Shown: in pieces, positions 1-64,000 of the stretch
How positions within the stretch are numbered: position 1 is the first letter of the stretch
How the letters are laid out: each line of letters begins with the position of its first letter
NCBI GenBank assembly: GCA_040766775.1
Contig: JAXGPT010000003.1
Span: 30,098-94,097, forward strand
Source of the DNA: Bacillota bacterium
Lineage (GTDB): Bacteria > Bacillota > Clostridia > Ch29
Reading direction: 5' to 3'
DNA: 64,000 bases
Notes under the pieces: model-generated
Told to the model about the DNA's origin: nothing
What the model saw: only the letters and a program-made list of their open reading frames with translations
Database searches by the model: none
Program-made: the position numbers and the translations under genes

Positions 1-73
1 CAGAGCACAACGGCGGGCCATTATGCCGTCGAGTACCGATGAATGATTTTCAATTATTAAGGAGGGAAGCAGT

Positions 74-544
74 GTGCCAAGGAAAGGAAGTGTTCCCAAG
101 AGGGAATTGTTACCCGACCCGCTGTATAACGACAGGGTGGTTACAAAGCTAATCAACTACGTTATGCTGGACGGGAAAAGAGGTGTCGCTCAAAAAATCG
201 TATACGATGCCTTTGAGATGATAAACAGAAAAACCGGAAGAGATGCCCTGGAAGTATTCCGGGAAGCCCTTGACAACGTCATGCCGGTACTGGAGGTCAA
301 GGCAAGAAGGGTTGGAGGGGCTACCTACCAGGTACCCATGGAAGTGCGCCAAGACCGGCGCCTGGCCTTGGGGTTAAGATGGCTGGTCAATTATGCCCGG
401 AACCGCGGGGAAAAGACTATGAAGGAAAGGCTGGCGGCGGAAATACTTGATGCCTTGAACAATACCGGAGCCAGCGTTAAGAAGAAAGAAGACACCCATA
501 AGATGGCGGAAGCAAACAGGGCTTTTGCCCATTACAGGTGGTAA
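74..544 (+). CDS. rpsG: 30S ribosomal protein S7
   Basis: 156-aa ORF with GTG start downstream of [26 protein letters not shown] matches the S7 N-terminus, and the gene precedes fusA-tuf. Confidence 0.97.
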
Positions 545-606
545 AATCGCTGAGCTGTCAAGGAGAAAAACAGCCGGCCTAAGGCCGGCCGAAAGGAAGT
601 ACGAAG

Positions 607-2670
607 GTGCCAAGAGAATTTCCCATAGAAAAAATAAGAAACATCGGAATAATGGCACATATTGATGCAGGGAAAACCACGACTACCGAGCGTATCCTGT
701 TCTATACCGGACGGTTGCACAGGATGGGAGAAGTGCATGACGGCGCCGCCGCTATGGACTGGATGGAGCAGGAACAGGAGCGGGGGATCACCATTACTTC
801 CGCTGCAACCACTGCATACTGGAAGGACCATAGAATAAATATCATCGATACGCCAGGGCATGTGGATTTCACGGTTGAGGTGGAAAGGTCCCTGCGTGTC
901 CTTGATGGTTCGGTAGCGGTTTTTTGCGCAAAGGGCGGGGTAGAGCCCCAGTCCGAGACAGTATGGCGCCAGGCGGACAAGTATAATGTTCCTAGGATTG
1001 CTTATGTAAACAAAATGGACATAACCGGGGCCGATTTCTTCAATGTGATGGAGATGATGAGAAAAAGGCTGGGGGCAAACCCGGTGGCGGTACAGTTGCC
1101 CATAGGCAAGGAGGAAGGTTTCAAGGGAATAGTGGACCTGATTGCCATGAAGGCCGTGTACTACCTGGACGACCTGGGTACAAAGAGTGAGGAAAAGCCC
1201 ATCCCCGGGGACATGGTGGAATTGGCCGAGGAGCATAGGAACCGCATGCTTGAATCCGTAGCCGACTTTGATGACACCCTCCTGGAAAAATATCTTGAGG
1301 GAGAGGATATTCCCAGGGAAGATATAATAAGGGCCCTTCGAGCAGCGACTTTAGATGTTAAGATAATCCCGGTGCTGTGCGGGTCCTCGTACAGGAACAA
1401 GGGTGTTCAGCTGCTGCTGGACGCCATAGTGGCTTACCTGCCATCGCCGGTGGATGTGGAGGCAATCAAGGGAGTGCTGCCCGATGGTGACGAGTGCGAG
1501 GAAAGGCACCCCTCCGACGATGAGCCCTTCTCGGCGCTGGCTTTTAAAATTATGACCGACCCCTATGTGGGCAAGCTTACCTTTTTCAGGGTTTATTCGG
1601 GAACCCTCAAAACCGGGTCCTATGTATATAATGCGACAAGGGATAAAAAGGAAAGAATAGGCAGGATACTGATGATGCACGCCAATGACCGGCAGGAAGT
1701 ACCCGAAGTGTATGCCGGCGACATAGCCGCTGCGGTAGGCTTCAGAGAAACGGCCACCGGGGATACGCTGACCGATGCCGGGCATCCGCTGATCCTGGAA
1801 TCCATGGTTTTCCCGGAACCGGTTATTTCGGTTGCCATTGAGCCCAAGACAAAGGTGGGCCAGGAGAAGATGTCCATTGCACTGCAAAAACTATCGGAGG
1901 AGGACCCCACATTCAAAACCTATACCGACCCGGAAACGGGGCAGACCATAATTTCAGGGATGGGGGAACTGCATCTTGAGATAATAGTGGAAAGGCTTCT
2001 TAGGGAATTCAAGGTGGAGGCCAATGTAGGAAAACCGCAGGTATCCTTTAAGGAGACCATAACCAAAAAGGTCAAGGCCGAAGGCAAGTTCATACGGCAG
2101 ACGGGAGGCCGTGGTCAATACGGTCATGTGGTCATAGAACTGGAGCCCTTGGAGCCGGGCAGCGGATTCGAATTTGAGAACAGAGTGGTTGGCGGTGCAG
2201 TGCCTAAGGAGTATATACCGGCGGTGGAGGCGGGCATCAGGGAAGCAATGGAGAATGGCGTGCTGGGGGGATACAAGGTATTGGATTTCAAAGCCACCGT
2301 TGTAGACGGTTCGTTCCACGAGGTTGACTCCTCTGAAATGGCCTTCAAGATAGCCGGTTCCATCGCGTTCAAGGAAGGCGCGAGAAAGGCCGGTCCGGTG
2401 CTGCTGGAGCCCATTATGAAAATCGAAGTGGTGGTTTCGGAGGATTACATGGGGGACGTTATGTCGGACATAAGCGGCAGAAGAGGCCGGATAGAAGGAA
2501 TAGAGCCCAGGGTGGGTACCCAACTGATAAAGGGGTATGTACCCCTTGCCGAGATGTTTGGTTATGCCACCGACCTAAGGTCCAAGACCCAGGGCAGAGG
2601 CACCTATACCATGCATTTCAGTCATTATGAGACGGTGCCCCAGAGTATAAAGGAGCAAATTTTAAAATAA
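607..2670 (+). CDS. fusA: translation elongation factor G
   Basis: 687-aa ORF with the G1 motif [18 protein letters not shown] and DTPGHVDF. Canonical position between rpsG and tuf. Confidence 0.97.
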
Positions 2671-2745
2671 TATAACAAGGGGGAATTGCTGCCCGGCGAC
2701 GGGTTGCCCCCCTGCAAAACTTTTTGTAGAAAGGAGAACAAAGGA

Positions 2746-3936
2746 ATGGGAAAGGCTAAATATGAGAGGACCAAACCGCATGTAAACGTAGGAACCATTG
2801 GGCACATAGACCATGGCAAGACGACGCTGACGGCGGCAATAACCTATGTACTGTCGAAGAGGGGCGGTGCGATGGCAACGGCATACGACCAGATAGACAA
2901 AGCTCCGGAGGAGAAGGAAAGGGGCATAACCATATCCACGTCCCACGTTGAATATGAAACGGAAAAGAGGCACTATGCGCACGTAGACTGTCCCGGACAC
3001 GCGGACTATGTAAAGAACATGATAACGGGTGCGGCGCAGATGGACGGAGCAATAATAGTGGTATCGGCGGCGGACGGTCCCATGCCGCAGACCAGGGAGC
3101 ATATACTGCTGGCGCGTCAGGTAAACGTACCCTACATAGTGGTATTCCTGAACAAGTGCGACATGGTGGACGACGAGGAGCTAATAGAGCTGGTAGAGAT
3201 GGAAGTAAGGGACCTTTTGAACGAATACAACTTCCCCGGGGACGAAGTGCCGGTAATAAGGGGTTCTGCGCTTAAGGCACTGGAGGACCCGGACAGCGAA
3301 TGGGCGGACGCAATAATTGAGCTTATGGACGCTGTTGACGAGTACATTCCGACGCCGGAGCGGGACGTTGACAAGCCTTTCTTAATGCCTGTGGAGGACG
3401 TATTCAGCATAACGGGCCGAGGCACCGTGGCAACGGGCAGGGTAGAAAGGGGAACCCTGAGGGTACAGGACCAGGTAGAGATAGTGGGTCTTACCGAAGA
3501 GTCCAGGACGGTAGTGGTAACGGGAGTGGAGATGTTCAGGAAGCTGCTTGACCAGGCGGTGGCAGGAGACAACATAGGAGCGCTACTTAGAGGTGTACAG
3601 CGTAACGAGATAGAGAGGGGCCAGGTACTGGCCAAGCCGGGTTCAATAAAGCCGCACACGCATTTTGAAGCGGAAGTGTATGTATTGACGAAGGAAGAGG
3701 GCGGCAGGCACACCCCGTTTTTCAACGGATACCGTCCGCAGTTTTATTTCAGGACAACCGACGTAACCGGCACGATAGCTTTGCCGGAGGGAGTGGAGAT
3801 GTGCATGCCCGGTGACAACATCACCATGACCATAAAGCTGATAACCCCTATAGCGATAGAAGAGGGTATCCGATTTGCTATAAGGGAAGGCGGCAGGACA
3901 GTAGGAGCAGGGGTAGTCTCCAAGGTACTGGAGTAA
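2746..3936 (+). CDS. tuf: translation elongation factor Tu
   Basis: Internal ATG at 2746 after AGGAGAACAAAGGA gives [27 protein letters not shown]. The 20 extra codons of the tracked ORF (2686) are rejected. Confidence 0.97.
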
Positions 3937-3960
3937 GACAAGGGGACGGTTCTCGTGTCT
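3936..3960 (+). repeat. conserved-loop hairpin family copy (stem AGACA/TGTCT, loop AGGGGACGGTTCTCG)
   Basis: Starts on the last base of the tuf stop codon. The loop core GGGGACGGTTCT is shared with copies at 28600, 35620, 53667, 55963 and 56098. No U-tract follows. Confidence 0.7.
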
Positions 3961-3978
3961 GTAAATGGGAAGTGGGAA

Positions 3979-4018
3979 GTGAGACGAGGGAAGTGGGTTT
4001 TCACTTCGCATGTCTCAC
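3979..4018 (+). other. nested hairpin in tuf-rpsJ spacer (GTGAGAC...GTCTCAC enclosing GAAGTG...CACTTC)
   Basis: Complementary arms read directly, preceded by three GGGAAGTG direct repeats (3967-3995). Probably a str-operon 3' structure, but no U-tract follows. Confidence 0.5.
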
Positions 4019-4054
4019 ATCTCACCTCTCAAATAGCTATTGATAATTTTTGCT

Positions 4055-4063
4055 TGTTATAAT
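4055..4063 (+). promoter_or_regulatory. candidate extended -10 promoter (TGtTATAAT) for the S10 operon
   Basis: TGTTATAAT lies about 210 nt upstream of rpsJ. The -35 is weak (TAGCTA at 18-nt spacing). Confidence 0.35.
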
Positions 4064-4274
4064 AAAATAAAATAGTTGCAGCAAGCAAGCGATGATATGG
4101 AAGGTTGCCGGAATTTGCCGGGAAATTTCCAAGGAGTATGTCCACATCTAGAATGGGGCGACTTTGGTTTTGTATGCACTTATGTTTAAAAAAAACTTCA
4201 AAACGCCTGGATGAGTGTATATGAGACCGGGTTGCGCGTAAACAAAAACGTGCGATTTTAAGGAGGTAAATTTG

Positions 4275-4583
4275 ATGGCGAAACAAAAAATCAGGATAAG
4301 ACTGAAGGCCTTTGACCATTCGGCCCTTGACCAGTCCGCAGCCAAAATAGTGGATACTGCGAAAAAAACAGGCGCCAAGGTATCGGGACCCATACCGCTA
4401 CCCACCGAGAGGGATGTTGTAACCATACTTCGGGCCCCCCATAAGTACAAGGATTCAAGGGAACAGTTCGAGATAAGGACTCACAAAAGGCTTATAGACA
4501 TTCACAATCCAAATCCCAAAACGGTGGATGCGCTTATGCGGCTTGACCTGCCCGCCGGTGTGGATATAGAGATTAAACTGTAG
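4275..4583 (+). CDS. rpsJ: 30S ribosomal protein S10
   Basis: [15 protein letters not shown]...[12 protein letters not shown], with ATG 8 nt after AAGGAGG. Confidence 0.96.
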
Positions 4584-4643
4584 GATATTATGATTGTTTC
4601 CTAAAAAGGGGATAATCCGCTAATAATATTGGAGGTGCAACAG

Positions 4644-5273
4644 ATGGTGAAAGGTATTCTGGGAAGGAAACTGGGCATGACACAGGTGTTCGACGAGAAC
4701 GGAAATATAATACCGGTTACCGTAATAAAGGCGGGACCCGTAAAGGTGGTACAGAAAAAGACGATTGAAAGTGACGGGTACTCGGCAATACAGGTGGGGT
4801 TTGAAGATGTAAAACCCGCGAAAGTTAACAAGCCCGTAAAGGGTCATTTTGACAAGGGCGGGGTTGAGTACAAGAGGGTATTAAGGGAGTTTAGGATAGA
4901 AAATCCCGAGGACTACGAAGTAGGCCAGGAAATAAAGGTTGATACGTTCAAGGAAGGCGAAAAAGTTGACGTGGCAGGGACTTCTAAAGGTAAGGGTTTC
5001 CAGGGCGTTATAAAAAGGTGGGGCCAAGGTCGCGGTCCCATGACCCATGGCTCAAAGTACCACAGGGGAGTAGGCTCAATGGGCGGGACCAGTTCCCCGT
5101 CAAGAACCTTTAAGGGCAAAAGGATGCCGGGAAGAATGGGCGGCGAAAGGGTTACAGTACAGAACCTTGAAGTGGTAAAGGTGGACCCGGAGCACAATCT
5201 TATGCTTTTAAAGGGCGCGGTACCGGGACCCAAGGGCGGCTTACTGGTCATAAGGAATTCTGTCAAAGCATAA
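4644..5273 (+). CDS. rplC: 50S ribosomal protein L3
   Basis: [16 protein letters not shown], with ATG after GGAGGTG. The tracked ORF starts 15 nt upstream. Confidence 0.96.
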
Positions 5274-7313
5274 GAAGGCTTGTAGAAAGAGCAGCGGGTA
5301 TGATGCTGGCGGAAACCGGAAAAAACTTTTAGAAATTCGCTTTTCGGCGTATGAGGTGTATGTTCGGTGAAGGCATCACTAAACTAAACCTTAAATCTAA
5401 CTTAATAGATAAATATACAACGGACCTAATACGGAGGGCGGAATAGGCAATGGCCAGTTTATTCAGCTATCATGTCGGTTTCTCCTCCTGGTTGGTAAAG
5501 CTGGTTGGTCTTTAGCAGATAAAGATCAATCGACCAGTTTTCGGGCAGTAAGCGCAAGGGCACGTTTGTGTGCATATTGTTTAGGCTCCGCTTTCTTTAG
5601 GGCATAGTACTGCGCAAAGATAGGGTCGTGCATCCTGACACTGTCAGCCGCCTCAATGAGGTAGTACCGTAAGAAGCGATTACCTGAACGGATAAGCCGT
5701 GTGTTGTTGGCAGTAAAGTTACCAGATTTTGCGTTGCGTCCAGGCCAGGCTCTGCGAACTTGGCCAGCTGCTTATGGCTGTCAAACTGGTTAATATCGCC
5801 TATTTCGGCCAGTATACCAGAGAAAATATCAATAATACCCGCACAGAATTCAGGGTCTGAGCAGTGAATAGTATCCAGATGGTCCTCTATGGCTTTTTTC
5901 AGGGACTTAAGCTGCTCCCGGAGCGTCCTTATGACCCGTATGCTGGATGCCATAGCTAGATTAACGGAGTCGCGCCATGGCCTTTGGCAAGCGATAAGAA
6001 GACCGTGCTGCTTTCAAGTTCTTTGGCTACAGCCTGTGGGTCATCGAATCGAGCTTTACCATGCTGGATCAGGAACCAGGTAAGTTTGTCCAAAGAAGCT
6101 TCAGCCAAGGCTTTGCGCATTCAAACTCTTCCATGACTGCCAAAGAAGTAGCAGATAGCTTGTTGTCAAAAACGAGGGTGTAATCACTGCATTTTAGGTA
6201 TAAGTTAGTCATAAGGAAGTTGCTTTCCCGTACTCAGGGCTCGTATAAGATGGTATCTGGCCCGTGTTAGCCTCTGCAAGCGTTGGCTATGGGCTCACTC
6301 CATGTGAATGGTGGGGCAGATGCCCGGCCATAAGCTTGGATGCTATGTACCAGGCATCGACCCTGTCATTTTTAGGAGCATCGAGGAAATGAGCCTTTTT
6401 AAACTCCTTGATGAGGCTAAAGTTAAACAAGTATACGTTAACATCTTCGCAGCCGAAGACCAGATGATGTTGTAGGTACATGGCAGCATGGGTAGAGTAA
6501 CAACCGGTATGTTCAAGCCTGAAGAGTATTTGATCAAAGCCAGTGCTTTTGCACTAGCTGGCTGATACGCTGTTTAAGCCTAGCGATCCCGGGTCGATTG
6601 TTAAGCACAATAAACCTGGATAAGGGTCTTTTCCTCATCATCGTTTGATAGGCAACACCACATTATCCCTGCTGCTTAAGTACTCGACAAATAAAGGGTT
6701 GGGCATCTTAATCACCTCCTTTGCGGAATGGATAAGATGTCTACAGTCCTGGGGATGTCCCTGGGAAACCCATGAACGACAGCCTTGCGAGCTATAGGAA
6801 TACATACCAAGTACCCTTCGATGCACATGCTTCCTCTGCTTGCAGGAAGGAAGAGAAGCCGGGAAACAGCCAGCGTGTAGGTCTATATCATGGGGCCAGG
6901 GAACACTCTTCGCGGGAAGACACCCGGAATATCGGGGCAACGGGAGGAGACGGAACATTCCCTTGGTAGACACCTTTGGCTATATTTTCCCAAAGACATC
7001 GCAGTACTGCAAACCCTAAATTAAAGAAAGATAGTGTAAAAGAGAAGAAATTACATTGGGCTGTAGATATGCGCTGCAGCTGAAGGTTCTGATGGATAAC
7101 TTCAGAGTTACCCACAGACCCCACGAGCTTTGACAACGCCAAAGCGTTGACCACATATCCACAAGCCCCGACTACGACTAATAATGTTGTTTTAAAAAAT
7201 ATAAAGATAGATTTGAAGATAACATTATTAAGTCAATAAATATCAATATGAGTAACCTCCGAATTGGAATTTACATCCAAATTGGCTGCTGCTCATAGTA
7301 TAAGGAGGAAAGG
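5274..7313. mobile_element. IS110-family insertion filling the rplC-rplD spacer (ends not resolved)
   Basis: A spacer that is normally tens of nt is 2.04 kb here. It contains an antisense DEDD/IS110-type transposase gene plus about 600 nt of non-coding sequence 5' of that gene and about 185 nt 3' of it. Confidence 0.6.
5459..6706 (-). pseudogene. IS110 family transposase, multiple frameshifts
   Basis: Fragments read MPNPLFV..SSRDNVV (N-terminus), KNDRVDAWYIASKL (DEDD domain) and AEIGDINQFDSHKQLAKFA...NNTRLIRSGNRFLRYYLIEAADSVRMHDPIFAQYY (Transposase_20 domain). They lie in three frames over about 1.25 kb. Confidence 0.8.
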
Positions 7314-7946
7314 TTGGTGCTTCTAAAGTAGTGCAGTTTATAATACAGAAGGAAAGCAGGTAGGGGAAATAGACCTTTAAGGATGAGATTTTTGGTGCCG
7401 AGGTAACCAGCCCTGCTGCATCAGGCTGTGCAGGTATACCTAGCCAACCAAAGACAGGGTACCCATTCTGCAAAGACCCGGGCGGAAGTAAGGGGCGGCG
7501 GCAGAAAGCCCTGGAGGCAAAAAGGCACAGGCAGGGCAAGACACGGCAGCATCCGCTCGCCGCAGTGGACGGGAGGGGGAGTGGTTTTTGCCCCTAAACC
7601 CAGGGATTATTCACAAAAACTGTCCAAAAAAATGCGCAGGCAGGCCATGCTTTCGGCCCTCAGTTCAAAGGCGGCCAACAACGAGATTATGGTATTGGAC
7701 AGCCTTGTAATGGACCGGCCCAAGACCGCGTTTATTTCCGCCATGCTCAAGAATCTTAACATTGATAAAAAAGCATTGATAGTGGTCAAGGGCGGAGACG
7801 AGGTGGTAGCAAGGTCGGCAAGAAACATCCCCGGGGTAAAAACAACCTTTGCGGGAAGCCTTAACGTATATGACATATTGAAGTATGATACGTTTTTGAT
7901 AACCAGGGATGCGGTACAGGAAGTCGAGGAGGTGTACGGGAAATGA
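7314..7946 (+). pseudogene. rplD: 50S ribosomal protein L4, first ~35 codons frame-broken (probable assembly indels)
   Basis: The intact part 7428-7946 reads [37 protein letters not shown]. Upstream, AVYNTEGKQVGEIDL / KDEIFGAEV / LLHQAV lie in shifted frames after the RBS AAGGAGG (7302). Confidence 0.85.
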
Positions 7947-8233
7947 AGGCTCCCCAAGATATAGTTATAAGGCCTATTGTTACAGAGAGAAGCATGAGGG
8001 ACATGGAACAGAACAAGTACACCTTTGTGGTAGACAAAAAGGCTAACAAAATAGAAATAAAGAAGGCCGTGGAAGAGCTGTTCGATGTGAAGGTGGAAAG
8101 GGTAAATATTGTAAACTACATGGGCAAAATGAGAAGGATGGGCAGAAACATCGGTAGGAAGGCAAGCTGGAAAAAGGCCTTTGTGAAGCTTGCCGAGGGC
8201 AGCAAAAAAATAGAGTTCTTCGAGGGAATGTAA
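7943..8233 (+). CDS. rplW: 50S ribosomal protein L23
   Basis: 96 aa with overlapping ATGA coupling to rpl[11 protein letters not shown]...[20 protein letters not shown]. Confidence 0.95.
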
Positions 8234-8252
8234 ATGTAAGGAGGGAAACGTA

Positions 8253-9083
8253 ATGGCGGTTAAAAAATTCAGGCCTACCTCCCCGGGAGTACGACATATG
8301 ACCGTATTGGACTATTCTGGGATTACTACCGACAAACCGGAAAAATCCCTTGTGACCGATTTGAAAAAGTCCGGAGGGAGAAACGTACACGGCAGGATAA
8401 CTGTTCGTCACAGGGGAGGCGGACATAAAAGAAAATACAGGATTATAGACTTTAAGAGGGACAAGGATGGGGTACCGGCAAGAGTTGCCACCATCGAGTA
8501 TGACCCCAACAGGAGTGCGAATATTGCGCTTTTAAACTACGCTGACGGCGAAAAAAGATATATAATAGCGCCGTTGGGGCTGAACGTGGGCGACATCGTG
8601 GTATCCGGCGATAGTGTGGACATAAAACCGGGCAATGCCCTGCCCCTTTCCAGCATTCCGGTGGGTACCGTAATACACAACATTGAATTAAAACCCGGTA
8701 AGGGAGCCCAGCTGGTAAGGGCAGCCGGCAACGCGGCTCAGCTTATGGCGAAGGAAGGGGATTATGCGCAGATCAAACTTCCTTCCGGAGAGGTTAGAAT
8801 GGTTAGGCAGGAGTGTAGGGCGACGGTGGGACAGGTAGGTAACCTTGACCACGAGAATATCACCATAGGTAAGGCCGGCAGGAAGAGAAACCTTGGAATT
8901 AGGCCTACCGTCAGGGGTTCCGCCATGAACCCGGTTGACCACCCGCACGGCGGCGGTGAGGGTAAGGCCCCGGTGGGCAGGCCGACACCGGTTACACCGT
9001 GGGGCAAACCCACAATCGGATACAAGACAAGAAAGAAGAACAAGGACAGCGACAAGTTTATCGTTAAGCGTCGTAAGAAGTAA
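8253..9083 (+). CDS. rplB: 50S ribosomal protein L2
   Basis: 276 aa: [17 protein letters not shown]...[15 protein letters not shown]...HPHGGGEG. Confidence 0.97.
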
Positions 9084-9108
9084 CAAGAGAAGGGAGGAAA
9101 TATTTTTC

Positions 9109-9392
9109 ATGGGAAGGTCACTGAAGAAAGGACCCTATGTCCATTCTAAACTTTTAAAGAGGATAGAAGAGATGAACAAAAAGAACGAGAAAAAGGTCCT
9201 GAAGACCTGGTCGAGGGCATCTACCATCTTCCCGCAAATGGTGGGTCATACCATAGCGGTGCACGATGGGAGAAAACATGTCCCCGTTTATATAACCGAA
9301 GAAATGGTGGGTCACAAATTAGGCGAATTTGCGCCGACCAGAACCTTTAGGGGGCACGGTTCCCATACTGAAAGGTCAACGGCACCAAGTAG
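9109..9392 (+). pseudogene. rpsS: 30S ribosomal protein S19, stop codon lost by a 1-nt deletion near 9385
   Basis: [16 protein letters not shown]...[17 protein letters not shown] is S19. The frame then runs on into rplV. Restoring one base gives ..STAPK-TAG at 9390-9392, followed by the rplV RBS. Confidence 0.85.
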
Positions 9393-9412
9393 AGGGAAGG
9401 AGTGGTTTAACG

Positions 9413-9749
9413 ATGGAAGCAAAAGCCTGCGCAAGATATATTAGAATATCACCCCGAAAGGTCGAGGTTGTCTTGGACCAGGTGAGGGTAAAAGCATAGA
9501 TGAAGCTTTGGCCATACTATAGGCGGTAGCGGCGCCCCCATAAGGGCGCAACAACCGAGAAATTGATACAATCGGCGGCGGCCAACGCGGAAAACAATCA
9601 CGATATGGTAAGGGATAACCTGTACGTTGCACAAATTTATGCCAACCAGGGGCCGACCATGAAGAGGTACAAGGCCAGGGCCCGGGCAGGGCAAACCTGA
9701 TACGCAAAAGAAGTACCCATATATCCGCAGTTTTCGCGAAAAACAGTAA
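9413..9749 (+). pseudogene. rplV: 50S ribosomal protein L22, several frameshifts
   Basis: [23 protein letters not shown], then a premature TAG at 9497. The GGG run at 9486-9488 should be GGGG to read RGKSIDEALAIL. Later pieces AANAENNHDM, LYVAQIYANQGPTMKRYKARARG and THISAV are in other frames. Confidence 0.85.
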
Positions 9750-9764
9750 GAAGGAGGGAAAGCC

Positions 9765-10412
9765 ATAATAAAAAAAGTCAATCCCCACGGCCCGTGGTCG
9801 GGATAATAAAAGACTGAGTTCAAAGTGGTATTCGGGTAAAAGGGATTTTTCAAATCTTTTGATAGAAGATAAGAAAATAAGAAAATACGTAAAGAATAAG
9901 TTCTATACTCTCCTGGGGTTTCCAAAGTGGAAATCGAGCGGGCAGCAAACCGGGTTGGGCGTTGCGTACGGCCGCCAAGCCGGGAATGGCGGATAGGAAA
10001 AGGCGGCGCGGGAGTGGATGACCTTTAAGAAAGAACTGGAGGTCATGACGGGGAAAAAATGTATTCATCAATATAATAGAAATAAAGGCCCCGAACTGGA
10101 TGCACAGCTGGTTGCGGAAAACATCGCTTCCCAGCTTGAAAAAAGCGGTTTCCTTCAGAAGGGCCATGAAACAGCCATCCAGCGAACAATGCGTGCGGAG
10201 CCAAGGGTATCAAAACAATGGTGGCTGGAAGGTTGGGAGAAAGCAGAAATAGCCAGGAGCGAAAGATACAGCGAAGGCACCATACCGCTGCAGACGCTGG
10301 CGGCCGACATAGTGAGGAGCCTGCAGAGGCGGATACCACCTACGGAAAAATCGGGGTGAAGGTATGGATATACAAAGGGGAAATCCTGGGTAAAACCAAG
10401 AGCGAAAACTAG
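9765..10412 (+). pseudogene. rpsC: 30S ribosomal protein S3, at least 5 frameshifts, start codon not identifiable
   Basis: S3 peptides are scattered over three frames: [91 protein letters not shown]. Confidence 0.85.
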
Positions 10413-10439
10413 GGACTTGTAAGGGAGGAGGAAGGCCAA

Positions 10440-10874
10440 ATGTTGATACCCAAAAGGGTCAAGCGCCGAAAGGTTCAAAGGGGCAGAATGAAAGGAAAAG
10501 CAGCCCGAGGCAACGCAATATCATACGGTCAATACGGTCTGCAGGCTATCGAACCGGGATGGATTACTTCAAACCAGATTGAGGCTGCAAGGGTAGCCAT
10601 GACCAGGTATATAAAAAGAGGTGGAAAGGTCTGGATAAAAATATTTCCCGACAAACCCGTTACACAAAAACCCGCTGAAACCAGGATGGGCTCGGGTAAA
10701 GGGTCGCCGGAATACTGGGTGGCGGTGGTTAAGCCCGGAAGAGTCATGTTTGAAATATCCGGCGTAAGCGAAGATGTAGCCAGGGAAGCAATGCGCCTTG
10801 CCATGCATAAACTGCCTATCAAATGTAAATTTGTAAAACGCGATGAAGTGGGTGGTGAAGCAAATGAAAGCTAA
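10440..10874 (+). CDS. rplP: 50S ribosomal protein L16
   Basis: 144 aa: [19 protein letters not shown]...[21 protein letters not shown]. Confidence 0.97.
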
Positions 10875-11067
10875 AGAGGTTAGGGAAATGACCGAACAGG
10901 AATTGGAAAAAAAGGCCAAGGAGCTTAAGGGAGAACTTTTCAACCTCAGGTTTCAACTTGCTACGGGACAGTTGGATAATCCCATGAGAATAAAACAGGT
11001 GAGAAAATCCATTGCAAGGATAAAAACCGTTTTAAGGGAAAGGGAACTTAAGAAGGTTAAAGCGTAA
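10864..11067 (+). CDS. rpmC: 50S ribosomal protein L29
   Basis: Internal ATG gives [37 protein letters not shown]. It overlaps the rplP end. Confidence 0.93.
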
Positions 11068-11097
11068 CAGCTTTTCAGGGAAGGAGGAAATGGGTCT

Positions 11098-11352
11098 ATG
11101 ATACGGGGCAACAGGAAAGTCAGGATTGGCAAAGTGGTAAGCGACAAGATGGACAAAACCATAGTAGTGGCGGTGGAAACCCTGGTAAGACACCCGCTGT
11201 ACGGCAAATCCATAAAACGGACAAAGAAATTTAAAGCCCACGACGAGAACAATGAATGCTCGGTAGGGGACAGGGTAAAAATTATGGAGACAAGACCCCT
11301 AAGCAGGGAAAAACGTTGGAGGCTTGTTGAAATAATCGAAAAGGCAAGATAA
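11098..11352 (+). CDS. rpsQ: 30S ribosomal protein S17
   Basis: 84 aa: [22 protein letters not shown]...[17 protein letters not shown]. Confidence 0.96.
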
Positions 11353-11384
11353 CTCACTATGTTTGCCGGAAGGAGGTATTTCCG

Positions 11385-11753
11385 ATGATACAATCTGAAT
11401 CCCGTCTTAGGGTGGCGGACAATTCCGGAGCCAAGGAATTGCTTTGCATAAAGGTCCTTGGGGGTTCAAGGAAAAGGTACGCCAATGTGGGCGATATTAT
11501 AGTTGCCACCGTTAAAGATGCAACGCCCGGCGGTGTTGTGAAGAAGGGGGACGTTGTAAAAGCGGTGGTGGTTAGGACCACAAGGGGAGTTAAGAGGATT
11601 GACGGAAGCGTTATAAAATTCGACGAGAACGCTGCGGTTATTATAAGAGAAGACAAGCAACCGAGGGGAACAAGGATATTTGGCCCCGTTGCCAGGGAGC
11701 TTAGGGAAAAGGATTTCATGAAAATTATCTCTCTTGCACCTGAAGTTCTTTAA
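11385..11753 (+). CDS. rplN: 50S ribosomal protein L14
   Basis: 122 aa: [28 protein letters not shown]. Confidence 0.97.
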
Positions 11754-11770
11754 CGAAGGAGGTGGCTGTT

Positions 11771-12103
11771 TTGAAAGGCAAAGCAAAAATGCATGTAAAA
11801 AAAGGGGATACGGTTGAACTGGTTACCGGAAAAGATAAAGGAAAAAGAGGCAAAGTCCTGACAGCCTTCCCAAAGGCCAATCGTGTCATAGTCGAGGGAG
11901 TAAATATGCTGACAAAGCATGTAAAGCCCACCCGAGAATTGCAGCAGGGGGGTATAATTCGCCAGGAGGGTCCGGTACATGTATCAAATGTACTGCTGTA
12001 CTGCCCCAAGTGTAAAAGGGGAAGAAGGACCGGTAAAAAGATATTAAAGGACGGCACCAAGGTGAGATTTTGCAAGGCCTGTGGTGAAACTCTTGATAAA
12101 TAA
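11771..12103 (+). CDS. rplX: 50S ribosomal protein L24
   Basis: KOW motif HVKKGDTVELVTGKDKGKRGKV. The start is taken as TTG 7 nt after GGAGGTG; ATG at 11789 is an alternative. Confidence 0.9.
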   Translation: MKGKAKMHVKKGDTVELVTGKDKGKRGKVLTAFPKANRVIVEGVNMLTKHVKPTRELQQGGIIRQEGPVHVSNVLLYCPKCKRGRRTGKKILKDGTKVRFCKACGETLDK

Positions 12104-12128
12104 AGAGTAGGGGAAAGGAGGTAGCAGG

Positions 12129-12668
12129 ATGTCAAGACTTTTGGACAAGTACCATAATGAAGCAGTACCTGCTCTTATGGAGAAATTCGGATACAAGAAT
12201 ATAATGGAAGTCCCGAAGGTGGAAAAGGTAATCATCAATATGAGGGTTGGCGAAGCCAAGGAAAACGCCAAGGCTTTGGAAGCGGCGGTAAACGACCTGT
12301 CGGTAATAAGCGGGCAGAAACCGGTTATCACCAGGGCAAAAAAATCCGTGGCTGCTTTTAAGATACGTACCGGAATGCCGATAGGCTGCAAGGTGACCCT
12401 TAGGGGACAAAGAATGTACGATTTTCTTGATAAGCTTTTCAATATAGCTCTCCCGAGGGTGAGGGACTTTAGGGGCATATCGCCGGATGCCTTCGACGGA
12501 AGGGGAAATTTTGCGCTGGGCATTAAAGAGCAGCTTATTTTCCCGGAAATTGATTACGATAAGATTGAAAAAATAAGGGGTATGGACGTAATAATAGTGA
12601 CAACCGGCAAAACCGACGAGGAGGCGCGGGAACTCTTAAGGATACTGGGAGTGCCCTTTAGAAAATAA
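12129..12668 (+). CDS. rplE: 50S ribosomal protein L5
   Basis: 179 aa: [30 protein letters not shown]... Confidence 0.97.
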
Positions 12669-12685
12669 TGAGGAGGTAGAAATGG

Positions 12686-12871
12686 GTGGCTAAGAAATCA
12701 ATGATAGCCAAGCAGAGAAGAAGGCCAAAGTACAGTACCAGGGCTTACAATAGATGCAAAGTATGCGGAAGGCCCCATGCATACCTTAGAAAATTCGGGA
12801 TATGCCGCGTATGTTTTAGGGAATTTGCATACAGGGGAGAAATCCCGGGTGTTAAAAAGGCCAGCTGGTAG
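12686..12871 (+). CDS. rpsN: 30S ribosomal protein S14, type Z (zinc-ribbon)
   Basis: 61 aa with GTG start and CxxC...CxxC ([20 protein letters not shown]). Confidence 0.95.
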
Positions 12872-12899
12872 GGCTTTATAACGGAAGGAGGTAGAGAAT

Positions 12900-13298
12900 A
12901 TGGTTATGACTGACCCCATTGCCGATATGCTTACCCGTATTAGAAACGCGACCACTGTTAAACACAGCCAGGTGGAGATACCGGCATCCAATGTAAAAAA
13001 GGCTATTGCCAAGATACTGCTTGAAGAAGGTTTTATTAAAGGGTACGAAGTTAAAGAGGACGGAAAGCAGGGGATAATAAAAATTGAACTGAAATATACC
13101 CAGGGGCAGGAAAAGGTTATAAGCGGCCTAAAAAGAATCTCCAAGCCGGGCCTAAGGGTGTATGTTAATAAGGACCAAATACCAAAGGTACTAGGAGGCC
13201 TTGGTATTGCGATAATATCCACTTCAAAGGGTATTATGACCGATGCCCAGGCGAGAAAGGAAAACGTCGGAGGAGAGGTTATCTGTTATATTTGGTAG
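12900..13298 (+). CDS. rpsH: 30S ribosomal protein S8
   Basis: 132 aa: [14 protein letters not shown]. Confidence 0.97.
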
Positions 13299-13316
13299 TA
13301 TACAGGAGGTGTTACA

Positions 13317-13856
13317 ATGTCCAGGATTGGCAAGTTACCCATAGAGATACCCGGCGGGGTTGAAGTGACCATAGGCGAAGGGAATCTCGTTTCGGTAAAG
13401 GGACCGCTGGGTAAAATGGAGAGAAAAATGCATAAAGACATGATAATAACGAAGGAAGGCAACAGCAGACTGGTTAAAAGGCCTTCTGACGATAAATTCC
13501 ATAAGTCCCTTCACGGGCTGACCAGGTCGCTTATCGCCAACATGGTGGATGGCGTTACAAAGGGCTACCAGAAGGTGCTTGAAATTAACGGGGTAGGGTA
13601 TAGGGCGCAAAAACAGGGCAAAAAGCTTGTTTTAAACGTCGGATACTCCCATCCGGTAGAGATGACAGACCCGGAGGGTATCACCGTTGAGGTGGAAGGA
13701 ACAAACAAGGTTCTGGTAAAGGGCATTGACAAGCAAAAGGTGGGGAATTATGCCGCAAAAATCAGGAGCGTAAGAGAGCCCGAGCCATACAAGGGTAAGG
13801 GTATCAAATACGATTACGAGCATATTAGACGCAAGGTTGGCAAGACCGGCAAATAG
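13317..13856 (+). CDS. rplF: 50S ribosomal protein L6
   Basis: 179 aa: [17 protein letters not shown]. Confidence 0.97.
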
Positions 13857-13877
13857 GTAGGAAGGGAGAGAGCTATC

Positions 13878-14246
13878 TTGTTTAAGAAGATGATAAGAAA
13901 CGAGGCTCGGCAGAAGAGGCACAGGGTGGTCAGAAACAAAATCCACGGCAGTGCCGAAAGACCCCGCCTGAACGTATATAGAAGTCTTAACCATATCTAC
14001 GCCCAGCTAATAGACGATGATGCCGGTGTTACGCTGCTGGCGGCTTCCACGCTGGATAAGGAAGTAAAGGCGGAAGTGGGAAAGAGCTATAACCTGGATG
14101 CGGCGAAGGTGGTAGGCAAAGTTATAGCCCGTAGGGCGCTGGAAAAAGGGATAAAGAATGTTGTTTTCGACAGGGGCGGGTACAAATATCACGGAAAGAT
14201 TAAAGCCCTGGCGGATGCTGCCAGGGAGACCGGCCTAAACTTCTAG
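13878..14246 (+). CDS. rplR: 50S ribosomal protein L18
   Basis: 122 aa with TTG start: [33 protein letters not shown]. Confidence 0.96.
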
Positions 14247-14263
14247 GATAAGGAGGGAGATAG

Positions 14264-14776
14264 ATGCAAAACAAGGAAAAACATTCCGAACAGTCAAAGC
14301 CGGACCTTGTGGAAAAGGTTGTCTATATAGGAAGGGTTGCCAAGGTTGTTAAGGGCGGAAGAAACTTCAGGTTCAGCGCATTGGTGGTTGTGGGCGACCA
14401 AAACGGAAAGGTAGGCGTAGGGTCCGGGAAAGCGGTGGAAGTTCCCGAGGCCATCAGGAAGGCCATAGAAGAAGCTAAAAGGTATATGGTAAGAGTCCCT
14501 ATGGTGGGCACTACAATACCCCACGAAGTGATAGGCCGGTTCGGAGCGGGCAAAGTGATACTTATGCCGGCCAAGGAAGGTACCGGAATAATCGCAGGGG
14601 GCCCGGTCAGGGCGGTGCTTGAGTGTGCCGGCGTCAGGGACATAAGGGCCAAATCCCTCGGTTCCAACAATCCCAGAAACATGGTTAACGCTACCATGGA
14701 GGGCATCAGGCAGTTAAAAACCGCAGAACAGGTTGCCAGGCTGAGGGGAAAAACTGTGGAAGAGATTCTGGGTTAG
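14264..14776 (+). CDS. rpsE: 30S ribosomal protein S5
   Basis: 170 aa: [22 protein letters not shown]. Confidence 0.97.
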
Positions 14777-14789
14777 GAGGGAGTAAGTT

Positions 14790-14972
14790 TTGGCTAAGTT
14801 AAGGATTAAACTTGTAAGAAGTGTAATCGGCAGCAAGAAGGACCAAAAATCGACAGTAGAGGCCCTTGGCCTTAGGAAGATATCCCAGGTGGTGGAGAAA
14901 AACGATACGCCCGAGATAAGGGGCATGATAAACAAGGTAAGGCACCTGGTGGAAGTGGAAGAAGTTAACTAA
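14790..14972 (+). CDS. rpmD: 50S ribosomal protein L30
   Basis: 60 aa with TTG start: [29 protein letters not shown]. Confidence 0.95.
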
Positions 14973-14985
14973 AGGAGGTGTCGTC

Positions 14986-15424
14986 ATGAAGTTGCACGAG
15001 CTTAAACCTGCACAGGGCGCAAAAAAGAAAGCCAAAAGGGTGGGCAGGGGCATAAGTTCCGGGCACGGCAAGACCGCCGGCAGGGGACATAAAGGACAAA
15101 AGCCCGTTCAGGCGGCGGTGTGAGACCCGGTTTTGAGGAGGCCAGATGCCGCTGCAGAGGAGGATACCAAAGCGAGGGTTTACAAATATTTTCAAAAAGG
15201 AATATTCGGTGGTAAATTTGGATAGGCTCAATATGTTCGAAGAAGGCTCGGTAATAACGCCGGAACTCCTGGTACAGGAAGGCGTAATCAAAGGAACCGG
15301 CCGGCGGATAAAAGTGCTGGGGGACGGCGAGATTGACAGGGCTCTTACGGTGAGGGCGCACAAATTCAGCAAAGCGGCCGCAGAGCGTATAGAGGCTGCG
15401 GGGGGAAAGGCTGAGGTGATATAG
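14986..15424 (+). pseudogene. rplO: 50S ribosomal protein L15, two 1-nt deletions within ~40 nt (probable assembly indels)
   Basis: [39 protein letters not shown], then TGA at 15121. The rest ([14 protein letters not shown]...) is in another frame from 15146. G missing at ~15102 (AAG-CCC for AAG GCC C) and at ~15137 (GAGGAGG for GAGGGAGG). Confidence 0.88.
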
Positions 15425-15425
15425 G

Positions 15426-16682
15426 GTGATACAAACGCTGAGAAATGCATGGAAGATACCTGATTTGAGAAGAAGGATTCTCTTTACCGTAGCCATGCTG
15501 ATAGTTTTCAGGGTAGGCGCTTTTATTCCGGTGCCGGGAATAAACATTGCGGTTATCAAGGATATAGTCCAAAAAGGAGGGCTGCTGGGCTTCTTCGATG
15601 TGGTATCGGGAGGGGCTTTCAGCAATTTTACAATATTTGCTCTCAGCATCACTCCCTATATAACGGCATCCATCATTATGAATCTACTCACCATTGCCAT
15701 TCCCAAGCTGGAGGAACTGGCAAAAGAGGGAGAAGAGGGGCGCAAAAAAATCGCGCAGTACACGAGATACGGCACGGTGGTGCTGGCCCTTGTGCAGAGT
15801 ATAGGCTTAAGCCTTGGTATGCGGGGCGCCCTTTACAGCGCTACACCCATAAATGTAACAATAGTTGCCTTGACCCTTACAGCTGGAACGGCATTCCTTA
15901 TGTGGCTGGGTGAGCAGATTACCGACAAGGGTATAGGGAACGGTATTTCGCTTCTTATATTTGCAGGAATTATTTCCAGGCTTCCCGATGGTATTGTGAC
16001 CATTTACCAGTACTACAGGGTGGGCACAACGAACATAGTAGAACTGGTGCTGTTTGCCATCGGAGCGGTGTTGATCATTGCCGGTGTTGTGGCCATACAG
16101 GAAGGACAGAGGAGAATACCGGTCCAGTACGCAAAAAGGGTCGTGGGAAGGAAAATGTACGGCGGACAAAGCACCCATATACCGATAAAGATTAACCAGG
16201 CTGGGGTTATACCGGTAATATTTGCTTCATCGCTTTTGGCTTTCCCTCAAACCATAGGGGCATTTTTCCCGGAGAGCGGGTTCAACAGGTTTATGGAAAG
16301 GTATTTTGCGTGGGGCGGGTTTTCCCACACCCTGTTCACCGCGCTTTTAATAGTGTTCTTTACCTATTTCTATACGGCTGTAACCTTTAACCCGATGGAA
16401 GTGGCAAACAACCTGAGAAAGTACGGCGGGTTTATTCCGGGGATAAGGCCGGGCAAGCCTACCAGCGACTATATCAGTAAAGTGTTAAACAGGATTACAT
16501 TGGTGGGAGCCTTCTTCCTGGTTGTGATAGTGGTTATACCGGTAATACTTATGAGGTTTACCGGTCTTAAGATATACTTTGGGGGAACAGCCCTGCTGAT
16601 CGTGGTGGGCGTGGCTCTGGAGACCATGAAGCAGATAGAGGCCCAAATGCTCATGAGGCACTACCAGGGATTTCTTAAATAG
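15426..16682 (+). CDS. secY: preprotein translocase subunit SecY
   Basis: 418 aa, multi-pass membrane protein, in the canonical rplO-secY-adk position. Confidence 0.97.
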   Translation: MIQTLRNAWKIPDLRRRILFTVAMLIVFRVGAFIPVPGINIAVIKDIVQKGGLLGFFDVVSGGAFSNFTIFALSITPYITASIIMNLLTIAIPKLEELAKEGEEGRKKIAQYTRYGTVVLALVQSIGLSLGMRGALYSATPINVTIVALTLTAGTAFLMWLGEQITDKGIGNGISLLIFAGIISRLPDGIVTIYQYYRVGTTNIVELVLFAIGAVLIIAGVVAIQEGQRRIPVQYAKRVVGRKMYGGQSTHIPIKINQAGVIPVIFASSLLAFPQTIGAFFPESGFNRFMERYFAWGGFSHTLFTALLIVFFTYFYTAVTFNPMEVANNLRKYGGFIPGIRPGKPTSDYISKVLNRITLVGAFFLVVIVVIPVILMRFTGLKIYFGGTALLIVVGVALETMKQIEAQMLMRHYQGFLK

Positions 16683-16685
16683 GAG

Positions 16686-17339
16686 ATGATGGTGTTGCGT
16701 TTGGTAATTATGGGGCCGCCGGGGGCCGGCAAGGGGACCCAGGCAGCCATGATAGCAGACAGATATTCAATACCGCATGTATCCACCGGAGATATTTTCC
16801 GCAAAAACCTGAAGGAAGGTACTCCGCTGGGGCTGAAGGTAAAGGAGTATATGAACAGGGGGTTGCTGGTGCCGGACGAAACGGTGGTGGAGATAATAAA
16901 GGATCGCTTGAGCGAAGAGGACTGCAGGGAAGGCTTCTTGCTCGACGGGTTTCCCAGGACCGTTGCCCAGGCCGACGCATTGGACCAGGTACTGGAAGAG
17001 ATGAATATGGCACTTGACCATGTTATCAACATAGATGTGGCAAAGGAAGTGCTGATAGAGAGGGCAGTGGGTAGGAGGGTATGTAAAAAGTGCGGGACTA
17101 CCTACCATGTGAAGTATAACAGCCCGTCCCGCCCCGGGTTGTGCGATGAGTGCGGCGGCGAGCTTATCCAGAGGGATGACGACAAAGAGGAAACGGTGAC
17201 AAAAAGGATAGAGGTGTACCTTGAACAGACCAAGCCCCTTATCAACTACTATGCTGGCAAAGGACTGCTGTTGAGTATTGACGGCGGGCAGGATATAGCA
17301 GAGGTTGGAGAGCAAATCGTAAAGGCTCTTGAGATATAA
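16686..17339 (+). CDS. adk: adenylate kinase (zinc-lid type)
   Basis: GPPGAGKGTQA P-loop, with lid CKKCG...CDECGG. Confidence 0.96.
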   Translation: MMVLRLVIMGPPGAGKGTQAAMIADRYSIPHVSTGDIFRKNLKEGTPLGLKVKEYMNRGLLVPDETVVEIIKDRLSEEDCREGFLLDGFPRTVAQADALDQVLEEMNMALDHVINIDVAKEVLIERAVGRRVCKKCGTTYHVKYNSPSRPGLCDECGGELIQRDDDKEETVTKRIEVYLEQTKPLINYYAGKGLLLSIDGGQDIAEVGEQIVKALEI

Positions 17340-17489
17340 GCAAACAGTTTTTACAAGCAGCTGCCGGAAGGCCGGGCCACGGCCGTTTGATAGCGGCATG
17401 TTGCTTGAACGCAAGCAAAGCATGAAACCGGTGACAGCCCCCGGATACTTGCTCAAACCTAAAGGAAGGTTGACGGAGGTGAATGGGGT

Positions 17490-17762
17490 ATGGAAAAAGG
17501 GGGAATAGCCCTGGGCCAGGTTGTTAGGTCCAAAGCCGGTAGGGACAGGGATAAAGTTTTTGTGGTGGTGGGTTTTGAAGGCGAACAGTACCTGCGTATA
17601 GCCGACGGCGACCTTCGCAAGGTTGACAAGCCCAAGAAAAAGAAGATAAAACACCTGGCAAAGACCGGTATAGTGCTGCAGGAAGTTGCTGAAAAGCTTA
17701 AGAGCGGAAAAAAGGTCACCAATGCGGAGCTGAGAAAGAGCCTTGAAAACCTTGGGAGTTGA
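17490..17762 (+). CDS. KOW domain-containing RNA-binding protein
   Basis: 90 aa: [21 protein letters not shown] small conserved ORF commonly found upstream of infA in Firmicutes. Confidence 0.75.
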
Positions 17763-17794
17763 TAGGATTCGGTGAATGGAGGTATGAACACCTT

Positions 17795-18017
17795 ATGGCG
17801 AAGAAGGATGTTATAGAAGTGGAAGGTAAGGTCACGGAGGCGCTGCCAAACGCAATGTTTCATGTAGAGCTGGAGAACGGGCACAGGATTTTAGCCCATG
17901 TATCCGGAAAACTAAAGGATGCACTATATTAGGATTTTACCCGGTGACCGGGTAACGGTAGAACTGTCTCCCTACGACCTTACACGGGGTAGAATTGTAT
18001 GGAGAGGCAAAAGCTAA
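17795..18017 (+). pseudogene. infA: translation initiation factor IF-1, single 1-nt insertion (AAA run 17914-17916)
   Basis: [40 protein letters not shown], then frame shift and TAG at 17930. Removing one A restores [33 protein letters not shown]. Length is 223 nt (3n+1). Confidence 0.9.
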
Positions 18018-18029
18018 GGAGGTATTATG

Positions 18030-18143
18030 ATGAAGGTAAAACCGTCCGTCAAGCCGATATGCGAAAAATGTAAAATAATTAAAAGAAAAGGCAGAGTAAT
18101 GATAATCTGTGAAAATCCCAAGCACAAACAAAAACAGGGATAA
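18030..18143 (+). CDS. rpmJ: 50S ribosomal protein L36
   Basis: 37-codon ORF below the ORF-track cutoff: [37 protein letters not shown]. Confidence 0.95.
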
Positions 18144-18169
18144 TGGAATACGGGAGGTGTGGTTATTAG

Positions 18170-18541
18170 ATGGCGAGGATTGCTGGTATTGACTTACCCA
18201 GGGACAAGAGAATAGAAATCGGGCTTACTTATATATACGGCATCGGCAGGGCCAGGTCACAAAAAATACTCGAGCAGGCGGGAGTAAACCCCGATACAAG
18301 GGTAAAAGACCTGACCGAAGCGGAAATAAGCAGGCTGAGGGAAGTAATCGACAAGCAGTACAAGGTGGAAGGGGACCTTAGAAGAGAAGTCAGCATGAAC
18401 ATTAAACGTCTAATAGACATCGGGTCCTACAGGGGACTGCGCCACAGGAGAGGCCTGCCGGTGCGGGGACAAACCACCAAGAATAATGCAAGAACCAGAA
18501 AGGGTCCCAAACGAACCGTAGGCGTAAGACGCAAGAAATAA
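18170..18541 (+). CDS. rpsM: 30S ribosomal protein S13
   Basis: 123 aa: [26 protein letters not shown]. Confidence 0.97.
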
Positions 18542-18572
18542 GGCATAACCCTATGTGAAGGAGGTAAAATGA

Positions 18573-18965
18573 ATGGCAGCAAGGCCAAGAAGGAGAACAA
18601 AAAGACGCGAAAAGAAAAACATCGAGCGCGGCCAGGCTCATATTAAGTCAACTTTTAACAATACAATTGTAACTTTGACTGACCTGCACGGAAATGCATT
18701 ATCCTGGGCGAGTGCCGGAAAGCTGGGGTTCAAGGGTTCGAGGAAGTCCACTCCCTTTGCCGCCCAGATGGCGGCGGAAGCGGCGGCCAAGGACGCAATG
18801 GAGCACGGCTTAAGGAGCGTGGAGGTCTATGTGAAAGGCCCCGGCTCAGGGCGAGAAGCGGCCATAAGGGCGCTCCAGGCTGCCGGATTGGAAGTTAACC
18901 TTATAAAGGACCTTACTCCGGTGCCCCATAACGGGTGCAGGCCACCAAAAAGAAGACGGGTTTAA
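18573..18965 (+). CDS. rpsK: 30S ribosomal protein S11
   Basis: 130 aa: [25 protein letters not shown]. Confidence 0.97.
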
Positions 18966-18992
18966 ACAAATAGCGGGAGGTGTAAGAAACTT

Positions 18993-19618
18993 ATGGCTAG
19001 ATATACAGGGCCGGTATGCAGGCTGTGCCGCAGGGAAGGCATGAAACTCTACCTAAAGGGTGACAGGTGTTATTCGGATAAATGCGCCATTGACCGAAGG
19101 TCCTATGTGCCCGGACAGCATGGGCAGGGCAGGAAAAAGGTTTCGGGCTACGGGATACAGCTTCGGGAAAAGCAAAAGGCAAAGAGATATTACGGAGTAA
19201 TGGAAAGCCAGTTCAGGAAATACTTTAATATGGCAGAGAGAATGAAGGGTGTAACCGGCGAGAACCTGCTTTCGATATTGGAATCCAGGCTGGACAACTT
19301 GGTTTACAGGATTGGCCTCGGAGAATCAGGGAAAGAAGCTCAGGCAGCTTGTAAGGCACGGGCATTTCCTGGTTAACGGCAAAAAGGTCGATATTACCGT
19401 CCTACCTGGCGAAGGTTGGGGATGTTGTGGAAGTGAAGGAGAGCAGCAGGAACAGCGAAAAATTCAAGCAACTGGTTGAGAATAACCAAAGGGTTGCCCC
19501 CGATTGGCTGGAAGTTGACATGGAAAAGATGAGAGCAAGAGTTGTCGGCGTGCCGAAGAAAGAGCATATAGATATACCGATTGAAGAACACCTTATAGTA
19601 GAGCTTTACTCCAGATAA
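18993..19618 (+). pseudogene. rpsD: 30S ribosomal protein S4, two 1-nt insertions (~19340 and ~19393)
   Basis: 18993-19376 reads [26 protein letters not shown]... and ends prematurely. [18 protein letters not shown] is in the next frame, and VGDVVEVKESSRNSEKFK...IVELYSR (19427-19618) in the third. Confidence 0.9.
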
Positions 19619-19683
19619 CCAATATAGCTAAAATCGGTTGCCCTCGGTTAGATTTAATAGAGTTGTTCAAGGAGGGTTAATTA

Positions 19684-20633
19684 ATGATAGAGATTGAAAA
19701 GCCCAAAGTGGAAATAGTTGAAATGAGCAGCGACAAAGCTTACGGAAAATTCGTGGTGGAGCCGCTGGAAAGGGGTTACGGGATAACCCTGGGCAATTCC
19801 TTAAGGAGGGTACTGCTTTCCTCGCTGCCGGGAGCTGCCGTGACATCCGTTAAAATAGATGGAGTGCTCCATGAGTTTTCCACGATACCGGGTGTTAAGG
19901 AAGACGTTACCGAAATAGTGTTAAACTTAAAGGCCTTAAGTGTAAAGCTGGACGGCGATGAGCCGAGGCTTGTCAGGATAGAGGCGGAAGGCGAAGGGGA
20001 AATAAAGGCCGGTGATATTATACACGGGCCGGACGTGGAAATCTTAAATCCCGATTTGCATATAGCAACCCTCAGCGCCGATGCCAGGCTTTATATGGAA
20101 ATCACCCTTGAAAAGGGAAGAGGATACGTGCCTGCCGAGAAAAATAAGGAACAGGGCCAGCCCATCGGGATAATACCCGTGGATTCCATATTCACCCCGG
20201 TGGAGAAGGCCAATTTCAAGGTTGAAAACACCAGGGTAGGGCAGATGTCACCGACTATGACAAACTGACGCTGGAAGTATGGACCGACGGCAGCATCGCC
20301 CCGGATGAGGCGGTGTCACTGGGCGCAAAAATATTGAACGAGCACCTGAATCTTTTTATTACTCTTACCGATCAGGTCAGGGACGTTGAAATAATGGTGG
20401 AAAAGGAAGAGGACAAAAAGGAAAAGGTACTTGAAATGACCATTGAGGAACTGGACCTTTCGGTTAGGTCTTACAATTGCCTGAAAAGGGCGGGAATAAA
20501 CACGGTGGAGGAGCTCACCCAAAAGACCGAGGAAGATATGATGAAGGTGCGAAACCTTGGCAAGAAGTCTCTGGAAGAAGTTCAGTCCAAGCTTGCCGAA
20601 TTGAATCTTAGTCTGAAGAAAAGCGAAGAGTAG
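19684..20633 (+). pseudogene. rpoA: DNA-directed RNA polymerase subunit alpha, single frameshift near 20248
   Basis: The N-terminal domain 19684-20268 and the remainder ([28 protein letters not shown]...C-terminal domain) 20250-20633 lie in adjacent frames. Confidence 0.9.
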
Positions 20634-20653
20634 CCAGGCAGGGAGGGAGATTT

Positions 20654-20995
20654 ATGGCGTCAAAAAGAAGACTGGGTCGGCCAACCGACCAAAGGATGTT
20701 AATGCTTAGAAACCTGGTAACCAGCCTCTTGGATAAGGGCAGGATAGTTACCACAGTCACCCGGGCCAAGGAAGCCAGGAGCCTTGCTGAAGAAATGATT
20801 ACGCTGGCTAAAAAGGGAGACCTTCACTCCAGGCGTAGGGCGTTGGCCTTTGTTACCGATGAAACGGTGGTAAAGAACTTGTTCGATAAAATAGGCCCCA
20901 AATACGCCGACAGGGAAGGAGGATACACCCGAATAGTAAAGATAGGCCCCAGGAGGGGAGACGCAGCGGAAATGGTAATCCTTGAGCTGGTCTAG
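20654..20995 (+). CDS. rplQ: 50S ribosomal protein L17
   Basis: 113 aa: [28 protein letters not shown]. Confidence 0.96.
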
Positions 20996-21040
20996 CCGGT
21001 CCCTGTGGGAGAAAGAGGGACGCAGGGACAGGGACAAACA

Positions 21041-21057
21041 GGACAGGTCTCCTGTCC
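21041..21057 (+). repeat. GC-rich hairpin GGACAGG-tct-CCTGTCC preceded by GGGAC(A) direct repeats
   Basis: AGGGACGCAGGGACAGGGACAAACAGGACAGGTCTCCTGTCCC follows rplQ. It is a degenerate relative of the GGGGACGGTTCT hairpin family. No U-tract follows. Confidence 0.5.
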
Positions 21058-21131
21058 CGGCTGGCGGGCCGGCGGAATACCTCCGCTTTAAACAGAGTGG
21101 TGTCCTTAATTCATGTTTAAGAGGGGTTAAA

Positions 21132-21968
21132 ATGGAATATCAGGTAATAATGGAAGGCCTTTGTTTCCGTTACAGTGACCAGGAGGAAATGGTTTTAAGG
21201 GACATCAACCTGAAGGTGAAAAAGGGCGAATTTGTGGTTATAATAGGACGCAACGGCTCAGGGAAATCAACTCTGGCAAAGCATATTAACGCTTTGCTTG
21301 TTCCCTCTTTGGGGAAGGTGGAAGTAATGGGCATGGATACCCGGGACCCGGCCAAGGCCTGGGAAATAAGGCAGAGGGTGGGTATGGTGTTCCAGAACCC
21401 GGACAACCAGTTGGTTGCCGCCATCGTTGAGGAGGACGTCGCCTTTGGTCCCGAAAACCAGGGGGTTCCTGCTGCCGAGATAAGAAGAAGGGTGGATGAG
21501 GCCCTAAGGGAGGTTGGGCTGTACGAATATAGGACCCATGGCCCCCATCTCCTTTCCGGCGGTCAGAAACAAAGGATAGCAATCGCTGGGGTGCTGGCCA
21601 TGCGACCTGACTGCATAGTCCTGGACGAGGCCACCGCCATGCTGGACCCCAGGGGCAGGCAGGAATTCATGGAAGTGGTGCGGCGGCTCAACAAACAAGA
21701 AGGAAAGACCATTATCCATATTACCCATTACATGGAGGAAGCAGCAGAAGCGGACAGGGTTTTGGTAATGGACCAGGGAAGGATTGTGCTGGAAGGTACC
21801 CCGGGGGAGGTTTTTTCAAAGGCGGGCCGGCTTAAAGAACTGGGACTGGATGTCCCGGCGCTGACAGAGCTTGCTCTTAAGCTTAGAAAAAAAGGGGTGG
21901 AGCTGCCGGAGATTTTGACTGAGGATGAAATGGTGGTAGAGCTATGTCGATTGAAGTCTCAAACCTAA
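21132..21968 (+). CDS. ecfA1: energy-coupling factor transporter ATPase EcfA1
   Basis: Internal ATG ([14 protein letters not shown]) with Walker [18 protein letters not shown] and Walker B VLDEAT. The tracked ORF has a 50-codon upstream extension that is rejected. Confidence 0.92.
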
Positions 21969-22807
21969 CATATACTTATATGCCCGGGACCCCGTACGAG
22001 AAGACGGCCCTTAAGCAGGTTAACCTCCGCATTGAAGAGGGGCACTTTGTCGGTATAATAGGACACACCGGCTCCGGGAAGTCCACGTTGATACAGCACT
22101 TGAACGGGCTTTTGAAACCCCGGGAGGGCAAGATAGTGGTGGACGGCAGCGACATCTGGGAAAAGGGATATAAAAGAAGCCTGGCCCGGCAGAAGGTGGG
22201 GCTGGTATTCCAATATCCCGAGTATCAGCTTTTCGAAGAGACGGTGTTCAAGGATGTGGCCTTCGGGCCCCGCAACATGGGTCTTGGTGAGAAAGAAATT
22301 TTTAACAGGGTCCGGTTTGCAATGAATATGGTAGGGTTGGACTTCGAAGCGTTGAAGGATGCAAGTCCCTTTGGACTGTCCGGCGGCCAGAAGCGAAGGA
22401 TTGCCATTGCCGGCATCTTAGCCATGAAGCCGAAATACCTTGTGCTGGACGAGCCCACGGCAGGCCTTGACCCTAGGGGAAGAAAGGAAATACTGGGACA
22501 TCTTCGCGACCTTAACAAAAAACAGGGGATTACCATAATACTGGTTTCCCACAACATGGACGAGGTCGCATGGCTGGCTGACAGGATTGTTGTAATGGAC
22601 AGGGGAAGAATCAGCCGAAGCGGCACCCCCCGGGAAGTGTTTAGTGACGGGAAGTATCTCCTGGAACAGGGGCTTGCCCTTCCCGCCATGTCATCGCTTC
22701 TGTTGCGGCTTAAAGAGAAGGGATGGGATGTGGACGGCAGCGCTTTCACGGTGGAGGACGCCGGCAGGGAAATTTTGAAAAACCTAAGGTGTGGGAACTA
22801 TGCTTAA
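21944..22807 (+). CDS. ecfA2: energy-coupling factor transporter ATPase EcfA2
   Basis: [23 protein letters not shown]. Overlaps ecfA1 by 25 nt. Confidence 0.92.
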
Positions 22808-23592
22808 GGATATAACAATCGGCCAGTATTTTCCGGGAAACTCGGTAATTCACAGGTTGGACCCGAGGATTAAGATAGTCCTTACCTTTGTACTTATAAT
22901 AAGCCTTTTTACCGCAGGAAGCATGCCGGGTACGGTATATGCCGCTTTTCCTGACGGGGCTTGGACTGTCGCGGGTTCCCGTAAAATATGTATTCAAGGG
23001 GCTGCGCCCGCTGATTATAATCCTGCTTTTAACCATATTCGTAAACATGTTCATGGTGGAGGGAGAAGTGTTTTACAGCCTGGGCCCCCTGGATATTACC
23101 CGTGAGGGCCTTGTCCAGGCGGCGCGCATGGCCACCAGGCTTGTGCTGCTGGTTATGGGGGCGTCTTTACTTACCCTTACCACGTCGCCGATTGCCCTGA
23201 CCGACGGCATAGAAAAGCTGCTGAGCCCTTTCAGGAGGGTGGGGGTGCCTGCCCATGAACTGGCTATGATGATGACCATCGCCCTTAGGTTTATCCCGAC
23301 GCTGCTGGACGAAACGGATAAAATAATGAAGGCACAGATGGCCAGGGGTGCGGACTTTGAAAGCGGGAACCTGGTGAACCGGGCCAAGAACCTGGTGCCG
23401 CTGTTGGTGCCGCTGTTTATAAGCGCCTTCAGGAGGGCCGACGAGCTGGCCCTGGCGATGGAATCGAGGTGCTACAGGGGAGGCAAGGGAAGGACCCGGT
23501 TAAAGGTGCTGCACATGGCAGGAAGGGATTATTTAGCCTTGCTTCTGGGGGCGGTGATACTGCTCGCCGCTGCAGCTAGCAGGGGTTGGTAG
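22800..23592 (+). pseudogene. ecfT: energy-coupling factor transporter transmembrane subunit EcfT, one frameshift near 22930
   Basis: [26 protein letters not shown] (22800-) and LFLTGLGLSRVPVKYVFKGLRPL...ARGADFESGN (22939-23592) lie in adjacent frames. Confidence 0.85.
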
Positions 23593-23602
23593 GTGGTCTT
23601 TT

Positions 23603-24349
23603 TTGAGAAATATTCTTCTGACCATAGAGTATGATGGTACCAATTACCACGGCTGGCAGAGGCAGAAAAATGCCGTATCCATCCAGCAGCTTATAGAAAA
23701 GGCGATAGAGAAGATAACCGGAAGCAAAGCAAATCTAATAGGTTCGGGAAGGACAGACAGCGGGGTACATGCACTGGCGCAGAGGGCCAATTTCAAGACC
23801 GAAGCCCGCATACCCGCCGAAAGGATACCCTTTGCATTGAACAGCTGCCTTCCGCCGGACATAAGAATTACCGGTGCGGTGGAAATGGCGCACGACTTTC
23901 ATGCAAGATACGACGCAATCGGGAAAAAATACAGGTACAGGATTTACAATAGCGAAATACCTTCGGCGGTACACAGGAATTATAGCTGTTTTATTCCGGA
24001 AAGACTGGATATTGAAAGGATGAAAGAAGCTTCAAAGTATATTTTGGGCAGCAGGGACTTTTCTTCCTTTTGCGGCAGCGGAAGCCTTGCAAAGTCCAGG
24101 GTTAGAAACGTGGAGCTGCTGGAAATTGAAAAGAAGGGGAAGTTTATTGATATAATAATCAGGGCGGATGGTTTTCTTTATAACATGGTAAGGATAATAG
24201 CCGGTACCCTTGTGGAGGTGGGGAAGGGGAGCATGCCCCCGCACCATGTAAGGGATATCCTGGACAAAAGGGACAGGAGGTTTGCCGGCCCGACACTGCC
24301 TCCCCAGGGCCTGTTTCTTGAGGAGGTGTACTACCGGGAGGATTCTTGA
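23603..24349 (+). CDS. truA: tRNA pseudouridine(38-40) synthase TruA
   Basis: 248 aa with TTG start: IEYDGTNYHGWQRQ, GSGRTDSGVHA. Confidence 0.95.
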   Translation: MRNILLTIEYDGTNYHGWQRQKNAVSIQQLIEKAIEKITGSKANLIGSGRTDSGVHALAQRANFKTEARIPAERIPFALNSCLPPDIRITGAVEMAHDFHARYDAIGKKYRYRIYNSEIPSAVHRNYSCFIPERLDIERMKEASKYILGSRDFSSFCGSGSLAKSRVRNVELLEIEKKGKFIDIIIRADGFLYNMVRIIAGTLVEVGKGSMPPHHVRDILDKRDRRFAGPTLPPQGLFLEEVYYREDS

Positions 24350-24463
24350 CACACCCGGCACCATGTAATATACTATTTATGTTTATGGATATTAGGCCCA
24401 CCAGCCCCGGGCCATATGTCATATATAAAACCCAGAAAGGTCGACTTAAGGAGGGATATTCGG

Positions 24464-24898
24464 ATGAAGACATATATGCCTAAACCGGGCAGCATAGAGA
24501 GAAAATGGTTTGTCGTGGATGCCAAGGGCAAAACCTTAGGGCGGCTTGCAAGCCAGGTTGCCGGCATACTCAAGGGCAAACACAAGCCCATATATTCTCC
24601 TCACATGGATACAGGCGATTTTGTAATAGTGGTCAACGCTTCCGAGGTGGAGCTTACCGGCAAAAAGAAACAGCAAAAGGTATACCGCCGTCATTCCGGC
24701 CATCCGGGCGGGTTGAAGGAAGTATCCTTTGAAAGAATGATCCGGGAAAAGCCGGGGAGGGTTGTTTATGAAGCCGTTTGGGGTATGCTGCCCCACAACA
24801 GGCTGGGCAGGAAGATGATTACCAAGCTTAAGGTATACGGAGGCCCCGAGCATAAGCATGCGGCCCAGAAACCAGAAAAGCTTGAGTTGGGCTACTAA
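24464..24898 (+). CDS. rplM: 50S ribosomal protein L13
   Basis: Internal ATG gives [30 protein letters not shown]. Confidence 0.95.
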
Positions 24899-24922
24899 TC
24901 GGTAAGGAAGGGAGGAAAGACA

Positions 24923-25312
24923 GTGGAAAAGGTTCAGTATTACGGCACCGGTAGAAGGAAAAAGTCCGTTGCCAGGGTAAGGCTTGTTCCCGGCGCGGGC
25001 AAAATAACTATAAACGGCAGGGATATTGAAGAATACTTCGGTCTTGAGACCCTGAAGGTGCTGGCACGTCAGCCCTTGGAGCTGACCGGCACCGCCGGGA
25101 AGTTTGACGTGGTAGCCTCGGTGCACGGCGGCGGGTTCACCGGACAGGCGGGGCCTTGAGGCATGGCATATCAAGGGCCCTTGAACAAGCGGACCCGAAT
25201 GCAGGCCGGTACTCAAAAAGCAGGCTTTATGACCAGGGACCCGAGGATGAAGGAAAGGAAGAAGTACGGTTTAAAGAAGGCCAGGAAGGCTTCCCAATTC
25301 TCTAAGCGTTAA
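24923..25312 (+). pseudogene. rpsI: 30S ribosomal protein S9, about three indels in the last 55 codons
   Basis: [21 protein letters not shown]...[10 protein letters not shown], then TGA at 25157. [15 protein letters not shown] and [32 protein letters not shown] follow in shifted frames. Confidence 0.88.
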
Positions 25313-25361
25313 GATTTTTGTTTACAGACAAGATGCTAGTGGAATATACACTTTGAGTATT

Positions 25362-25401
25362 ACAGACCGTCGGAGGACAGCGTTCCAGGCGGTCTGTTTT
25401 A
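25362..25401 (+). terminator. intrinsic terminator after rpsI
   Basis: ACAGACCG...CGGTCTGT stem followed by TTTT. The 20-nt loop contains GGAGGACAGCGTTCC, related to the GGGGACGGTTCT loop. Confidence 0.75.
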
Positions 25402-25797
25402 TAAAGGCATGAAACAGAGTGTTTTGTAATTGGAGGGATGGTAAAGCTTGTAACCACTTTACTATAAGTTCTTGTTGGACTATGACGTTGAGTATTATGG
25501 AATTATTCATGACTTGAAGGGTAAAGCTGCGGCGGTGGACCAAAGCAGCCTAAAAGGTGTAACAGAGAGAAGAGGTGATTGCAAGGTGGAATTTTTGGGG
25601 TATATGGCTCCTATTGCTTTTGTATTTGCTCTATCCGCCATTTCACAGGTGTCGACACTGAAGAAGGAGATAGAGCAGCTGAAAAGGATATAGAAAAACT
25701 AAAAAGCTAATCAGCCAAAGCCTGCTGCTGGGCATCAGCCAAAGGAAAGCCGACGAAGAAGCGGGGAAGATTAGCTTGAAGGTTAAAAACTATGGGC

Positions 25798-25812
25798 ACT
25801 GCATAATTTCCG
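25798..25812 (+). repeat. 15-bp direct repeat ACTGCATAATTTCCG (left flank of IS30 element)
   Basis: An identical 15-mer recurs at 27095-27109. Confidence 0.85.
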
Positions 25813-27094
<1,282 letters not shown>

Positions 27095-27109
27095 ACTGCA
27101 TAATTTCCG
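27095..27109 (+). repeat. 15-bp direct repeat ACTGCATAATTTCCG (right flank of IS30 element)
   Basis: Identical to 25798-25812. Confidence 0.85.
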
Positions 27110-27128
27110 ACAAAATCGTTACTTTTTC

Positions 27129-27157
27129 TGGACATTGCCGGCGGTCGGTGATATAAT
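27129..27157 (+). promoter_or_regulatory. sigma-A promoter TGGACA-17-TATAAT
   Basis: -35 at 27129-27134 and -10 at 27152-27157, with exactly 17-nt spacing, upstream of the pyr attenuator and permease. Confidence 0.7.
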
Positions 27158-27179
27158 TTAGAAAATGAATACAAGCCTT

Positions 27180-27286
27180 CCTTTAAGATGGTCCGGAGAG
27201 GCCGGCAAGGAAAAGAGTTGAGAGTGCTTCTAAAACTGGCACTTGTGTGCAAAGACGCTTCCTGTCGGTGACGGGAAGCTTTTTTA
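27180..27286 (+). promoter_or_regulatory. PyrR-binding attenuator (binding loop plus terminator)
   Basis: CUUUAAGAUGGUCCGGAGAGGCCGGCAAGG matches the PyrR loop consensus UUUAA..GUCCAGAGAGGCU..AAGG. The terminator GCTTCCTGTC-GGT-GACGGGAAGC plus TTTTTT lies at 27257-27286, immediately before a uracil permease gene. Confidence 0.8.
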
Positions 27287-27311
27287 GTATAAAATTTAAG
27301 GAGTGTGGATT

Positions 27312-28589
27312 ATGACTGGCAACGGCAAAAACAAAAAGGCGGACAACGGCATCATATCTGAAGGGGTTGCCCTTAGTACCGGTAAGAAAATGGTTTTGGG
27401 TTTGCAGCATACCTTCACAATGTTTGGAGCTACTGTTCTTGTTCCGATTATTACGGGGATGAACATATCAGTAGCTCTTTTCATGGCAGGAATAGGCACT
27501 CTGTTTTTCCATATGGTTACCAAAAGAAAAGCCCCGATTTTCCTGGGGTCCTCCTTTGCCTTTATACCGCCCATCCTGGCGGCGGCTGCGGCGGCTGCGG
27601 CAAGAAACGGGGTGGCCTATGAGGCCGGGGATGCGTACGCGGAGGGGCTGGCCTATGCCCAGGGCGGCATAGTAATAGCCGGGTTGGTATACCTGATTGT
27701 GGCGGGCCTTGTTTACCTGTTTGGATATGAAAGAGTATTGAGCTTTTTCCCGCCTGTCGTCACCGGCCCCATAATAATGACCATAGGGCTTCTGCTTGCA
27801 CCCACCGCCATAGACATGGCAAGCGGCAACTGGTTCTTAGCAATGGTTGCCCTTATTACGGTGGCGCTGGTTAGCATTTTTGGAAGAGGTTTTATGAAGG
27901 TGCTGCCGGTATTGATAGGCCTCTTTGTGGGATATATAGTATCTGCTATAACCGGTAACGTGGACTTTACCCCCTTTGCAGAAGCGGGATGGTTCGGCAT
28001 TCCACCTTTTCAGGTTGCCAGGTTTGATATGGATATAATAATGATGGTAGCCCCGGTGGCAGTGGTTACGGTGGTGGAACATATAGGGGACATATTGGCG
28101 GTAGGGGCCACGGTGGAGAAAGACCTTGTGATGGACCCGGGCCTCTCTAGGACCCTGGTAGGCGACGGGCTGGCCACCAGCATATCCGCCATGTTCGGCG
28201 GACCGGCCAACACCACCTACTCGGAAAACACCGGCGTGCTGGCACTCACCAAGGTATACGACCCGCTTGTTATGAGGATAGCGGCATGTTTTGCCATAGT
28301 CCTTTCGGTGGTACCTAAGCTGGGGGCCTTTATAAGCAGCATACCCACCCCGGTGGTGGGCGGCATTTCGATAGTTCTGTTTGGTATGATAGCGGCGATT
28401 GGAGTCAGGACGGTGGTGGAAAATGCCGTGGACTTTTCAAAATCAAGGAACCTGATAATAGCCGCAGTAATACTGGTGCTGGGTCTTGGGGGAGCCACCA
28501 TATCGATAGGATGGTTCAGCATATCCGGCATGGCCCTCGGAGCAATAGCCGGCATAATACTAAACAAGGTACTGCCGGACATAGAATAA
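27312..28589 (+). CDS. pyrP: uracil permease (NCS2 family)
   Basis: About 425 aa and 12-14 TM, with a uracil/xanthine permease-type sequence (GLQHTFTMFGATVLVP, NTTYSENTGVLALT). ATG at 27312 is 8 nt after AAGGAG. The PyrR attenuator lies upstream. Confidence 0.88.
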   Translation: MTGNGKNKKADNGIISEGVALSTGKKMVLGLQHTFTMFGATVLVPIITGMNISVALFMAGIGTLFFHMVTKRKAPIFLGSSFAFIPPILAAAAAAAARNGVAYEAGDAYAEGLAYAQGGIVIAGLVYLIVAGLVYLFGYERVLSFFPPVVTGPIIMTIGLLLAPTAIDMASGNWFLAMVALITVALVSIFGRGFMKVLPVLIGLFVGYIVSAITGNVDFTPFAEAGWFGIPPFQVARFDMDIIMMVAPVAVVTVVEHIGDILAVGATVEKDLVMDPGLSRTLVGDGLATSISAMFGGPANTTYSENTGVLALTKVYDPLVMRIAACFAIVLSVVPKLGAFISSIPTPVVGGISIVLFGMIAAIGVRTVVENAVDFSKSRNLIIAAVILVLGLGGATISIGWFSISGMALGAIAGIILNKVLPDIE

Positions 28590-28599
28590 TGGGACAAGT

Positions 28600-28632
28600 G
28601 GGACAAGGGACGGTTCTTTGTCCCTTTTTTTT
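28600..28632 (+). terminator. intrinsic terminator after pyrP; member of the conserved-loop hairpin family
   Basis: GGGACAA-GGGACGGTTCT-TTGTCCC followed by T8. Preceded by two more GGGACAAG direct repeats. Confidence 0.85.
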
Positions 28633-28804
28633 ATGTAAAACTCGTTGTAAGGGGATAGCAGCAACAAAAGGATTGATTATCAATCGGGGACAATCATTTG
28701 GGAGGTGGGATGTGTCCCCTTACCACTAATCAGGTTTTTTGTGATTATATTTTTTTTCACACATATATTTTTTATATACCCGGCGAAGTAGGGGGAATAT
28801 AAGT

Positions 28805-29509
28805 ATGCGAGTTATTGTTATCAGAAGAAAAAACTTTATCTTTTCGGCAGTTCTTCTGGCTGTGACAATATTTACATTTACCGGTATTAGTGGTATCTTA
28901 AATTCAAGCAGGGCGGTTTTTTTCCCCTTGACCAACAAGGCCGTATTCATCGACCCGGGACATGGGGGTAGGGACCCGGGCGCGGTGGGCAGGCAGGGCG
29001 CCAACGAGGACAAGATAAACCTCGAGATAGCTTTAAGGCTGAAGAGGCTGGTGGAAGAGAGTGGGGGGATTGCCATTCTCACAAGGGACGGGGACTACGG
29101 CCTGTACTCCCCCGATGCACCCAACAAAAAACGGGAAGACCTGCAGAGACGAAAAGCAATCGCGGATGAAAGCGAAAGCTGTGTCAATATAATAATACAC
29201 TTAAACAGTTTTCCACAGCCAAAATATTATGGAGCCCAGACCTTCTATCACAGGGGGTCGGAAGAAAGCAGAAGGCTTGCGGAAATAATACAGCAAGAAC
29301 TGCGAAGAGTTCTGGACAAAGACAACTACCGCCAGCCCAAGGCGGATGATGAAATATACCTTCTAAAGGACAATAAGGCGCCTACAGTGCTTGTGGAATG
29401 CGGTTTTATGTCCAACCCGAAGGAAGAACTGCTTCTCAATGACGAAAGATACCAGGAAAAAGTGGCCTTCGCCATATACTCGGGTATTTTAAGGTATTTA
29501 ACACAGTGA
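28805..29509 (+). CDS. cwlD: N-acetylmuramoyl-L-alanine amidase CwlD (germination-specific)
   Basis: 234 aa with an N-terminal TM. Amidase_3 motifs IDPGHGGRDPGA and ECGFMSNPKE. The position downstream of rpsI is typical for cwlD. Confidence 0.85.
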   Translation: MRVIVIRRKNFIFSAVLLAVTIFTFTGISGILNSSRAVFFPLTNKAVFIDPGHGGRDPGAVGRQGANEDKINLEIALRLKRLVEESGGIAILTRDGDYGLYSPDAPNKKREDLQRRKAIADESESCVNIIIHLNSFPQPKYYGAQTFYHRGSEESRRLAEIIQQELRRVLDKDNYRQPKADDEIYLLKDNKAPTVLVECGFMSNPKEELLLNDERYQEKVAFAIYSGILRYLTQ

Positions 29510-29588
29510 ATACACCGGCGCAGCCGCCAGGGTGCCAGGGAGACAGGACCTTTGGCGGCTGCAGCGGAAAATTAAAGGAGAGGATACC

Positions 29589-30974
29589 ATGGGAAGAATA
29601 GGTACATGCTACCTGGTGCCGCACCCGCCCATAATAGTGCCTGAAATCGGGCAGGGGGAGGAGAAAAAAGCGGAAAAAACCATAGAGGCGATGGAGGAAA
29701 TAGCAAGAGATATTGCAGAAAAGAAGCCGGAAGTTATAGTAGTCATTACCCCTCACGGCCCGTTGTTCAGGAATGCTGTGGCGGTTTCGGCCAGTCGAGA
29801 ATTCAAAGGTGACTTCGGGGGCTTCGGTCATCCCGGGGTAATCCTGTCGTTTACCGGAAATCACGATATGGCCTTTGACATTATGGAGGAAGCTGCCCGG
29901 GAGGACATTCCCGTCATTGCCGTGGACGATAATACCCGCTGGAAGTACGGCATATCCGATGGCCTGGACCATGGCGCTCTTGTGCCGCTGTACTATATAA
30001 ACAGGAGGTACCAGGGTTTTGGCCTGGTGCATATTACCTATGGGCTGCTTTCGCCTCAGCAGCTTTATTCCTTCGGAAAATGCATACGAAAGGCTGTGGA
30101 AAAACGAAAAAAACATGTCTCGATAGTATGTAGCGGCGACCTGTCCCACAGGCTCATAAGGGGTGCCCCGGCGGGGTACAGCAAAAGGGGAGCGGTATTC
30201 GACCAAAGCCTTGTGGAAAGTTTGCGCAAAATGGACGTTGACCGGATTTTGGACATGGACCCGCAGCTATTGGAGGAAGCGGGGGAATGCGGTTACCGGT
30301 CGGTGGTAATAATGCTGGGTGCGTTGGATGGGTACAGCGTAAAATCTCGTATCCTGTCCTACGAGGGTCCCTATGGAGTGGGCTACTGCGTTGCCTCCTT
30401 TGAGATCTTGCAGCCGGACCCGGATCGGGCAAGGAAAGGGAAGGACGTAGCTGTACACCCGGAGGGGGACAGCTACGTGAAGTTACTGCCGCCTTGCACT
30501 GAAACCTACGTGACAAAGGGTAAAATAATTGACCCACCCGAAGGACTGCCGGAGGAAATGCTGAGCAAAAAGGCCGGCGTTTTTGTGTCGCTGAAGCTGA
30601 ACGGCCGGCTGAGGGGCTGCATAGGCACAATATCTTCCACCACCGACAGCATAGCAAGGGAAATAATAAGCAACGCCATAAGCGCCGGGGTAAGGGACCC
30701 CAGGTTTTATCCCGTTGGCCCGGGGGAACTCGGCCGGTTGGAATACTCGGTGGACGTGCTGGGTCAGCCGGAGGCGATTGAATCCATTGAGGACCTGGAC
30801 GTTAAAAGGTATGGAGTAATTGTCCGGTCGGGGAGAAGGTCGGGGCTTTTGCTGCCGGATATAGAAGGAGTGGACACCCCCCGGCAGCAAGTAGCCATAG
30901 CGCTGCAAAAGGCGGGTATTAGCCCGGGAGAGCCCTATAAGCTTGAAAGATTCGAAGTAATAAGGCACCGATGA
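29589..30974 (+). CDS. amrA: AmmeMemoRadiSam system protein A (AMMECR1 domain) fused to an N-terminal LigB-like class III extradiol-dioxygenase-fold domain
   Basis: The C-terminal part GVFVSLKLNGRLRGCIGT...GLLLP is AMMECR1. The N-terminal part (YLVPHPPIIVPEIG...DHGALVPLYYI) is LigB-like. ATG follows AAAGGAGAGG. Confidence 0.8.
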   Translation: MGRIGTCYLVPHPPIIVPEIGQGEEKKAEKTIEAMEEIARDIAEKKPEVIVVITPHGPLFRNAVAVSASREFKGDFGGFGHPGVILSFTGNHDMAFDIMEEAAREDIPVIAVDDNTRWKYGISDGLDHGALVPLYYINRRYQGFGLVHITYGLLSPQQLYSFGKCIRKAVEKRKKHVSIVCSGDLSHRLIRGAPAGYSKRGAVFDQSLVESLRKMDVDRILDMDPQLLEEAGECGYRSVVIMLGALDGYSVKSRILSYEGPYGVGYCVASFEILQPDPDRARKGKDVAVHPEGDSYVKLLPPCTETYVTKGKIIDPPEGLPEEMLSKKAGVFVSLKLNGRLRGCIGTISSTTDSIAREIISNAISAGVRDPRFYPVGPGELGRLEYSVDVLGQPEAIESIEDLDVKRYGVIVRSGRRSGLLLPDIEGVDTPRQQVAIALQKAGISPGEPYKLERFEVIRHR

Positions 30975-30986
30975 GGATGTGGTGAT

Positions 30987-31964
30987 ATGAAACAAGCCAT
31001 GTATTATAATGCGGACGGGGACGCCGTAAGGTGTTTCTTGTGCCCCCATAATTGTTTGATTAAACCGGGCAGGACCGGGCTGTGCAGGGTAAGGAGGAAT
31101 GAAGGCGGCGTTCTTTATTCGATGAACTATGGCCGGATAACCGCCTTCCATATCGATCCCATAGAGAAAAAACCTCTGTATCATTTTTATCCCGGAAGCC
31201 GGATACTGTCGGTGGGGAGCTTTGGATGTAACTTAAAGTGCAGCTTCTGCCAGAACTTTTCCATTGCCCAAGGCACTCCGGATTGGGTGGAGATGTCCCC
31301 CCGGGACCTGGCCGACCGGGCCAAGTCTTTTGGGGACAACCTAGGCATAGCCTATACCTATAACGAGCCCTCCATCTGGTACGAATACGTTTTGGATACC
31401 GCCCGTTTTGTAAAGGAAGGGGGCCTTAAGAACGTACTGGTGACAAACGGTTATATAGGGGCCGAAGCCCTCCGGGAACTGCTTCCGCTGATAGATGCCG
31501 CCAACATAGACGTAAAGGCTTTCAGCGACGGGTTTTACAGCAGCGTTTGCTCCGGAAGGCTGTCCCCTGTCCTTGAGACCGTTGAGGCCATGGCTGGGCA
31601 ATGCCATGTGGAGGTTACAACCCTCGTGGTGGAAGGGCTGAACAGCGAGCCCGGCGAAATAGATGCCTTGGCTAGATGGCTGGCCGGCATTGACAGGAAA
31701 ATCCCGCTGCACCTTTCCAGGTACTACCCGGCGTATCATATGAAAAGGTCCGCCACCCCGCTGAGAGTGCTGGAGGCGGCTGGAGAAGTCGCAAAAAAAC
31801 ACCTAGACCATGTATACATAGGGAATGTGCCCGGCATCGACAACAGCACCTACTGTCCCGGCTGCGGGCAAAAGCTGGTTGAAAGGAGTATATATCGCGC
31901 CAGGGTGTTGTTTGAAGGAGAAAAATGCAACCAATGCGGCATGAAAGCCGATATAACCCTATAA
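30987..31964 (+). CDS. amrS: AmmeMemoRadiSam system radical SAM enzyme
   Basis: 325 aa with the CNLKCSFCQN radical-SAM cluster motif and additional N- and C-terminal Cys pairs. Adjacent to amrA. Confidence 0.85.
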   Translation: MKQAMYYNADGDAVRCFLCPHNCLIKPGRTGLCRVRRNEGGVLYSMNYGRITAFHIDPIEKKPLYHFYPGSRILSVGSFGCNLKCSFCQNFSIAQGTPDWVEMSPRDLADRAKSFGDNLGIAYTYNEPSIWYEYVLDTARFVKEGGLKNVLVTNGYIGAEALRELLPLIDAANIDVKAFSDGFYSSVCSGRLSPVLETVEAMAGQCHVEVTTLVVEGLNSEPGEIDALARWLAGIDRKIPLHLSRYYPAYHMKRSATPLRVLEAAGEVAKKHLDHVYIGNVPGIDNSTYCPGCGQKLVERSIYRARVLFEGEKCNQCGMKADITL

Positions 31965-32062
31965 ATAAACCCTTCAGAATATGATGGCTTCTTTGAGAGA
32001 TATTGTATTAAATCGCCCCCCTGACCCATATAATTATATAGAGTAAGGGGGGCTTTTATCCT

Positions 32063-32797
32063 ATGGCAAGAAAGGTTCTGGGCTTTGTCCTGCTCCTTGT
32101 TTTGTTGGGCGCCACCATTTACTATTATGACATCAGCTTCAAAAACAGGGACCGGTTAAAAGAATTGGAAGACTACCAGGTTTGGGAAAAGCGGTACATG
32201 TTGGATAATCCTGAGTATGAAAACCTGCAGATATTCATAGACATTGATGAAAAAACGCTATACCTTCTTGACGGCAATAATCTCATCAAAAAGTACCCGG
32301 TGGCCACCGGAAAGCCTTCTACCCCAACCCCGATAGGCCGCTGGAAGGTGATAAACAAGGCAAGGTGGGGAGGAGGCTTCGGCAGCCGCTGGATAGGCAT
32401 CGACGTGCCCTGGGGCACCTACGGGATACACGGTACCAACAAACCCTCCACCATTGGGTACAATGCTTCCCACGGCTGTGTAAGGATGTACAACAGGGAC
32501 GTGGAGGACCTGTACACCTACGTGAAATACGGCACCCCGGTGTACATATACGGGGGGCTCTATGGTCCCTTCGGGAACGGCGCCCGGAACCTTAAGCCCG
32601 GCGATAAGGGTATTGACGTGGTGGAGGTGCAAAGAAGGCTAAAGCTTTTAGGCTATTATAAAGGCTCCATAGACGGGGTGTACGGCCCAGTCATGGAAAA
32701 CGCCCTGTACAGTTTTCAAAGGGACAACGGGCTTCCCAAAAGCAGGGTGATTTATTACGAAACCTACAGGGCGATGGGTATTATAATGATGGAATAA
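32063..32797 (+). CDS. L,D-transpeptidase (YkuD) with C-terminal peptidoglycan-binding domain
   Basis: HGTNKPSTIGYNASHGCVRMYN catalytic motif and PG_binding_1-like VQRRLKLLGYYKGSIDGVYG. N-terminal TM. Confidence 0.88.
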   Translation: MARKVLGFVLLLVLLGATIYYYDISFKNRDRLKELEDYQVWEKRYMLDNPEYENLQIFIDIDEKTLYLLDGNNLIKKYPVATGKPSTPTPIGRWKVINKARWGGGFGSRWIGIDVPWGTYGIHGTNKPSTIGYNASHGCVRMYNRDVEDLYTYVKYGTPVYIYGGLYGPFGNGARNLKPGDKGIDVVEVQRRLKLLGYYKGSIDGVYGPVMENALYSFQRDNGLPKSRVIYYETYRAMGIIMME

Positions 32798-32804
32798 AAG
32801 GTAC

Positions 32805-32854
32805 GGGGACACACCTTTAATTGTGATATTTCTTTATGATTAAGGAGTGTCCCC
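32805..32854. terminator. bidirectional hairpin between convergent genes
   Basis: GGGGACAC(acctttaat)...(attaaggA)GTGTCCCC long imperfect stem, lying between the ldt stop (32797) and the GerMN stop (32889). Confidence 0.6.
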
Positions 32855-32888
32855 GGGGGAGTTCCCCTATAGCCAAGGAATGTTTCCC

Positions 32889-33437
32889 TTAGAATTCATA
32901 CGAGCCCATCGGGTCCATGGTGTATATGTGACCCATAAGGGTCTCGGTTTTTTTACCGTCCACCAGGAACTGTACAGCGTCGATGTTTTCCAGTTGGGTG
33001 AGGGTCATAATGACCGAGCTTATAAGGAAGGTTTCTTCCATGGACCCGCCGTTCATGCCGTCACTCGAAAAGTTTACATAGGCTATTTGCTCGGCCACTT
33101 CAACGTCTATAAGCTTTATCCTGGGCGGTATAACCACTCCCATGCCTTCGCCCTCGGGACCTTCCATTAGTTCCTCCACCGCGGCCTGTGCCAATGGTTT
33201 GTTGGCAAGGGTTATTGTTCTCTTTTCCGGGAGCAATTTTTCAAGGCTTTCATTGCCGGTCATCACATACTCGTTGTTGGCAAAATACAGCGTCAGTTCC
33301 ACCGTTTCTCCCTCCGGCTGCGGCGGGACAACGGTGTCTCCCGGTTGGAGGCCATCCTTGTCGCCCGAAAGTATGCCGCATGCTGCGGCAAGAAGTACAG
33401 TAATCGCTACCAAAACAAGCGCCGTGAGTTTTTTCAT
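32889..33437 (-). CDS. GerMN domain-containing lipoprotein
   Basis: 182 aa with lipobox LLAAAC and a GerM-type motif (LTQLENIDAVQFLVDGKK). Confidence 0.8.
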   Translation of the reverse strand: MKKLTALVLVAITVLLAAACGILSGDKDGLQPGDTVVPPQPEGETVELTLYFANNEYVMTGNESLEKLLPEKRTITLANKPLAQAAVEELMEGPEGEGMGVVIPPRIKLIDVEVAEQIAYVNFSSDGMNGGSMEETFLISSVIMTLTQLENIDAVQFLVDGKKTETLMGHIYTMDPMGSYEF

Positions 33438-33522
33438 TCTTCATACCTCCCGTTGTTGAGTGTGTTTCTTAAGTCTATAATAGCGCCCGGTTGTAAAGAT
33501 ATTGTTAAGCCTTTTTAAAAAA

Positions 33523-34921
33523 TTATTTAAACTGCAGCGGAACGGATAAAACAATAGTGGTTCCTCTTCCCGGCCGGCTGTCGGCCGACACGTCCCACCC
33601 GTGCAGGTCGGCTATGCGTTTTACAATGGAGAGCCCCATGCCGTAGCCCTCTATTTCCCTGCTTCTTGAGGGCTCGCTCCTGTAAAACCCTTCAAAAATC
33701 CGGGGCAGGTCCTGCTCGGCAATGCCTATACCGTTGTCGGATATCTCCAGCCGGTAGGTGTCAAGGGTGCGGCAGTCGGTTATTTCGATTTTGTTTAGAG
33801 CCTTTGCCCTGTCCCGGTATTTGATGGAGTTGTCAATGACATTCACCAGCATCTCCCTCACCAGGTTTTTGTCACACGGGACCTTTATGTCCATGCGGGT
33901 TTTGTTTTCCAGTATTACGTTGTGGGAAGCGGCAAGGGGAGTCATAACCCTTACGGTGTCCGCTACAATGTCGGATAAAGTCAAGTGCTCCCTGTTCAGC
34001 CTTTCCTCCTCCAACCGTGTAAGAGTAAGAAGCCGGGATATCAGTATTGACAGCCTGTCCACCTCGCCTATCACATCTTCAAGGAACTCCCTGTATTTTT
34101 CTTCGGGGGCGTTACCCATGAGCAGCGCTTCCACCAGGGCCTTGATGGAGGCGAGGGGGGTCTTCAGTTCATGGGATACGTCCCCTATAAACCGGCGGCG
34201 ATTTTGTTCAATACGGTGAAGGTCCGCGCTCATTGTATTTATGGTATCCGCCAGCTGTCCTATTTCATCATTTCTTCTTATATTTACTTGTTCCCCGAGG
34301 CGGCCGTGGGACAGCCTTTTTCGAAAAGGCTATCAGTTTGTGTAGCGGCCGGGACAGGTGGTGGGCCGCGGCGAAGCTGAACAACATTCCCAGAAAGCCC
34401 GCCAGAAGGGAGGTTAGTATTACTCTCCAGCGTAGCGAGCGGTAGGAGGTATACAGGTCGCCTATATCGGCCGAAACCAGGACAGCGCCTATAACCTCCA
34501 GGCTGTCCCGGTCGCCCGTGGTGACCGGAACCGCCAGCTGCAAGTTTTTTTCCCCGTTGCCGTAGACAGCCCATGAGCTGCTGCCGGACAAAGCCTTCCT
34601 TACCTGCGGGTTTGTGAGAAGTTCCCCGGTATAATGGTTGCCGCCGTCGGAAATCACCACAGACCGGTTGTCTATAAGCAAAAACCTGGCCCCCGTGGTT
34701 TCGGTATACTGTTCGAGTGTCCGGGATATATAAAACACGTCGGAGGGGTTTGCGGACACCAGGTTTGCCGCAATGTTTCCATAGGTGAAATAGGTAATGG
34801 TTCTTTCCTGGAGCCTTGAACGGAAATAATCGCTTAAAATGAGTACATCCACCGCCGCTATAGTTATGAATATTATCAGGGTGTATACAACCATAAGTCT
34901 GGTTCTAAGACTATTAAACAT
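33523..34921 (-). pseudogene. sensor histidine kinase (TM-periplasmic-TM-HAMP-HisKA-HATPase), single 1-nt insertion
   Basis: The sensor half (34268-34921, MFNSLRTRLMVVY...) and the kinase half (33523-34233, FIGDVSHELKTPL...) are separated by a frameshift in the 5-nt T run at 34317-34321. Removing one base reads KLIAFSKRLSHGRLGEQVNIRRNDEIGQLADTINTM. Confidence 0.85.
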
Positions 34922-35603
34922 TGTCTTTGTCGCCCTTCCTGAAATAGTAACCGCTTCCCCATTTTGTAACAATATATACCGGGTTTGAGGGGTCGTCTTC
35001 AATTTTCTCCCGTATGTTTCTTATATGGACGTCAATTGTCCGCGTATCCAGTCCTTCTTCCCCCCATACCAGTTCAAACAGTTTTTCCCTGCTGAAAATC
35101 CTGCCCGGGTTTTTCATCAAAACCTCCAGCAGGCTGAACTCTTTGGCGGTTAGCGGCACTTCTCTACTGCCCACCCGGACTTTCTGAAGGTCGGTATCCA
35201 GTTCCAGCGGGCCCTGCACTATGCTGCCGGAGGCCTTTTTGCTTCCGTATACCCGCCGGTGTATTGCCCTTATGCGGGCTATAAGTTCCATGGTATTGAA
35301 GGGCTTGGTCACATAGTCGTCCGCCCCGGTGTCCAGCCCGGCTATCCTGTCAAGGTGGTGGTCCCGGGCGGTCAGCATAATAATGGGAACATCCGACCTT
35401 TCCCTGAATATCCGGCACAGCGACATCCCGTCAATCTGCGGCAGCATAAGGTCAAGGATTATAAAATCGTATTCATTGGCGTTGAATTTTGTCAGGGCTT
35501 CGCTGCCGCTATAGGCAGTATCAACATCAAAGCCTTGGAACTCCAGGCTGCTTTTTAAGCCCTTTACCAGCGATTTTTCATCGTCTATGAGCAGAATCTT
35601 CAC
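34914..35603 (-). CDS. OmpR-family response regulator
   Basis: GTG start 7 nt after AAGGAGGG: VKILLIDDEKSLVKGL...winged-helix C-terminus (VHIRNIREKIE..YIVTKWGSGY). Overlaps the kinase start by 8 nt. Confidence 0.92.
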   Translation of the reverse strand: MKILLIDDEKSLVKGLKSSLEFQGFDVDTAYSGSEALTKFNANEYDFIILDLMLPQIDGMSLCRIFRERSDVPIIMLTARDHHLDRIAGLDTGADDYVTKPFNTMELIARIRAIHRRVYGSKKASGSIVQGPLELDTDLQKVRVGSREVPLTAKEFSLLEVLMKNPGRIFSREKLFELVWGEEGLDTRTIDVHIRNIREKIEDDPSNPVYIVTKWGSGYYFRKGDKDNV

Positions 35604-35619
35604 GGTACAACCCTCCTTT

Positions 35620-35646
35620 GAAGCAAGGGGACGGTTCTTTTGCTTC
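35620..35646 (+). repeat. conserved-loop hairpin family copy (stem GAAGCAA/TTGCTTC, loop GGGGACGGTTCTT)
   Basis: Read on the plus strand. It lies in the 5' UTR of the minus-strand response-regulator gene, abutting its RBS. Confidence 0.7.
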
Positions 35647-35761
35647 CTTCCGCAGTTTCTTGACCCAGGGCCAACAGTGCGGTTCTCGCGGTTTTTTGTT
35701 AAGTATATTGTAACATAGTTTACCACAAGCAATTAACGTTTGGACAATTATTCCATTCCAT

Positions 35762-35782
35762 AAAAAAGTCCGCATAATGCGG
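35762..35782 (-). terminator. intrinsic terminator of the BON gene
   Basis: The minus strand reads CCGCA-TTA-TGCGG followed by ACTTTTTT. Confidence 0.65.
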
Positions 35783-35880
35783 CTGATAGAGTTAAGGTAA
35801 GCGAACAGGCTGCGCCTGCAGCCGCCGAAGGGCGGACGATGCTGTGAATGTGATGTGTTATGGGAAGAGGGAGTTCATTA

Positions 35881-36552
35881 TTAAGCCCTCGTATTTAGGC
35901 GGTTATGTACCTTCCTTATTCCTTCCACCCTTGATACCAGTTCCTCGGCCAGGGCGACCTCTTCCCTGTTTCTTACCCACCCTGACAGGGTTACATCACC
36001 GTTTCGTACATTGACGTCTATGTCCTGTTGGCTTAAATCCGCCGTGCTTAAGGCCTGCACCGCCCAACCGGTGAGCGTTGCGTCATCGTAAAGGCCCTCG
36101 TTTTCCACGCGCAGGTTGCTTACCACGTTTACTACGCCCCTTGTTGCCGCCGCCAAGCCCTCTGCCTGCTTGTTCTGGGCGTAATTGGCGGTGGTACCCA
36201 TGAGAACCGCGCTGCCGTCCCTCACGTTTACGCTCACCCTGTCAAGGTTTCCGTATCTTCCCGAATAAAGCTTGGCTTCCAGCTCCCTTTCTATGTGCCT
36301 GTCGGTTATATAGCCTTCGGTCCCGATGGTGATAGAGTTTGCCACCCGTTTCACCCCCGGCACTCCGGCGGCTATCCTTTCGGCGGTTATTCTTTCGGAC
36401 AGTACATCTACAAAGCCGGTAAGCTGAACCGAGCCGTCCTTTACATATATGTTGATGTCCAGGGCGCTTTCGTGCATTTCCTCCTCCAGGGCCCTTCTTA
36501 TACACTCGCCCAGAGTTTTGTCGGTTGATTTGCTCAATTTAATCCGCACCAC
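35881..36552 (-). CDS. BON domain-containing protein (three BON repeats)
   Basis: 223 aa with a repeated pattern V..G.V.L.G.V......A......GV..V.N. Confidence 0.8.
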   Translation of the reverse strand: MVRIKLSKSTDKTLGECIRRALEEEMHESALDINIYVKDGSVQLTGFVDVLSERITAERIAAGVPGVKRVANSITIGTEGYITDRHIERELEAKLYSGRYGNLDRVSVNVRDGSAVLMGTTANYAQNKQAEGLAAATRGVVNVVSNLRVENEGLYDDATLTGWAVQALSTADLSQQDIDVNVRNGDVTLSGWVRNREEVALAEELVSRVEGIRKVHNRLNTRA

Positions 36553-36787
36553 CTTTCACCGTTTAATATATTTTTTCCCTCAAGCAGAAAAATAACCCGT
36601 TATCCGGCGGCCCTTGGCAAAAAAATGGCGCAATCGGCGTATACCGTCCCATACCGGGATTAAAAAAATATATTTGTTGTATAATTAAAAGAAGGAGAAA
36701 TACACCAAGGGATAGAAAATATACTATGCAAAGTTTTTCAAACAGTTTGGGGTGTACGGCATGGCTGCACAGTTGAAGGAAATAATA

Positions 36788-37618
36788 ATGAGCATTACTC
36801 TATGGGATGTAATAGACATGGCGGTTATAGCCTATGTCTTTTACAAGCTTTTTATGCTTATCCGGGAAACCAGGGCGGAACAGCTAATAAAGGGCATTTT
36901 TGTTCTTATATTTGCCACCTGGGTTAGCGGGCCCAGCGGCTTTTTCCCGCTGTACACCGTGAACTGGCTTTTGCGAAACACGATGACGGTGGGGGTTATT
37001 GCGCTGCTTATAGTGTTCCAGCCCGAGCTGCGGAGGGCGCTGGAGTTCCTCGGCCGGGGCGGCATAATTCTTGGGAAGCCCTTGAACGAAGCCCTTGATA
37101 AGGAGACCAAGATTCTGATAGATGAAATTACGTCGGCGGTACAATCCCTTGCAAAGAAAAAAGTCGGCGCCCTTATAGTTCTCGAAAGGGAAACAGGCAT
37201 AGGAGAGTTTATGGAAACGGGCACGACAGTGGACGCTGTTGTTTCATCCCAACTGCTTCAGACCATATTCTCCACCAATACACCGCTGCATGACGGGGCT
37301 GTTGTTATCCGGGAAAAGAGGATAGCTTCGGCGGGATGTGTGCTGCCGCTTACCGAGAACCAGAGCCTGAGCAAGGAACTGGGTACCCGGCATAGGGCTG
37401 GCCTCGGCATTTCTGAACACTCCGACGCAATAGCCATAATAGTATCCGAGGAGACGGGCGTAATATCCACCGCAAAGGATGGCAGGCTGTCAAGGTACCT
37501 GGATGCAAAGACGCTTAAAGAGATGCTGACAAACCTGTACAAGCCCCAGGAGCAAAAGTACCGTGGTTTCCTGAAATGGAGGGTTAAGGATGTCGTGGAT
37601 GACAAACAAAAAGGTTAA
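36788..37618 (+). CDS. cdaA: diadenylate cyclase CdaA
   Basis: Three N-terminal TM helices and a DAC domain (NTPLHDGAVVIR, GTRHRAGLGISEHSDAIAIIVSEETG). ATG at 36788 follows GAAGGA; the tracked ORF starts at GTG 36752. Confidence 0.93.
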   Translation: MSITLWDVIDMAVIAYVFYKLFMLIRETRAEQLIKGIFVLIFATWVSGPSGFFPLYTVNWLLRNTMTVGVIALLIVFQPELRRALEFLGRGGIILGKPLNEALDKETKILIDEITSAVQSLAKKKVGALIVLERETGIGEFMETGTTVDAVVSSQLLQTIFSTNTPLHDGAVVIREKRIASAGCVLPLTENQSLSKELGTRHRAGLGISEHSDAIAIIVSEETGVISTAKDGRLSRYLDAKTLKEMLTNLYKPQEQKYRGFLKWRVKDVVDDKQKG

Positions 37619-38822
37619 TACCCGCATAATATCCGTCCTGTTTGCGGTGGCCCTCTGGCTGTATGTTGCCAGCGAGCAGAACCCCACCGAGTACAAGAGT
37701 ATAAAAGACGTTCCGGTGAGGCTTATAAACACTGAGACCGTGGCTGCATCGGGGCTTGTTATAAAAGACCCCCAGCAGCATAAGGTGGACGTTAATATCC
37801 AGGGCAAGCGAAGTGTCCTGGCCGAGATAAAATCAGGCGATATATTAGCCGAGGCCGACCTTAGGGGATACACCCAAAGGGGCGTTAATAACGTGCCGGT
37901 GGAAATAAGGGGACTGCCCTCCAATATCGAACTGGTGGATTTCAATCCGAAGACCATCAAGGTGAACATGGAGCAGATATCCAGCGTACAGGTACCGGTT
38001 ACGCTGGCTACCGAAGGGAAACCCATGGAGGGTTATACTGCCCTGCCGCCGGTGATTACACCGGGAGAGGTATTGGTAAACGGTCCCGAAAGCGTGCTTG
38101 GAAGCGTAAGGGTGCTGACGGCGGTTATGAAATTGTCGGGGGCGTCTGCCGACCTTAGGGAAGTGCTGGCGGTTAAAGCGGTGGATGCCGATAACAATAG
38201 CATCGCCGGGGTTACGGTTAACCCCAGTACCGTTGAGGTAACCATTCCGATTAGGAAAACAAAGACGGTAAGAATAGAGCCGGTGATGGTAGGCCAGCCC
38301 GCCGCTGACTGGGAGATAACAGAGACCTCCCTAAGCAGGGATACCATCCTTATATACGGCGAAGAAACGGTGCTGCAGTCAATAGAATCAATAAAAACAG
38401 AACCGGTTTCACTGGCCGGCATGGACAAAAACACCAGCATCAGCGTAAGGTTAATAATGCCGGAAGGAGCTGCGCCGGTTGATAATATCAGCTCGGTAAC
38501 GGTATACGTAAGAGGAGTAAAAACAATCAATAGAGATATTACGATAGAAAGAGTCAACTTCACCGGCATGGATGAAGGCTTAAGGCTTTCGGATGAAACA
38601 ACCGTTCCTTCCATCCGTGTTACCGTTCGGGGCAGGGAAGATATTGTAAGCAGGCTGACCGAAGACGACATAACGGTAACTGCCAACCTGGAGGGACTTG
38701 GCCAGGGGAAACACAGCGTTGCACTGGAAGTTAAGCTGCCGGAGGATGTTCAGCTTATTGCGGTAACGCCGGTGCGGGTGGACATAGAGTTGACAGCTCC
38801 GGATGAGGAGGAAGGGCAGTAA
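37590..38822 (+). CDS. cdaR: CdaA regulator CdaR (YbbR-domain repeats)
   Basis: 410 aa with an N-terminal TM and repeated YbbR-like beta domains. Overlaps and follows cdaA. Confidence 0.88.
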   Translation: MSWMTNKKVNTRIISVLFAVALWLYVASEQNPTEYKSIKDVPVRLINTETVAASGLVIKDPQQHKVDVNIQGKRSVLAEIKSGDILAEADLRGYTQRGVNNVPVEIRGLPSNIELVDFNPKTIKVNMEQISSVQVPVTLATEGKPMEGYTALPPVITPGEVLVNGPESVLGSVRVLTAVMKLSGASADLREVLAVKAVDADNNSIAGVTVNPSTVEVTIPIRKTKTVRIEPVMVGQPAADWEITETSLSRDTILIYGEETVLQSIESIKTEPVSLAGMDKNTSISVRLIMPEGAAPVDNISSVTVYVRGVKTINRDITIERVNFTGMDEGLRLSDETTVPSIRVTVRGREDIVSRLTEDDITVTANLEGLGQGKHSVALEVKLPEDVQLIAVTPVRVDIELTAPDEEEGQ

Positions 38823-38838
38823 AGTTGGGGGTGAATTA

Positions 38839-40569
38839 ATGCTTGGCAGGGAGCTTGAGGTTATCCTGAATTCCACCCACGATGCCATGATTGCGGTGGA
38901 CAAAAACGGGGTTATAACCTTATTCAACAGGGCCGCCGAAAAGCTTACCGGGGTTAAAAGTGAGGACGCCCTGGGCAAACCGGTCCTGGAAGTTATTGAG
39001 AATTCCCGACTGCCCAACGTTTTGGAAACCGGTGTTGCAGAATTAAACAGGGAGCAGCCGCTGCGAAACACCAGGATAATAACCAACAGGATGCCGGTAA
39101 GGGACGAGCAGGGTAATATAATCGGTGCCGTGGCGGTATTCAGGGATATAAGCGAAATCCAGCAGCTCGCGGAACAGGTTACCAACCTCAAGGAAATCCA
39201 AAGCATGTTGGAAGCCATTTTCAATTCCACCCAGGACGCCATATCGGTGGTGGACCAATACGGCATGGGGGTGATGGTAAACCCGGCCTATACACGGCTT
39301 ACAGGACTGTCCGGCAAGGATGTAATAGGAAAACCGGCCACGGTGGACATCGCCGAAGGGGAGAGCATTCATTTTAAGGTGCTGGAAACCGGAAAGCCTG
39401 TAAAGGGTGCAAGGCTTAAAGTAGGTCCTTCCAGGAAAGAGGTCATCGTGGACGCGGCGCCCATAGTGGTGGACGGGGAACTAAGGGGAAGTGTGGGCGT
39501 AATCCATGACATATCCGAGATAAAAAAGCTTACCGAGGAACTGAACCAGGCCAAGCAGATAATTAGGAAGCTGGAGGCCAAGTATACCTTTGAAGATATA
39601 GTAAGCATTAACCCCAGGATGAAGGAAATTATAGACAAGGCAAAAAAAGCTGCCCTAACTCCTGCCACGGTACTCCTGCAGGGGGAAAGCGGTACCGGTA
39701 AGGAACTGTTTGCCCATGCCATACACAATGCCAGTGGAAGGAAGTTCAACCAGTTTGTGCGGGTTAACTGTGCCGCCCTGTCGGAATCCCTTTTGGAATC
39801 CGAACTGTTCGGTTACGAGGAGGGGGCCTTCACCGGGGCAAAGAAGGGCGGCAAAAAGGGCCTGTTCGAGGTGGCCAGCGGCGGAACCATATTCCTTGAC
39901 GAAATAGGAGAAATAAATTCTGGGATCCAGGCAAAGCTTTTAAGGGTGATTCAAGAGAAGGAAATAATCCGGGTGGGGGGGACCAATTCCATACCAGTGG
40001 ACGTGCGTGTAATATCCGCCACCAATATTGACCTGGAGGAGGCCATGCAGCAGGGAAGATTCAGGGAGGACCTGTATTACCGCCTTAACGTTATACCCCT
40101 TAAGATTCCTCCCCTAAGGGAAAGGAAGGAAGATATTTATCACCTGGCGCTACACATAGTACGGAAGTTCAACCAGGACTATGGAAGAAGCATACAGGAC
40201 ATTTCGGCCGAGGCCCGGGAAAGGCTTCTGGAATACGACTGGCCTGGCAACATTAGGGAATTGGAAAACTTCATAGGCCGTGCCATAATCAATATGAAGT
40301 TTAACGATACCATAATTCTTGAGGAGCATCTTCCCAGGATAAGTGAAAGGAAAACCGGCAGGCCGGACGCGGAGGGGGAAATGTATACCCCGGGAGAGGT
40401 GGATACATCCATGCCGCTTAACAGGGTATTGGACGACACCGAGCGGGAATATATAAAAAAGGTGCTGAGGGAAACGAAATACAACAAAACCCGGGCGGCA
40501 AAAAAAATGGGCATATCCATAAGGAACCTTTATTACAAGATTGATAAGTACAAATTGGATATGCAATAA
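38839..40569 (+). CDS. sigma-54-dependent transcriptional activator with N-terminal PAS domains
   Basis: AAA+ core GESGTGKELFAHAIH with the GAFTGA loop (EEGAFTGA) and a C-terminal Fis-type HTH (KYNKTRAAKKMGISIRNLYYKI). ATG at 38839. Confidence 0.92.
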   Translation: MLGRELEVILNSTHDAMIAVDKNGVITLFNRAAEKLTGVKSEDALGKPVLEVIENSRLPNVLETGVAELNREQPLRNTRIITNRMPVRDEQGNIIGAVAVFRDISEIQQLAEQVTNLKEIQSMLEAIFNSTQDAISVVDQYGMGVMVNPAYTRLTGLSGKDVIGKPATVDIAEGESIHFKVLETGKPVKGARLKVGPSRKEVIVDAAPIVVDGELRGSVGVIHDISEIKKLTEELNQAKQIIRKLEAKYTFEDIVSINPRMKEIIDKAKKAALTPATVLLQGESGTGKELFAHAIHNASGRKFNQFVRVNCAALSESLLESELFGYEEGAFTGAKKGGKKGLFEVASGGTIFLDEIGEINSGIQAKLLRVIQEKEIIRVGGTNSIPVDVRVISATNIDLEEAMQQGRFREDLYYRLNVIPLKIPPLRERKEDIYHLALHIVRKFNQDYGRSIQDISAEARERLLEYDWPGNIRELENFIGRAIINMKFNDTIILEEHLPRISERKTGRPDAEGEMYTPGEVDTSMPLNRVLDDTEREYIKKVLRETKYNKTRAAKKMGISIRNLYYKIDKYKLDMQ

Positions 40570-40591
40570 ACTGCGCATAAACTTGCGTCAT

Positions 40592-40619
40592 TGCAAGATA
40601 ATGCATGCAAGATACTGCA
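40592..40619 (+). promoter_or_regulatory. candidate enhancer (UAS): tandem 14-mers TGCAAGATAATGCA TGCAAGATACTGCA
   Basis: Two abutting TGCA-N6-TGCA units lie about 150 nt upstream of the sigma-54 promoter. Confidence 0.4.
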
Positions 40620-40762
40620 AACAGCCCGCTGCAAAAACACGGGTGTGAAGGATTACGGTCTAAATGCTGCTTTTTTAGGCCGTTTTTTATTTGCAGGCCG
40701 GTTGGGGATTAAACCTGTCGATAAATGCGAATAATATTCCAGCGGGAAAAAACCGGATTAAT

Positions 40763-40778
40763 TGGCACGGATTTTGCG
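40763..40778 (+). promoter_or_regulatory. sigma-54 (-24/-12) promoter TGGCACGgattTTGCg
   Basis: TGGCAC at 40763-40768 and TTGC at 40774-40777, with exact consensus spacing. It lies 37 nt upstream of the buk ATG and follows a sigma-54 activator gene. Confidence 0.85.
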
Positions 40779-40814
40779 TATTTAAAGTCTGAGAAATTAT
40801 AAAGGAGGGAAAGG

Positions 40815-41909
40815 ATGAAAGCGCAGAAATACATTCTTACAATAAACCCGGGTTCCACGTCCACAAAGGTGTCACTCTTTATGGACAGGCAGAATGTGCA
40901 ACAAAAGAATCTTTCCCACTCGACGGAGGAACTGGAAAAGTTTGACGAAGTGGTGGACCAGTACCAGTACAGGCTGGATATCATCTTAGAATGGCTTAGG
41001 GAAACCGGTACCGACATTGATTCCCTGGACGCCGTTGTAGGAAGGGGAGGCTTACTGGCTCCGATACCCGGCGGGACTTACAAGGTTACCCCCACGATGA
41101 TAGATGACCTTAAGAAGGCGGTTAGGGGAGAGCATGCTTCGAACCTCGGAGCACTTCTGGCAAAGGGCATTGCCGACCGTGCGGGGGTACCGGCATATAT
41201 TGTGGACCCGGTGTCGGTGGACGAATTTGATGATATAGCAAGGATATCCGGTCTTCCGGAACTGCCAAGAAGAACCCACAGTCACGCGTTAAACATAAAG
41301 GCGGTAGCACACAGGGTAGCCAAGGAAGAGGGCAAGCCCCTCACCGACCTTAGGCTTATTATGGTCCATCTGGGCGGAGGTATATCCATAGCACCGGTTA
41401 TGGATGGAAGGATGATTGATGTAAACGGTGCGAACGACCAAGGGCCCTTTTCGCCCGAAAGGGCGGGAGGCGTGCCCACCGGAGCCCTTGTAAAGGTCGC
41501 ATACTCGGGCAAATATAGTCATATGGAACTTAAGAAAAAAGTTATAGGAAAGGCGGGCCTTGTGGGCTATCTTGGCACCAACGATGCAAGGGAAGTAGAA
41601 AAAATGATAGAGCAGGGCGATCAAAGGGCGGCCCTTGTGTTCAGGGCAATGGCATACCAGATAGCAAAGGAGATAGGAGCCATGGCCACCGTGTTGAAGG
41701 GTAAAGTGGACTACATAGTGCTGACCGGCGGCCTCGCCCATTCCGAAAGATTGGTCTCGATGATTACAGGAATGATAGGTTTTATAGCCCCGGTTAAAGT
41801 CCATGCCGGGGAGGACGAAATGCGTGCCCTTGCCGAAGGTGCTTACAGGGTTCTTAACGGCGAGGAGAAAGCCAAGATATATGAAGAAGAGGTGAAACAG
41901 ATTGATTAA
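40815..41909 (+). CDS. buk: butyrate (branched-chain acyl) kinase
   Basis: 364 aa: [19 protein letters not shown] and HLGGGISI motifs of the butyrate kinase family. Confidence 0.92.
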   Translation: MKAQKYILTINPGSTSTKVSLFMDRQNVQQKNLSHSTEELEKFDEVVDQYQYRLDIILEWLRETGTDIDSLDAVVGRGGLLAPIPGGTYKVTPTMIDDLKKAVRGEHASNLGALLAKGIADRAGVPAYIVDPVSVDEFDDIARISGLPELPRRTHSHALNIKAVAHRVAKEEGKPLTDLRLIMVHLGGGISIAPVMDGRMIDVNGANDQGPFSPERAGGVPTGALVKVAYSGKYSHMELKKKVIGKAGLVGYLGTNDAREVEKMIEQGDQRAALVFRAMAYQIAKEIGAMATVLKGKVDYIVLTGGLAHSERLVSMITGMIGFIAPVKVHAGEDEMRALAEGAYRVLNGEEKAKIYEEEVKQID

Positions 41910-42801
41910 GAGTTTTGCGGAGGTTATTAAGAGCGCGAGGGAAAGGGGGCCCAAAACCATTGCCGTTGCAGTGGCCCAGGATGCCGATGTGCTGAACGCA
42001 GTAAGCCGAGCACACCGGGAAGGAATAGCCAACTCAATCCTGGTGGGGGACAAGGAAGAAATACTAAGCATAGCCGCACAGCAGGGCATCGACATTGAGG
42101 GGTTCGAAATAATGGACCAACCGGATAAGGCGACGGCCTGCCAAAGGGCGGTGGAACTGGTGAGCACAGGCAGGGCGGACATTGTAATGAAGGGCCTGGT
42201 GGATACATCCATAATACTCAAGGCGGTACTGGCCGATGAGTCCCTGAGAGGCCAGAATGTACTAAGCCACGTGGGAGTGGCGGAGGTTAATGGATATGAC
42301 AGGCTATTGGTATTCAGTGACGCGGCAATGATTATTGCCCCGGACCTTGGACAAAAAGCCCAAATACTGGAGAATGCGGTGAAGGCTGCCAGGGCGCTGG
42401 ATATTGATAATCCAAAGGTTGCAATAGTGTGCGCCGTTGAAAAGGTAAATCCCAAGATGCCGGCCACGCTGGACGCGCAGGAATTGGTAAAAATGAACCA
42501 GGAAGGCAGGATAAAGGACTGCATGGTGGGGGGACCCTTTGCGCTGGACAATGCTGTGTCTGTGGAGGCTGCAAAGCATAAGGGAATAGAACACCCCGTT
42601 GCGGGAAGAGCCGACGTATTAATCGTTCCCGACATTGAAGCGGGCAATATACTGTACAAGTCCTTTGTGTATTTTGCCAGGGCAAAAAATGCCGGTGTGA
42701 TAGTAGGCGCCAAGGTGCCCATAGTTCTTACCTCAAGGGCGGATAACGAGGAAGCGAAGCTCAATTCCATTGCCCTTGCGGTACTTATGGCAAACAAATA
42801 A
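41902..42801 (+). CDS. ptb: phosphate butyryltransferase
   Basis: 299 aa with TTG start, PTA_PTB family ([20 protein letters not shown]). Confidence 0.9.
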
Positions 42802-42815
42802 AGCGAGGTGAGAAT

Positions 42816-43892
42816 ATGAACGAGGTATTCAGGCTGCTTGTAATAAATCCGGGTTCCACTTCAACCAAAATTGCCATATTTGATAACGAAAAGCCGGTTT
42901 TTGAGGAAGTAATAAGGCACACTTCGGAAGAACTGGCTCCGTACCCCACCATATTCAGCCAGTATCAGTTCAGGAAGGAAATAATACTGGAAACTTTAAA
43001 CAAGAAGGATATTAACCTTACAAAACTGAGCGCCGTGGTAGGCAGGGGAGGGCTTTTGCATCCCATTCCCAGTGGTACCTACGAGGTAAACGACAAGATG
43101 ATTGAGGATTTAAGGCTGGGTCTTTTCGGCCAGCACGCGTCAAGCCTGGGAGGAGTACTGGCAAGGGAGATTGCATCTCAGCTCAATATCCCGTCCTATA
43201 TAGTGGACCCGGTGGTGGTGGACGAGCTGGAGGACGTGGCAAGGATTTCCGGGGTGCCGGAAATAGAAAGGATATCCATTTTCCATGCCCTGAACCAGAA
43301 GGCTGTGGCAAGAAGGGCTGCCAGGGACCTGGGCAAACCCTATGAAGAGCTGAACCTGATTGTGAACCATATAGGCGGTGGCATTTCAGTAGGAGCCCAT
43401 AAGAAGGGTAGGGTGGTGGACGTCAACAACGCTTTGAATGGCGAAGGGCCCTTTTCCCCCGAGAGGGCGGGGACCCTGCCTACAGAAGGACTTATTAAAC
43501 TATGCTATTCAGGTCGTTATACGCTGGACGAGATGAAGAAAAAGATTGCCGGCAAAGGAGGCCTGGTTGCACACCTGAAAACCAACGACGCCAGGGAAGT
43601 GGAAAGAATGATTGAAGGCGGCGACAAACATGCGGAGCTTATCTACCGCGCAATGGCATACCAGATTGCCAAGGAGATAGGGGCTTGTGCAGCCGTATTG
43701 GAAGGCAAGGTGGATGCCATAGTACTCACAGGGGGTATAGCCCACAGCAAGATGCTGACCGGATGGATAATAGAAAGGGTGGAATTTATAGCCCCGGTAC
43801 TTGTTTACCCGGGTGAGGACGAGATGACAGCCCTTGCCGAGGGAGGCCTCAGGGTGTTAAGAGGCGAAGAAAAGGCAAAACAATACCAATAA
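42816..43892 (+). CDS. buk: butyrate kinase, second paralog
   Basis: 358 aa with the same motifs ([20 protein letters not shown]). Clearly diverged from the first copy. Confidence 0.92.
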
Positions 43893-43907
43893 AAGGACTG
43901 GTAGCTC

Positions 43908-44579
43908 ATGCTGGAAGACAAAAGAATAAGGATTGTAACCGGCCATTACGGCAGCGGCAAGACAGAGTTCGCGGTAAACTATGCAATTAACTTGGCAAAG
44001 TCCGGTGAAAAAGCCGCCATTGCGGACCTGGACATTGTGAACCCCTATTTTCGCTCCAGGGAGGAAAAGGGCCGTATGGAGAGGCTCGGGATACGGGTGG
44101 TGGCGCCGGAGGGTAAGTTTATAAACGCCGATGTACCGGCACTGCCTGCCGATATTAACACCCTTTTGCAGGATGAAAGCTACCAGGTGGTGCTGGACGT
44201 CGGGGGAGACGCGGCGGGGGCCCGGGCCCTGGGACGGTATTATCCCTACCTTAAGGATGCCGACTATGACATGTTCATAGTGGTAAACGCCAACCGTCCC
44301 AACACCGCAAGTCCCGAAGCGGTTATTGAATACATTGAGGATATAGAAAGGGCGGCCAGGATTCGCGCTACCGGCCTTGTTAACAACACCCACATGCTGC
44401 GGGAGACCACCGTGGAAGACGTGCTTAGGGGGCAGCGGGTGGTGGAAGAGGTTTCACGGCAAAAAGACCTGCCGGTGAAATATATATGCGCCATTGAAAG
44501 GATAGCCGGTCAAATCCCGGCGGGTTTGACAGGTGAGGTTTTTCCCATCAAAATGTATATGCGACCCGAGTGGTTGTAA
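43908..44579 (+). CDS. uncharacterized P-loop NTPase (MinD/CooC-like fold)
   Basis: 223 aa with deviant Walker A GHYGSGKT and DLDIVNP. Sits between buk and the oxidoreductase genes. Confidence 0.7.
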   Translation: MLEDKRIRIVTGHYGSGKTEFAVNYAINLAKSGEKAAIADLDIVNPYFRSREEKGRMERLGIRVVAPEGKFINADVPALPADINTLLQDESYQVVLDVGGDAAGARALGRYYPYLKDADYDMFIVVNANRPNTASPEAVIEYIEDIERAARIRATGLVNNTHMLRETTVEDVLRGQRVVEEVSRQKDLPVKYICAIERIAGQIPAGLTGEVFPIKMYMRPEWL

Positions 44580-44605
44580 TTTCAGCGAAAAAAGGAGGGT
44601 TGTTC

Positions 44606-44839
44606 ATGGCAAAGGTAAGAGGAAAGGTTACATTCAAGGAGCATCTGTGCAAGGGATGCGAGCTTTGTACAACTGTTTGTCCGGTAAACATAGTAAAGAT
44701 GGCAAAGGACAGGATAAACGTGAAAGGGTATCACCCTGCAACCGTTTACGAGATGGAAAAGTGCATAGCCTGCGGGAACTGTGCCACCATCTGTCCTGAC
44801 ACTGTTATCGAGGTTGAAAGGATAAGAGATAACGACTAG
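44606..44839 (+). CDS. 4Fe-4S dicluster ferredoxin (delta subunit of 2-oxoacid:ferredoxin oxidoreductase)
   Basis: Internal ATG after AAAAGGAGGG. Two CxxCxxCxxxCP motifs ([24 protein letters not shown]). Confidence 0.88.
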
Positions 44840-44882
44840 TTTTATCCAGGTAGAACGATTCAAATTAGAGGAGGGAAATTTT

Positions 44883-45943
44883 ATGGCAAAGGTTTTAATG
44901 AAGGGAAATGAAGCAATCGGTGCTGCTGCAATTAAGGCCGGCTGCAAGTTTTTCTTCGGTTACCCGATTACGCCTCAAAGCGAGCTGCCCGAATACATGG
45001 CCAGGGAGATGCCGAAGGCAGGTGCTACTTTCCTGCAGGCCGAGAGTGAGGTGGCTGCCATAAACATGGTCTATGGTGCTGCAGGAGCAGGAGCAAGGGT
45101 GATGACCTCATCCTCCAGCCCCGGCATAAGCTTGAAACAGAAGGTATTTCCTACTTGGCAGGGTCAGAGCTGCCCTGTGTAATAGTGAATATTATAAGAG
45201 GAAATTTTGGCCCCTTAAGTGGAATACAACCGAAGGCGATCGGACTATTTTCAGGCTTTCTGAGGCGGCGAGTACTGGTGATTGTTATAAGATGGTGGTG
45301 CTGGTACGGCGTCGGTACAGGAACTGACCGACCTTCTGATGGAAGGTTTTGACATAGCCGACCAGTACAGGAACCCGGTAATGATAATAGGGGACGGTAT
45401 GCTGGGTCAGATGATGGAACCGGTGGAGCTGAGGAACCCAAAACGATCTGCCTCCCAAAGGACTGGGCTGCTACCGGCACCGGAGGAGAGGACACACCAA
45501 CGTTATCAATTCATTGTTCATTTGACCCCGCCGGAGTAAAGAAGCACAATTTAAAGCTTAAGTAGGATTCGACGAAATGGAAAAGAACGAGAAAAAGTAT
45601 GAAATATACAACTGCGACAATCGGACATTATAGTGGCTGCTTACGGCACCACTTCAGGATTGTAAAAACCGCAATAGACAAGTGTAAGGACGAGGGCATA
45701 AATGTCGGTCTCATTAAGTACATATCCCTCTGTCCCTTCCCCTACGAGGTATTCGAGAGTATGCCGACAGGCCAAGTGACCCGCTTCCAGTGGAAATAGT
45801 GGTAAGATGGTGGAGGACGTGAAACTGGGCGTTAATGGCAAAAAGCCGGTTTATTTCTACGGCAGGACCGGAGGAGGAATGGTACCGGTACCCGACGACA
45901 TTGTGGTAAAGAGATAAAGAAAATATTAGGGGGTGCTAAATAA
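44883..45943 (+). pseudogene. vorB: 2-oxoacid (2-ketoisovalerate-type):ferredoxin oxidoreductase alpha subunit, multiple frameshifts
   Basis: [34 protein letters not shown] is intact to ~45130. After that, [45 protein letters not shown] and GINVGLIK...PFPYE are scattered over three frames. Confidence 0.85.
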
Positions 45944-46687
45944 TGAAGCGAGATGGTATTCAAAGAACCAAGGAGGTTACAGGACAGTATTTCCATTACT
46001 GCCCGGGCTGCACCCATGGTATAATCCACCGGCTGGTTGCCGAGGTCAGCCAGGAACTGGGCGTCCTCGAAGGCTATCGGAGTTGCGCCAGTTGGATGCT
46101 CGGTTTCGCCTATGACTATTTCAACTGCGACATGCAGGAAGCCGCCCGGCAGGGCACCCGCGGTCGCTACCGGAACGTAAAGAGGTACATCCGGACAAAG
46201 TAGTGTTCACCTACCAGGAGATGGTGACCTTGCCTCCATAGGTACCGCCGAGATAGTACACGCAGCCATGAGAGGAGAAAAAATCACCACCATATTTGTC
46301 AACAACGCAATATACGGTATGACCGGCGGGCAGATGGCACCCACTACGCTGGTGGGCCAGAAGGCTACTACATCGCCCTTTGGAAGGGACAAGAACCATG
46401 CCGGTTCGCCCATAAGGATGAGCGAGATGCTGGCAACGCTGGAGGGGCCTGCTTATATAGAAAGGGTCACGGTAACCACGCCGGCCCATGTAAGGAAGGC
46501 CAAAAAGGCCATCAGGAAGGCCTTCGAAGCACAGATAGAGGGTAAAGGTTTTTCCATGATAGAAGTGCTGTCCACCTGTCCCACCAACTGGGGACTATCC
46601 CCCGTTGAAGCGCTTAGGTGGCTGGAGGAAAACATGATACCCTATTATCCGCTGGGAGTTTACAAAGCGCCCGAGGAGGTGAAATAG
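45943..46687 (+). pseudogene. 2-oxoacid:ferredoxin oxidoreductase beta (TPP-binding) subunit, frameshifts
   Basis: FHYCPGCTHGIIHRLVAEV...AYDYFNCDMQEAA, then shifts. 46268-46687 is intact ([19 protein letters not shown]). TAATG start overlap with the alpha subunit. Confidence 0.85.
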
Positions 46688-46690
46688 GAT

Positions 46691-47234
46691 ATGATAAACG
46701 AGCGTGTAATAATGAAATGGATTTGAGTAAGGGCGGCGATGTCCATGGTAAGCTTCTCACCTACGCGGGAATGATTGAAGGCAAGAATGTGTCCTGGCTG
46801 CCGTCCTGGTAGGAGATGCGGGGAGGCACCGCCAACTGTAATGTAATCATATCCGACAATCCCGTGGCTCTACGTTGTAACGGATGCAACCGCTGTAATA
46901 GCAATGAACAAGCCGTCGCTGGACAAATTTGAACCCGCTCTGTAGTAAAGGATGGGCTGCTGCTAATAAACAGCTCGCTCATCGACAGAAGTAAGAAAGG
47001 GACGACATAAAGGGCTTACCAGATACCTGCCAATGAAATAGCCAATGAGTTGGGCAACAGCAGGATAACCAACATGGTTATGCTGGGGTATCTCGAAAAT
47101 GCTCGTCATTAAAAGCGTACTGAAGCCCTAAAAAAGGTTTTCCAGAGGAGAGAAAAGCCCATTTGATACCCATAAACGAGGATGCCCTGAACAGAGCGCT
47201 TGGCAAAGTGGTCAAAACAAGCAGCTGCGGCTGA
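46691..47234 (+). pseudogene. 2-oxoacid:ferredoxin oxidoreductase gamma subunit, frameshifts
   Basis: Fragments KLLTYAGMIEGKNVSWLPS, EMRGGTANCNVIISDNPV, KDGLLLINSSLIDR and IPANEIANELGNSRITNMVMLG lie in different frames. Confidence 0.8.
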
Positions 47235-47269
47235 TAGGAAATATACCCGGCAGTTTTACCGGAGGGCTG

Positions 47270-47309
47270 AAAAGCAGCCCACCGCCAAAAAGGGGTGGGC
47301 TGCTTTTTT
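47270..47309. terminator. strong (bidirectional-type) intrinsic terminator
   Basis: AAAAGCAGCCCACC-gccaaaaagg-GGTGGGCTGCTTTT(TT), a 14-bp stem flanked by an A-run and a T-run. Confidence 0.9.
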
Positions 47310-47311
47310 AC

Positions 47312-49195
47312 GTTCGCCCGACATGAAGCAGTAACTAGGCGGTGAAAGTCCGCTATGGGCTCAGTAGTGGGAACGCCATTAGCTAAACAGCAAAGGTGTT
47401 CACCGTGAGGTGAAATCTGGAGAAGCTGCAGGCAAAGTCCCGCACCGACGGACAGGAACTGCATACAAGGCATACGTGGAACGGACGAGTTTGCATAACA
47501 AAACGAAGTCCAACACTACCCGAATTCCGGTGTAAATGCGGCGGTGACATGGGATGAAAGTTACTGTTCTTAATCGGGGAGGTCTGGCAGGTACGTCAGG
47601 CAGGGAATGAGATTTTCCCATGATAACCCATGCAGCGATGTATGGGCTGAGCTGTCAGAAGTCAGCAGAGAGTCATAGTACCATACCGGATATATACGGA
47701 ATGGGAAGGACCGAACGGAAGGATGTTTTGGTATTGTGAAGCACACTACGAAATGCGATGAGCGCAGCCAACTTCATACTGAAGACTACCTGTGTGAGGA
47801 TAGGGTGGAACCCGAAAGAAGCATGGGAGTGCAGAGTATTTCGTTTACGTCTTCAAAGACCAAAACGATGGCAATGAGTATGCCGAGCTTGCTTGATAAA
47901 ATACTTGACCGAGAACAACATGAACAAGGCATACAAGAGGGTTAAGTCAAACAAAGGCAGCCATGGAATTGATGGAATGACAGTAGATGAACTTCTACAG
48001 TTTCTGAAGAAAATGGTGAGCAAATCAGGCAGTGTATCCGGGAGGAGTACTTACAAGCTAAAACCTATGCGGCGGATAGAATGCCAAAGCCGGGCGGCAA
48101 AAGACTACTTGGCATACCAACAGTAGTGGACAGAGTAGTGCAACAGGCAATAGCCCAGTATTAAGCCCAATCTTTGAAAGCAGTTCTCGATTGAGCTATG
48201 AGTTCAGTAGGAAGGGACGCAAAACAGGCGGTATTGAAATGCAAGGAATACATAAACGAGCTACGACTGGGCTGTGGATATTGACCTTGCGAAATGCTGA
48301 TACCGTAAGCCGACAAGTCAGTGGTACAATCCATAAAACCGTTAAGGATAGGGGAGTAATATCACTTATCCGCAAATTCCTTCAATCAGGAGTAATGATA
48401 AATGGAGTAGTGGTGGAAACGGAAGAGGGCTGTCCGCAGGGTAGTACGCCAAGCCCGCTGCTATCCAATATCATGCTGAATGAACTGGATAAGGAACTAG
48501 AAAGAAGGGGGCTTAAATTCTGCCGGTACGCCGATGATGTAAACATATACGTCAGAAGCAGGAAGCCAGCAGAAAAAGTAATGGTAGTGTTACACGGTTA
48601 TCGAAGACGATTTAAAACTTAAGGTAAACCGTGAAAAGTACTGTTGATAGGTAGCAGCGGCTGAAATTTTAGGTTTCTCCTTTTACCGTAAAGATAGTGG
48701 TATAGGGATAAGGGTGCACCCAAGGTCACTAGCGAAGTTTAAATCAAGCTAAAGGAGATAACCTCAGGAGTAATGTTATGAGCATGGAATACAGGATATT
48801 TAAACTGAACCAGAGCATTACCGGCTGGGTAAACTACTTTAGCCTGGCGGACATGAAAGCAATAGCTGCTAAACTTGACGGGTGGATAAGGCGCAGGATA
48901 AGAATGTGCTACTGGAAGCAGTGGAAGAAAGTTAGTACAAGCACAGGAACCTTGTAAGGTTAGGTATAGACAACTACAAGGCATGGCAGTATGCCAACAC
49001 GAGGAAAAGCTACTGGCATACAGCCAATAGCTTTATCGCAGGCAAATCCATCACCAATGAATACCTGAAAAGTTTGGGTCTAAAGTCAGTATCCGAAAGA
49101 TATTCATTGATCCCATTAATATCTTTTCGAACCGCCGTATGCCGGACGGCGCATACGGTGGTGTGAGAGAACAGGGGTTAATCATCCCCTCCTAC
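47312..49195 (+). mobile_element. group II intron, bacterial class C (IIC), with decayed RT/maturase ORF
   Basis: The 5' end is GUUCGCCCGACAUG... Conserved blocks GAGUUUGCAUAACAAAACGAAGUCC, GGGGAGGUCUGG and AGAAGUCAGCAGAGAGUCAUAGUACC are present. Domain V is GAACCGCCGUAUGCCGGACGGCGCAUACGGUGGUG (49131-49164). These resemble the Oceanobacillus IIC intron as I recall it. The intron begins 2 nt after a terminator U-tract, the typical IIC target. Confidence 0.85.
47868..49110 (+). pseudogene. group II intron reverse transcriptase/maturase, many frameshifts
   Basis: LLDKIL..NMNKAYKRVKSNKGSHGIDGMTVDEL, LLGIPTVVDRVVQQAIAQ, GCPQGSTPSPLLSNIMLNELDKELERRGLKFCRYADDVNIYV (YADD) and ITGWVNYF occur in several frames. 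Confidence 0.85.
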
Positions 49196-49207
49196 TCCGA
49201 TTCCAGT

Positions 49208-50620
49208 TTAAAGACCTCCCTTCGGGTCCACCTTGACGTCCCTGGGGGTAAGCCATTGCCCCGTTTCCCGGCAAAGGGCATACCTTTTGCCAGTTCCCCC
49301 GACCGGGACATGGTCTTTATCTTTTCAAGGCATTCTATAAGCCGGTCTATATCCTTTTATTATAGGTAGCAAGGCTTACCCTTACCATGCCGGGATACGC
49401 TTAAGTCTCCGGCTCTTTTCTTGTGTATAAGCCGGGACAGCTGCTGTGGATTAAGTCCCAACAGGTGCAGCATGTAGGGCTGGGCGCAAAGCACCCGTTT
49501 CTAACGGCAATACCCCCTCCCCGGGGTAAGCGCGGCGTGCCGAGTAGTGGGGTAGCCGTCAGGTTGGTAATAACCCCCACCCTGTTCCCCGGTCCGGTTG
49601 GGATCGGTTTCGCCGTATACCGCAGAGCCCTTTGACTTCCCCCAGCCTTTTAAAGGGCATAGGAAGTAAACGGTTCTTTCATGGTTTTCAATGTTACGCA
49701 TGCCTTGCCTTTGCAAATATTGAATGGCGGATGCCAGTGCCACTGCCCCCACAACGTTGGGGGAGCCGAGCTCTTCCTGTCCGGAAGCCCGGCCATTCCA
49801 CCGTTTCCGGGGTAACCTTGTGTATTAACGGTGCCGCCGCCGGTGTACTCGGGAGCGCCCGTTAAAGGTCCTTTTTGGTCCTATAAGCCCCCGGTTCCAA
49901 AGGAGCGTACATTTTATGGGCGGAAAAAACGAGGTAATCAATATGTTCCGGGTGGTCGTCCGGGTTTATATCCACCGGTGAATGGGGCACAAGCTGGGCA
50001 CCGTCTACCAAGGATGGGTACCCCTGCGCGGTGGGCAATGGCAGCGGTACTTCCCACATCGTTCTTGAAACCGGTTACGTTGGAGGCCCCCGAGACGCTT
50101 ACAAAGTTTTTATCCTGCGCCCGTACCGCAGTTTGGTTTCCAGGTCATCCAGGTCAAGGGCGCCCCGCCGGTCAGCGCCGCCGGCGTACACCGCTGCCGC
50201 CTTGGACCTCCGGGGAAGGTCGTTGGAATGATGTTCCATCATGGTTGTGAGCACCAAATCCCCTTGGCGAGCCCCCAATCAGTAGGAGACCTTGTTTACC
50301 CGCTTCGGTGGCGTTTTTCACGAAAATTACGCAGTTGCTGGAAAAGTCCGCCTTTACAAAGCTGCCTACCACTTCGTGGGCTTCGTCGTATACATGGGTG
50401 GAGACTTGGGACTTGAAACCGGTGCCCCTGTGTACGCTGGAATACCAGTCCATGAACTCCAATTACGCTTGTCCAGTACCGGGCGCAGTACCGGGGTGCT
50501 GGCGGCATTGTCCAGGTTCACGTAAGATGCATATCCCTCCCCCGGCAAAGAGAACCTTCTTGTCTACCCACAATATCCCTGCGGAACCTTGCATGGTTAA
50601 ACCCTTCCCTTTTAAAACAT
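49208..50620 (-). pseudogene. aminotransferase class V-fold PLP enzyme (cysteine desulfurase-like), many frameshifts
   Basis: Minus-strand fragments: YVNLDNAASTPVLRPVLDK, EFMDWYSSVHRGTGFKSQVSTHVYDEAHEVVGSFV, VDGAQLVPHSPVDINPDDHPEHIDYLVFSAHKMYAP, GAVALASAIQYL. Confidence 0.8.
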
Positions 50621-50891
50621 GTTACATTCTCCTTTAAAAAATAAGCGCTAATACCATTATATGAACGGGGCGGAGTTTTGATTCCGCAGTGCCGCGGCAA
50701 AAATTCGCCGGCGGCGCGCCTTGCAAAAGTGCCCCCCCCAAAGCACAGGGGTTGCAGGCAGGATTGTAGTTACATAATATAATAAGGAGGGCAGTTTTTA
50801 ATGCCTATGGGATTTCAACCAATTGAAAAGCTATATTCGGTGTGATAATATTTAACCGTATTAGGCTGGCATACTAAGGACAGGAGATTGT

Positions 50892-52224
50892 ATGGGTAAA
50901 CTATTCGGAACCGACGGTGTAAGGGGAATAGCAAACGAGGAACTGACCAGCGACCTTGCATTCAAGCTTGCCCGGGCGGGAGCCGCCGTACTGAGCAGCG
51001 GGTAAAAGGTAAAGTTTGTACTGGGAACGGATACGCGCCTTTCTTCGGACATGCTGGAAAGCGCGATGGTCGCCGGGCTGTGTTCGGCGGGCAGCGATGC
51101 GGTGCTGGTGGGCGTGGTTCCAACACCGGCGGTGGTATACCTGATAAGGCACCTTGGCGCCGACGGGGTATTGTGATATCCGCTTCCATAATCCTGCCCA
51201 GTACAACGGGATAAAATTTTTCGACCGCCGCGGCTACAAGCTGGATGACCATTTGGAAGAGCCCAGTGGAAAAATTGTGCTGGAGGGTGCCGACGGGTTG
51301 TCGTGCACCGGCGTGAACTGGGCAGGAAAATAAACGAAACAAAGGGAGTAAAGTACTACGCGGACTCTCAAGGGCACGGTATCGGGAAATTTCGAAGGCA
51401 TGAGTGAAGCCGTTGACTGTGCCAACGGGGCGGCTTTTAAAGTGGCTCCCTTGGTACTGGAGGAACTGAAGACGAAGGTGAGTGTAATTAACGACTGCCC
51501 CGACGGGCTAAACATAAACGTGGAATGCGGGTCCACCCACCCGGAAGGATTGGCTTCCTTGTAGCCTTGAAGGAAAAGGGGGAAATCATGGACAGGGCTT
51601 GCCGCGACGGCGATGCCGACCGGCTAATCGCAGTGGACCACAGGGGCGAGATAATAGACGGTGACTATATAATGGCAGTCTGTGCCCAGCGGCAAGAGCC
51701 CGGAAACTTTCAAAGGATACCGTGGCAGCCACGGTGATGTCCAACCTGGGACTGCACCGGGCATTGGAGAAAATTGGCTGCGGGGTGGAGGAAACCAAGG
51801 TCGGGGACAAGTACGTGCTGCAGAGGATGATGGAGAAGGGATACAGCGCGGCGGCGACGATCGGGGCGTAATATTCCTGGACCTAAACACCACCGAGGAC
51901 AGCCTGACGGCACTCCAGCTTCTGGAGACCATTAAGTATTTCGGCAAAGCCTTTCCGGAACTTTGCAGCACCATGCAAAAATATCCCCAGGTCTGGTCAA
52001 CGCAAGGGTAGAAGTACGGACAGGAAGCTTACCGACAGGACCCGGTTATTTGCGCCGAGATTGAAAGGATACAAGACCAATTGAAAGGCAGCAGCTTGAG
52101 ATGCTTATAAGACCTTCAGGAACCGAGCCGCTGGTAAGGATTATGCTGGAGGGTAAGGATACGAGTAAAGCCCAGGCAGTATGCGGAAAACCTTGCAAAG
52201 CTGATTGAAACCCGCCTATCGTAG
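50892..52224 (+). pseudogene. glmM: phosphoglucosamine mutase, many frameshifts (probable assembly indels)
   Basis: [19 protein letters not shown]..., [39 protein letters not shown] and LIRPSGTEPLVRIMLEG are spread over three frames. 1333 nt against ~1347 expected. Confidence 0.88.
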
Positions 52225-52230
52225 AGACAG

Positions 52231-52249
52231 GGGACAGTTTCTTTGTCCC
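52231..52249 (+). repeat. hairpin GGGACA-gtttctt-TGTCCC (conserved-loop family relative)
   Basis: ACAGGGGACAGTTTCTTTGTCCC starts 7 nt after the glmM stop. Paralogous to 53770-53786. Confidence 0.6.
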
Positions 52250-52301
52250 GTTTGTACGTTTCGCGAAGGAGGCGATGGATGGAGATAGTCCCAAGGGTAT
52301 A

Positions 52302-52535
52302 AAGCGCCAGAACTCCTTAATCAGTAGGCACTTGCGCGGGTTGTGCGTCAAAACGCGGGTGTGCTAAAAGCGCCTATCGATTGCGTTTTACGTGCAGCGC
52401 GCCGCAGGCGCGTGGGGGAGTTGACGAAGGTCAGGGCTTATCGAGGCTTCATGGATAGGCCCGCGGTATCCTGCTGCTACCGTAAAGGCTCTACAAATCC
52501 ACCGGGCGACCGGCAGGACAAAGTCCGGGCAGTCA
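52302..52535 (+). ncRNA. glmS ribozyme: glmS ribozyme, copy 1
   Basis: AAGCGCCAGAACUCC...GGAGUUGACGAAGGUCAGGGCUUAUCGAGG...CCCGCGGUAUC...CUACCGUAAAGG...GGCAGGACAAAGUCCGGGCAG. It shares the core blocks of the glmS ribozyme and of copy 2, but has differences in the GGCGGAUG block. Confidence 0.8.
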
Positions 52536-52564
52536 ACAATACTGCTAAAAGGAGAAACACCGAT

Positions 52565-53669
52565 ATGAATAAAGCGGATAAAAGGGTTATCCCCATTATA
52601 TGCTAAAGGAGATATACGAACAGCCGGAAGTGATAGAAAACACCCTGAAGGACAGGACAATACCGGGAGCGAAGACATAAATCTAGCGATATAAAACTAA
52701 CCCAAAGCGACCTTGACGGGGTGCACAGAATGGTTGTGATTGCATGGCACGTCCTATCACGCGGGGCTTGCCGGCAAATACCTCATTGAAAAGTTCGCCG
52801 GGATACCGGTGGGGGGGGAAATAGCCTCAAGGTTCGGTACCGGGACCCGGCGGTGGATAAAAACAACCTGATAATAGCAATAAACCAGTCCAGGAAACCG
52901 CCGACACCTTGGATACAATGAGAAGGCAAAGCAAGTGCCCGCATCATTGCCATATCAAACGTGGCGGGAAGCACCATACCCAGGAGGCGGACCACTCCCT
53001 CTATACCTGTGCAGAGCCGGAATTTCGATAGCCTCCACCAAGGCCTTACACGTCATGATTAATTACCCTTTATTTACTTACGTTGAAACTGAAGCCCAAT
53101 TAAAGGGCAGGACGGGATTGACCGAAACATACCGGCAGAAGCTGGAGGCAGCACAGGCAGCCTGCCGGAAGAGCGCGAAAATTAACTGGACTGTTCGGGA
53201 GAAATGAAAGAGCTGGTAAGACTCGGCATAAGGATATGGAAAAGATTATATACCTGGGTAAAATCCTTGATTACGCATTAGTACGCCAGGGGTCATTGAA
53301 GCTGAAAAGAGACGTGTTATATACATTCGGTAACTTACCCGGCGGGCGAGTTCAGGCACCCGAGCATATGGCGCTGGTGAAGAAAGGGCTTTTTGTATTT
53401 TCCTTGCCACCCAGGATGCACTGCTAGGCAAGTCTCTGGTAAATTTGCGGGAAATAAAGGACGGGGAAGCCTGCGTGGTAGCCCTGAGCAGGGCTGACCG
53501 GGAAGTCGGCGAAGCGGCAGACAGGGTAATATATGTTCCGGAAGTACCGGATGAATTCACCTCGGCGCCGGCGGTAAATACCCCTGCGGTTGTTTTCTTC
53601 ATGGCGGCTTGTGAGGACACGATATTTGACAAGCCGCGAAGCCTGGTTAAAAGCGTCACCGATTCATAA
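52565..53669 (+). pseudogene. glutaminase-less GlmS homologue (two SIS isomerase domains only; GlmD/NagB-II-like), many frameshifts
   Basis: ATG after GGAG, then MNKADK + [54 protein letters not shown]-like, GSLKLK, and ADRVIYVPEVPDEF...KPRSLVKSVTDS-TAA. Colinear with residues ~245-609 of the downstream glmS. No MCGIVG glutaminase domain. Confidence 0.75.
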
Positions 53670-53693
53670 TCATAGGGACGGTTCTTTTGATTA
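53667..53693 (+). repeat. conserved-loop hairpin family copy (stem TAATCA/TGATTA, loop TAGGGACGGTTCTTT)
   Basis: Starts on the stop codon of the glmS-like ORF. Confidence 0.7.
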
Positions 53694-53748
53694 CATTTCA
53701 TTGAATTTATTATAAAGCCGAATATTGAATAACAAAGTTGGACACTGT

Positions 53749-53788
53749 ATGGGACGAGGGATGGGGTAAGGGACGTTCTTTGTCCCAT
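53749..53788 (+). repeat. hairpin ATGGGAC...GTCCCAT containing AGGGACGTTCTT (family relative)
   Basis: The inner alternative is GGGAC-gttcttt-GTCCC at 53770-53786. The flanks are paralogous to 52231-52260. Confidence 0.55.
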
Positions 53789-53871
53789 TTGTCAATTATG
53801 TAAAAGGGGTGGTGCGGTAAAGAATATGCAATTGGGAAAGGAGAGGAGGTGACAGCAGATATTAAAAAAAC

Positions 53872-54105
53872 AAGCGCCAGAACTCCTTAATCAATGAACG
53901 CTTGCGGGTGTGCGCCAAAATGCGGGCGTGCTGAAGCGCCTGTCAACCGCGCATTGCGTGCAGCGCGCTGCGGGCATTTGATAGCGGAGTTGACGAGGGT
54001 CGGGGCTTATCGAAGTTTTCGGCGGATGGCCCCGCGGTATGCTGCTACCGTAAAGGCCTTACAAATCCGCCGGGCGACCGGCGGGACAAAGTAGACCGGG
54101 CAGCA
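53872..54105 (+). ncRNA. glmS ribozyme: glmS ribozyme, copy 2
   Basis: AAGCGCCAGAACUCC...GGAGUUGACGAGGGUCGGGGCUUAUCGAAGUUUUCGGCGGAUGGCCCCGCGGUAUGCUGCUACCGUAAAGG...AAAUCCGCCGGGCGACCGGCGGGACAAAG, about 30 nt upstream of the glmS ATG. Confidence 0.88.
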
Positions 54106-54136
54106 ACGAAAAATCCCTAAAGGAGAATACAAGACT

Positions 54137-55966
54137 ATGTGCGGTATAGTTGGATATATAGGCAGCAAAGACGCAACACCCATCCTGATTGAAGGCTTAA
54201 GAAGGCTTGAATACAGGGGATACGATTCGGCCGGGGTAGCCGTTTATAACGAAGGCAGGGTCCAGGTGAAAAAGTACAAGGGCAGGCTGGATGTGCTGGA
54301 GGGCCGGATTAGGGAAAACCCCATCCTGGGAAACTTAGGGATCGGGCATACCCGGTGGGCCACCCACGGCGAACCGTCGGATGTGAATTCCCATCCCCAG
54401 ACAAGTTCCGGCGGGGATATAGCCATTGTACACAATGGCATAATAGAAAACTTTATGCCCCTTAGGGAATGGTTGTGCTATGAAGGGTACGAATTCCGGT
54501 CGGATACCGATACCGAGGTGGTAGCCCACCTCATAGACCATTTCTATGAAGGGGACCTTGTGAAGGCGGTTATAGAGTGCATGAAAAGGTTGAAGGGGTC
54601 CTTCGCGCTGGGGATAATAAGCTCTGACGAGCCGGATAAACTGGTGGCGGTAAGAAAGGACAGCCCGCTTATAGTAGGCATCGGCAGCGGCGAAAACTTC
54701 ATAGCGTCGGACATCCCCGCCATACTAAACCATACCAAGCGGGTTTACCTGCTGAACGATATGGAAATAGCGGTTTTGAGCAAAGAGGGCGTGAAAATAC
54801 TGGACCATAATGGTGCGCCGGTACAGAAGGAAGTGTTTGAAGTTACCTGGGACGTGGCCGCTGCCGAAAAGGGGGGCTATCCCCATTTCATGCTGAAGGA
54901 AATGTTCGAGCAGCCCACCGCCCTTAGGCAAACCCTCAAGTCCCGGCTTATATCCGAGAACGACGACATAATACTAGACATGATAAGGATTAACAAAGAG
55001 GACCTTGACAGGGTGGACAAAATAAACATCGTGGCCTGCGGCACCGCGTACCATGCGGGGGTTGTGGGAAAACATCTTATAGAAAGGCTGGCGAGGATTC
55101 CCGTCGAGACGGACATCGCCTCCGAGTTCCGCTACAGGGACCCGATACTTGATAAAAACAGCCTTGTAATGGTTATAAGCCAGTCGGGAGAAACCGCCGA
55201 CACCCTCGCGGCCATGAGGGAAGCCAAGCGGAAAGGGGCCAGGGTTATTGCCGTTACCAACGTGGTGGGAAGTACCGTGTCCAGGGAAGCCGACGACCTA
55301 TTGTATACCTGGGCGGGGCCGGAAATTGCGGTAGCCTCCACGAAGGCCTATACGACGCAGCTTTTGGCCATGTCGCTTATAGCCCTGAAACTTGCCAGCA
55401 TAAAGGGTGAAATAGACGAGGAGCTTTACAGCAGTATGAGGGAGGCCATATACAGGCTCCCGGAACAGGCGCAGCAGGTTGCTGGAAAAGGCGGAGGAGA
55501 TAAAGGCCCTTTCGGAGGAATACAAGGACGTTGACAAGGTGTTTTTCATAGGCCGGTCGCTGGACCATGCTGTGGCCATGGAAGGGTCGTTAAAGCTTAA
55601 GGAAATATCCTATATATTTTCCGAGGCCTATGCGGCCGGGGAACTTAAGCACGGCACCATAGCCCTTGTGGAGGACGGGACGCTGGTATTTGCCCTGGCC
55701 ACCCAGGACAGGCTGTTCGAGAAGTCGGTCAGCAACATGAAGGAGGTAAAAGCCAGGGGAGCCCAAGTAATAGCCGTTGCCAAGGAGGGAAACAGGGAGG
55801 TTGAAAAGGTGGCGGACCGGGTCATATACATCCCGGATACGCTGGACCTTTTGACCCCGGTGCTGACGGTGATACCGCTGCAGCTTTTTGCCTACTATAT
55901 AGCGGTGGCCCGGGGCTGTGACGTTAGCAAGCCCAGAACCTAGCCAAAAGCGTCACCGTGGAGTAA
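54137..55966 (+). pseudogene. glmS: glutamine--fructose-6-phosphate aminotransferase, two compensating 1-nt indels near the 3' end (probable assembly errors)
   Basis: MCGIVGYIG...intact to ~55478. An extra T at 55479-55480 shifts the frame, which resumes as LEKAEEIKAL...(55479-55943). A missing A at 55937-55938 hides the C-terminus NLAKSVTVE-TAA (stop at 55964-55966). Total length is 1830 nt, i.e. 609 codons plus stop. Confidence 0.9.
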
Positions 55967-56000
55967 TCAAGGGTAATCTGGGGACAGTTCTCTTGATTAC
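55963..56000 (+). repeat. conserved-loop hairpin family copy (stem GTAATCAAG/CTTGATTAC, loop contains GGGGACAGTTCT)
   Basis: Overlaps the glmS stop codon. 9-bp perfect stem. Confidence 0.7.
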
Positions 56001-56097
56001 TATTTGCATACTCGCGTATAGCAGTATATGTTGATTTAAGCCCATGAAATGTATGCAGGGGCAACCTGAGGTCTTTCACGGGCTTTTAATTACGGAA

Positions 56098-56123
56098 GTA
56101 ATTAGGACGGTTCCGTTGATTAC
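56098..56123 (+). repeat. conserved-loop hairpin family copy (stem GTAAT/ATTAC, loop TAGGACGGTTCCGTTG)
   Basis: Third copy of the GTAAT(C/T)A...TGATTAC arm type. Lies 49 nt upstream of the RayT-like ORF. Confidence 0.6.
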
Positions 56124-56171
56124 AAAAACATGCATAGTATAATATTTACAAAAATAATAGAGGTGACAGGA

Positions 56172-56930
56172 ATGCCACGGACCCCAAGGAGGAAAAGCAA
56201 AAGCGGTGTATATGTATAATAATTGAGGGAGCAAATAAGCAGGAATTATTTCATGATGATAAGGACCGATTAGTTTCTGGATACAGTGGAAAGGTATAAA
56301 ATTCAAACCGGGATGAATATGGTTGGTGCCTGATGAATAATCATATACACCTTTTATTGCAAGAAGGCAAGGAAGACTTGGCCATTACCATGAAGAGAAT
56401 AGGAGTAAGCTACGTTTGGTATTATAATTTGAAATATAGTACAACAGGGCATTTATTCCAGGACAGATATAGGAGCGAGAATGTTGAAAGTGATGGATAC
56501 CTTTGCCGTGATTTCGCCTACATACATCAAAACCCTGTAAGGCGAAACATAAAGCGACCTTCGGACTGGAAGTGGAGCAGCTGCCAAAGCATATTATAGG
56601 AATAGGTAGTTATAAACGAATTACTAGACAATTGAGTTAATACTTGGATTGTTTCTGAGACAAAAATACTGCAATAAGAAAATTTAGAAGTTTAATGAAA
56701 TAGAAAACAACGATAAATGCCTGGACGATGATGTATTCATTAAATTAACAGACAAAACAGTTGGAAATAGAAAAGATAAATCCAAAAATTAATATAGCGC
56801 AAGTAAAGAGCCTGCCAAAGAATCAAAGGATGAAATAATTAGAAAGGCCAAGTGTATTGAGTATAACTGCAACGGCAATTAGGGCGGATATTTGCTGCCG
56901 GAATTTTCCGCATGTTAGACAGGTCAATTT
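56172..56930 (+). pseudogene. IS200/RayT-like Y1 (HUH) transposase with C-terminal HTH region, many frameshifts
   Basis: MPRTPRRKSKSGVY, ELFHDDKDR, then the intact block MNNHIHLLLQEG...GHLFQDRYRSENVESDGYL..YIHQNPV (HUH and catalytic Y motifs). Downstream fragments DKCLDDD, LTDK and DEIIRKAKCIE are in other frames. Confidence 0.75.
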
Positions 56931-57027
56931 ACCCTAACGGGGCCGGGCCTGCACAAGTTCGAATGGGTGGAACCATGACGGAGGGGATACCGTCTAAACT
57001 GGCAGCAAATAAAAGAGGGTGGGCTGT

Positions 57028-57573
57028 ATGAAGCGGAAGAAAATATTAACGTTAATCCTGGTTTTGGCAATAATGCTGGCGGGTTGCTCCCAGGCCGGAG
57101 CCAACCTGGAAGCGGCAGATGCAGAGCCTATGGTATTTGAAGCAGGAGATGAAAACTTCGCTATTAAAACCTACATCAATAAGCTGGAATTTGATGAGGG
57201 TGAGGAGATTAAGCTGCACTCTACCATTGAGTATATAGGCCAAAACGAAAGCATCGCGATTTGGTCGGGGGAGCCTTACTTTCACCATTTGATACATGAC
57301 GGCGACAAGTATATAAATAGCGATATTGTCCTGGGTATATTAAAGGAAACGGTTTTAAAGAAAGGCGAAGTCTATACGATACCCTTTTCCAAAAGCGGTG
57401 GGTTCACCCGGGAAGACCCGGATGCGGAGTTCTGGGAGAAGTACTTCTCGGAGAAAGAGCTGAGGCTGCCCACCGGGGACTACACCTTTACGGCGGTAAC
57501 GGATTTTTGCCTGGACATGGACCAGGAGGAAAAAGTAACGTTAAGAACAGAGTTTAAAGTTAAAGTAAAATGA
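57028..57573 (+). CDS. hypothetical lipoprotein
   Basis: MKRKKILTLILVLAIMLAGC lipobox. No family recognised. Confidence 0.6.
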   Translation: MKRKKILTLILVLAIMLAGCSQAGANLEAADAEPMVFEAGDENFAIKTYINKLEFDEGEEIKLHSTIEYIGQNESIAIWSGEPYFHHLIHDGDKYINSDIVLGILKETVLKKGEVYTIPFSKSGGFTREDPDAEFWEKYFSEKELRLPTGDYTFTAVTDFCLDMDQEEKVTLRTEFKVKVK

Positions 57574-57735
57574 TTACAGGGCTAAATAGTACAGGGCTCT
57601 AATTTGAGTTAGTAATTCCGATGATAGGAAAGCCCCGGCTGGCCCAAGTCCGACTGTTCCGGCAAAAGCAGGCGCAAAAATTATAAAAGCAAGTTTTTAA
57701 GCCAGTAAAGTTCATATTATATGGAGTGGAATAAG

Positions 57736-58239
57736 ATGAAAAAAACAGTCATGTACGCCGTTGTAATTGTTGCCCTTGTTGTGTTGTTTCCCGGATGCTA
57801 TATGCTCCAAACGGAAAAAGATGATTCTGAACCAAAAAAGATAGAATCCATACCATTTCTCAAGGACCAATTATATGCTGTGGCGTATTTAGGGTATAAT
57901 GAAATAGGTGAACTTTCATTTTATATACAAGAATATTTAGACAGCGAAAATATACCTATTCATTATATATCAAAAGGAGAATATTATCTTGTAATACCTA
58001 GGTATTCAAATATGTCATTATCATTGTATAAAAATGATATCCAAACGATGGATTCAACATTAATATTTGAAGAAAAAGAATGTCGTCCGTTTATAATTCA
58101 ATGTAATGTGAGCGATATTTTTCCGGATGCAACAATTCGCTTTGCTTATAACGATGAAACCATTGAATTTTCACCATATATCTCATTAAAAGATGGAACA
58201 GTTGTGGTTGGAGACAGAGGTATAAATATAACAAAATAG
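57736..58239 (+). CDS. hypothetical lipoprotein (low-GC)
   Basis: MKKTVMYAVVIVALVVLFPGC lipobox. AT-rich codon usage unlike the core genes. Confidence 0.55.
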   Translation: MKKTVMYAVVIVALVVLFPGCYMLQTEKDDSEPKKIESIPFLKDQLYAVAYLGYNEIGELSFYIQEYLDSENIPIHYISKGEYYLVIPRYSNMSLSLYKNDIQTMDSTLIFEEKECRPFIIQCNVSDIFPDATIRFAYNDETIEFSPYISLKDGTVVVGDRGINITK

Positions 58240-58247
58240 GTTTTGGC

Positions 58248-58272
58248 CGCGGCGTCCAGCCGCGTATTTTTT
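58248..58272 (+). terminator. intrinsic terminator
   Basis: CGCGGC-gtcca-GCCGCG followed by TATTTTTT. Confidence 0.7.
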
Positions 58273-58381
58273 ATAGCATATGATTTGGGTATTGGTTCAT
58301 ATTGATAGGATTATGTGCGAAAAAAATTAAACAGAAACATTTTGCTATGGTGTACCGAACAATAAAAAACAACAGAGTTGG

Positions 58382-58410
58382 TTGACATCTACGGATAAAA
58401 AGCATAGAAT
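58382..58410 (+). promoter_or_regulatory. sigma-A promoter TTGACA-17-TAGAAT
   Basis: Exact -35 with 17-nt spacer, about 25 nt upstream of the M-box. Confidence 0.7.
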
Positions 58411-58431
58411 GAAATAGAAAATTGAATAAAA

Positions 58432-58585
58432 TCTCGGTAGGCGAGGCTACTACAAGGATACGGGTTGCTGCCGTAAAAGAGTGGAAACACTCTGCACTGG
58501 TAAGCAGGTTTTGCCGAACAGAGAAGGCTTAATCTAATGCGACTTCATTGCCTTGTAGAGCCAAAACTTGAACGGGGAAGTCTTA
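58432..58585 (+). promoter_or_regulatory. M-box (ykoK-type) magnesium riboswitch
   Basis: GGUAGGCGAGGCUACUACAAGGAUACGGGUUGCUGCCG...CCUUGUAGAGCCAAAACUUGAACGG matches the M-box blocks GUUAGGUGAGGCUCCUGUAUGGAGAUACGCUGCUGCC...CAUACAGUGCUAAAGCUCUACGA as I recall them from B. subtilis mgtE. Confidence 0.8.
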
Positions 58586-58592
58586 CATTAAT

Positions 58593-58627
58593 GCCTTCGT
58601 CATGTTCAAGTTTGGCGAAGGCTTTTA
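58593..58627 (+). terminator. riboswitch expression-platform terminator
   Basis: GCCTTCG-16 nt-CGAAGGC followed by TTTT. Confidence 0.7.
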
Positions 58628-59111
58628 GTATTCGGAGGTGAGAAGAATGGAATCTGGCAGTGATAGTATGGTCTATGGAGAAAAAAGCATATATTATTAT
58701 AGAAAAAATAGAACTATAACTGTCAAACTCTATTCTTCTCTAATAAGAGTTTGTTAAATATTATGATTCAAATTCTGTTTTTTCATATATGCTTTTCTTT
58801 GAGAACAAATCTCCATTACCACCCATGACAGTTTCTTTGATAAAGGCAGTTTACAGGACTATTTGATTTGAAACTTAAACAAAATAATCGTTTTTTATAG
58901 GTTAAAAGCTTATTTGTTAATCTTTAGTTTCTCATCGCTTTTTTGGAACGTTCTTAGCTATTATTTTGTTTTGTAAATGATTAAAGAAGGTGGAGGTGGT
59001 AGTTATGGATTTTGACCCTTTACCCAGTAATTTTAATGAAAAAAGGAATAATAAATTTTGGGCCATAACTACCAATCGGGTAGTGTGGCTCTGTCAAAGG
59101 GGAGCTACAAA

Positions 59112-60446
59112 ATGAAAGAAATGATTCTCAATCTTATTGAGAAGGGTAAATATGCTGATGTAAGAAAAGAAATCGTTGACATGAATGTTGTTGACATCGC
59201 ACAACTTTTTGAAGAGTTAGACAAGCAGAAACTATTAGTGGTATTAAGGATACTGCCTAAGGATATGGCATCAGGTGTTTTCTCTTATATACCTAATGAA
59301 CTACAAAAATATATAATTGAATCTATTACTGATAAGGAAATCAAGAATATTTTCGATAAACTATTTTTTGATGATACAATTGACTTTTTAGAAGAAATGC
59401 CGTCAAACATAGTAAAGAAGGTTCTTAAGAATACAGATGAAGATACAAGAATACTTATCAATCAATTCTTGAACTATCCTGAGAATTCAGCTGGAAGCAT
59501 AATGACTATAGAGTTTGTTGACTTAAAAAAGGAAATGACAGTAAAACAAGCAATACAGCACATTAAGGAAACAGGGGTAGACAAGGAGACAATTTATACT
59601 TGCTATGTTATTGACAATAATAGAAAACTTGAAGGTGTCATATCAACTAGAAAACTAATATTAAGTGAAGATACGACAATAGTTAGAGACATTATGGAAA
59701 AAGATGTTGTGTATATTAACACTTATGATGACCGGGAAAAATCACATCATTATTTAAAAAATATGACTTCCTTTCAATGCCTGTAGTTGATAGCGAATGT
59801 AGGTTAGTTGGTATAGTGACAGTAGATGACATTGTAGATATTATAGACCAGGAAAATACCGAAGATTTTCAGAAGATGGCTGCTATGCAGCCTTCTGAAA
59901 AAGAATACTTGAAGACAAATACAATGGTATTAGCAAAGCATAGGATAATCTGGCTTTTAATCTTAATGATTTCTGCAACCTTTACAGGAAATATTATAAG
60001 AAAATTTGATGAAGTATTGCAGTCATTTGTGGTGCTTGCTTCATTCATCCCAATGCTCATGGATACAGGAGGAAATGCTGGTTCCCAATCATCAACACTC
60101 ATAATCAGAGGATTAGCTATAGGAAAAATTAGGCCTAAAGATGTTTTTAAGGTACTATGGAAAGAACTCCAAGTAAGCTGCCTTGTCGGAATAGCCCTAA
60201 CTGTTGTAAATTTTGTAAGGATATATTATTTTGGAAAGACTGACTTATTAATATCTGTAACTGTATGCATCACCTTGTTTTTTACAGTTATGTTGGCAAA
60301 AATTGCAGGTGGGATCTCTACCTATTATAGCAAAAATATTTAAGATAGACCCTGCGATTATGGCAAGTCCACTAATAACAACCATTGTCGATGCCTTGAC
60401 TCTTATTTTATATTTTTCAACTGCTACATGGTTATTAAGTATATAG
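59112..60446 (+). pseudogene. mgtE: magnesium transporter MgtE, two compensating 1-nt indels
   Basis: N-domain plus CBS pair plus TM domain (MDTGGNAGSQSSTL). The A-run at 59737-59741 lacks one A (restores REKITSLFKKYDFLSMPVVD). An extra base near 60315 hides the C-terminus LPIIAKIFKIDPAIMASPLITTIVDALTLILYF. Total length is 1335 nt. Confidence 0.88.
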
Positions 60447-60645
60447 ATTTGAAAAAACCATTTTATATTATGACATTGATATCAGGCAGCAGGCCGTCCG
60501 GAAGGACGGTTATTGTATTAGTTCCGGCATGGAGGGGAAAATAATATTGCGAGCAAAAAGGAAATTTTCATAAAGGAGGCAAAAAAGGTTACCGGATAAT
60601 ACAAAAAAGGTTAAATCTCTTAACCGGCTTTTACAGGGAGAGTAC

Positions 60646-61026
60646 ATGGCAGTAGAGAGTTTTAATACCTTTATATCCAGGGCTAAAGATGAAAATGTGA
60701 AGAAAACTTTCCAGGCGGTCCAGAAACAGCATAGGAGAAACATCGAGAAATTAGCAGGCTATATTCAGGACATAGGCGGGCGGCCCCACGAAAACCTTGG
60801 GATAAAGGGTAAAATGGCTGACATGAAGGTCAACATAGACCTCGGCTTAAGGGGTGACACCGATGAAATAATAAAAAAAGCGGTGGAGGGTGAAACCCAG
60901 GGAGTGAACATGGCAGAGAAGGTTCTAAGGGGCAGCCTGGATGATAAATCCAGGGATATTGCAGGTGAGATACTGCATAAGGACAGAAGATCTATTGATG
61001 AATTAAACAGTTTGAAGAACAGGTAA
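60646..61026 (+). CDS. DUF2383/ferritin-like four-helix-bundle protein
   Basis: 126 aa. The in-frame upstream codons KKVKSLNRLLQGEY look like part of the protein, but no start codon is visible there, so the N-terminus is uncertain. Confidence 0.5.
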   Translation: MAVESFNTFISRAKDENVKKTFQAVQKQHRRNIEKLAGYIQDIGGRPHENLGIKGKMADMKVNIDLGLRGDTDEIIKKAVEGETQGVNMAEKVLRGSLDDKSRDIAGEILHKDRRSIDELNSLKNR

Positions 61027-61434
61027 TTGGGCAGCCCCTTGGCCGCCCCATTTCTATAAGCGGTGCAAAGAATGCTTTTACTTGAATGCATTACCCATAG
61101 ACAATAAAATAATAATAAGAATAATTGCCAAATTTAGGACTAGAATGATATAAGGGAGACATCGGCGGGTATTTATGATATAAGGTTTGATACCCGCGGG
61201 TGTTGTGGACAATATCCCTTTATTATTCACAGGGCTCTCACAGGCAGTTTTAGGCGAAGGCTAAACAGGGGTTGGAACTAACCGGGATGCTGCAGAACGG
61301 GACCTTAACGGAAGAGGGTATCGCACGCCTGACCGGGCCGGTCCGGAAATACCGAATACCCGGCACGGGGGATAAGGGGGTGTGGCAGTGCGGTGTGCGC
61401 GTACCAAAGATTGTGAAAAAAGGGAGGACGACGG

Positions 61435-62058
61435 ATGAAACATGAATGGAAAAAGCATGAAAAAAACTTGTACATGCCCGGGCAAAAACCGGAGATTATT
61501 ACTGTGCCGGAGCAGAAGTTTTTTATGATAGGCGGGCAAGGGAATCCGAACAGCGAAGAATTTGCACAGAGGGTGGGCGTTTTGTATTCCCTTTCCTACG
61601 CCGTCAGGATGATGCCAAAGCAGGGGTATACCCCGGAAGGATATTTCGAATATACGGTATACCCGCTGGAAGGCGTATGGGACCTGACAGAGGAGGGGAG
61701 GAAGGCGGATGTGCTGGACAAGGAGCAGCTGCTCTATACCATAATGATTAGACAGCCGGATTTTACTACAGAAGAGGTGGCGTATAGGGCCCTTGAAACG
61801 GTTCAGAAGAAAAAACCGCATCCGCTGCTGGATGAAGTGACTTTTGGAACAATGGAGGACGGGCTGGCGGTGCAAATGCTTCATATTGGCCCCTATGATG
61901 ATGAACCCAGGACCTTTGAAGTTATGAAGGATTTTATTGAAAATAATAATCTTGAGGTTGCTACCATGAAACACAGGGAAATATACCTGTCGGATGCAAG
62001 AAAAACAGAACAGGCAAAGCTCAAAACGGTTTTAAGATATAGGGTGAAGCCGAAGTAA
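61435..62058 (+). CDS. GyrI-like small-molecule-binding domain protein
   Basis: 207 aa: QKFFMIGGQGNPN...LHIGPYDDEPRTFEVMKDFI, typical of GyrI-like/YdeE-type proteins. Confidence 0.75.
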   Translation: MKHEWKKHEKNLYMPGQKPEIITVPEQKFFMIGGQGNPNSEEFAQRVGVLYSLSYAVRMMPKQGYTPEGYFEYTVYPLEGVWDLTEEGRKADVLDKEQLLYTIMIRQPDFTTEEVAYRALETVQKKKPHPLLDEVTFGTMEDGLAVQMLHIGPYDDEPRTFEVMKDFIENNNLEVATMKHREIYLSDARKTEQAKLKTVLRYRVKPK

Positions 62059-62253
62059 TGAGTTCGGTTCCACGGAAAACTCAAAAAATGGACCGGGGAG
62101 GAGAAACGATGTGTCCGGCGCGCCTTTGCAGCATCCCATATGGTACCGGCCAAGGAGAGGCTGTTCAAAGAAAACATATTTCAAAGGGCAGGCAAATAAC
62201 ATAATATCCGCTGAATTTCAGGAAATATTATTATTTAGTATGTTCCGAAGAAA

Positions 62254-62262
62254 CGGGACCAT
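62254..62262 (+). repeat. 9-bp target-site duplication CGGGACCAT (left)
   Basis: An identical 9-mer at 63828-63836 directly abuts the IS ends. Confidence 0.8.
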
Positions 62263-63827
62263 GTTAGTGTAAAATTACTTTGGGAAAAAACCAAAAAATA
62301 AAAGATAAGAGTATCTCTCCTGTGATATCATGTAATTTGTGAAAGAACCACAATAAACACAGAAAAGGAGATACTCTTATGGAACTAATTATACAGGAAA
62401 TCATAGAAAAAATCAGTAGTTGTTTTGAAAAAGAACTAGAGAATCTGATAGGTGAAAGAAGAGACATATCCGAATTTATTCTAGCTACTAAGAAGACGTT
62501 GGACGAGATTGGGGTAACCTTAGTGGCCGAAGCCTTGGAAACAATAGACGAGGCGTATAGAAACAGTAAAGATCGGAAACGAAACTGGACAGTAAAGGAG
62601 AAAGCGGCTGAAAAGACCCTTATGACAATATTTGGCGAAGTAAGGTATGAAAGGACATATTACAAGAATAAAAAGACAGGCGAATACAGCTACCTGTCAG
62701 ATGAGGCTGTGGGCATAAAAGCCCATGATAAAATGGATGCTTCACTAAAGGCAAGGCTCATAGAGGAAGCAGTATTTATGCCCTATAGTAGAAGTGCAAA
62801 GGAAGCAGCTGAAGCTGTGGATCTAACATCACAGACAGTAATGAACAGTATCCGTGAGCTTGGCAGTATAGAGAATGATGCGGTAGAGATAAAGCAAGAT
62901 AAAAAGGCAGTAAAAGTACTGTACATAGAAGCTGATGAAGATCATGTACCACTTCAGGCTGGAGGCTACGCAGAACCAAAGCTTGTATATGTGCATGAGG
63001 GCAGGAAACAGGTTGGTAAAGACCGGTGGAAGCTAATAAATGCGAGGTATTTCAGCGGTATTTATGCAAACAGTGATGAGCTATGGGTAGAAGTTTTAGA
63101 CTACATAGATAAGACTTATGATATGGATACTATTGAAAAGATATACCTATCAGGGGATGGAGCTGCATGGATAAAGAATGGACTAGGCTGGATAAAGGGA
63201 AGCATCTTTGTACTGGACCGTTATCACTTATCAAAGTATGTAACACAAGCTACAGCGCATATGGACTATACCACACCCATCATGTGGGACTATATAAACA
63301 GCGGCGATAAAGATAGTGTAAAAGAGCTATTTAAAGCAATCATAAGTACAACTGAGCCGGAAACAAAGAAGAGAGCTGTGCAGGAAGCAAGAAGATATAT
63401 ACTAGGCAACTGGGAAGGTATAATGCGGCAGTACGGGGCGGATTATATCGGCTGCAGTGCAGAAGGTCATGTAAGCCATATCTTGTCGTCCAGGTTAAGC
63501 TCACGGCCTCTGGGCTGGAGTAGAATAGGTGTGGACCAGATGGCCAGGTTAAGGGTCTTTGTAGCGAACGGCGGAAATGTATATGACATATTTATGCAAA
63601 AGAAAAAAGCAGCAATAGATGAAGCAAGGGAGGTAAAAGTGGACCGTGAGATTATCAGGAAGAGAAAGCTTACAGCATCGCGCGAAACCATCGGTAACAT
63701 AACCATTTTGAATATTGGAAAAAGGACTTGGGCTTCCCAGTTCCTCAAGTCAGTGAGGGATGCTTAAAGTAGCAGGTTAACAGGAGATTACTTTTATTTT
63801 TAAAACCCATAGTATCTTGACGCTATC
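62263..63827 (+). mobile_element. ISLre2-family insertion sequence, apparently intact
   Basis: 1565 bp with imperfect terminal IRs (GTTAGTGTAAAATTACTTTGGG vs the reverse complement GATAGCGTCAAGATACTATGGG, 16/22). A second internal IR pair brackets the ORF. Flanked by a 9-bp TSD. Confidence 0.85.
62379..63767 (+). CDS. ISLre2 family transposase
   Basis: Uninterrupted 462 aa (TIFGEVRYERTYY, YIEADEDHV, VLDRYHLSKY), UPF0236/ISLre2-type. Confidence 0.85.
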   Translation: MELIIQEIIEKISSCFEKELENLIGERRDISEFILATKKTLDEIGVTLVAEALETIDEAYRNSKDRKRNWTVKEKAAEKTLMTIFGEVRYERTYYKNKKTGEYSYLSDEAVGIKAHDKMDASLKARLIEEAVFMPYSRSAKEAAEAVDLTSQTVMNSIRELGSIENDAVEIKQDKKAVKVLYIEADEDHVPLQAGGYAEPKLVYVHEGRKQVGKDRWKLINARYFSGIYANSDELWVEVLDYIDKTYDMDTIEKIYLSGDGAAWIKNGLGWIKGSIFVLDRYHLSKYVTQATAHMDYTTPIMWDYINSGDKDSVKELFKAIISTTEPETKKRAVQEARRYILGNWEGIMRQYGADYIGCSAEGHVSHILSSRLSSRPLGWSRIGVDQMARLRVFVANGGNVYDIFMQKKKAAIDEAREVKVDREIIRKRKLTASRETIGNITILNIGKRTWASQFLKSVRDA

Positions 63828-63836
63828 CGGGACCAT
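63828..63836 (+). repeat. 9-bp target-site duplication CGGGACCAT (right)
   Basis: Identical to 62254-62262. Confidence 0.8.
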
Positions 63837-63935
63837 TACGGAATTGACGAAATAAGGTGTGTTTGATAATATGTGTAACTAACAGTATTGTGCACACCCT
63901 TTCCATGAAAATGATTTTAGAAAAGGAGAAACGAG

Positions 63936-64000
63936 ATGGATAATTTAAAGAAAACTTCTTTGTTTCCCAGTTACAAAAAGTATGGAGCCAAGCTGGTGGA
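63936..64000 (+). CDS. gcvT: 5' end of a probable glycine cleavage aminomethyltransferase (partial, runs off the window)
   Basis: ATG after AAAGGAGAA. MDNLKKTSLFPSYKKYGAKLV resembles GcvT N-termini (KKTPLY..H..LGAKMV). Only 21 codons are visible. Confidence 0.45.
   Translation, partial: MDNLKKTSLFPSYKKYGAKLV

Follow-up and report, generated by a model that had tools for sequence, protein, structure and literature searches.

The stretch of DNA analysed here (64,000 nucleotides from a Bacillota bacterium, hereafter the window) carries eight intergenic plus-strand hairpins whose loop is formed by one and the same core, (G)GGGACRGTTCT. These hairpins very probably belong to a REP-like family of short, non-autonomous, dispersed palindromic DNA repeats that is cognate to a RAYT/TIRYT-type Y1 (HUH) tyrosine transposase. 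A preliminary description had noticed the eight hairpins and their common core, and both motif counts and a covariance model bear it out on this point. With at most one mismatch, the 12-mer GGGGACRGTTCT occurs six times in the window against 0.46 expected from shuffled sequence, a count reached in 0 of 100 shuffles, and the exact 11-mer GGGACRGTTCT occurs five times, always intergenic and always on the plus strand (5/5 for each). The motif had not been recognised as a named one, and an Rfam scan of the hairpins returned zero matching families.

The covariance model was trained on 42 distinct family members (four window copies, two from a contig of a conspecific sister strain, and the remainder from other genomes), and the window was searched with filters off. 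The eight sites outranked everything else, all on the plus strand. Four of them, members of the training set, scored E <= 2e-9 (35618-35648, 42.5 bits; 53665-53695, 38.6 bits; 3933-3963, 37.3 bits; and 28597-28627), and four were weak (55972-56001, E 0.004; 52221-52252, E 0.077; 53748-53789, E 0.13; 56097-56124, E 0.46). The weak sites are intact in the same-species contigs L001-L005, each with the GGACGGTTC core and a clean stem, and comparison with these contigs indicates that the degradation is confined to the window's strain. Three further "degenerate relatives" proposed earlier found no support from the model: 25362-25397 and 35676-35695 went undetected in the window search, and 21022-21061 (plus strand) was non-significant (E = 5.8) and is missing the core. 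The last site consists of GGGAC-type left-arm repeats behind rplQ followed by a tight hairpin, GGACAGG-TCT-CCTGTCC, and may therefore be a relic, an assignment of low confidence.

Most copies sit at the very end of a gene. The first, AGACA-AGGGGACGGTTCTCG-TGTCT (3936..3960), begins with the final base of the tuf stop codon and has the S10 leader downstream. The second, TGGGACAAG TGGGACAAG GGACGGTTCT TTGTCCC (28591..28624), has its left arm duplicated, starts 1 nt past the pyrP stop codon and is followed by a run of eight T (T8); judged from its sequence, it looks like the sole terminator-like copy of the eight. A degraded copy at 52231..52249, after glmM and upstream of a first glmS ribozyme, reads ATAGGGACAGC ATAGGGACAGGT AGGGACAGG GGACGGTTCT TTGTCCC in sister strains, where the stop codon falls inside the repeated unit. 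In TAATCA-TAGGGACGGTTCTTT-TGATTA (53667..53693), the SIS-domain gene has its stop codon in the left arm, which is duplicated in sister strains. Another degraded copy, at 53770..53786 upstream of a second glmS ribozyme, has an intact core in sister strains, GGGTCAAG GGACGGTTCT TTGTCCC, with about three further degenerate GGGAC-type left-arm repeats ahead of the hairpin. The hairpin after glmS (55963..56000, folding z -6.1) reads GTAATCAAGG GTAATCAAGG GGACGGTTCT CTTGATTAC in sister strains, its left arm containing the glmS stop codon. The earlier observation that copies start near five stop codons thus holds, the hairpin or its left-arm repeat beginning at or within the tuf, glmM, SIS and glmS stops and 1 nt after that of pyrP. 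The antisense position reported for one copy was also confirmed: GAAGCAA-GGGGACGGTTCTT-TTGCTTC (35620..35646) lies between a BON-domain gene and a response-regulator gene, both on the minus strand, 18 nt upstream of the 229-aa call of the latter. It is identical across eight sister contigs, and L189 also holds a hairpin with the GAAGCA/TGCTTC stem. The eighth copy (56098..56123) precedes a Y1 transposase gene, and its right arm, TTGATT, coincides with the -35 element of the best promoter-like site locally (56116-56143, TTGATT-16-TATAAT).

The repeat family is widespread in Bacillota. A pattern scan matched more than 107 genome stretches, nearly all from Clostridia/Bacillota, and the same core stands in hairpin loops of Clostridia, Negativicutes and Bacilli with species-specific stems. 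Examples are Alkaliphilus metalliredigens (AATAATA/TGATTA), Petroclostridium (AAACCAA/TTGGTTT), Anaerospora (GATACA/TGTATC), Neobacillus (GATGCATG/CATGCATC, about 20 copies in 12.7 kb), Salipaludibacillus (GGAAGC/GCTTCC, 12 copies in 12.6 kb) and contigs from a viral collection (GGAAC/GTTCC and GTTGTCAGG/CCTGACAAC). As a negative control, tuf loci of other taxa were scanned (354 kb in all) and gave no hairpin and three chance 9-mer matches. The loop, (G)GGGACGGTTCT, is invariant, and the stem varies by species or subfamily but remains complementary. Across the 42 distinct hairpins, 80.7% of cells are paired, against 55% in shuffles and 35-53% in slid controls, and 118 double-sided changes were counted against 43 in shuffles, a value reached in 0 of 500, so that the constant loop on a covarying stem described earlier is upheld. 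The stem had also been said to differ at every locus; complementarity is indeed kept throughout, but the arms recur between sites (GGGACA/TGTCCC at three window sites, TAATCA/TGATTA at three others) and are mostly fixed per subfamily inside one genome, as in REP families. Tandem duplication affects the left arm in 34 of 130 copies, compared with 4 of 130 for the right arm. The repeated unit begins 0-4 nt 5' of the hairpin foot and stops where the core starts, and host stop codons are therefore included in it. A point against the repeat reading is that, as DNA, the hairpins are thermodynamically weak (-2 to -9 kcal/mol, z-scores mostly -1 to -2).

By a crude gene caller, 111 of 140 copies (about 79%) lie between genes, where non-coding sequence makes up 15%, and the core lies a median of 25 nt past the upstream stop codon. 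This placement could suggest a cis-acting 3' UTR RNA element (a stabiliser, processing or binding site) whose loop is read by an RNA-binding protein or small RNA, the hairpin beside the transposase gene then being incidental. All eight window copies lie on the sense strand of mostly plus-strand genes, and the GGA-holding AAGGGG of the loop, which we take to be Shine-Dalgarno-like, would fit such a role. Singlets are co-oriented with flanking genes in 41 cases and anti-oriented in 12, a bias that selection on transcripts would also produce and in which replication and transcription strand are confounded, since local GC skew tracks gene direction. Against this reading stand the 12 anti-oriented singlets and the antisense copy at 35620, the arrangement of copies in tandem arrays and common inverted doublets as well as singlets, and a 6-kb prophage fragment with near-identical doublets, one of which sits in frame inside an ORF. 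Stem mismatches on the core strand show no wobble bias (G.T 18 versus A.C 31), Rfam offers no match, and the spacing ahead of transposase genes stays constant from genus to genus. We consequently regard the structured-RNA interpretation of the preliminary description as improbable. Of its proposal that the loop is recognised sequence-specifically, the part that stands is recognition by a putative protein partner, which is the best reading; recognition as a structured RNA element does not.

The same description had dismissed REP or MITE repeats, a dismissal that the arms fixed per subfamily and the transposase association do not support. The RAYT/TIRYT-type gene of the window (56173..56900, end approximate, plus strand) carries frameshifts and stops, with its HUH (NHIH) and Tyr (YIHQNP) motifs still readable, and is uninterrupted (257 aa) in same-species contigs. 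NF047646 (REP_Tyr_transpos) and PF01797 both recognise the protein, whose C-terminal HTH is weak. In the window the gene is flanked by upstream copies only, and its downstream flank differs among strains. Among 80 loci chosen by hairpin pattern alone, tblastn found homologues in six; where upstream sequence was present a hairpin lay within about 150 nt of the gene, and in two loci the nearest copies were downstream instead. In the reverse sample, six homologous genes from five species picked by protein alone, 5 of 6 had an exact core at most 100 nt upstream. From core to ATG the distance is 68 and 68 nt (two genes of L226), 65 nt (L227) and 68 nt (L230), and 68-69 nt in the window (68 nt from the core start of copy 56098..56123) and sister strain L002, so that a spacing of 65-69 nt spans the window, the sister strain and four genes in three other genera. 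In three genomes (L227, L230 and L228) the transposase stop codon is followed by inverted copies. A counterexample is Salipaludibacillus L234, where the 208-aa homologue has no copy within 300 nt despite the many present.

Alternatively, the hairpins might bound an autonomous insertion sequence of the IS200/IS605 kind (hairpin plus tnpA) whose MITE derivatives are the solo copies, in which case the system would not be a domesticated REP/RAYT one. The fixed 5' distance with an inverted or second copy 3' of the gene, the two transposase gene copies within 10 kb in Alkaliphilus and the IS200 transposase fold of Y1_Tnp (PF01797) are in its favor. Yet the proteins are about 250 aa long with a C-terminal HTH and score 78-90 bits with the RAYT model NF047646 against 17-24 bits with the IS200 model NF033573, and several strains carry the gene at the identical glmS-linked locus. 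In addition, the end hairpins of IS608-type (IS200/IS605) elements share one orientation, whereas flanking copies here are inverted. All this makes an autonomous element quite unlikely. Ordinary intrinsic terminators sharing a loop by chance are the least probable explanation, and a very doubtful one: position directly after genes, the T8 of the pyrP copy and the many copies of the form aaaaaGGGACA...TGTCCCttttt in digester metagenome-assembled genomes would suit them, but 7 of 8 window copies have no T-run, as the preliminary description had stated, a strict count finds one in only 12 of 130 distinct copies (an undercount where the stem absorbed A/T tracts), 10-13 nt loops on weak stems make poor terminators, termination needs no loop invariant across three bacterial classes, and copies also occur upstream of genes and in inverted pairs.

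The action of RAYT and IS200/IS605 enzymes suggests, by analogy, how a REP-like family could produce these features. The enzyme would bind the single-stranded form of the hairpin, probably where the lagging-strand template exposes it, reading the loop sequence and requiring the stem just as structure, and would nick near the hairpin's 5' foot. Limited strand-displacement synthesis that runs from the nick as far as the loop occupied by the protein, with subsequent re-ligation, could then generate 5'-arm stutter duplications like those observed. Copies would survive at 3' gene ends, where insertion would be harmless, and some may have been recruited: the pyrP hairpin as a terminator, another as the -35 element of the transposase gene's own promoter. 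Since that gene is broken in the window's strain, the window copies are probably immobile relics.

Rolling-circle origins, such as the nonanucleotide hairpin of geminiviruses and circoviruses, also present an invariant loop on a freely covarying stem, read by an HUH Rep, and have direct repeats 5' of the hairpin. In contrast, the repeats described here are chromosomal and dispersed, not replication origins, and their 5' repeats copy whichever left arm is local and are therefore unlikely to be specific protein-binding iterons. The subterminal LE/RE hairpins of IS200/IS605 elements such as IS608 and ISDra2, small and imperfect, are likewise recognised in single-stranded DNA by a Y1 HUH enzyme, partly via loop or extrahelical bases (PMC8266576), but those elements are multi-copy and autonomous, their transposases are about 150 aa long and a guide tetranucleotide selects the cleavage site.

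The closest published relatives are REPtrons (Nunvar 2010, PMC2817692; Ton-Hoang 2012, PMC3333891; Corneloup 2021, PMC8266576) and TIRtrons (Di Nocera 2013, PMC3733652). Like the REP/BIME (REPIN) and RAYT (TnpA_REP) systems of Proteobacteria, the hairpins are short, high-copy extragenic palindromes mostly just downstream of genes, arranged as singlets, inverted dimers and clusters, flanking a Y1 HUH transposase gene and also inserted inside genes, even in frame; Group 3 RAYTs need specific loop bases too (PMC8266576). Unlike REPs, they lack the GTAG/GTGG head (GTAG being canonical and REP-defining), conserve a 10-13 nt loop instead of head plus lower stem, share that loop among three classes of a phylum where canonical REPs are species-specific throughout, and show tandem left-arm duplication. 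Their hosts are Firmicutes, and the surveys contain no Firmicutes family (PMC2817692, PMC3333891, PMC8266576); we found no published description of a REP form with a constant 12-base loop and species-differing stems. TIRYT probably corresponds to TnpA_Y1 subclass 2.1 (PMC3733652; PMC6006769), to which a comparison of motifs and length probably assigns the protein described here, and for which automatic and manual searches found no REP-like sequences (Quentin 2018, PMC6006769). The published account of TIRtrons (Di Nocera 2013, PMC3733652) treats their repeats as long inverted repeats at the termini, chiefly of Proteobacteria and Acidobacteria, and not as presenting their motif in a hairpin loop, as happens here. 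Nevertheless, TIRtrons share with our system long Y1 proteins of about 240-250 aa that carry the motifs NH.H, FQ and Y[IV]H.NP and a C-terminal HTH, some repeats that are moderately abundant families in dimers and clusters, and flanking inverted repeats at a near-constant distance from the gene, whose common GGGGWSAS agrees with the core at 7 of 8 positions (GGGGACGG) or at 8 of 8 (GGGGACAG).

The hairpin family is real, and its original description was accurate. The eight sites with a shared loop core named in that preliminary description were borne out by motif counts and a model search in the window. The 12-mer GGGGACRGTTCT, allowing at most one mismatch, occurred six times against 0.46 expected from dinucleotide shuffles, and all five exact matches to the 11-mer GGGACRGTTCT lay on the + strand and between genes. 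A covariance model was built from 42 distinct hairpins (four window copies, two from one sister-strain contig and the rest from other genomes) and searched against the window without filters; its eight best matches were these same sites, all on the + strand. The four hairpins that belong to the training set had E ≤ 2e-9, and the remaining four, also on the + strand, had E values of 0.004 (55972), 0.077 (52221), 0.13 (53748) and 0.46 (56097). The resulting density is eight copies per 64 kb. The three degenerate relatives proposed in addition fared worse, with only E 5.8 for 21022-21061 and no model match at the other two. No Rfam family matched any of the window hairpins, whether gathering thresholds or a cut-off of E ≤ 10 was applied. 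A tRNA-derived origin is ruled out, since the scan found no tRNA or tmRNA in the window.

The family extends well beyond this species. A pattern scan with GGGACGGTTCTTTGTCCC, using one genome per species, returned more than 107 stretches among the matches listed, nearly all of them from Clostridia/Bacillota, including Peptococcaceae, Desulfosporosinus, Natronincola, Lachnospiraceae, Thermacetogeniaceae and metagenome-assembled genomes from rumen and digesters. The 80 loci retrieved by the hairpin pattern (529 kb) contained 152 core 9-mers. In loci selected only by the transposase described below, the core again formed the loop of hairpins whose stems differed, in Alkaliphilus, Petroclostridium, Anaerospora (Negativicutes), Neobacillus and Salipaludibacillus (Bacilli). 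Copy density in two Bacilli ranged from 12 to about 20 per 12.6 kb, and inverted doublets were present in contigs from a viral collection. As a negative control, 354 kb around tuf of other taxa, taken from metagenome EF-Tu relatives that are only 73-81% identical, gave three chance 9-mers in coding sequence and no hairpins. Across the 42 aligned hairpins, invariance was confined to the columns of the loop, G-GGACGGTTC, and no conserved GTAG/GTGG was seen 5' of the stem. Stem pairs 4-8 were paired in at least 95% of members with 11-22 double-sided changes each, and 80.7% of all cells were paired, whereas shuffles gave 55% and slid partners 35-53%; the selection of members for a perfect stem of 5 bp or more inflates this paired fraction but not the stem diversity. 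The constant loop within a covarying stem was thus confirmed, whereas the accompanying statement that the stem differs at each locus was overstated, since there are few stem subfamilies per genome.

On a gene map drawn crudely from ORFs, 111 of 140 copies were intergenic, compared with 15% of non-coding sequence, and the core lay a median of 25 nt beyond the upstream stop codon. Among singlets, 41 were co-oriented with both neighbouring genes and 12 anti-oriented; a further 33 copies were members of inverted pairs. The + strand of the window, which carries all eight copies, is strongly G-rich (G 17,963 vs C 13,147), an excess that points to this strand as the lagging-strand template, the substrate on which Y1 transposases act (PMC6006769). 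At the other loci the local GC skew tracks gene direction, so that strand bias and gene co-orientation are confounded. Stem mismatches on the core strand (18 G.T vs 31 A.C) showed no wobble excess, which is weak evidence against a constraint on RNA only; an apparent preference for G.T proved to be an artefact of the conserved G and T bordering the core and was gone at the true stem positions. The predicted folding energies of the hairpins as single-stranded DNA are weak, from -2 to -9 kcal/mol. In a prophage-like contig of the viral collection (L053, 2620-3342), an inverted doublet lies within a 240-aa ORF with the frame kept, encoding GGRNVGDGSVVPHSWNEQNRPLVPPNRPLVPP, and resembles the in-frame REP and RPE insertions known from other bacteria.

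The family is also linked to a transposase gene. In sister strains a 257-aa Y1_Tnp protein is encoded directly 3' of glmS; its window counterpart, which starts at 56173, is frameshifted, matches PF01797 and retains in translation the HUH motif NHIH, FQDRY and the tyrosine motif YIHQNP. The model NF047646 ("REP-associated tyrosine transposase", cut-off 80 bits) scored 64.6 bits on the 144-aa window fragment and 78-90 bits on full-length homologues, which measure 248-257 aa. The C-terminal HTH is weak, HTH_23 and HTH_28 falling just under the Pfam cut-offs in one homologue (P0050). By tblastn, homologues were detected in six of the 80 loci chosen by hairpin alone; those with upstream sequence had a hairpin within about 150 nt of the gene, and in two loci the nearest copies were downstream instead. 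When six homologous genes from five species were retrieved by protein identity alone, five had the exact core no more than 100 nt upstream. Complete genomes that encode it include those of Alkaliphilus metalliredigens QYMF (CP000724), Neobacillus sp. 114 (CP126144), Petroclostridium sp. X23 (CP124862) and Salipaludibacillus sp. HK11 (CP181045), and it is also present on the 2.6-Mb contig FZPS01000165.1. Core and ATG are separated by 68 nt for both genes of Alkaliphilus metalliredigens QYMF, 65 nt in Petroclostridium, 68 nt in Anaerospora and 68-69 nt in the window and the sister strain L002. Petroclostridium, Anaerospora and Neobacillus also carry inverted copies after the stop codon, and one further locus (L159) has copies on both flanks of the gene; the window gene has upstream copies only. 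The right arm TTGATT of its proximal hairpin forms the -35 element of the best promoter-like site of the region (TTGATT-16-TATAAT, 56116-56143). Altogether, physical coupling of the hairpin family to a RAYT/TIRYT-type gene was observed in at least eight genomes. The two paralogous genes of Alkaliphilus (10001-10756 and from 20496 onward in its contig) lie 10 kb apart with near-identical upstream hairpin-promoter regions and with IS66 and IS4-type transposases in between, so the gene is not strictly single-copy in every genome.

These observations bear differently on the possible readings of the family. An RNA element acting in 3' UTRs may still apply to individual copies; as an explanation of the whole it leaves unaccounted for the antisense copies, the inverted doublets, the insertions in frame and in prophages, and the constant distance to the transposase gene. 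Plain intrinsic terminators fail: the pyrP copy at 28600-28624 passes a terminator scan, but the other seven window copies lack a T-run, as had been recognized from the outset, and have loops of 10-13 nt. An autonomous IS200-like element also fails, because the proteins of ~250 aa exceed the ~150 aa expected of an IS200/IS605 transposase and reach only 17-24 bits with the IS200 model NF033573 (cut-off 55), and because the glmS-linked locus is stable. CsrA-type GGA loops, SinR GTTCTYT boxes, integron attC sites and CRISPR repeats were dropped on inspection, since none of them explains why the CGGTTCT half is conserved, why the copies are dispersed in housekeeping contexts or why they are linked to a transposase.

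An exact-protein look-up identified eight contigs of the same species, including NCBI GCA_900198705.1. The window is 98.4% identical to L002 up to 47.2 kb and only 88-92% identical thereafter, with more than 200 gap positions, a drop that accounts for the frameshifted genes beyond this point and for the four weak window hairpins; at all four of these sites the core GGACGGTTC is intact in the sister strains. There, the left arm occurs one to four times in tandem, followed by the core and a single inverted arm, as in the copy after glmS (GTAATCAAGG GTAATCAAGG GGACGGTTCT CTTGATTAC) and in that after glmM (ATAGGGACAGC ATAGGGACAGGT AGGGACAGG GGACGGTTCT TTGTCCC). The host stop codon falls inside the repeated unit at glmM, the SIS gene and glmS. 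Of 130 distinct copies, 34 had a tandemly duplicated left arm and four a duplicated right arm, the duplicated stretch starting 0-4 nt before the foot of the hairpin and stopping at most a few bases from where the core begins. We rejected a reading of these 5' direct repeats as iterons, as the unit copies whichever arm is present locally, host stop codons included. In two other loci (L023, ~9000-9100; L029, ~1780-1880), a 39-bp unit spanning the whole element, from the left arm through the core to the right arm, stands in three head-to-tail copies beside an inverted one, and thus whole-element tandem arrays exist besides the arm-only duplications.

Several other features accompany the hairpins in the window. 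Between 44900 and 56900, frameshifts interrupt many genes that are intact in the same-species contigs, namely subunits of 2-oxoacid:ferredoxin oxidoreductase, a class V aminotransferase, glmM, the SIS protein, the Y1 transposase and glmS, which is split at ~55500. Either the assembly is of low quality here or the region is decaying or recombined. A group II intron at 47264-49202 (Rfam D1-D4 matches at 47399-47711, reverse-transcriptase ORF fragmented) is missing from L002 and sits just 3' of a terminator hairpin (47268-47310), downstream of the oxidoreductase gamma gene; class C group II introns habitually insert after terminators. Two glmS ribozymes occur in tandem gene units, a weak one (52292-52540, 46.6 bits) preceding a SIS-domain-only paralogue of ~406 aa and a second (53862-54107, 95 bits) preceding full-length glmS. 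Both units end in a TAATCA-type hairpin, which suggests that ribozyme, SIS domain and hairpin were duplicated together as a segment. Upstream of pyrP, a PyrR-binding site just under threshold (27176-27288) is preceded by a 1.28-kb insertion (25813-27094) that is absent from three same-species contigs (L235-L237) and contains IS30-like transposase fragments (HTH N-terminus at 25911-26114) without a long ORF, probably a decayed insertion sequence. The tuf hairpin is followed, 120 nt on, by an S10-Clostridia leader (4084-4161), also just under threshold; an M-box riboswitch lies at 58426-58584.

Taken together, the hairpins are best explained as a family of REP-like repeats linked to a Y1 transposase of the RAYT/TIRYT type; a REP/MITE with fixed arms had been dismissed when the motif was first described. 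It is tempting to go further, and we put somewhat short of an even chance on the following proposal: that a RAYT/TIRYT-type HUH clade of Bacilli, Clostridia and Negativicutes reads the invariant 12-nt loop GGGGACGGTTCT on any stable stem, that the hairpins are the missing cognate repeat of transposase subclass 2.1, and that the 5'-arm stutters are footprints of nicking, resynthesis and re-ligation. By analogy with known systems, the HUH enzyme would bind the hairpin in single-stranded DNA through its loop, the stem being required as structure only, and would cut close to the 5' foot; a short stretch of strand-displacement synthesis from the nick would stop at the protein-bound loop, and re-ligation would leave a duplicated left arm. 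The one-sided duplications are, on this hypothesis, the trace of that cycle. As an alternative for the cleavage step, the nick might fall inside the loop, as in rolling-circle origins, instead of at the 5' foot. If the proposal holds, the stutters would provide a sequence-level readout of the cut position and seat of the enzyme, and a large Y1 subclass (2.1/TIRYT), left without REPs in the published survey, would gain its repeat in what would be the first REP-type system described for Firmicutes. Work on REP/RAYT pairs has been almost confined to Proteobacteria, where REPs are species-specific and GTAG-tagged; here the recognized sequence is apparently a phylum-wide loop with drifting, compensating stems, which sets the part read by the enzyme apart from the part that only folds. 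In practice, hairpins over the stop codons of the core genes tuf, glmM and glmS and beside glmS ribozymes will mislead the annotation of terminators, sRNAs and riboswitches in Firmicutes, and the motif can serve as a marker for repeats of this kind in metagenome-assembled genomes from gut and digesters.

Neither the phylum nor the transposase subclass appears to have an earlier description of such a hairpin family in the searchable literature. Two broad surveys, supplements included, list no Firmicutes families (PMC3733652, PMC6006769), literature searches combining RAYT, TIRYT or Y1 transposase with Firmicutes gave no description of this one, and full-text searches with the core returned unrelated primers only. 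Canonical REPs carry a GT(A/G)G head on a GC-rich palindrome and flank RAYT genes (PMC2817692, PMC3333891). The present family shares with such REPtrons a RAYT-type Y1 HUH transposase gene beside the repeats, inverted repeats flanking that gene (upstream copies only in the window itself), and numerous, mostly extragenic palindromes including dimers. It differs in missing the GT(A/G)G head at the 5' foot and in three traits that described REPs lack, namely the invariant long loop, the stem that varies by species or subfamily, and the one-sided arm duplications. A precedent for reading the loop exists in group 3 RAYTs, for which certain loop bases are essential for cleavage (PMC8266576), although their loops have 3-4 nt, unlike the long loop found here. 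We also propose a likeness to the Rep proteins of rolling-circle replication, which recognize a conserved loop at the origin. A further comparison is with TIRYT genes, which are associated with inverted repeats containing GGGGWSAS at a roughly constant distance, some of which form repeat families (Di Nocera et al., PMC3733652). Quentin et al. (PMC6006769) place these genes in TnpA_Y1 subclass 2.1 (median 238 aa, C-terminal HTH, NH[YF]H / FQ / Y[IV]HLNP), for which neither automatic nor manual search found REP-like sequences. By motif and length only, the proteins here may be similar: homologues have 248-257 aa and a weak C-terminal HTH, and the window protein reads NHIH / FQDRY / YIHQNP. The core GGGGACGG, set against the published consensus only, matches GGGGWSAS at seven of eight positions and GGGGACAG (window 55980) at all eight, and the distance from repeat to gene is near-constant here too, as would be expected of a TIRtron.

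Follow-up and report, generated by a model that had tools for sequence, protein, structure and literature searches.

Among metabolite-dependent ribozymes the glmS ribozyme is the textbook example, and it is a candidate antibiotic target. Part of the reason is that glmS is regarded as the one gene under its control. McCown et al. are said to have placed, in 2011, all but two of the known glmS ribozymes in glmS mRNAs. In the canonical Bacillota unit, exemplified by B. subtilis (cdaA-cdaR-glmM / glmS), the ribozyme lies immediately 5' of the ribosome-binding site (RBS), downstream of cdaA, a YbbR-domain gene (CdaR), and glmM. The locus described here has the same upstream neighbourhood, the same RNA family (90-104 bits in clean copies), and the same placement of the RNA next to the RBS. 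Unlike the canonical unit, however, it contains two ribozyme-ORF units in series, and the first ribozyme precedes a protein without a glutaminase domain. The second unit is an ordinary example of the canonical type, and two related species, L108 and L114, have only this ordinary unit.

In the window, the whole stretch of 64,000 nucleotides of contig JAXGPT010000003.1 that was analysed, all features of both units lie on the + strand. The gene for phosphoglucosamine mutase, glmM (50892-52224), is broken by sequence noise; at the same position L094/L095 encode an intact protein of 465 aa with four PGM_PMM domains. Directly 3' of the glmM stop, a short hairpin, GGGGACAGTTTCTTTGTCCC, can be read from the sequence (52230-52249). 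The post-stop motif that it represents is recurrent: on the + strand GGGACRGTTCTYTTG is found 6 times, versus 0.5 expected. Unit 1 begins with glmS ribozyme 1 (Rfam RF00234, 52292-52540, 46.6 bits, E 1.1e-7), followed by an RBS (aaaggag, 52547-52554) and ATG, which together span 52547-52567, and by the SIS-only GlmS paralogue (52565-53669; ATG 52565, stop 53667-53669), whose true length is 370 aa. The same RBS and ATG precede the SIS-only gene in L097, L010, L012, and L093-L096. Unit 2 consists of glmS ribozyme 2 (RF00234, 53862-54107, 95.0 bits) and a full-length glmS of 609 aa (54137-55966), which starts with MCGIVGYIG and carries two frameshifts, near 55480 and 55940, in the window copy.

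Both RNAs match RF00234 across model positions 1-167 and exceed its gathering threshold of 37 bits, so the covariance model bears out the two separate ribozyme-ORF units that an initial annotation had recognised from the sequence alone. Ribozyme 1 carries an insertion of about 85 nt in the P1 loop, and ribozyme 2 likewise has a P1 insertion. Ribozyme 2 lies in the 5' leader of glmS; ribozyme 1 does not, its downstream gene having no glutaminase domain. The same annotation correctly assigned unit 1 its own RBS and ATG and unit 2 an ordinary GlmS, and its claim that unit 1 encodes just the two-SIS isomerase part also holds: matches are limited to GlmS residues ~243-608, and a frameshift-tolerant alignment with the unit 2 protein covers residues 247-607 only (173/347 identical). 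It had also allowed for an overlooked glutaminase domain further upstream, but no glutaminase-coding sequence lies there; the RBS directly adjoins ribozyme 1, and the last position of glmM is 52224. A scan for σ70 promoters and terminators upstream of either ribozyme gave nothing convincing.

The unit 1 ORF contains at least 15 frameshifts in the window (15 in the frameshift-tolerant alignment), and the initial annotation had cautioned that this ORF, in a 9-kb block where every gene is broken, might be either an assembly casualty or a true pseudogene. The block is real. Mismatch and indel profiles per 500 nt against L095 and L097 delimit a noisy, chimeric assembly block at 45000-54000. From 32.8 to 44.9 kb the window is 100% identical to conspecific contigs; from about 45.0 to 54.0 kb it has 2-13% mismatches and 2-7% indels per 500-nt bin. 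Within the block 73% of deletions and 66% of insertions adjoin an identical base, and the frameshifts, mostly homopolymer indels, are evenly distributed across the 9 kb, including POR and glmM. At its centre is a group II intron insertion (47345-49203, + strand; Rfam group-II-D1D4-3 135.7 bits, D1D4-1 64.8 bits) that is absent from conspecific contigs. The L095 alignment breaks at 47345/49203, and across the intron the consensus switches strain, from L095-like to L097-like.

In clean contigs, the genes are intact across the whole corresponding region. One of these, L097, is of the same haplotype. Its GlmS N-terminal domain is 99% identical to that of the window, and it contains both an intact 609-aa glmS and an intact 370-aa SIS-only ORF (8770-9879), which is 99.2% identical to the intact orthologue P0001. 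The unit 1 frameshifts are assembly or sequencing noise; the first half of the caution was justified, and the pseudogene half was not. Noise has also depressed the score of ribozyme 1 in the window. That low score was considered as a sign of decay and rejected, since the clean L097 copy (8494-8741) scores 92.8 bits, close to the 93.9 bits of L097 ribozyme 2 (10071-10319).

The 12 clusters (90% identity) nearest to the noisy repair of the unit 1 protein are all SIS-only proteins, 54-79% identical to it; full-length GlmS proteins reach at most 50%. Closest is P0001, an intact 370-aa orthologue at 79%. The family has been called at 347-407 aa, with a true length of about 363-371 aa; calls of 388 and 407 aa include translated ribozyme sequence. 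It occurs in one clade of uncultured Clostridia, is monophyletic, and shares 61% identity with the C-domain of the cognate GlmS; with its 12 clusters, this agrees with the earlier view of an old paralogy rather than a recent duplication. No other assembly examined, and none of the 12 clusters, has a broken ORF. In related genomes the gene is conserved and evolves under purifying selection, with a dN/dS of 0.06-0.20, about 3-fold above that of the cognate GlmS C-domain. Across 19 family sequences, all ten residues of isomerase catalysis and phosphate binding, mapped through an alignment with E. coli GlmS, are invariant; they include S303, S347, Q348, S349, T352, K485, E488, H504, and K603 in the C-tail. 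Eight family-specific substitutions, V309A, T407S, S490C, E495A, L502F, K503R, A602V, and V607D, lie around E488, H504, and K603.

Pfam finds only SIS domains in these proteins. The N-terminal class-II (Ntn) glutaminase domain with Cys1 is absent, and the GlmS HMM match is restricted to profile positions 243-605. Nevertheless, P0001 scores above the cutoffs of both GlmS models (TIGR01135 and NF001484), with 455.5 bits where the cutoff is 381 and 445.5 bits where it is 418, and annotation pipelines therefore name the family GlmS, as 'glutamine--fructose-6-phosphate transaminase'; P0011, at 412.1 bits, is just under the TIGR01135 cutoff. A profile scan of contigs with the family alignment, keyed on the generic GlmS peptides ACGTSYHAG and ISQSGETA, found no family members among the at least 80 loci listed, all at 53% identity or less, and the 15 loci translated from it are ordinary GlmS-length frames of 608-684 aa. 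P0035/L011, which resembled another, independent case of a SIS-only GlmS preceded by a ribozyme, is an artefact: translation of the upstream ORF shows a full glmS that a run of N divides in two.

A survey of related genomes, as the initial annotation had proposed, showed that the combination of glmS ribozyme and SIS-only ORF recurs among the 12 clusters. Ribozyme 1 orthologues of 90.7-103.9 bits are present in L001, L005-L009, L012, L097, L101, L103, and L107. Clean copies contain the core strings AAGCGCC, GACGAGG, UUAUCGA, and UUCGGCGGAUG, and orthologues from six species show compensatory changes at 9/40 predicted pairs. By these comparisons ribozyme 1 is a bona fide ribozyme under selection. 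It is predicted to self-cleave in a GlcN6P-dependent manner between the A and the GCGCC of its core, and its position, score, and covariation suggest that it controls the SIS-only gene. Most lineages retain the full ribozyme 1, including L001, L008, and L009, in which the SIS-only gene is the sole gene behind it. The core has been deleted and the ORF kept in two lineages, L004/L098 and L093-L096; in the latter, the strain that matches the clean flanks of the window, the catalytic core was lost by a deletion of about 120 nt. Feedback control would thus be dispensable in these two lineages, and the regulation is not universal.

Gene order is conserved across the clade: POR, an aminotransferase gene, glmM, and the SIS-only gene, with or without a following ribozyme-glmS. 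The SIS-only gene, where present, is directly 3' of glmM in all loci. Three states follow glmM: ribozyme-glmS only (L108, L114); both units, with the SIS-only gene and glmS adjacent; and the SIS-only gene with no glmS in at least 6 kb (L001, L004, L008, and L009, from three lineages, two of which keep ribozyme 1). A search with full-length GlmS recovered related species in which glmM, the ribozyme, and glmS follow the canonical order, and comparison of accessions revealed no clade-type GlmS cluster with the prefixes of the L001 species. A protein search in which the glutaminase domain by itself was the query returned only short partial proteins of at most 67% identity and was uninformative for the L001, L004, and L008 species. 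That no GlmS can be attributed to the species with only the SIS-only gene is suggestive rather than proof, as the MAGs are incomplete and do not establish loss from the whole genome.

Together, these comparisons show that in an ancestor of the clade a canonical unit of glmM, glmS ribozyme, and glmS was duplicated in tandem, and that codons ~5-242, which encode the complete N-terminal glutaminase domain, were then deleted in frame from the upstream copy. The SIS-only N-termini read MNKADKRGYPH or MCGIEKNGYPH, and the in-frame deletion is visible where MCGI or MCEI is still followed by EKNGYPHYM. The SIS-only protein is GlmS minus these codons, and the outcome is a two-SIS isomerase protein of 370 aa that is preceded by a full glmS ribozyme of its own.

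The best reading of this arrangement, at a probability of roughly 0.5, is a feedback-repressed, ammonia-dependent GlcN6P synthase. The GlmS isomerase site (S303, S347-S349, T352, K485, E488, H504, K603), which is unchanged, would bind Fru6P. This site would not be capped by a glutaminase domain, and free NH3/NH4+ could aminate Fru6P to GlcN6P, so that the SIS-only protein would act as an ammonia-dependent GlcN6P synthase supplying GlmM. Accumulated GlcN6P would make ribozymes 1 and 2 cleave themselves, each independently of the other. In Bacillus, degradation of the mRNA after self-cleavage of the glmS ribozyme is established; degradation of the downstream mRNA here would place the two routes to GlcN6P under separate feedback repression. 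E. coli GlmS is reportedly a poor user of exogenous ammonia, or no user at all, and efficient NH3-dependent activity would thus need adaptation, for which E495A, L502F, K503R, and A602V are candidate positions. The ammonia route would spare the ATP of glutamine synthesis, an advantage in ammonia-rich habitats.

The initial annotation had drawn two implications from a SIS-only protein behind a GlcN6P-activated ribozyme, an ammonia-dependent synthase or a repressed deaminase, and the first fits the evidence better. The second, a catabolic NagB-II/GlmD-like deaminase (GlcN6P to Fru6P and NH3) that its substrate would, unexpectedly, repress by way of the ribozyme, is improbable, yet it is the most serious competitor. 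The reaction is reversible and low ammonia favours deamination. In addition, the sole characterised free-standing two-SIS relatives of GlmS are deaminases (PMC10201695). There is also weak HMM similarity to both models, but the family scores 148-152 bits against NagB-II (NF046059, equivalog cutoff 430) and 111-123 bits against GlmD (NF041128, equivalog cutoff 580), and the proposed link to GlmD/NagB-II fails as a statement of membership. The gene occupies the biosynthetic glmM-glmS slot. No nagA, nagB, or PTS genes were called in any fetched locus, and the fetched flanks give no association with amino-sugar catabolism (nagA, transporters, chitin genes). Some lineages, moreover, have lost the adjacent glmS and kept the SIS-only gene. 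Logic also counts: an OFF switch triggered by GlcN6P is negative feedback for a synthase, whereas for a catabolic deaminase it is destabilising positive feedback on a toxic intermediate. As background to the synthase reading, GlcN6P deaminases are able to run in reverse and so sustain UDP-GlcNAc (PMC10138107).

Somewhat less probable again is a modulatory subunit, which would form a heterodimer with GlmS through the isomerase interface and tune it, inhibit it, or open it to free ammonia. H504 of GlmS acts across subunits. The isomerase domains form the dimer interface of GlmS (PMC10138107), several lineages carry the two genes side by side, and constraint on the SIS-only protein is relaxed relative to GlmS. 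However, three lineages have the SIS-only gene, two of them with its ribozyme, where glmS is absent within at least 6 kb, and a purely regulatory partner would not need every catalytic and phosphate-binding residue to be conserved. Split amidotransferases offer a general precedent, and nothing more, for a SIS-only protein paired with a separately encoded class-II glutaminase subunit, which is very unlikely here: no locus has an adjacent GATase_6/7 gene, the lone apparent split case is the N-interrupted glmS of P0035/L011, and residues of the ammonia-channel door in the C-tail are changed (A602V, V607D). Finally, a functionless, decaying duplicate of ribozyme-glmS, suggested by the window's frameshifts, its 46.6-bit ribozyme 1, and the two core deletions, has already been refuted for the family as a whole by clean same-strain contigs free of these block-wide homopolymer-type frameshifts, by ORFs intact elsewhere with dN/dS of 0.06-0.20, and by invariant catalytic residues.

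An extension of the ammonia-dependent synthase reading, that the SIS-only protein has fully replaced GlmS in the L001, L004, and L008/L009 species as a dedicated synthase and has carried the ribozyme over with it, is tentative and rather doubtful. If true, the SIS-only gene would be the first member of a glmS-ribozyme regulon other than GlmS, and these species would be the first free-living bacteria known to lack a glutamine-dependent GlmS. Synthesis of GlcN6P from free ammonia would overturn the assumption that glutamine is required for this step and would add a route that saves ATP and suits anaerobic habitats rich in ammonia. Lineages with both genes or either one, and with or without the ribozyme, offer a natural experiment on the gain and loss of riboswitch control. 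Our literature search found no published description of a SIS-only GlmS paralogue preceded by a ribozyme.

How does this locus differ from what has been described? A review lists glmS among the riboswitch classes never found in tandem (PMC9481103); there, 'tandem' means adjacent aptamers in one leader, whereas the units in the window are separate ribozyme-ORF pairs. Like the SIS-only protein, NagB-II (Shewanella; PDB 3HBA/8EOL) and GlmD (Thermococcus kodakarensis) are free-standing two-SIS homologues of the GlmS isomerase, with the catalytic Glu and the trans-acting His in common (PMC10201695). The SIS-only protein, however, matches E. coli GlmS at E 7e-90 versus 4e-33 for NagB-II (8EOL), its family retains the GlmS C-terminal tail with K603, and its gene lies outside nag/chitin clusters, behind a ribozyme of the GlcN6P-repressed class. 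Nearest in architecture is a laboratory construct, the isomerase domain of E. coli GlmS (241-608; PDB 1MOQ/1MOR/1MOS), with which the SIS-only protein is colinear throughout: P0001 residues 4-368 align to E. coli GlmS 243-606, a full-length match to 1MOQ (E 7e-90), and the active-site residues are all identical. In contrast to that construct, the SIS-only version is natural and conserved, has its own ribozyme, and carries the eight family-specific substitutions; here the protein encoded behind a conserved glmS ribozyme is a different one, a form of GlmS that has shed its glutaminase domain.

Two units, each a glmS ribozyme followed by an ORF, lie in tandem on the plus strand of the window, at the coordinates and with the arrangement that the initial annotation had described. 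In an Rfam scan of the whole window at the gathering threshold (37 bits for the glmS ribozyme, RF00234), ribozyme 1 (52292-52540) scored 46.6 bits and ribozyme 2 (53862-54107) scored 95.0 bits. Ribozyme 2 precedes a full-length glmS (54137-55966), which starts MCGIVGYIG and has two frameshifts along its reading. Ribozyme 1 is directly followed by an RBS and then the ATG at 52565. When this unit-1 ORF is aligned with the repaired unit-2 protein (protein to DNA, with frameshifts tolerated), only GlmS residues 247-607 are covered (window 52585-53660), at 50% identity and with 15 frameshifts. The glmM gene stops at 52224, and the interval from there to the ORF is taken up by ribozyme 1, which leaves no space for an overlooked glutaminase domain; unit 1 is the isomerase (SIS) part only, as had been proposed.

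Whether the frameshifts of unit 1 reflect an assembly casualty or a pseudogene had been left undecided. Clean comparison contigs, which were chosen by an exact butyrate kinase match and include the 2.6-Mb contig of GCA_900198705.1, contain an intact region: POR subunits, a class-V aminotransferase, glmM (465 aa), the SIS-only gene (370 aa), and glmS (609 aa). Relative to one such conspecific contig, L095, the window is 100% identical at 32.8-44.9 kb and shows 5-13% mismatches plus 2-7% indels per 500 nt at about 45.0-54.0 kb. Relative to another, L097, 2-9% mismatches and 2-5% indels remain at 49.2-54.0 kb, where 75 of 103 deletions and 56 of 85 insertions adjoin an identical base; at 54.0-55.5 kb identity is 99.5% with zero indels. 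Thus, the block of broken genes noticed around unit 1 is real. In the middle of this block, POR and the aminotransferase gene are separated by a group II intron insertion (47345-49203, plus strand, 1.86 kb; Rfam match 47399-47711) that the conspecific L093-L096 do not have. On the upstream side of the intron the window resembles L095 and differs from L097 by 5-10%, and on the downstream side it matches the L097 haplotype. Together with the indel-rich middle, this indicates that the window is a chimeric consensus, joined via an uncorrected, long-read-like stretch; the intron probably caused an assembly break that was then bridged by a noisy long read. In L097, ribozyme 1 (92.8 bits), the SIS-only ORF (370 aa), ribozyme 2 (93.9 bits), and glmS (609 aa) are all intact. 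The weak ribozyme-1 score and the broken unit-1 ORF in the window are therefore artefacts, and unit 1 is an assembly casualty rather than a pseudogene. Gene calls within the noisy block (POR subunits, aminotransferase, glmM, unit 1) are unreliable. Noise recurs at about 55500-56000. Elsewhere, 23 clustered mismatches to L095, without indels, fall at 39000-39500 inside a sigma-54 activator gene whose surroundings are 100% identical; this patch looks like local recombination or strain variation.

With the repaired unit-1 sequence as the query of a protein search, the twelve best clusters at 90% identity (P0001-P0012) were all SIS-only and 54-79% identical to this noisy query; the best full-length GlmS reached at most 50%. 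Called lengths run from 347 to 407 aa and true lengths from about 363 to 371 aa, the calls of 388 and 407 aa being start-codon errors that run through the ribozyme. A neighbour-joining tree places the family as a monophyletic group on a long stem beside the clade's own GlmS, and P0001 and its cognate GlmS C-domain share 61% identity when clean sequences are compared, which bears out the suggestion of an old paralogy rather than a recent duplication. The N-termini (MCGIEKNGYPHYM, MCEIEKSGYPH, MGEIEKNGYPH or MNKADKRGYPH) correspond to GlmS residues 1-4 (MCGI) joined to EKGGYPHFM, the motif that GlmS carries at residues ~243-251; this fusion is the mark of a duplicated ribozyme-glmS unit that lost its glutaminase domain through one in-frame deletion. 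In pairwise comparisons dN/dS lies at 0.06-0.20 (at dS 0.15-3), compared with 0.035-0.09 for the cognate GlmS C-domain, and thus the gene is under purifying selection, roughly three-fold more relaxed than GlmS. One further candidate, P0035 (L011 5265-7110), listed as a "369-aa SIS protein" and preceded by a glmS ribozyme of 119 bits, proved to be a full glmS split by a scaffold N run; short proteins resembling GlmS in metagenome catalogues should be checked for such splits.

The alignment of P0001 with 1MOQ, the isomerase domain from E. coli, runs from end to end (E 7e-90, E. coli residues 243-606), and S303, S347, Q348, S349, T352, E481, K485, E488, H504, and K603 (E. coli numbering) are invariant in 19/19 family sequences. 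Eight positions distinguish the family from 20 GlmS sequences (V309A, T407S, S490C, E495A, L502F, K503R, A602V, V607D), most of them adjoining E488, H504 or K603. Against NCBIfam models, the family exceeds the GlmS cutoffs, with the match confined to profile positions 243-605; because of this, PGAP calls P0006 a "glutamine--fructose-6-phosphate transaminase". P0006, P0008, P0009, and P0010 bear that name with "(isomerizing)" in databases, though they have no glutaminase domain. Membership of the GlmD/NagB-II deaminases, raised initially, does not hold: scores are 111 bits for GlmD (cutoff 580) and 148 bits for NagB-II (cutoff 430). By these measures the protein is a truncated GlmS outside the known SIS-fold deaminase families.

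In relatives, POR, the aminotransferase gene (minus strand), glmM, and the SIS-only gene keep the same order, and a family-specific DNA pattern (HSAAYxxGEFRHGP) matched 11 metagenome contigs. The association of glmS ribozymes with SIS-only ORFs was found in 11 loci (L001, L005-L009, L012, L097, L101, L103, L107), where a full ribozyme 1 (90.7-103.9 bits) lies directly 5' of the gene. A second ribozyme and glmS follow downstream in L005, L006, L007, L012, L097, L101, L104, L105, and L093-L096; no glmS occurs within at least 6 kb downstream in L001-L003 (where gcvT follows), L004, L008, and L009; and L108 and L114, from related species with GlmS 84-85% identical, have the canonical glmM-ribozyme-glmS without the SIS-only gene. 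Among six orthologues, 9 of the 40 predicted pairs of ribozyme 1 show compensatory changes. In L093-L096, four independent assemblies, a deletion of about 120 nt has removed the P2/P2.1 core, and L004 and L098 keep only a P3/P4 remnant; the SIS-only ORF is intact in both groups. Ribozyme 1 has thus been inactivated twice, independently, and the two core deletions (L093-L096 ~17700-17830; L004 5860-5990; L098 1790-1900, minus strand) offer a natural series for the study of lost ribozyme control. Both window ribozymes carry a G+C-rich P1-loop insertion of ~85 nt (52320-52410, 53890-53980). It is also found in L001, L007, L012, and L097; in L007 it is confined to ribozyme 2, and in L005, L008, L009, and L103 both ribozymes are without it. 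This patchiness points to repeated loss, or to gene conversion between the paired ribozyme copies.

The window has further features. The motif GGGACRGTTCTYTTG occurs in 6 copies versus 0.5 expected, all on the plus strand (3943, 28607, 35628, 52231, 53675, 55981); at least four lie a few bases past a stop codon (EF-Tu, glmM, SIS-only gene, glmS), and some form a GGGAC...GTCCC hairpin. In L095, three TAGGGACAG repeats lie upstream of one copy. The motif may serve as a terminator or a processing element specific to the lineage. Between glmS and gcvT, an ~8-kb low-GC stretch (56000-63900, 33-43%) contains a UPF0236/ISLre2-type transposase (62379-63767), two unannotated lipoprotein-like ORFs, and an M-box riboswitch (58426-58584, 110 bits in Rfam) upstream of mgtE; as only ~600 nt separate the SIS-only gene from gcvT in L001, this stretch looks like an insertion. 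The mgtE gene (59058-60343) reads as two overlapping ORFs (MgtE_N+CBS 59058-59786, MgtE domain 59777-60343), which implies that a frameshift lies beyond the main noisy block.

Judged by its sequence, then, the glmS slot after glmM holds a conserved, selected GlmS paralogue that is catalytically complete and reduced to the isomerase part; in most cases it lies behind a glmS ribozyme whose structure is conserved. Bacillus glmS is down-regulated through GlcN6P-activated ribozyme cleavage (PMC5473149), and cleavage of ribozyme 1 would likewise down-regulate the SIS-only gene. Such negative feedback is sensible only for an enzyme that makes GlcN6P, which points to Fru6P amination with free ammonia and hence to a predicted ammonia-dependent GlcN6P synthase. 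The GlmS isomerase domain receives ammonia via a channel from the glutaminase domain, and GlcN6P deaminases can run in reverse, sustaining UDP-GlcNAc (PMC10138107). In a protein that has no glutaminase domain, ammonia from the solvent should have access to the isomerase site. The biosynthetic gene context and the three-state pattern after glmM support a synthase, as does the finding that a 5.8-billion-protein collection holds no clade-type GlmS cluster attributable to the species of L001. However, E. coli GlmS makes poor use of exogenous ammonia, and ribozyme 1 was lost in two lineages. Less likely readings, each less consistent with the gene context than a synthase, are a deaminase repressed by its own substrate, a subunit that modulates GlmS, and one part of a split GlmS.

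Full-text literature searches found no paper on a glmS ribozyme together with a SIS domain, and nothing relevant on a glmS ribozyme with an isomerase domain or on a glutaminase-less or truncated glmS. A review lists glmS among the riboswitch classes never seen in tandem (PMC9481103). The RNA of unit 1 is an ordinary member of the canonical glmS ribozymes, and the nearest known counterpart of the SIS-only protein is the lab-made GlmS isomerase domain. The novelty is thus the pairing of a glmS ribozyme with an isomerase-only GlmS, which is of real interest to specialists in riboswitches and in amino sugars and can be tested directly.
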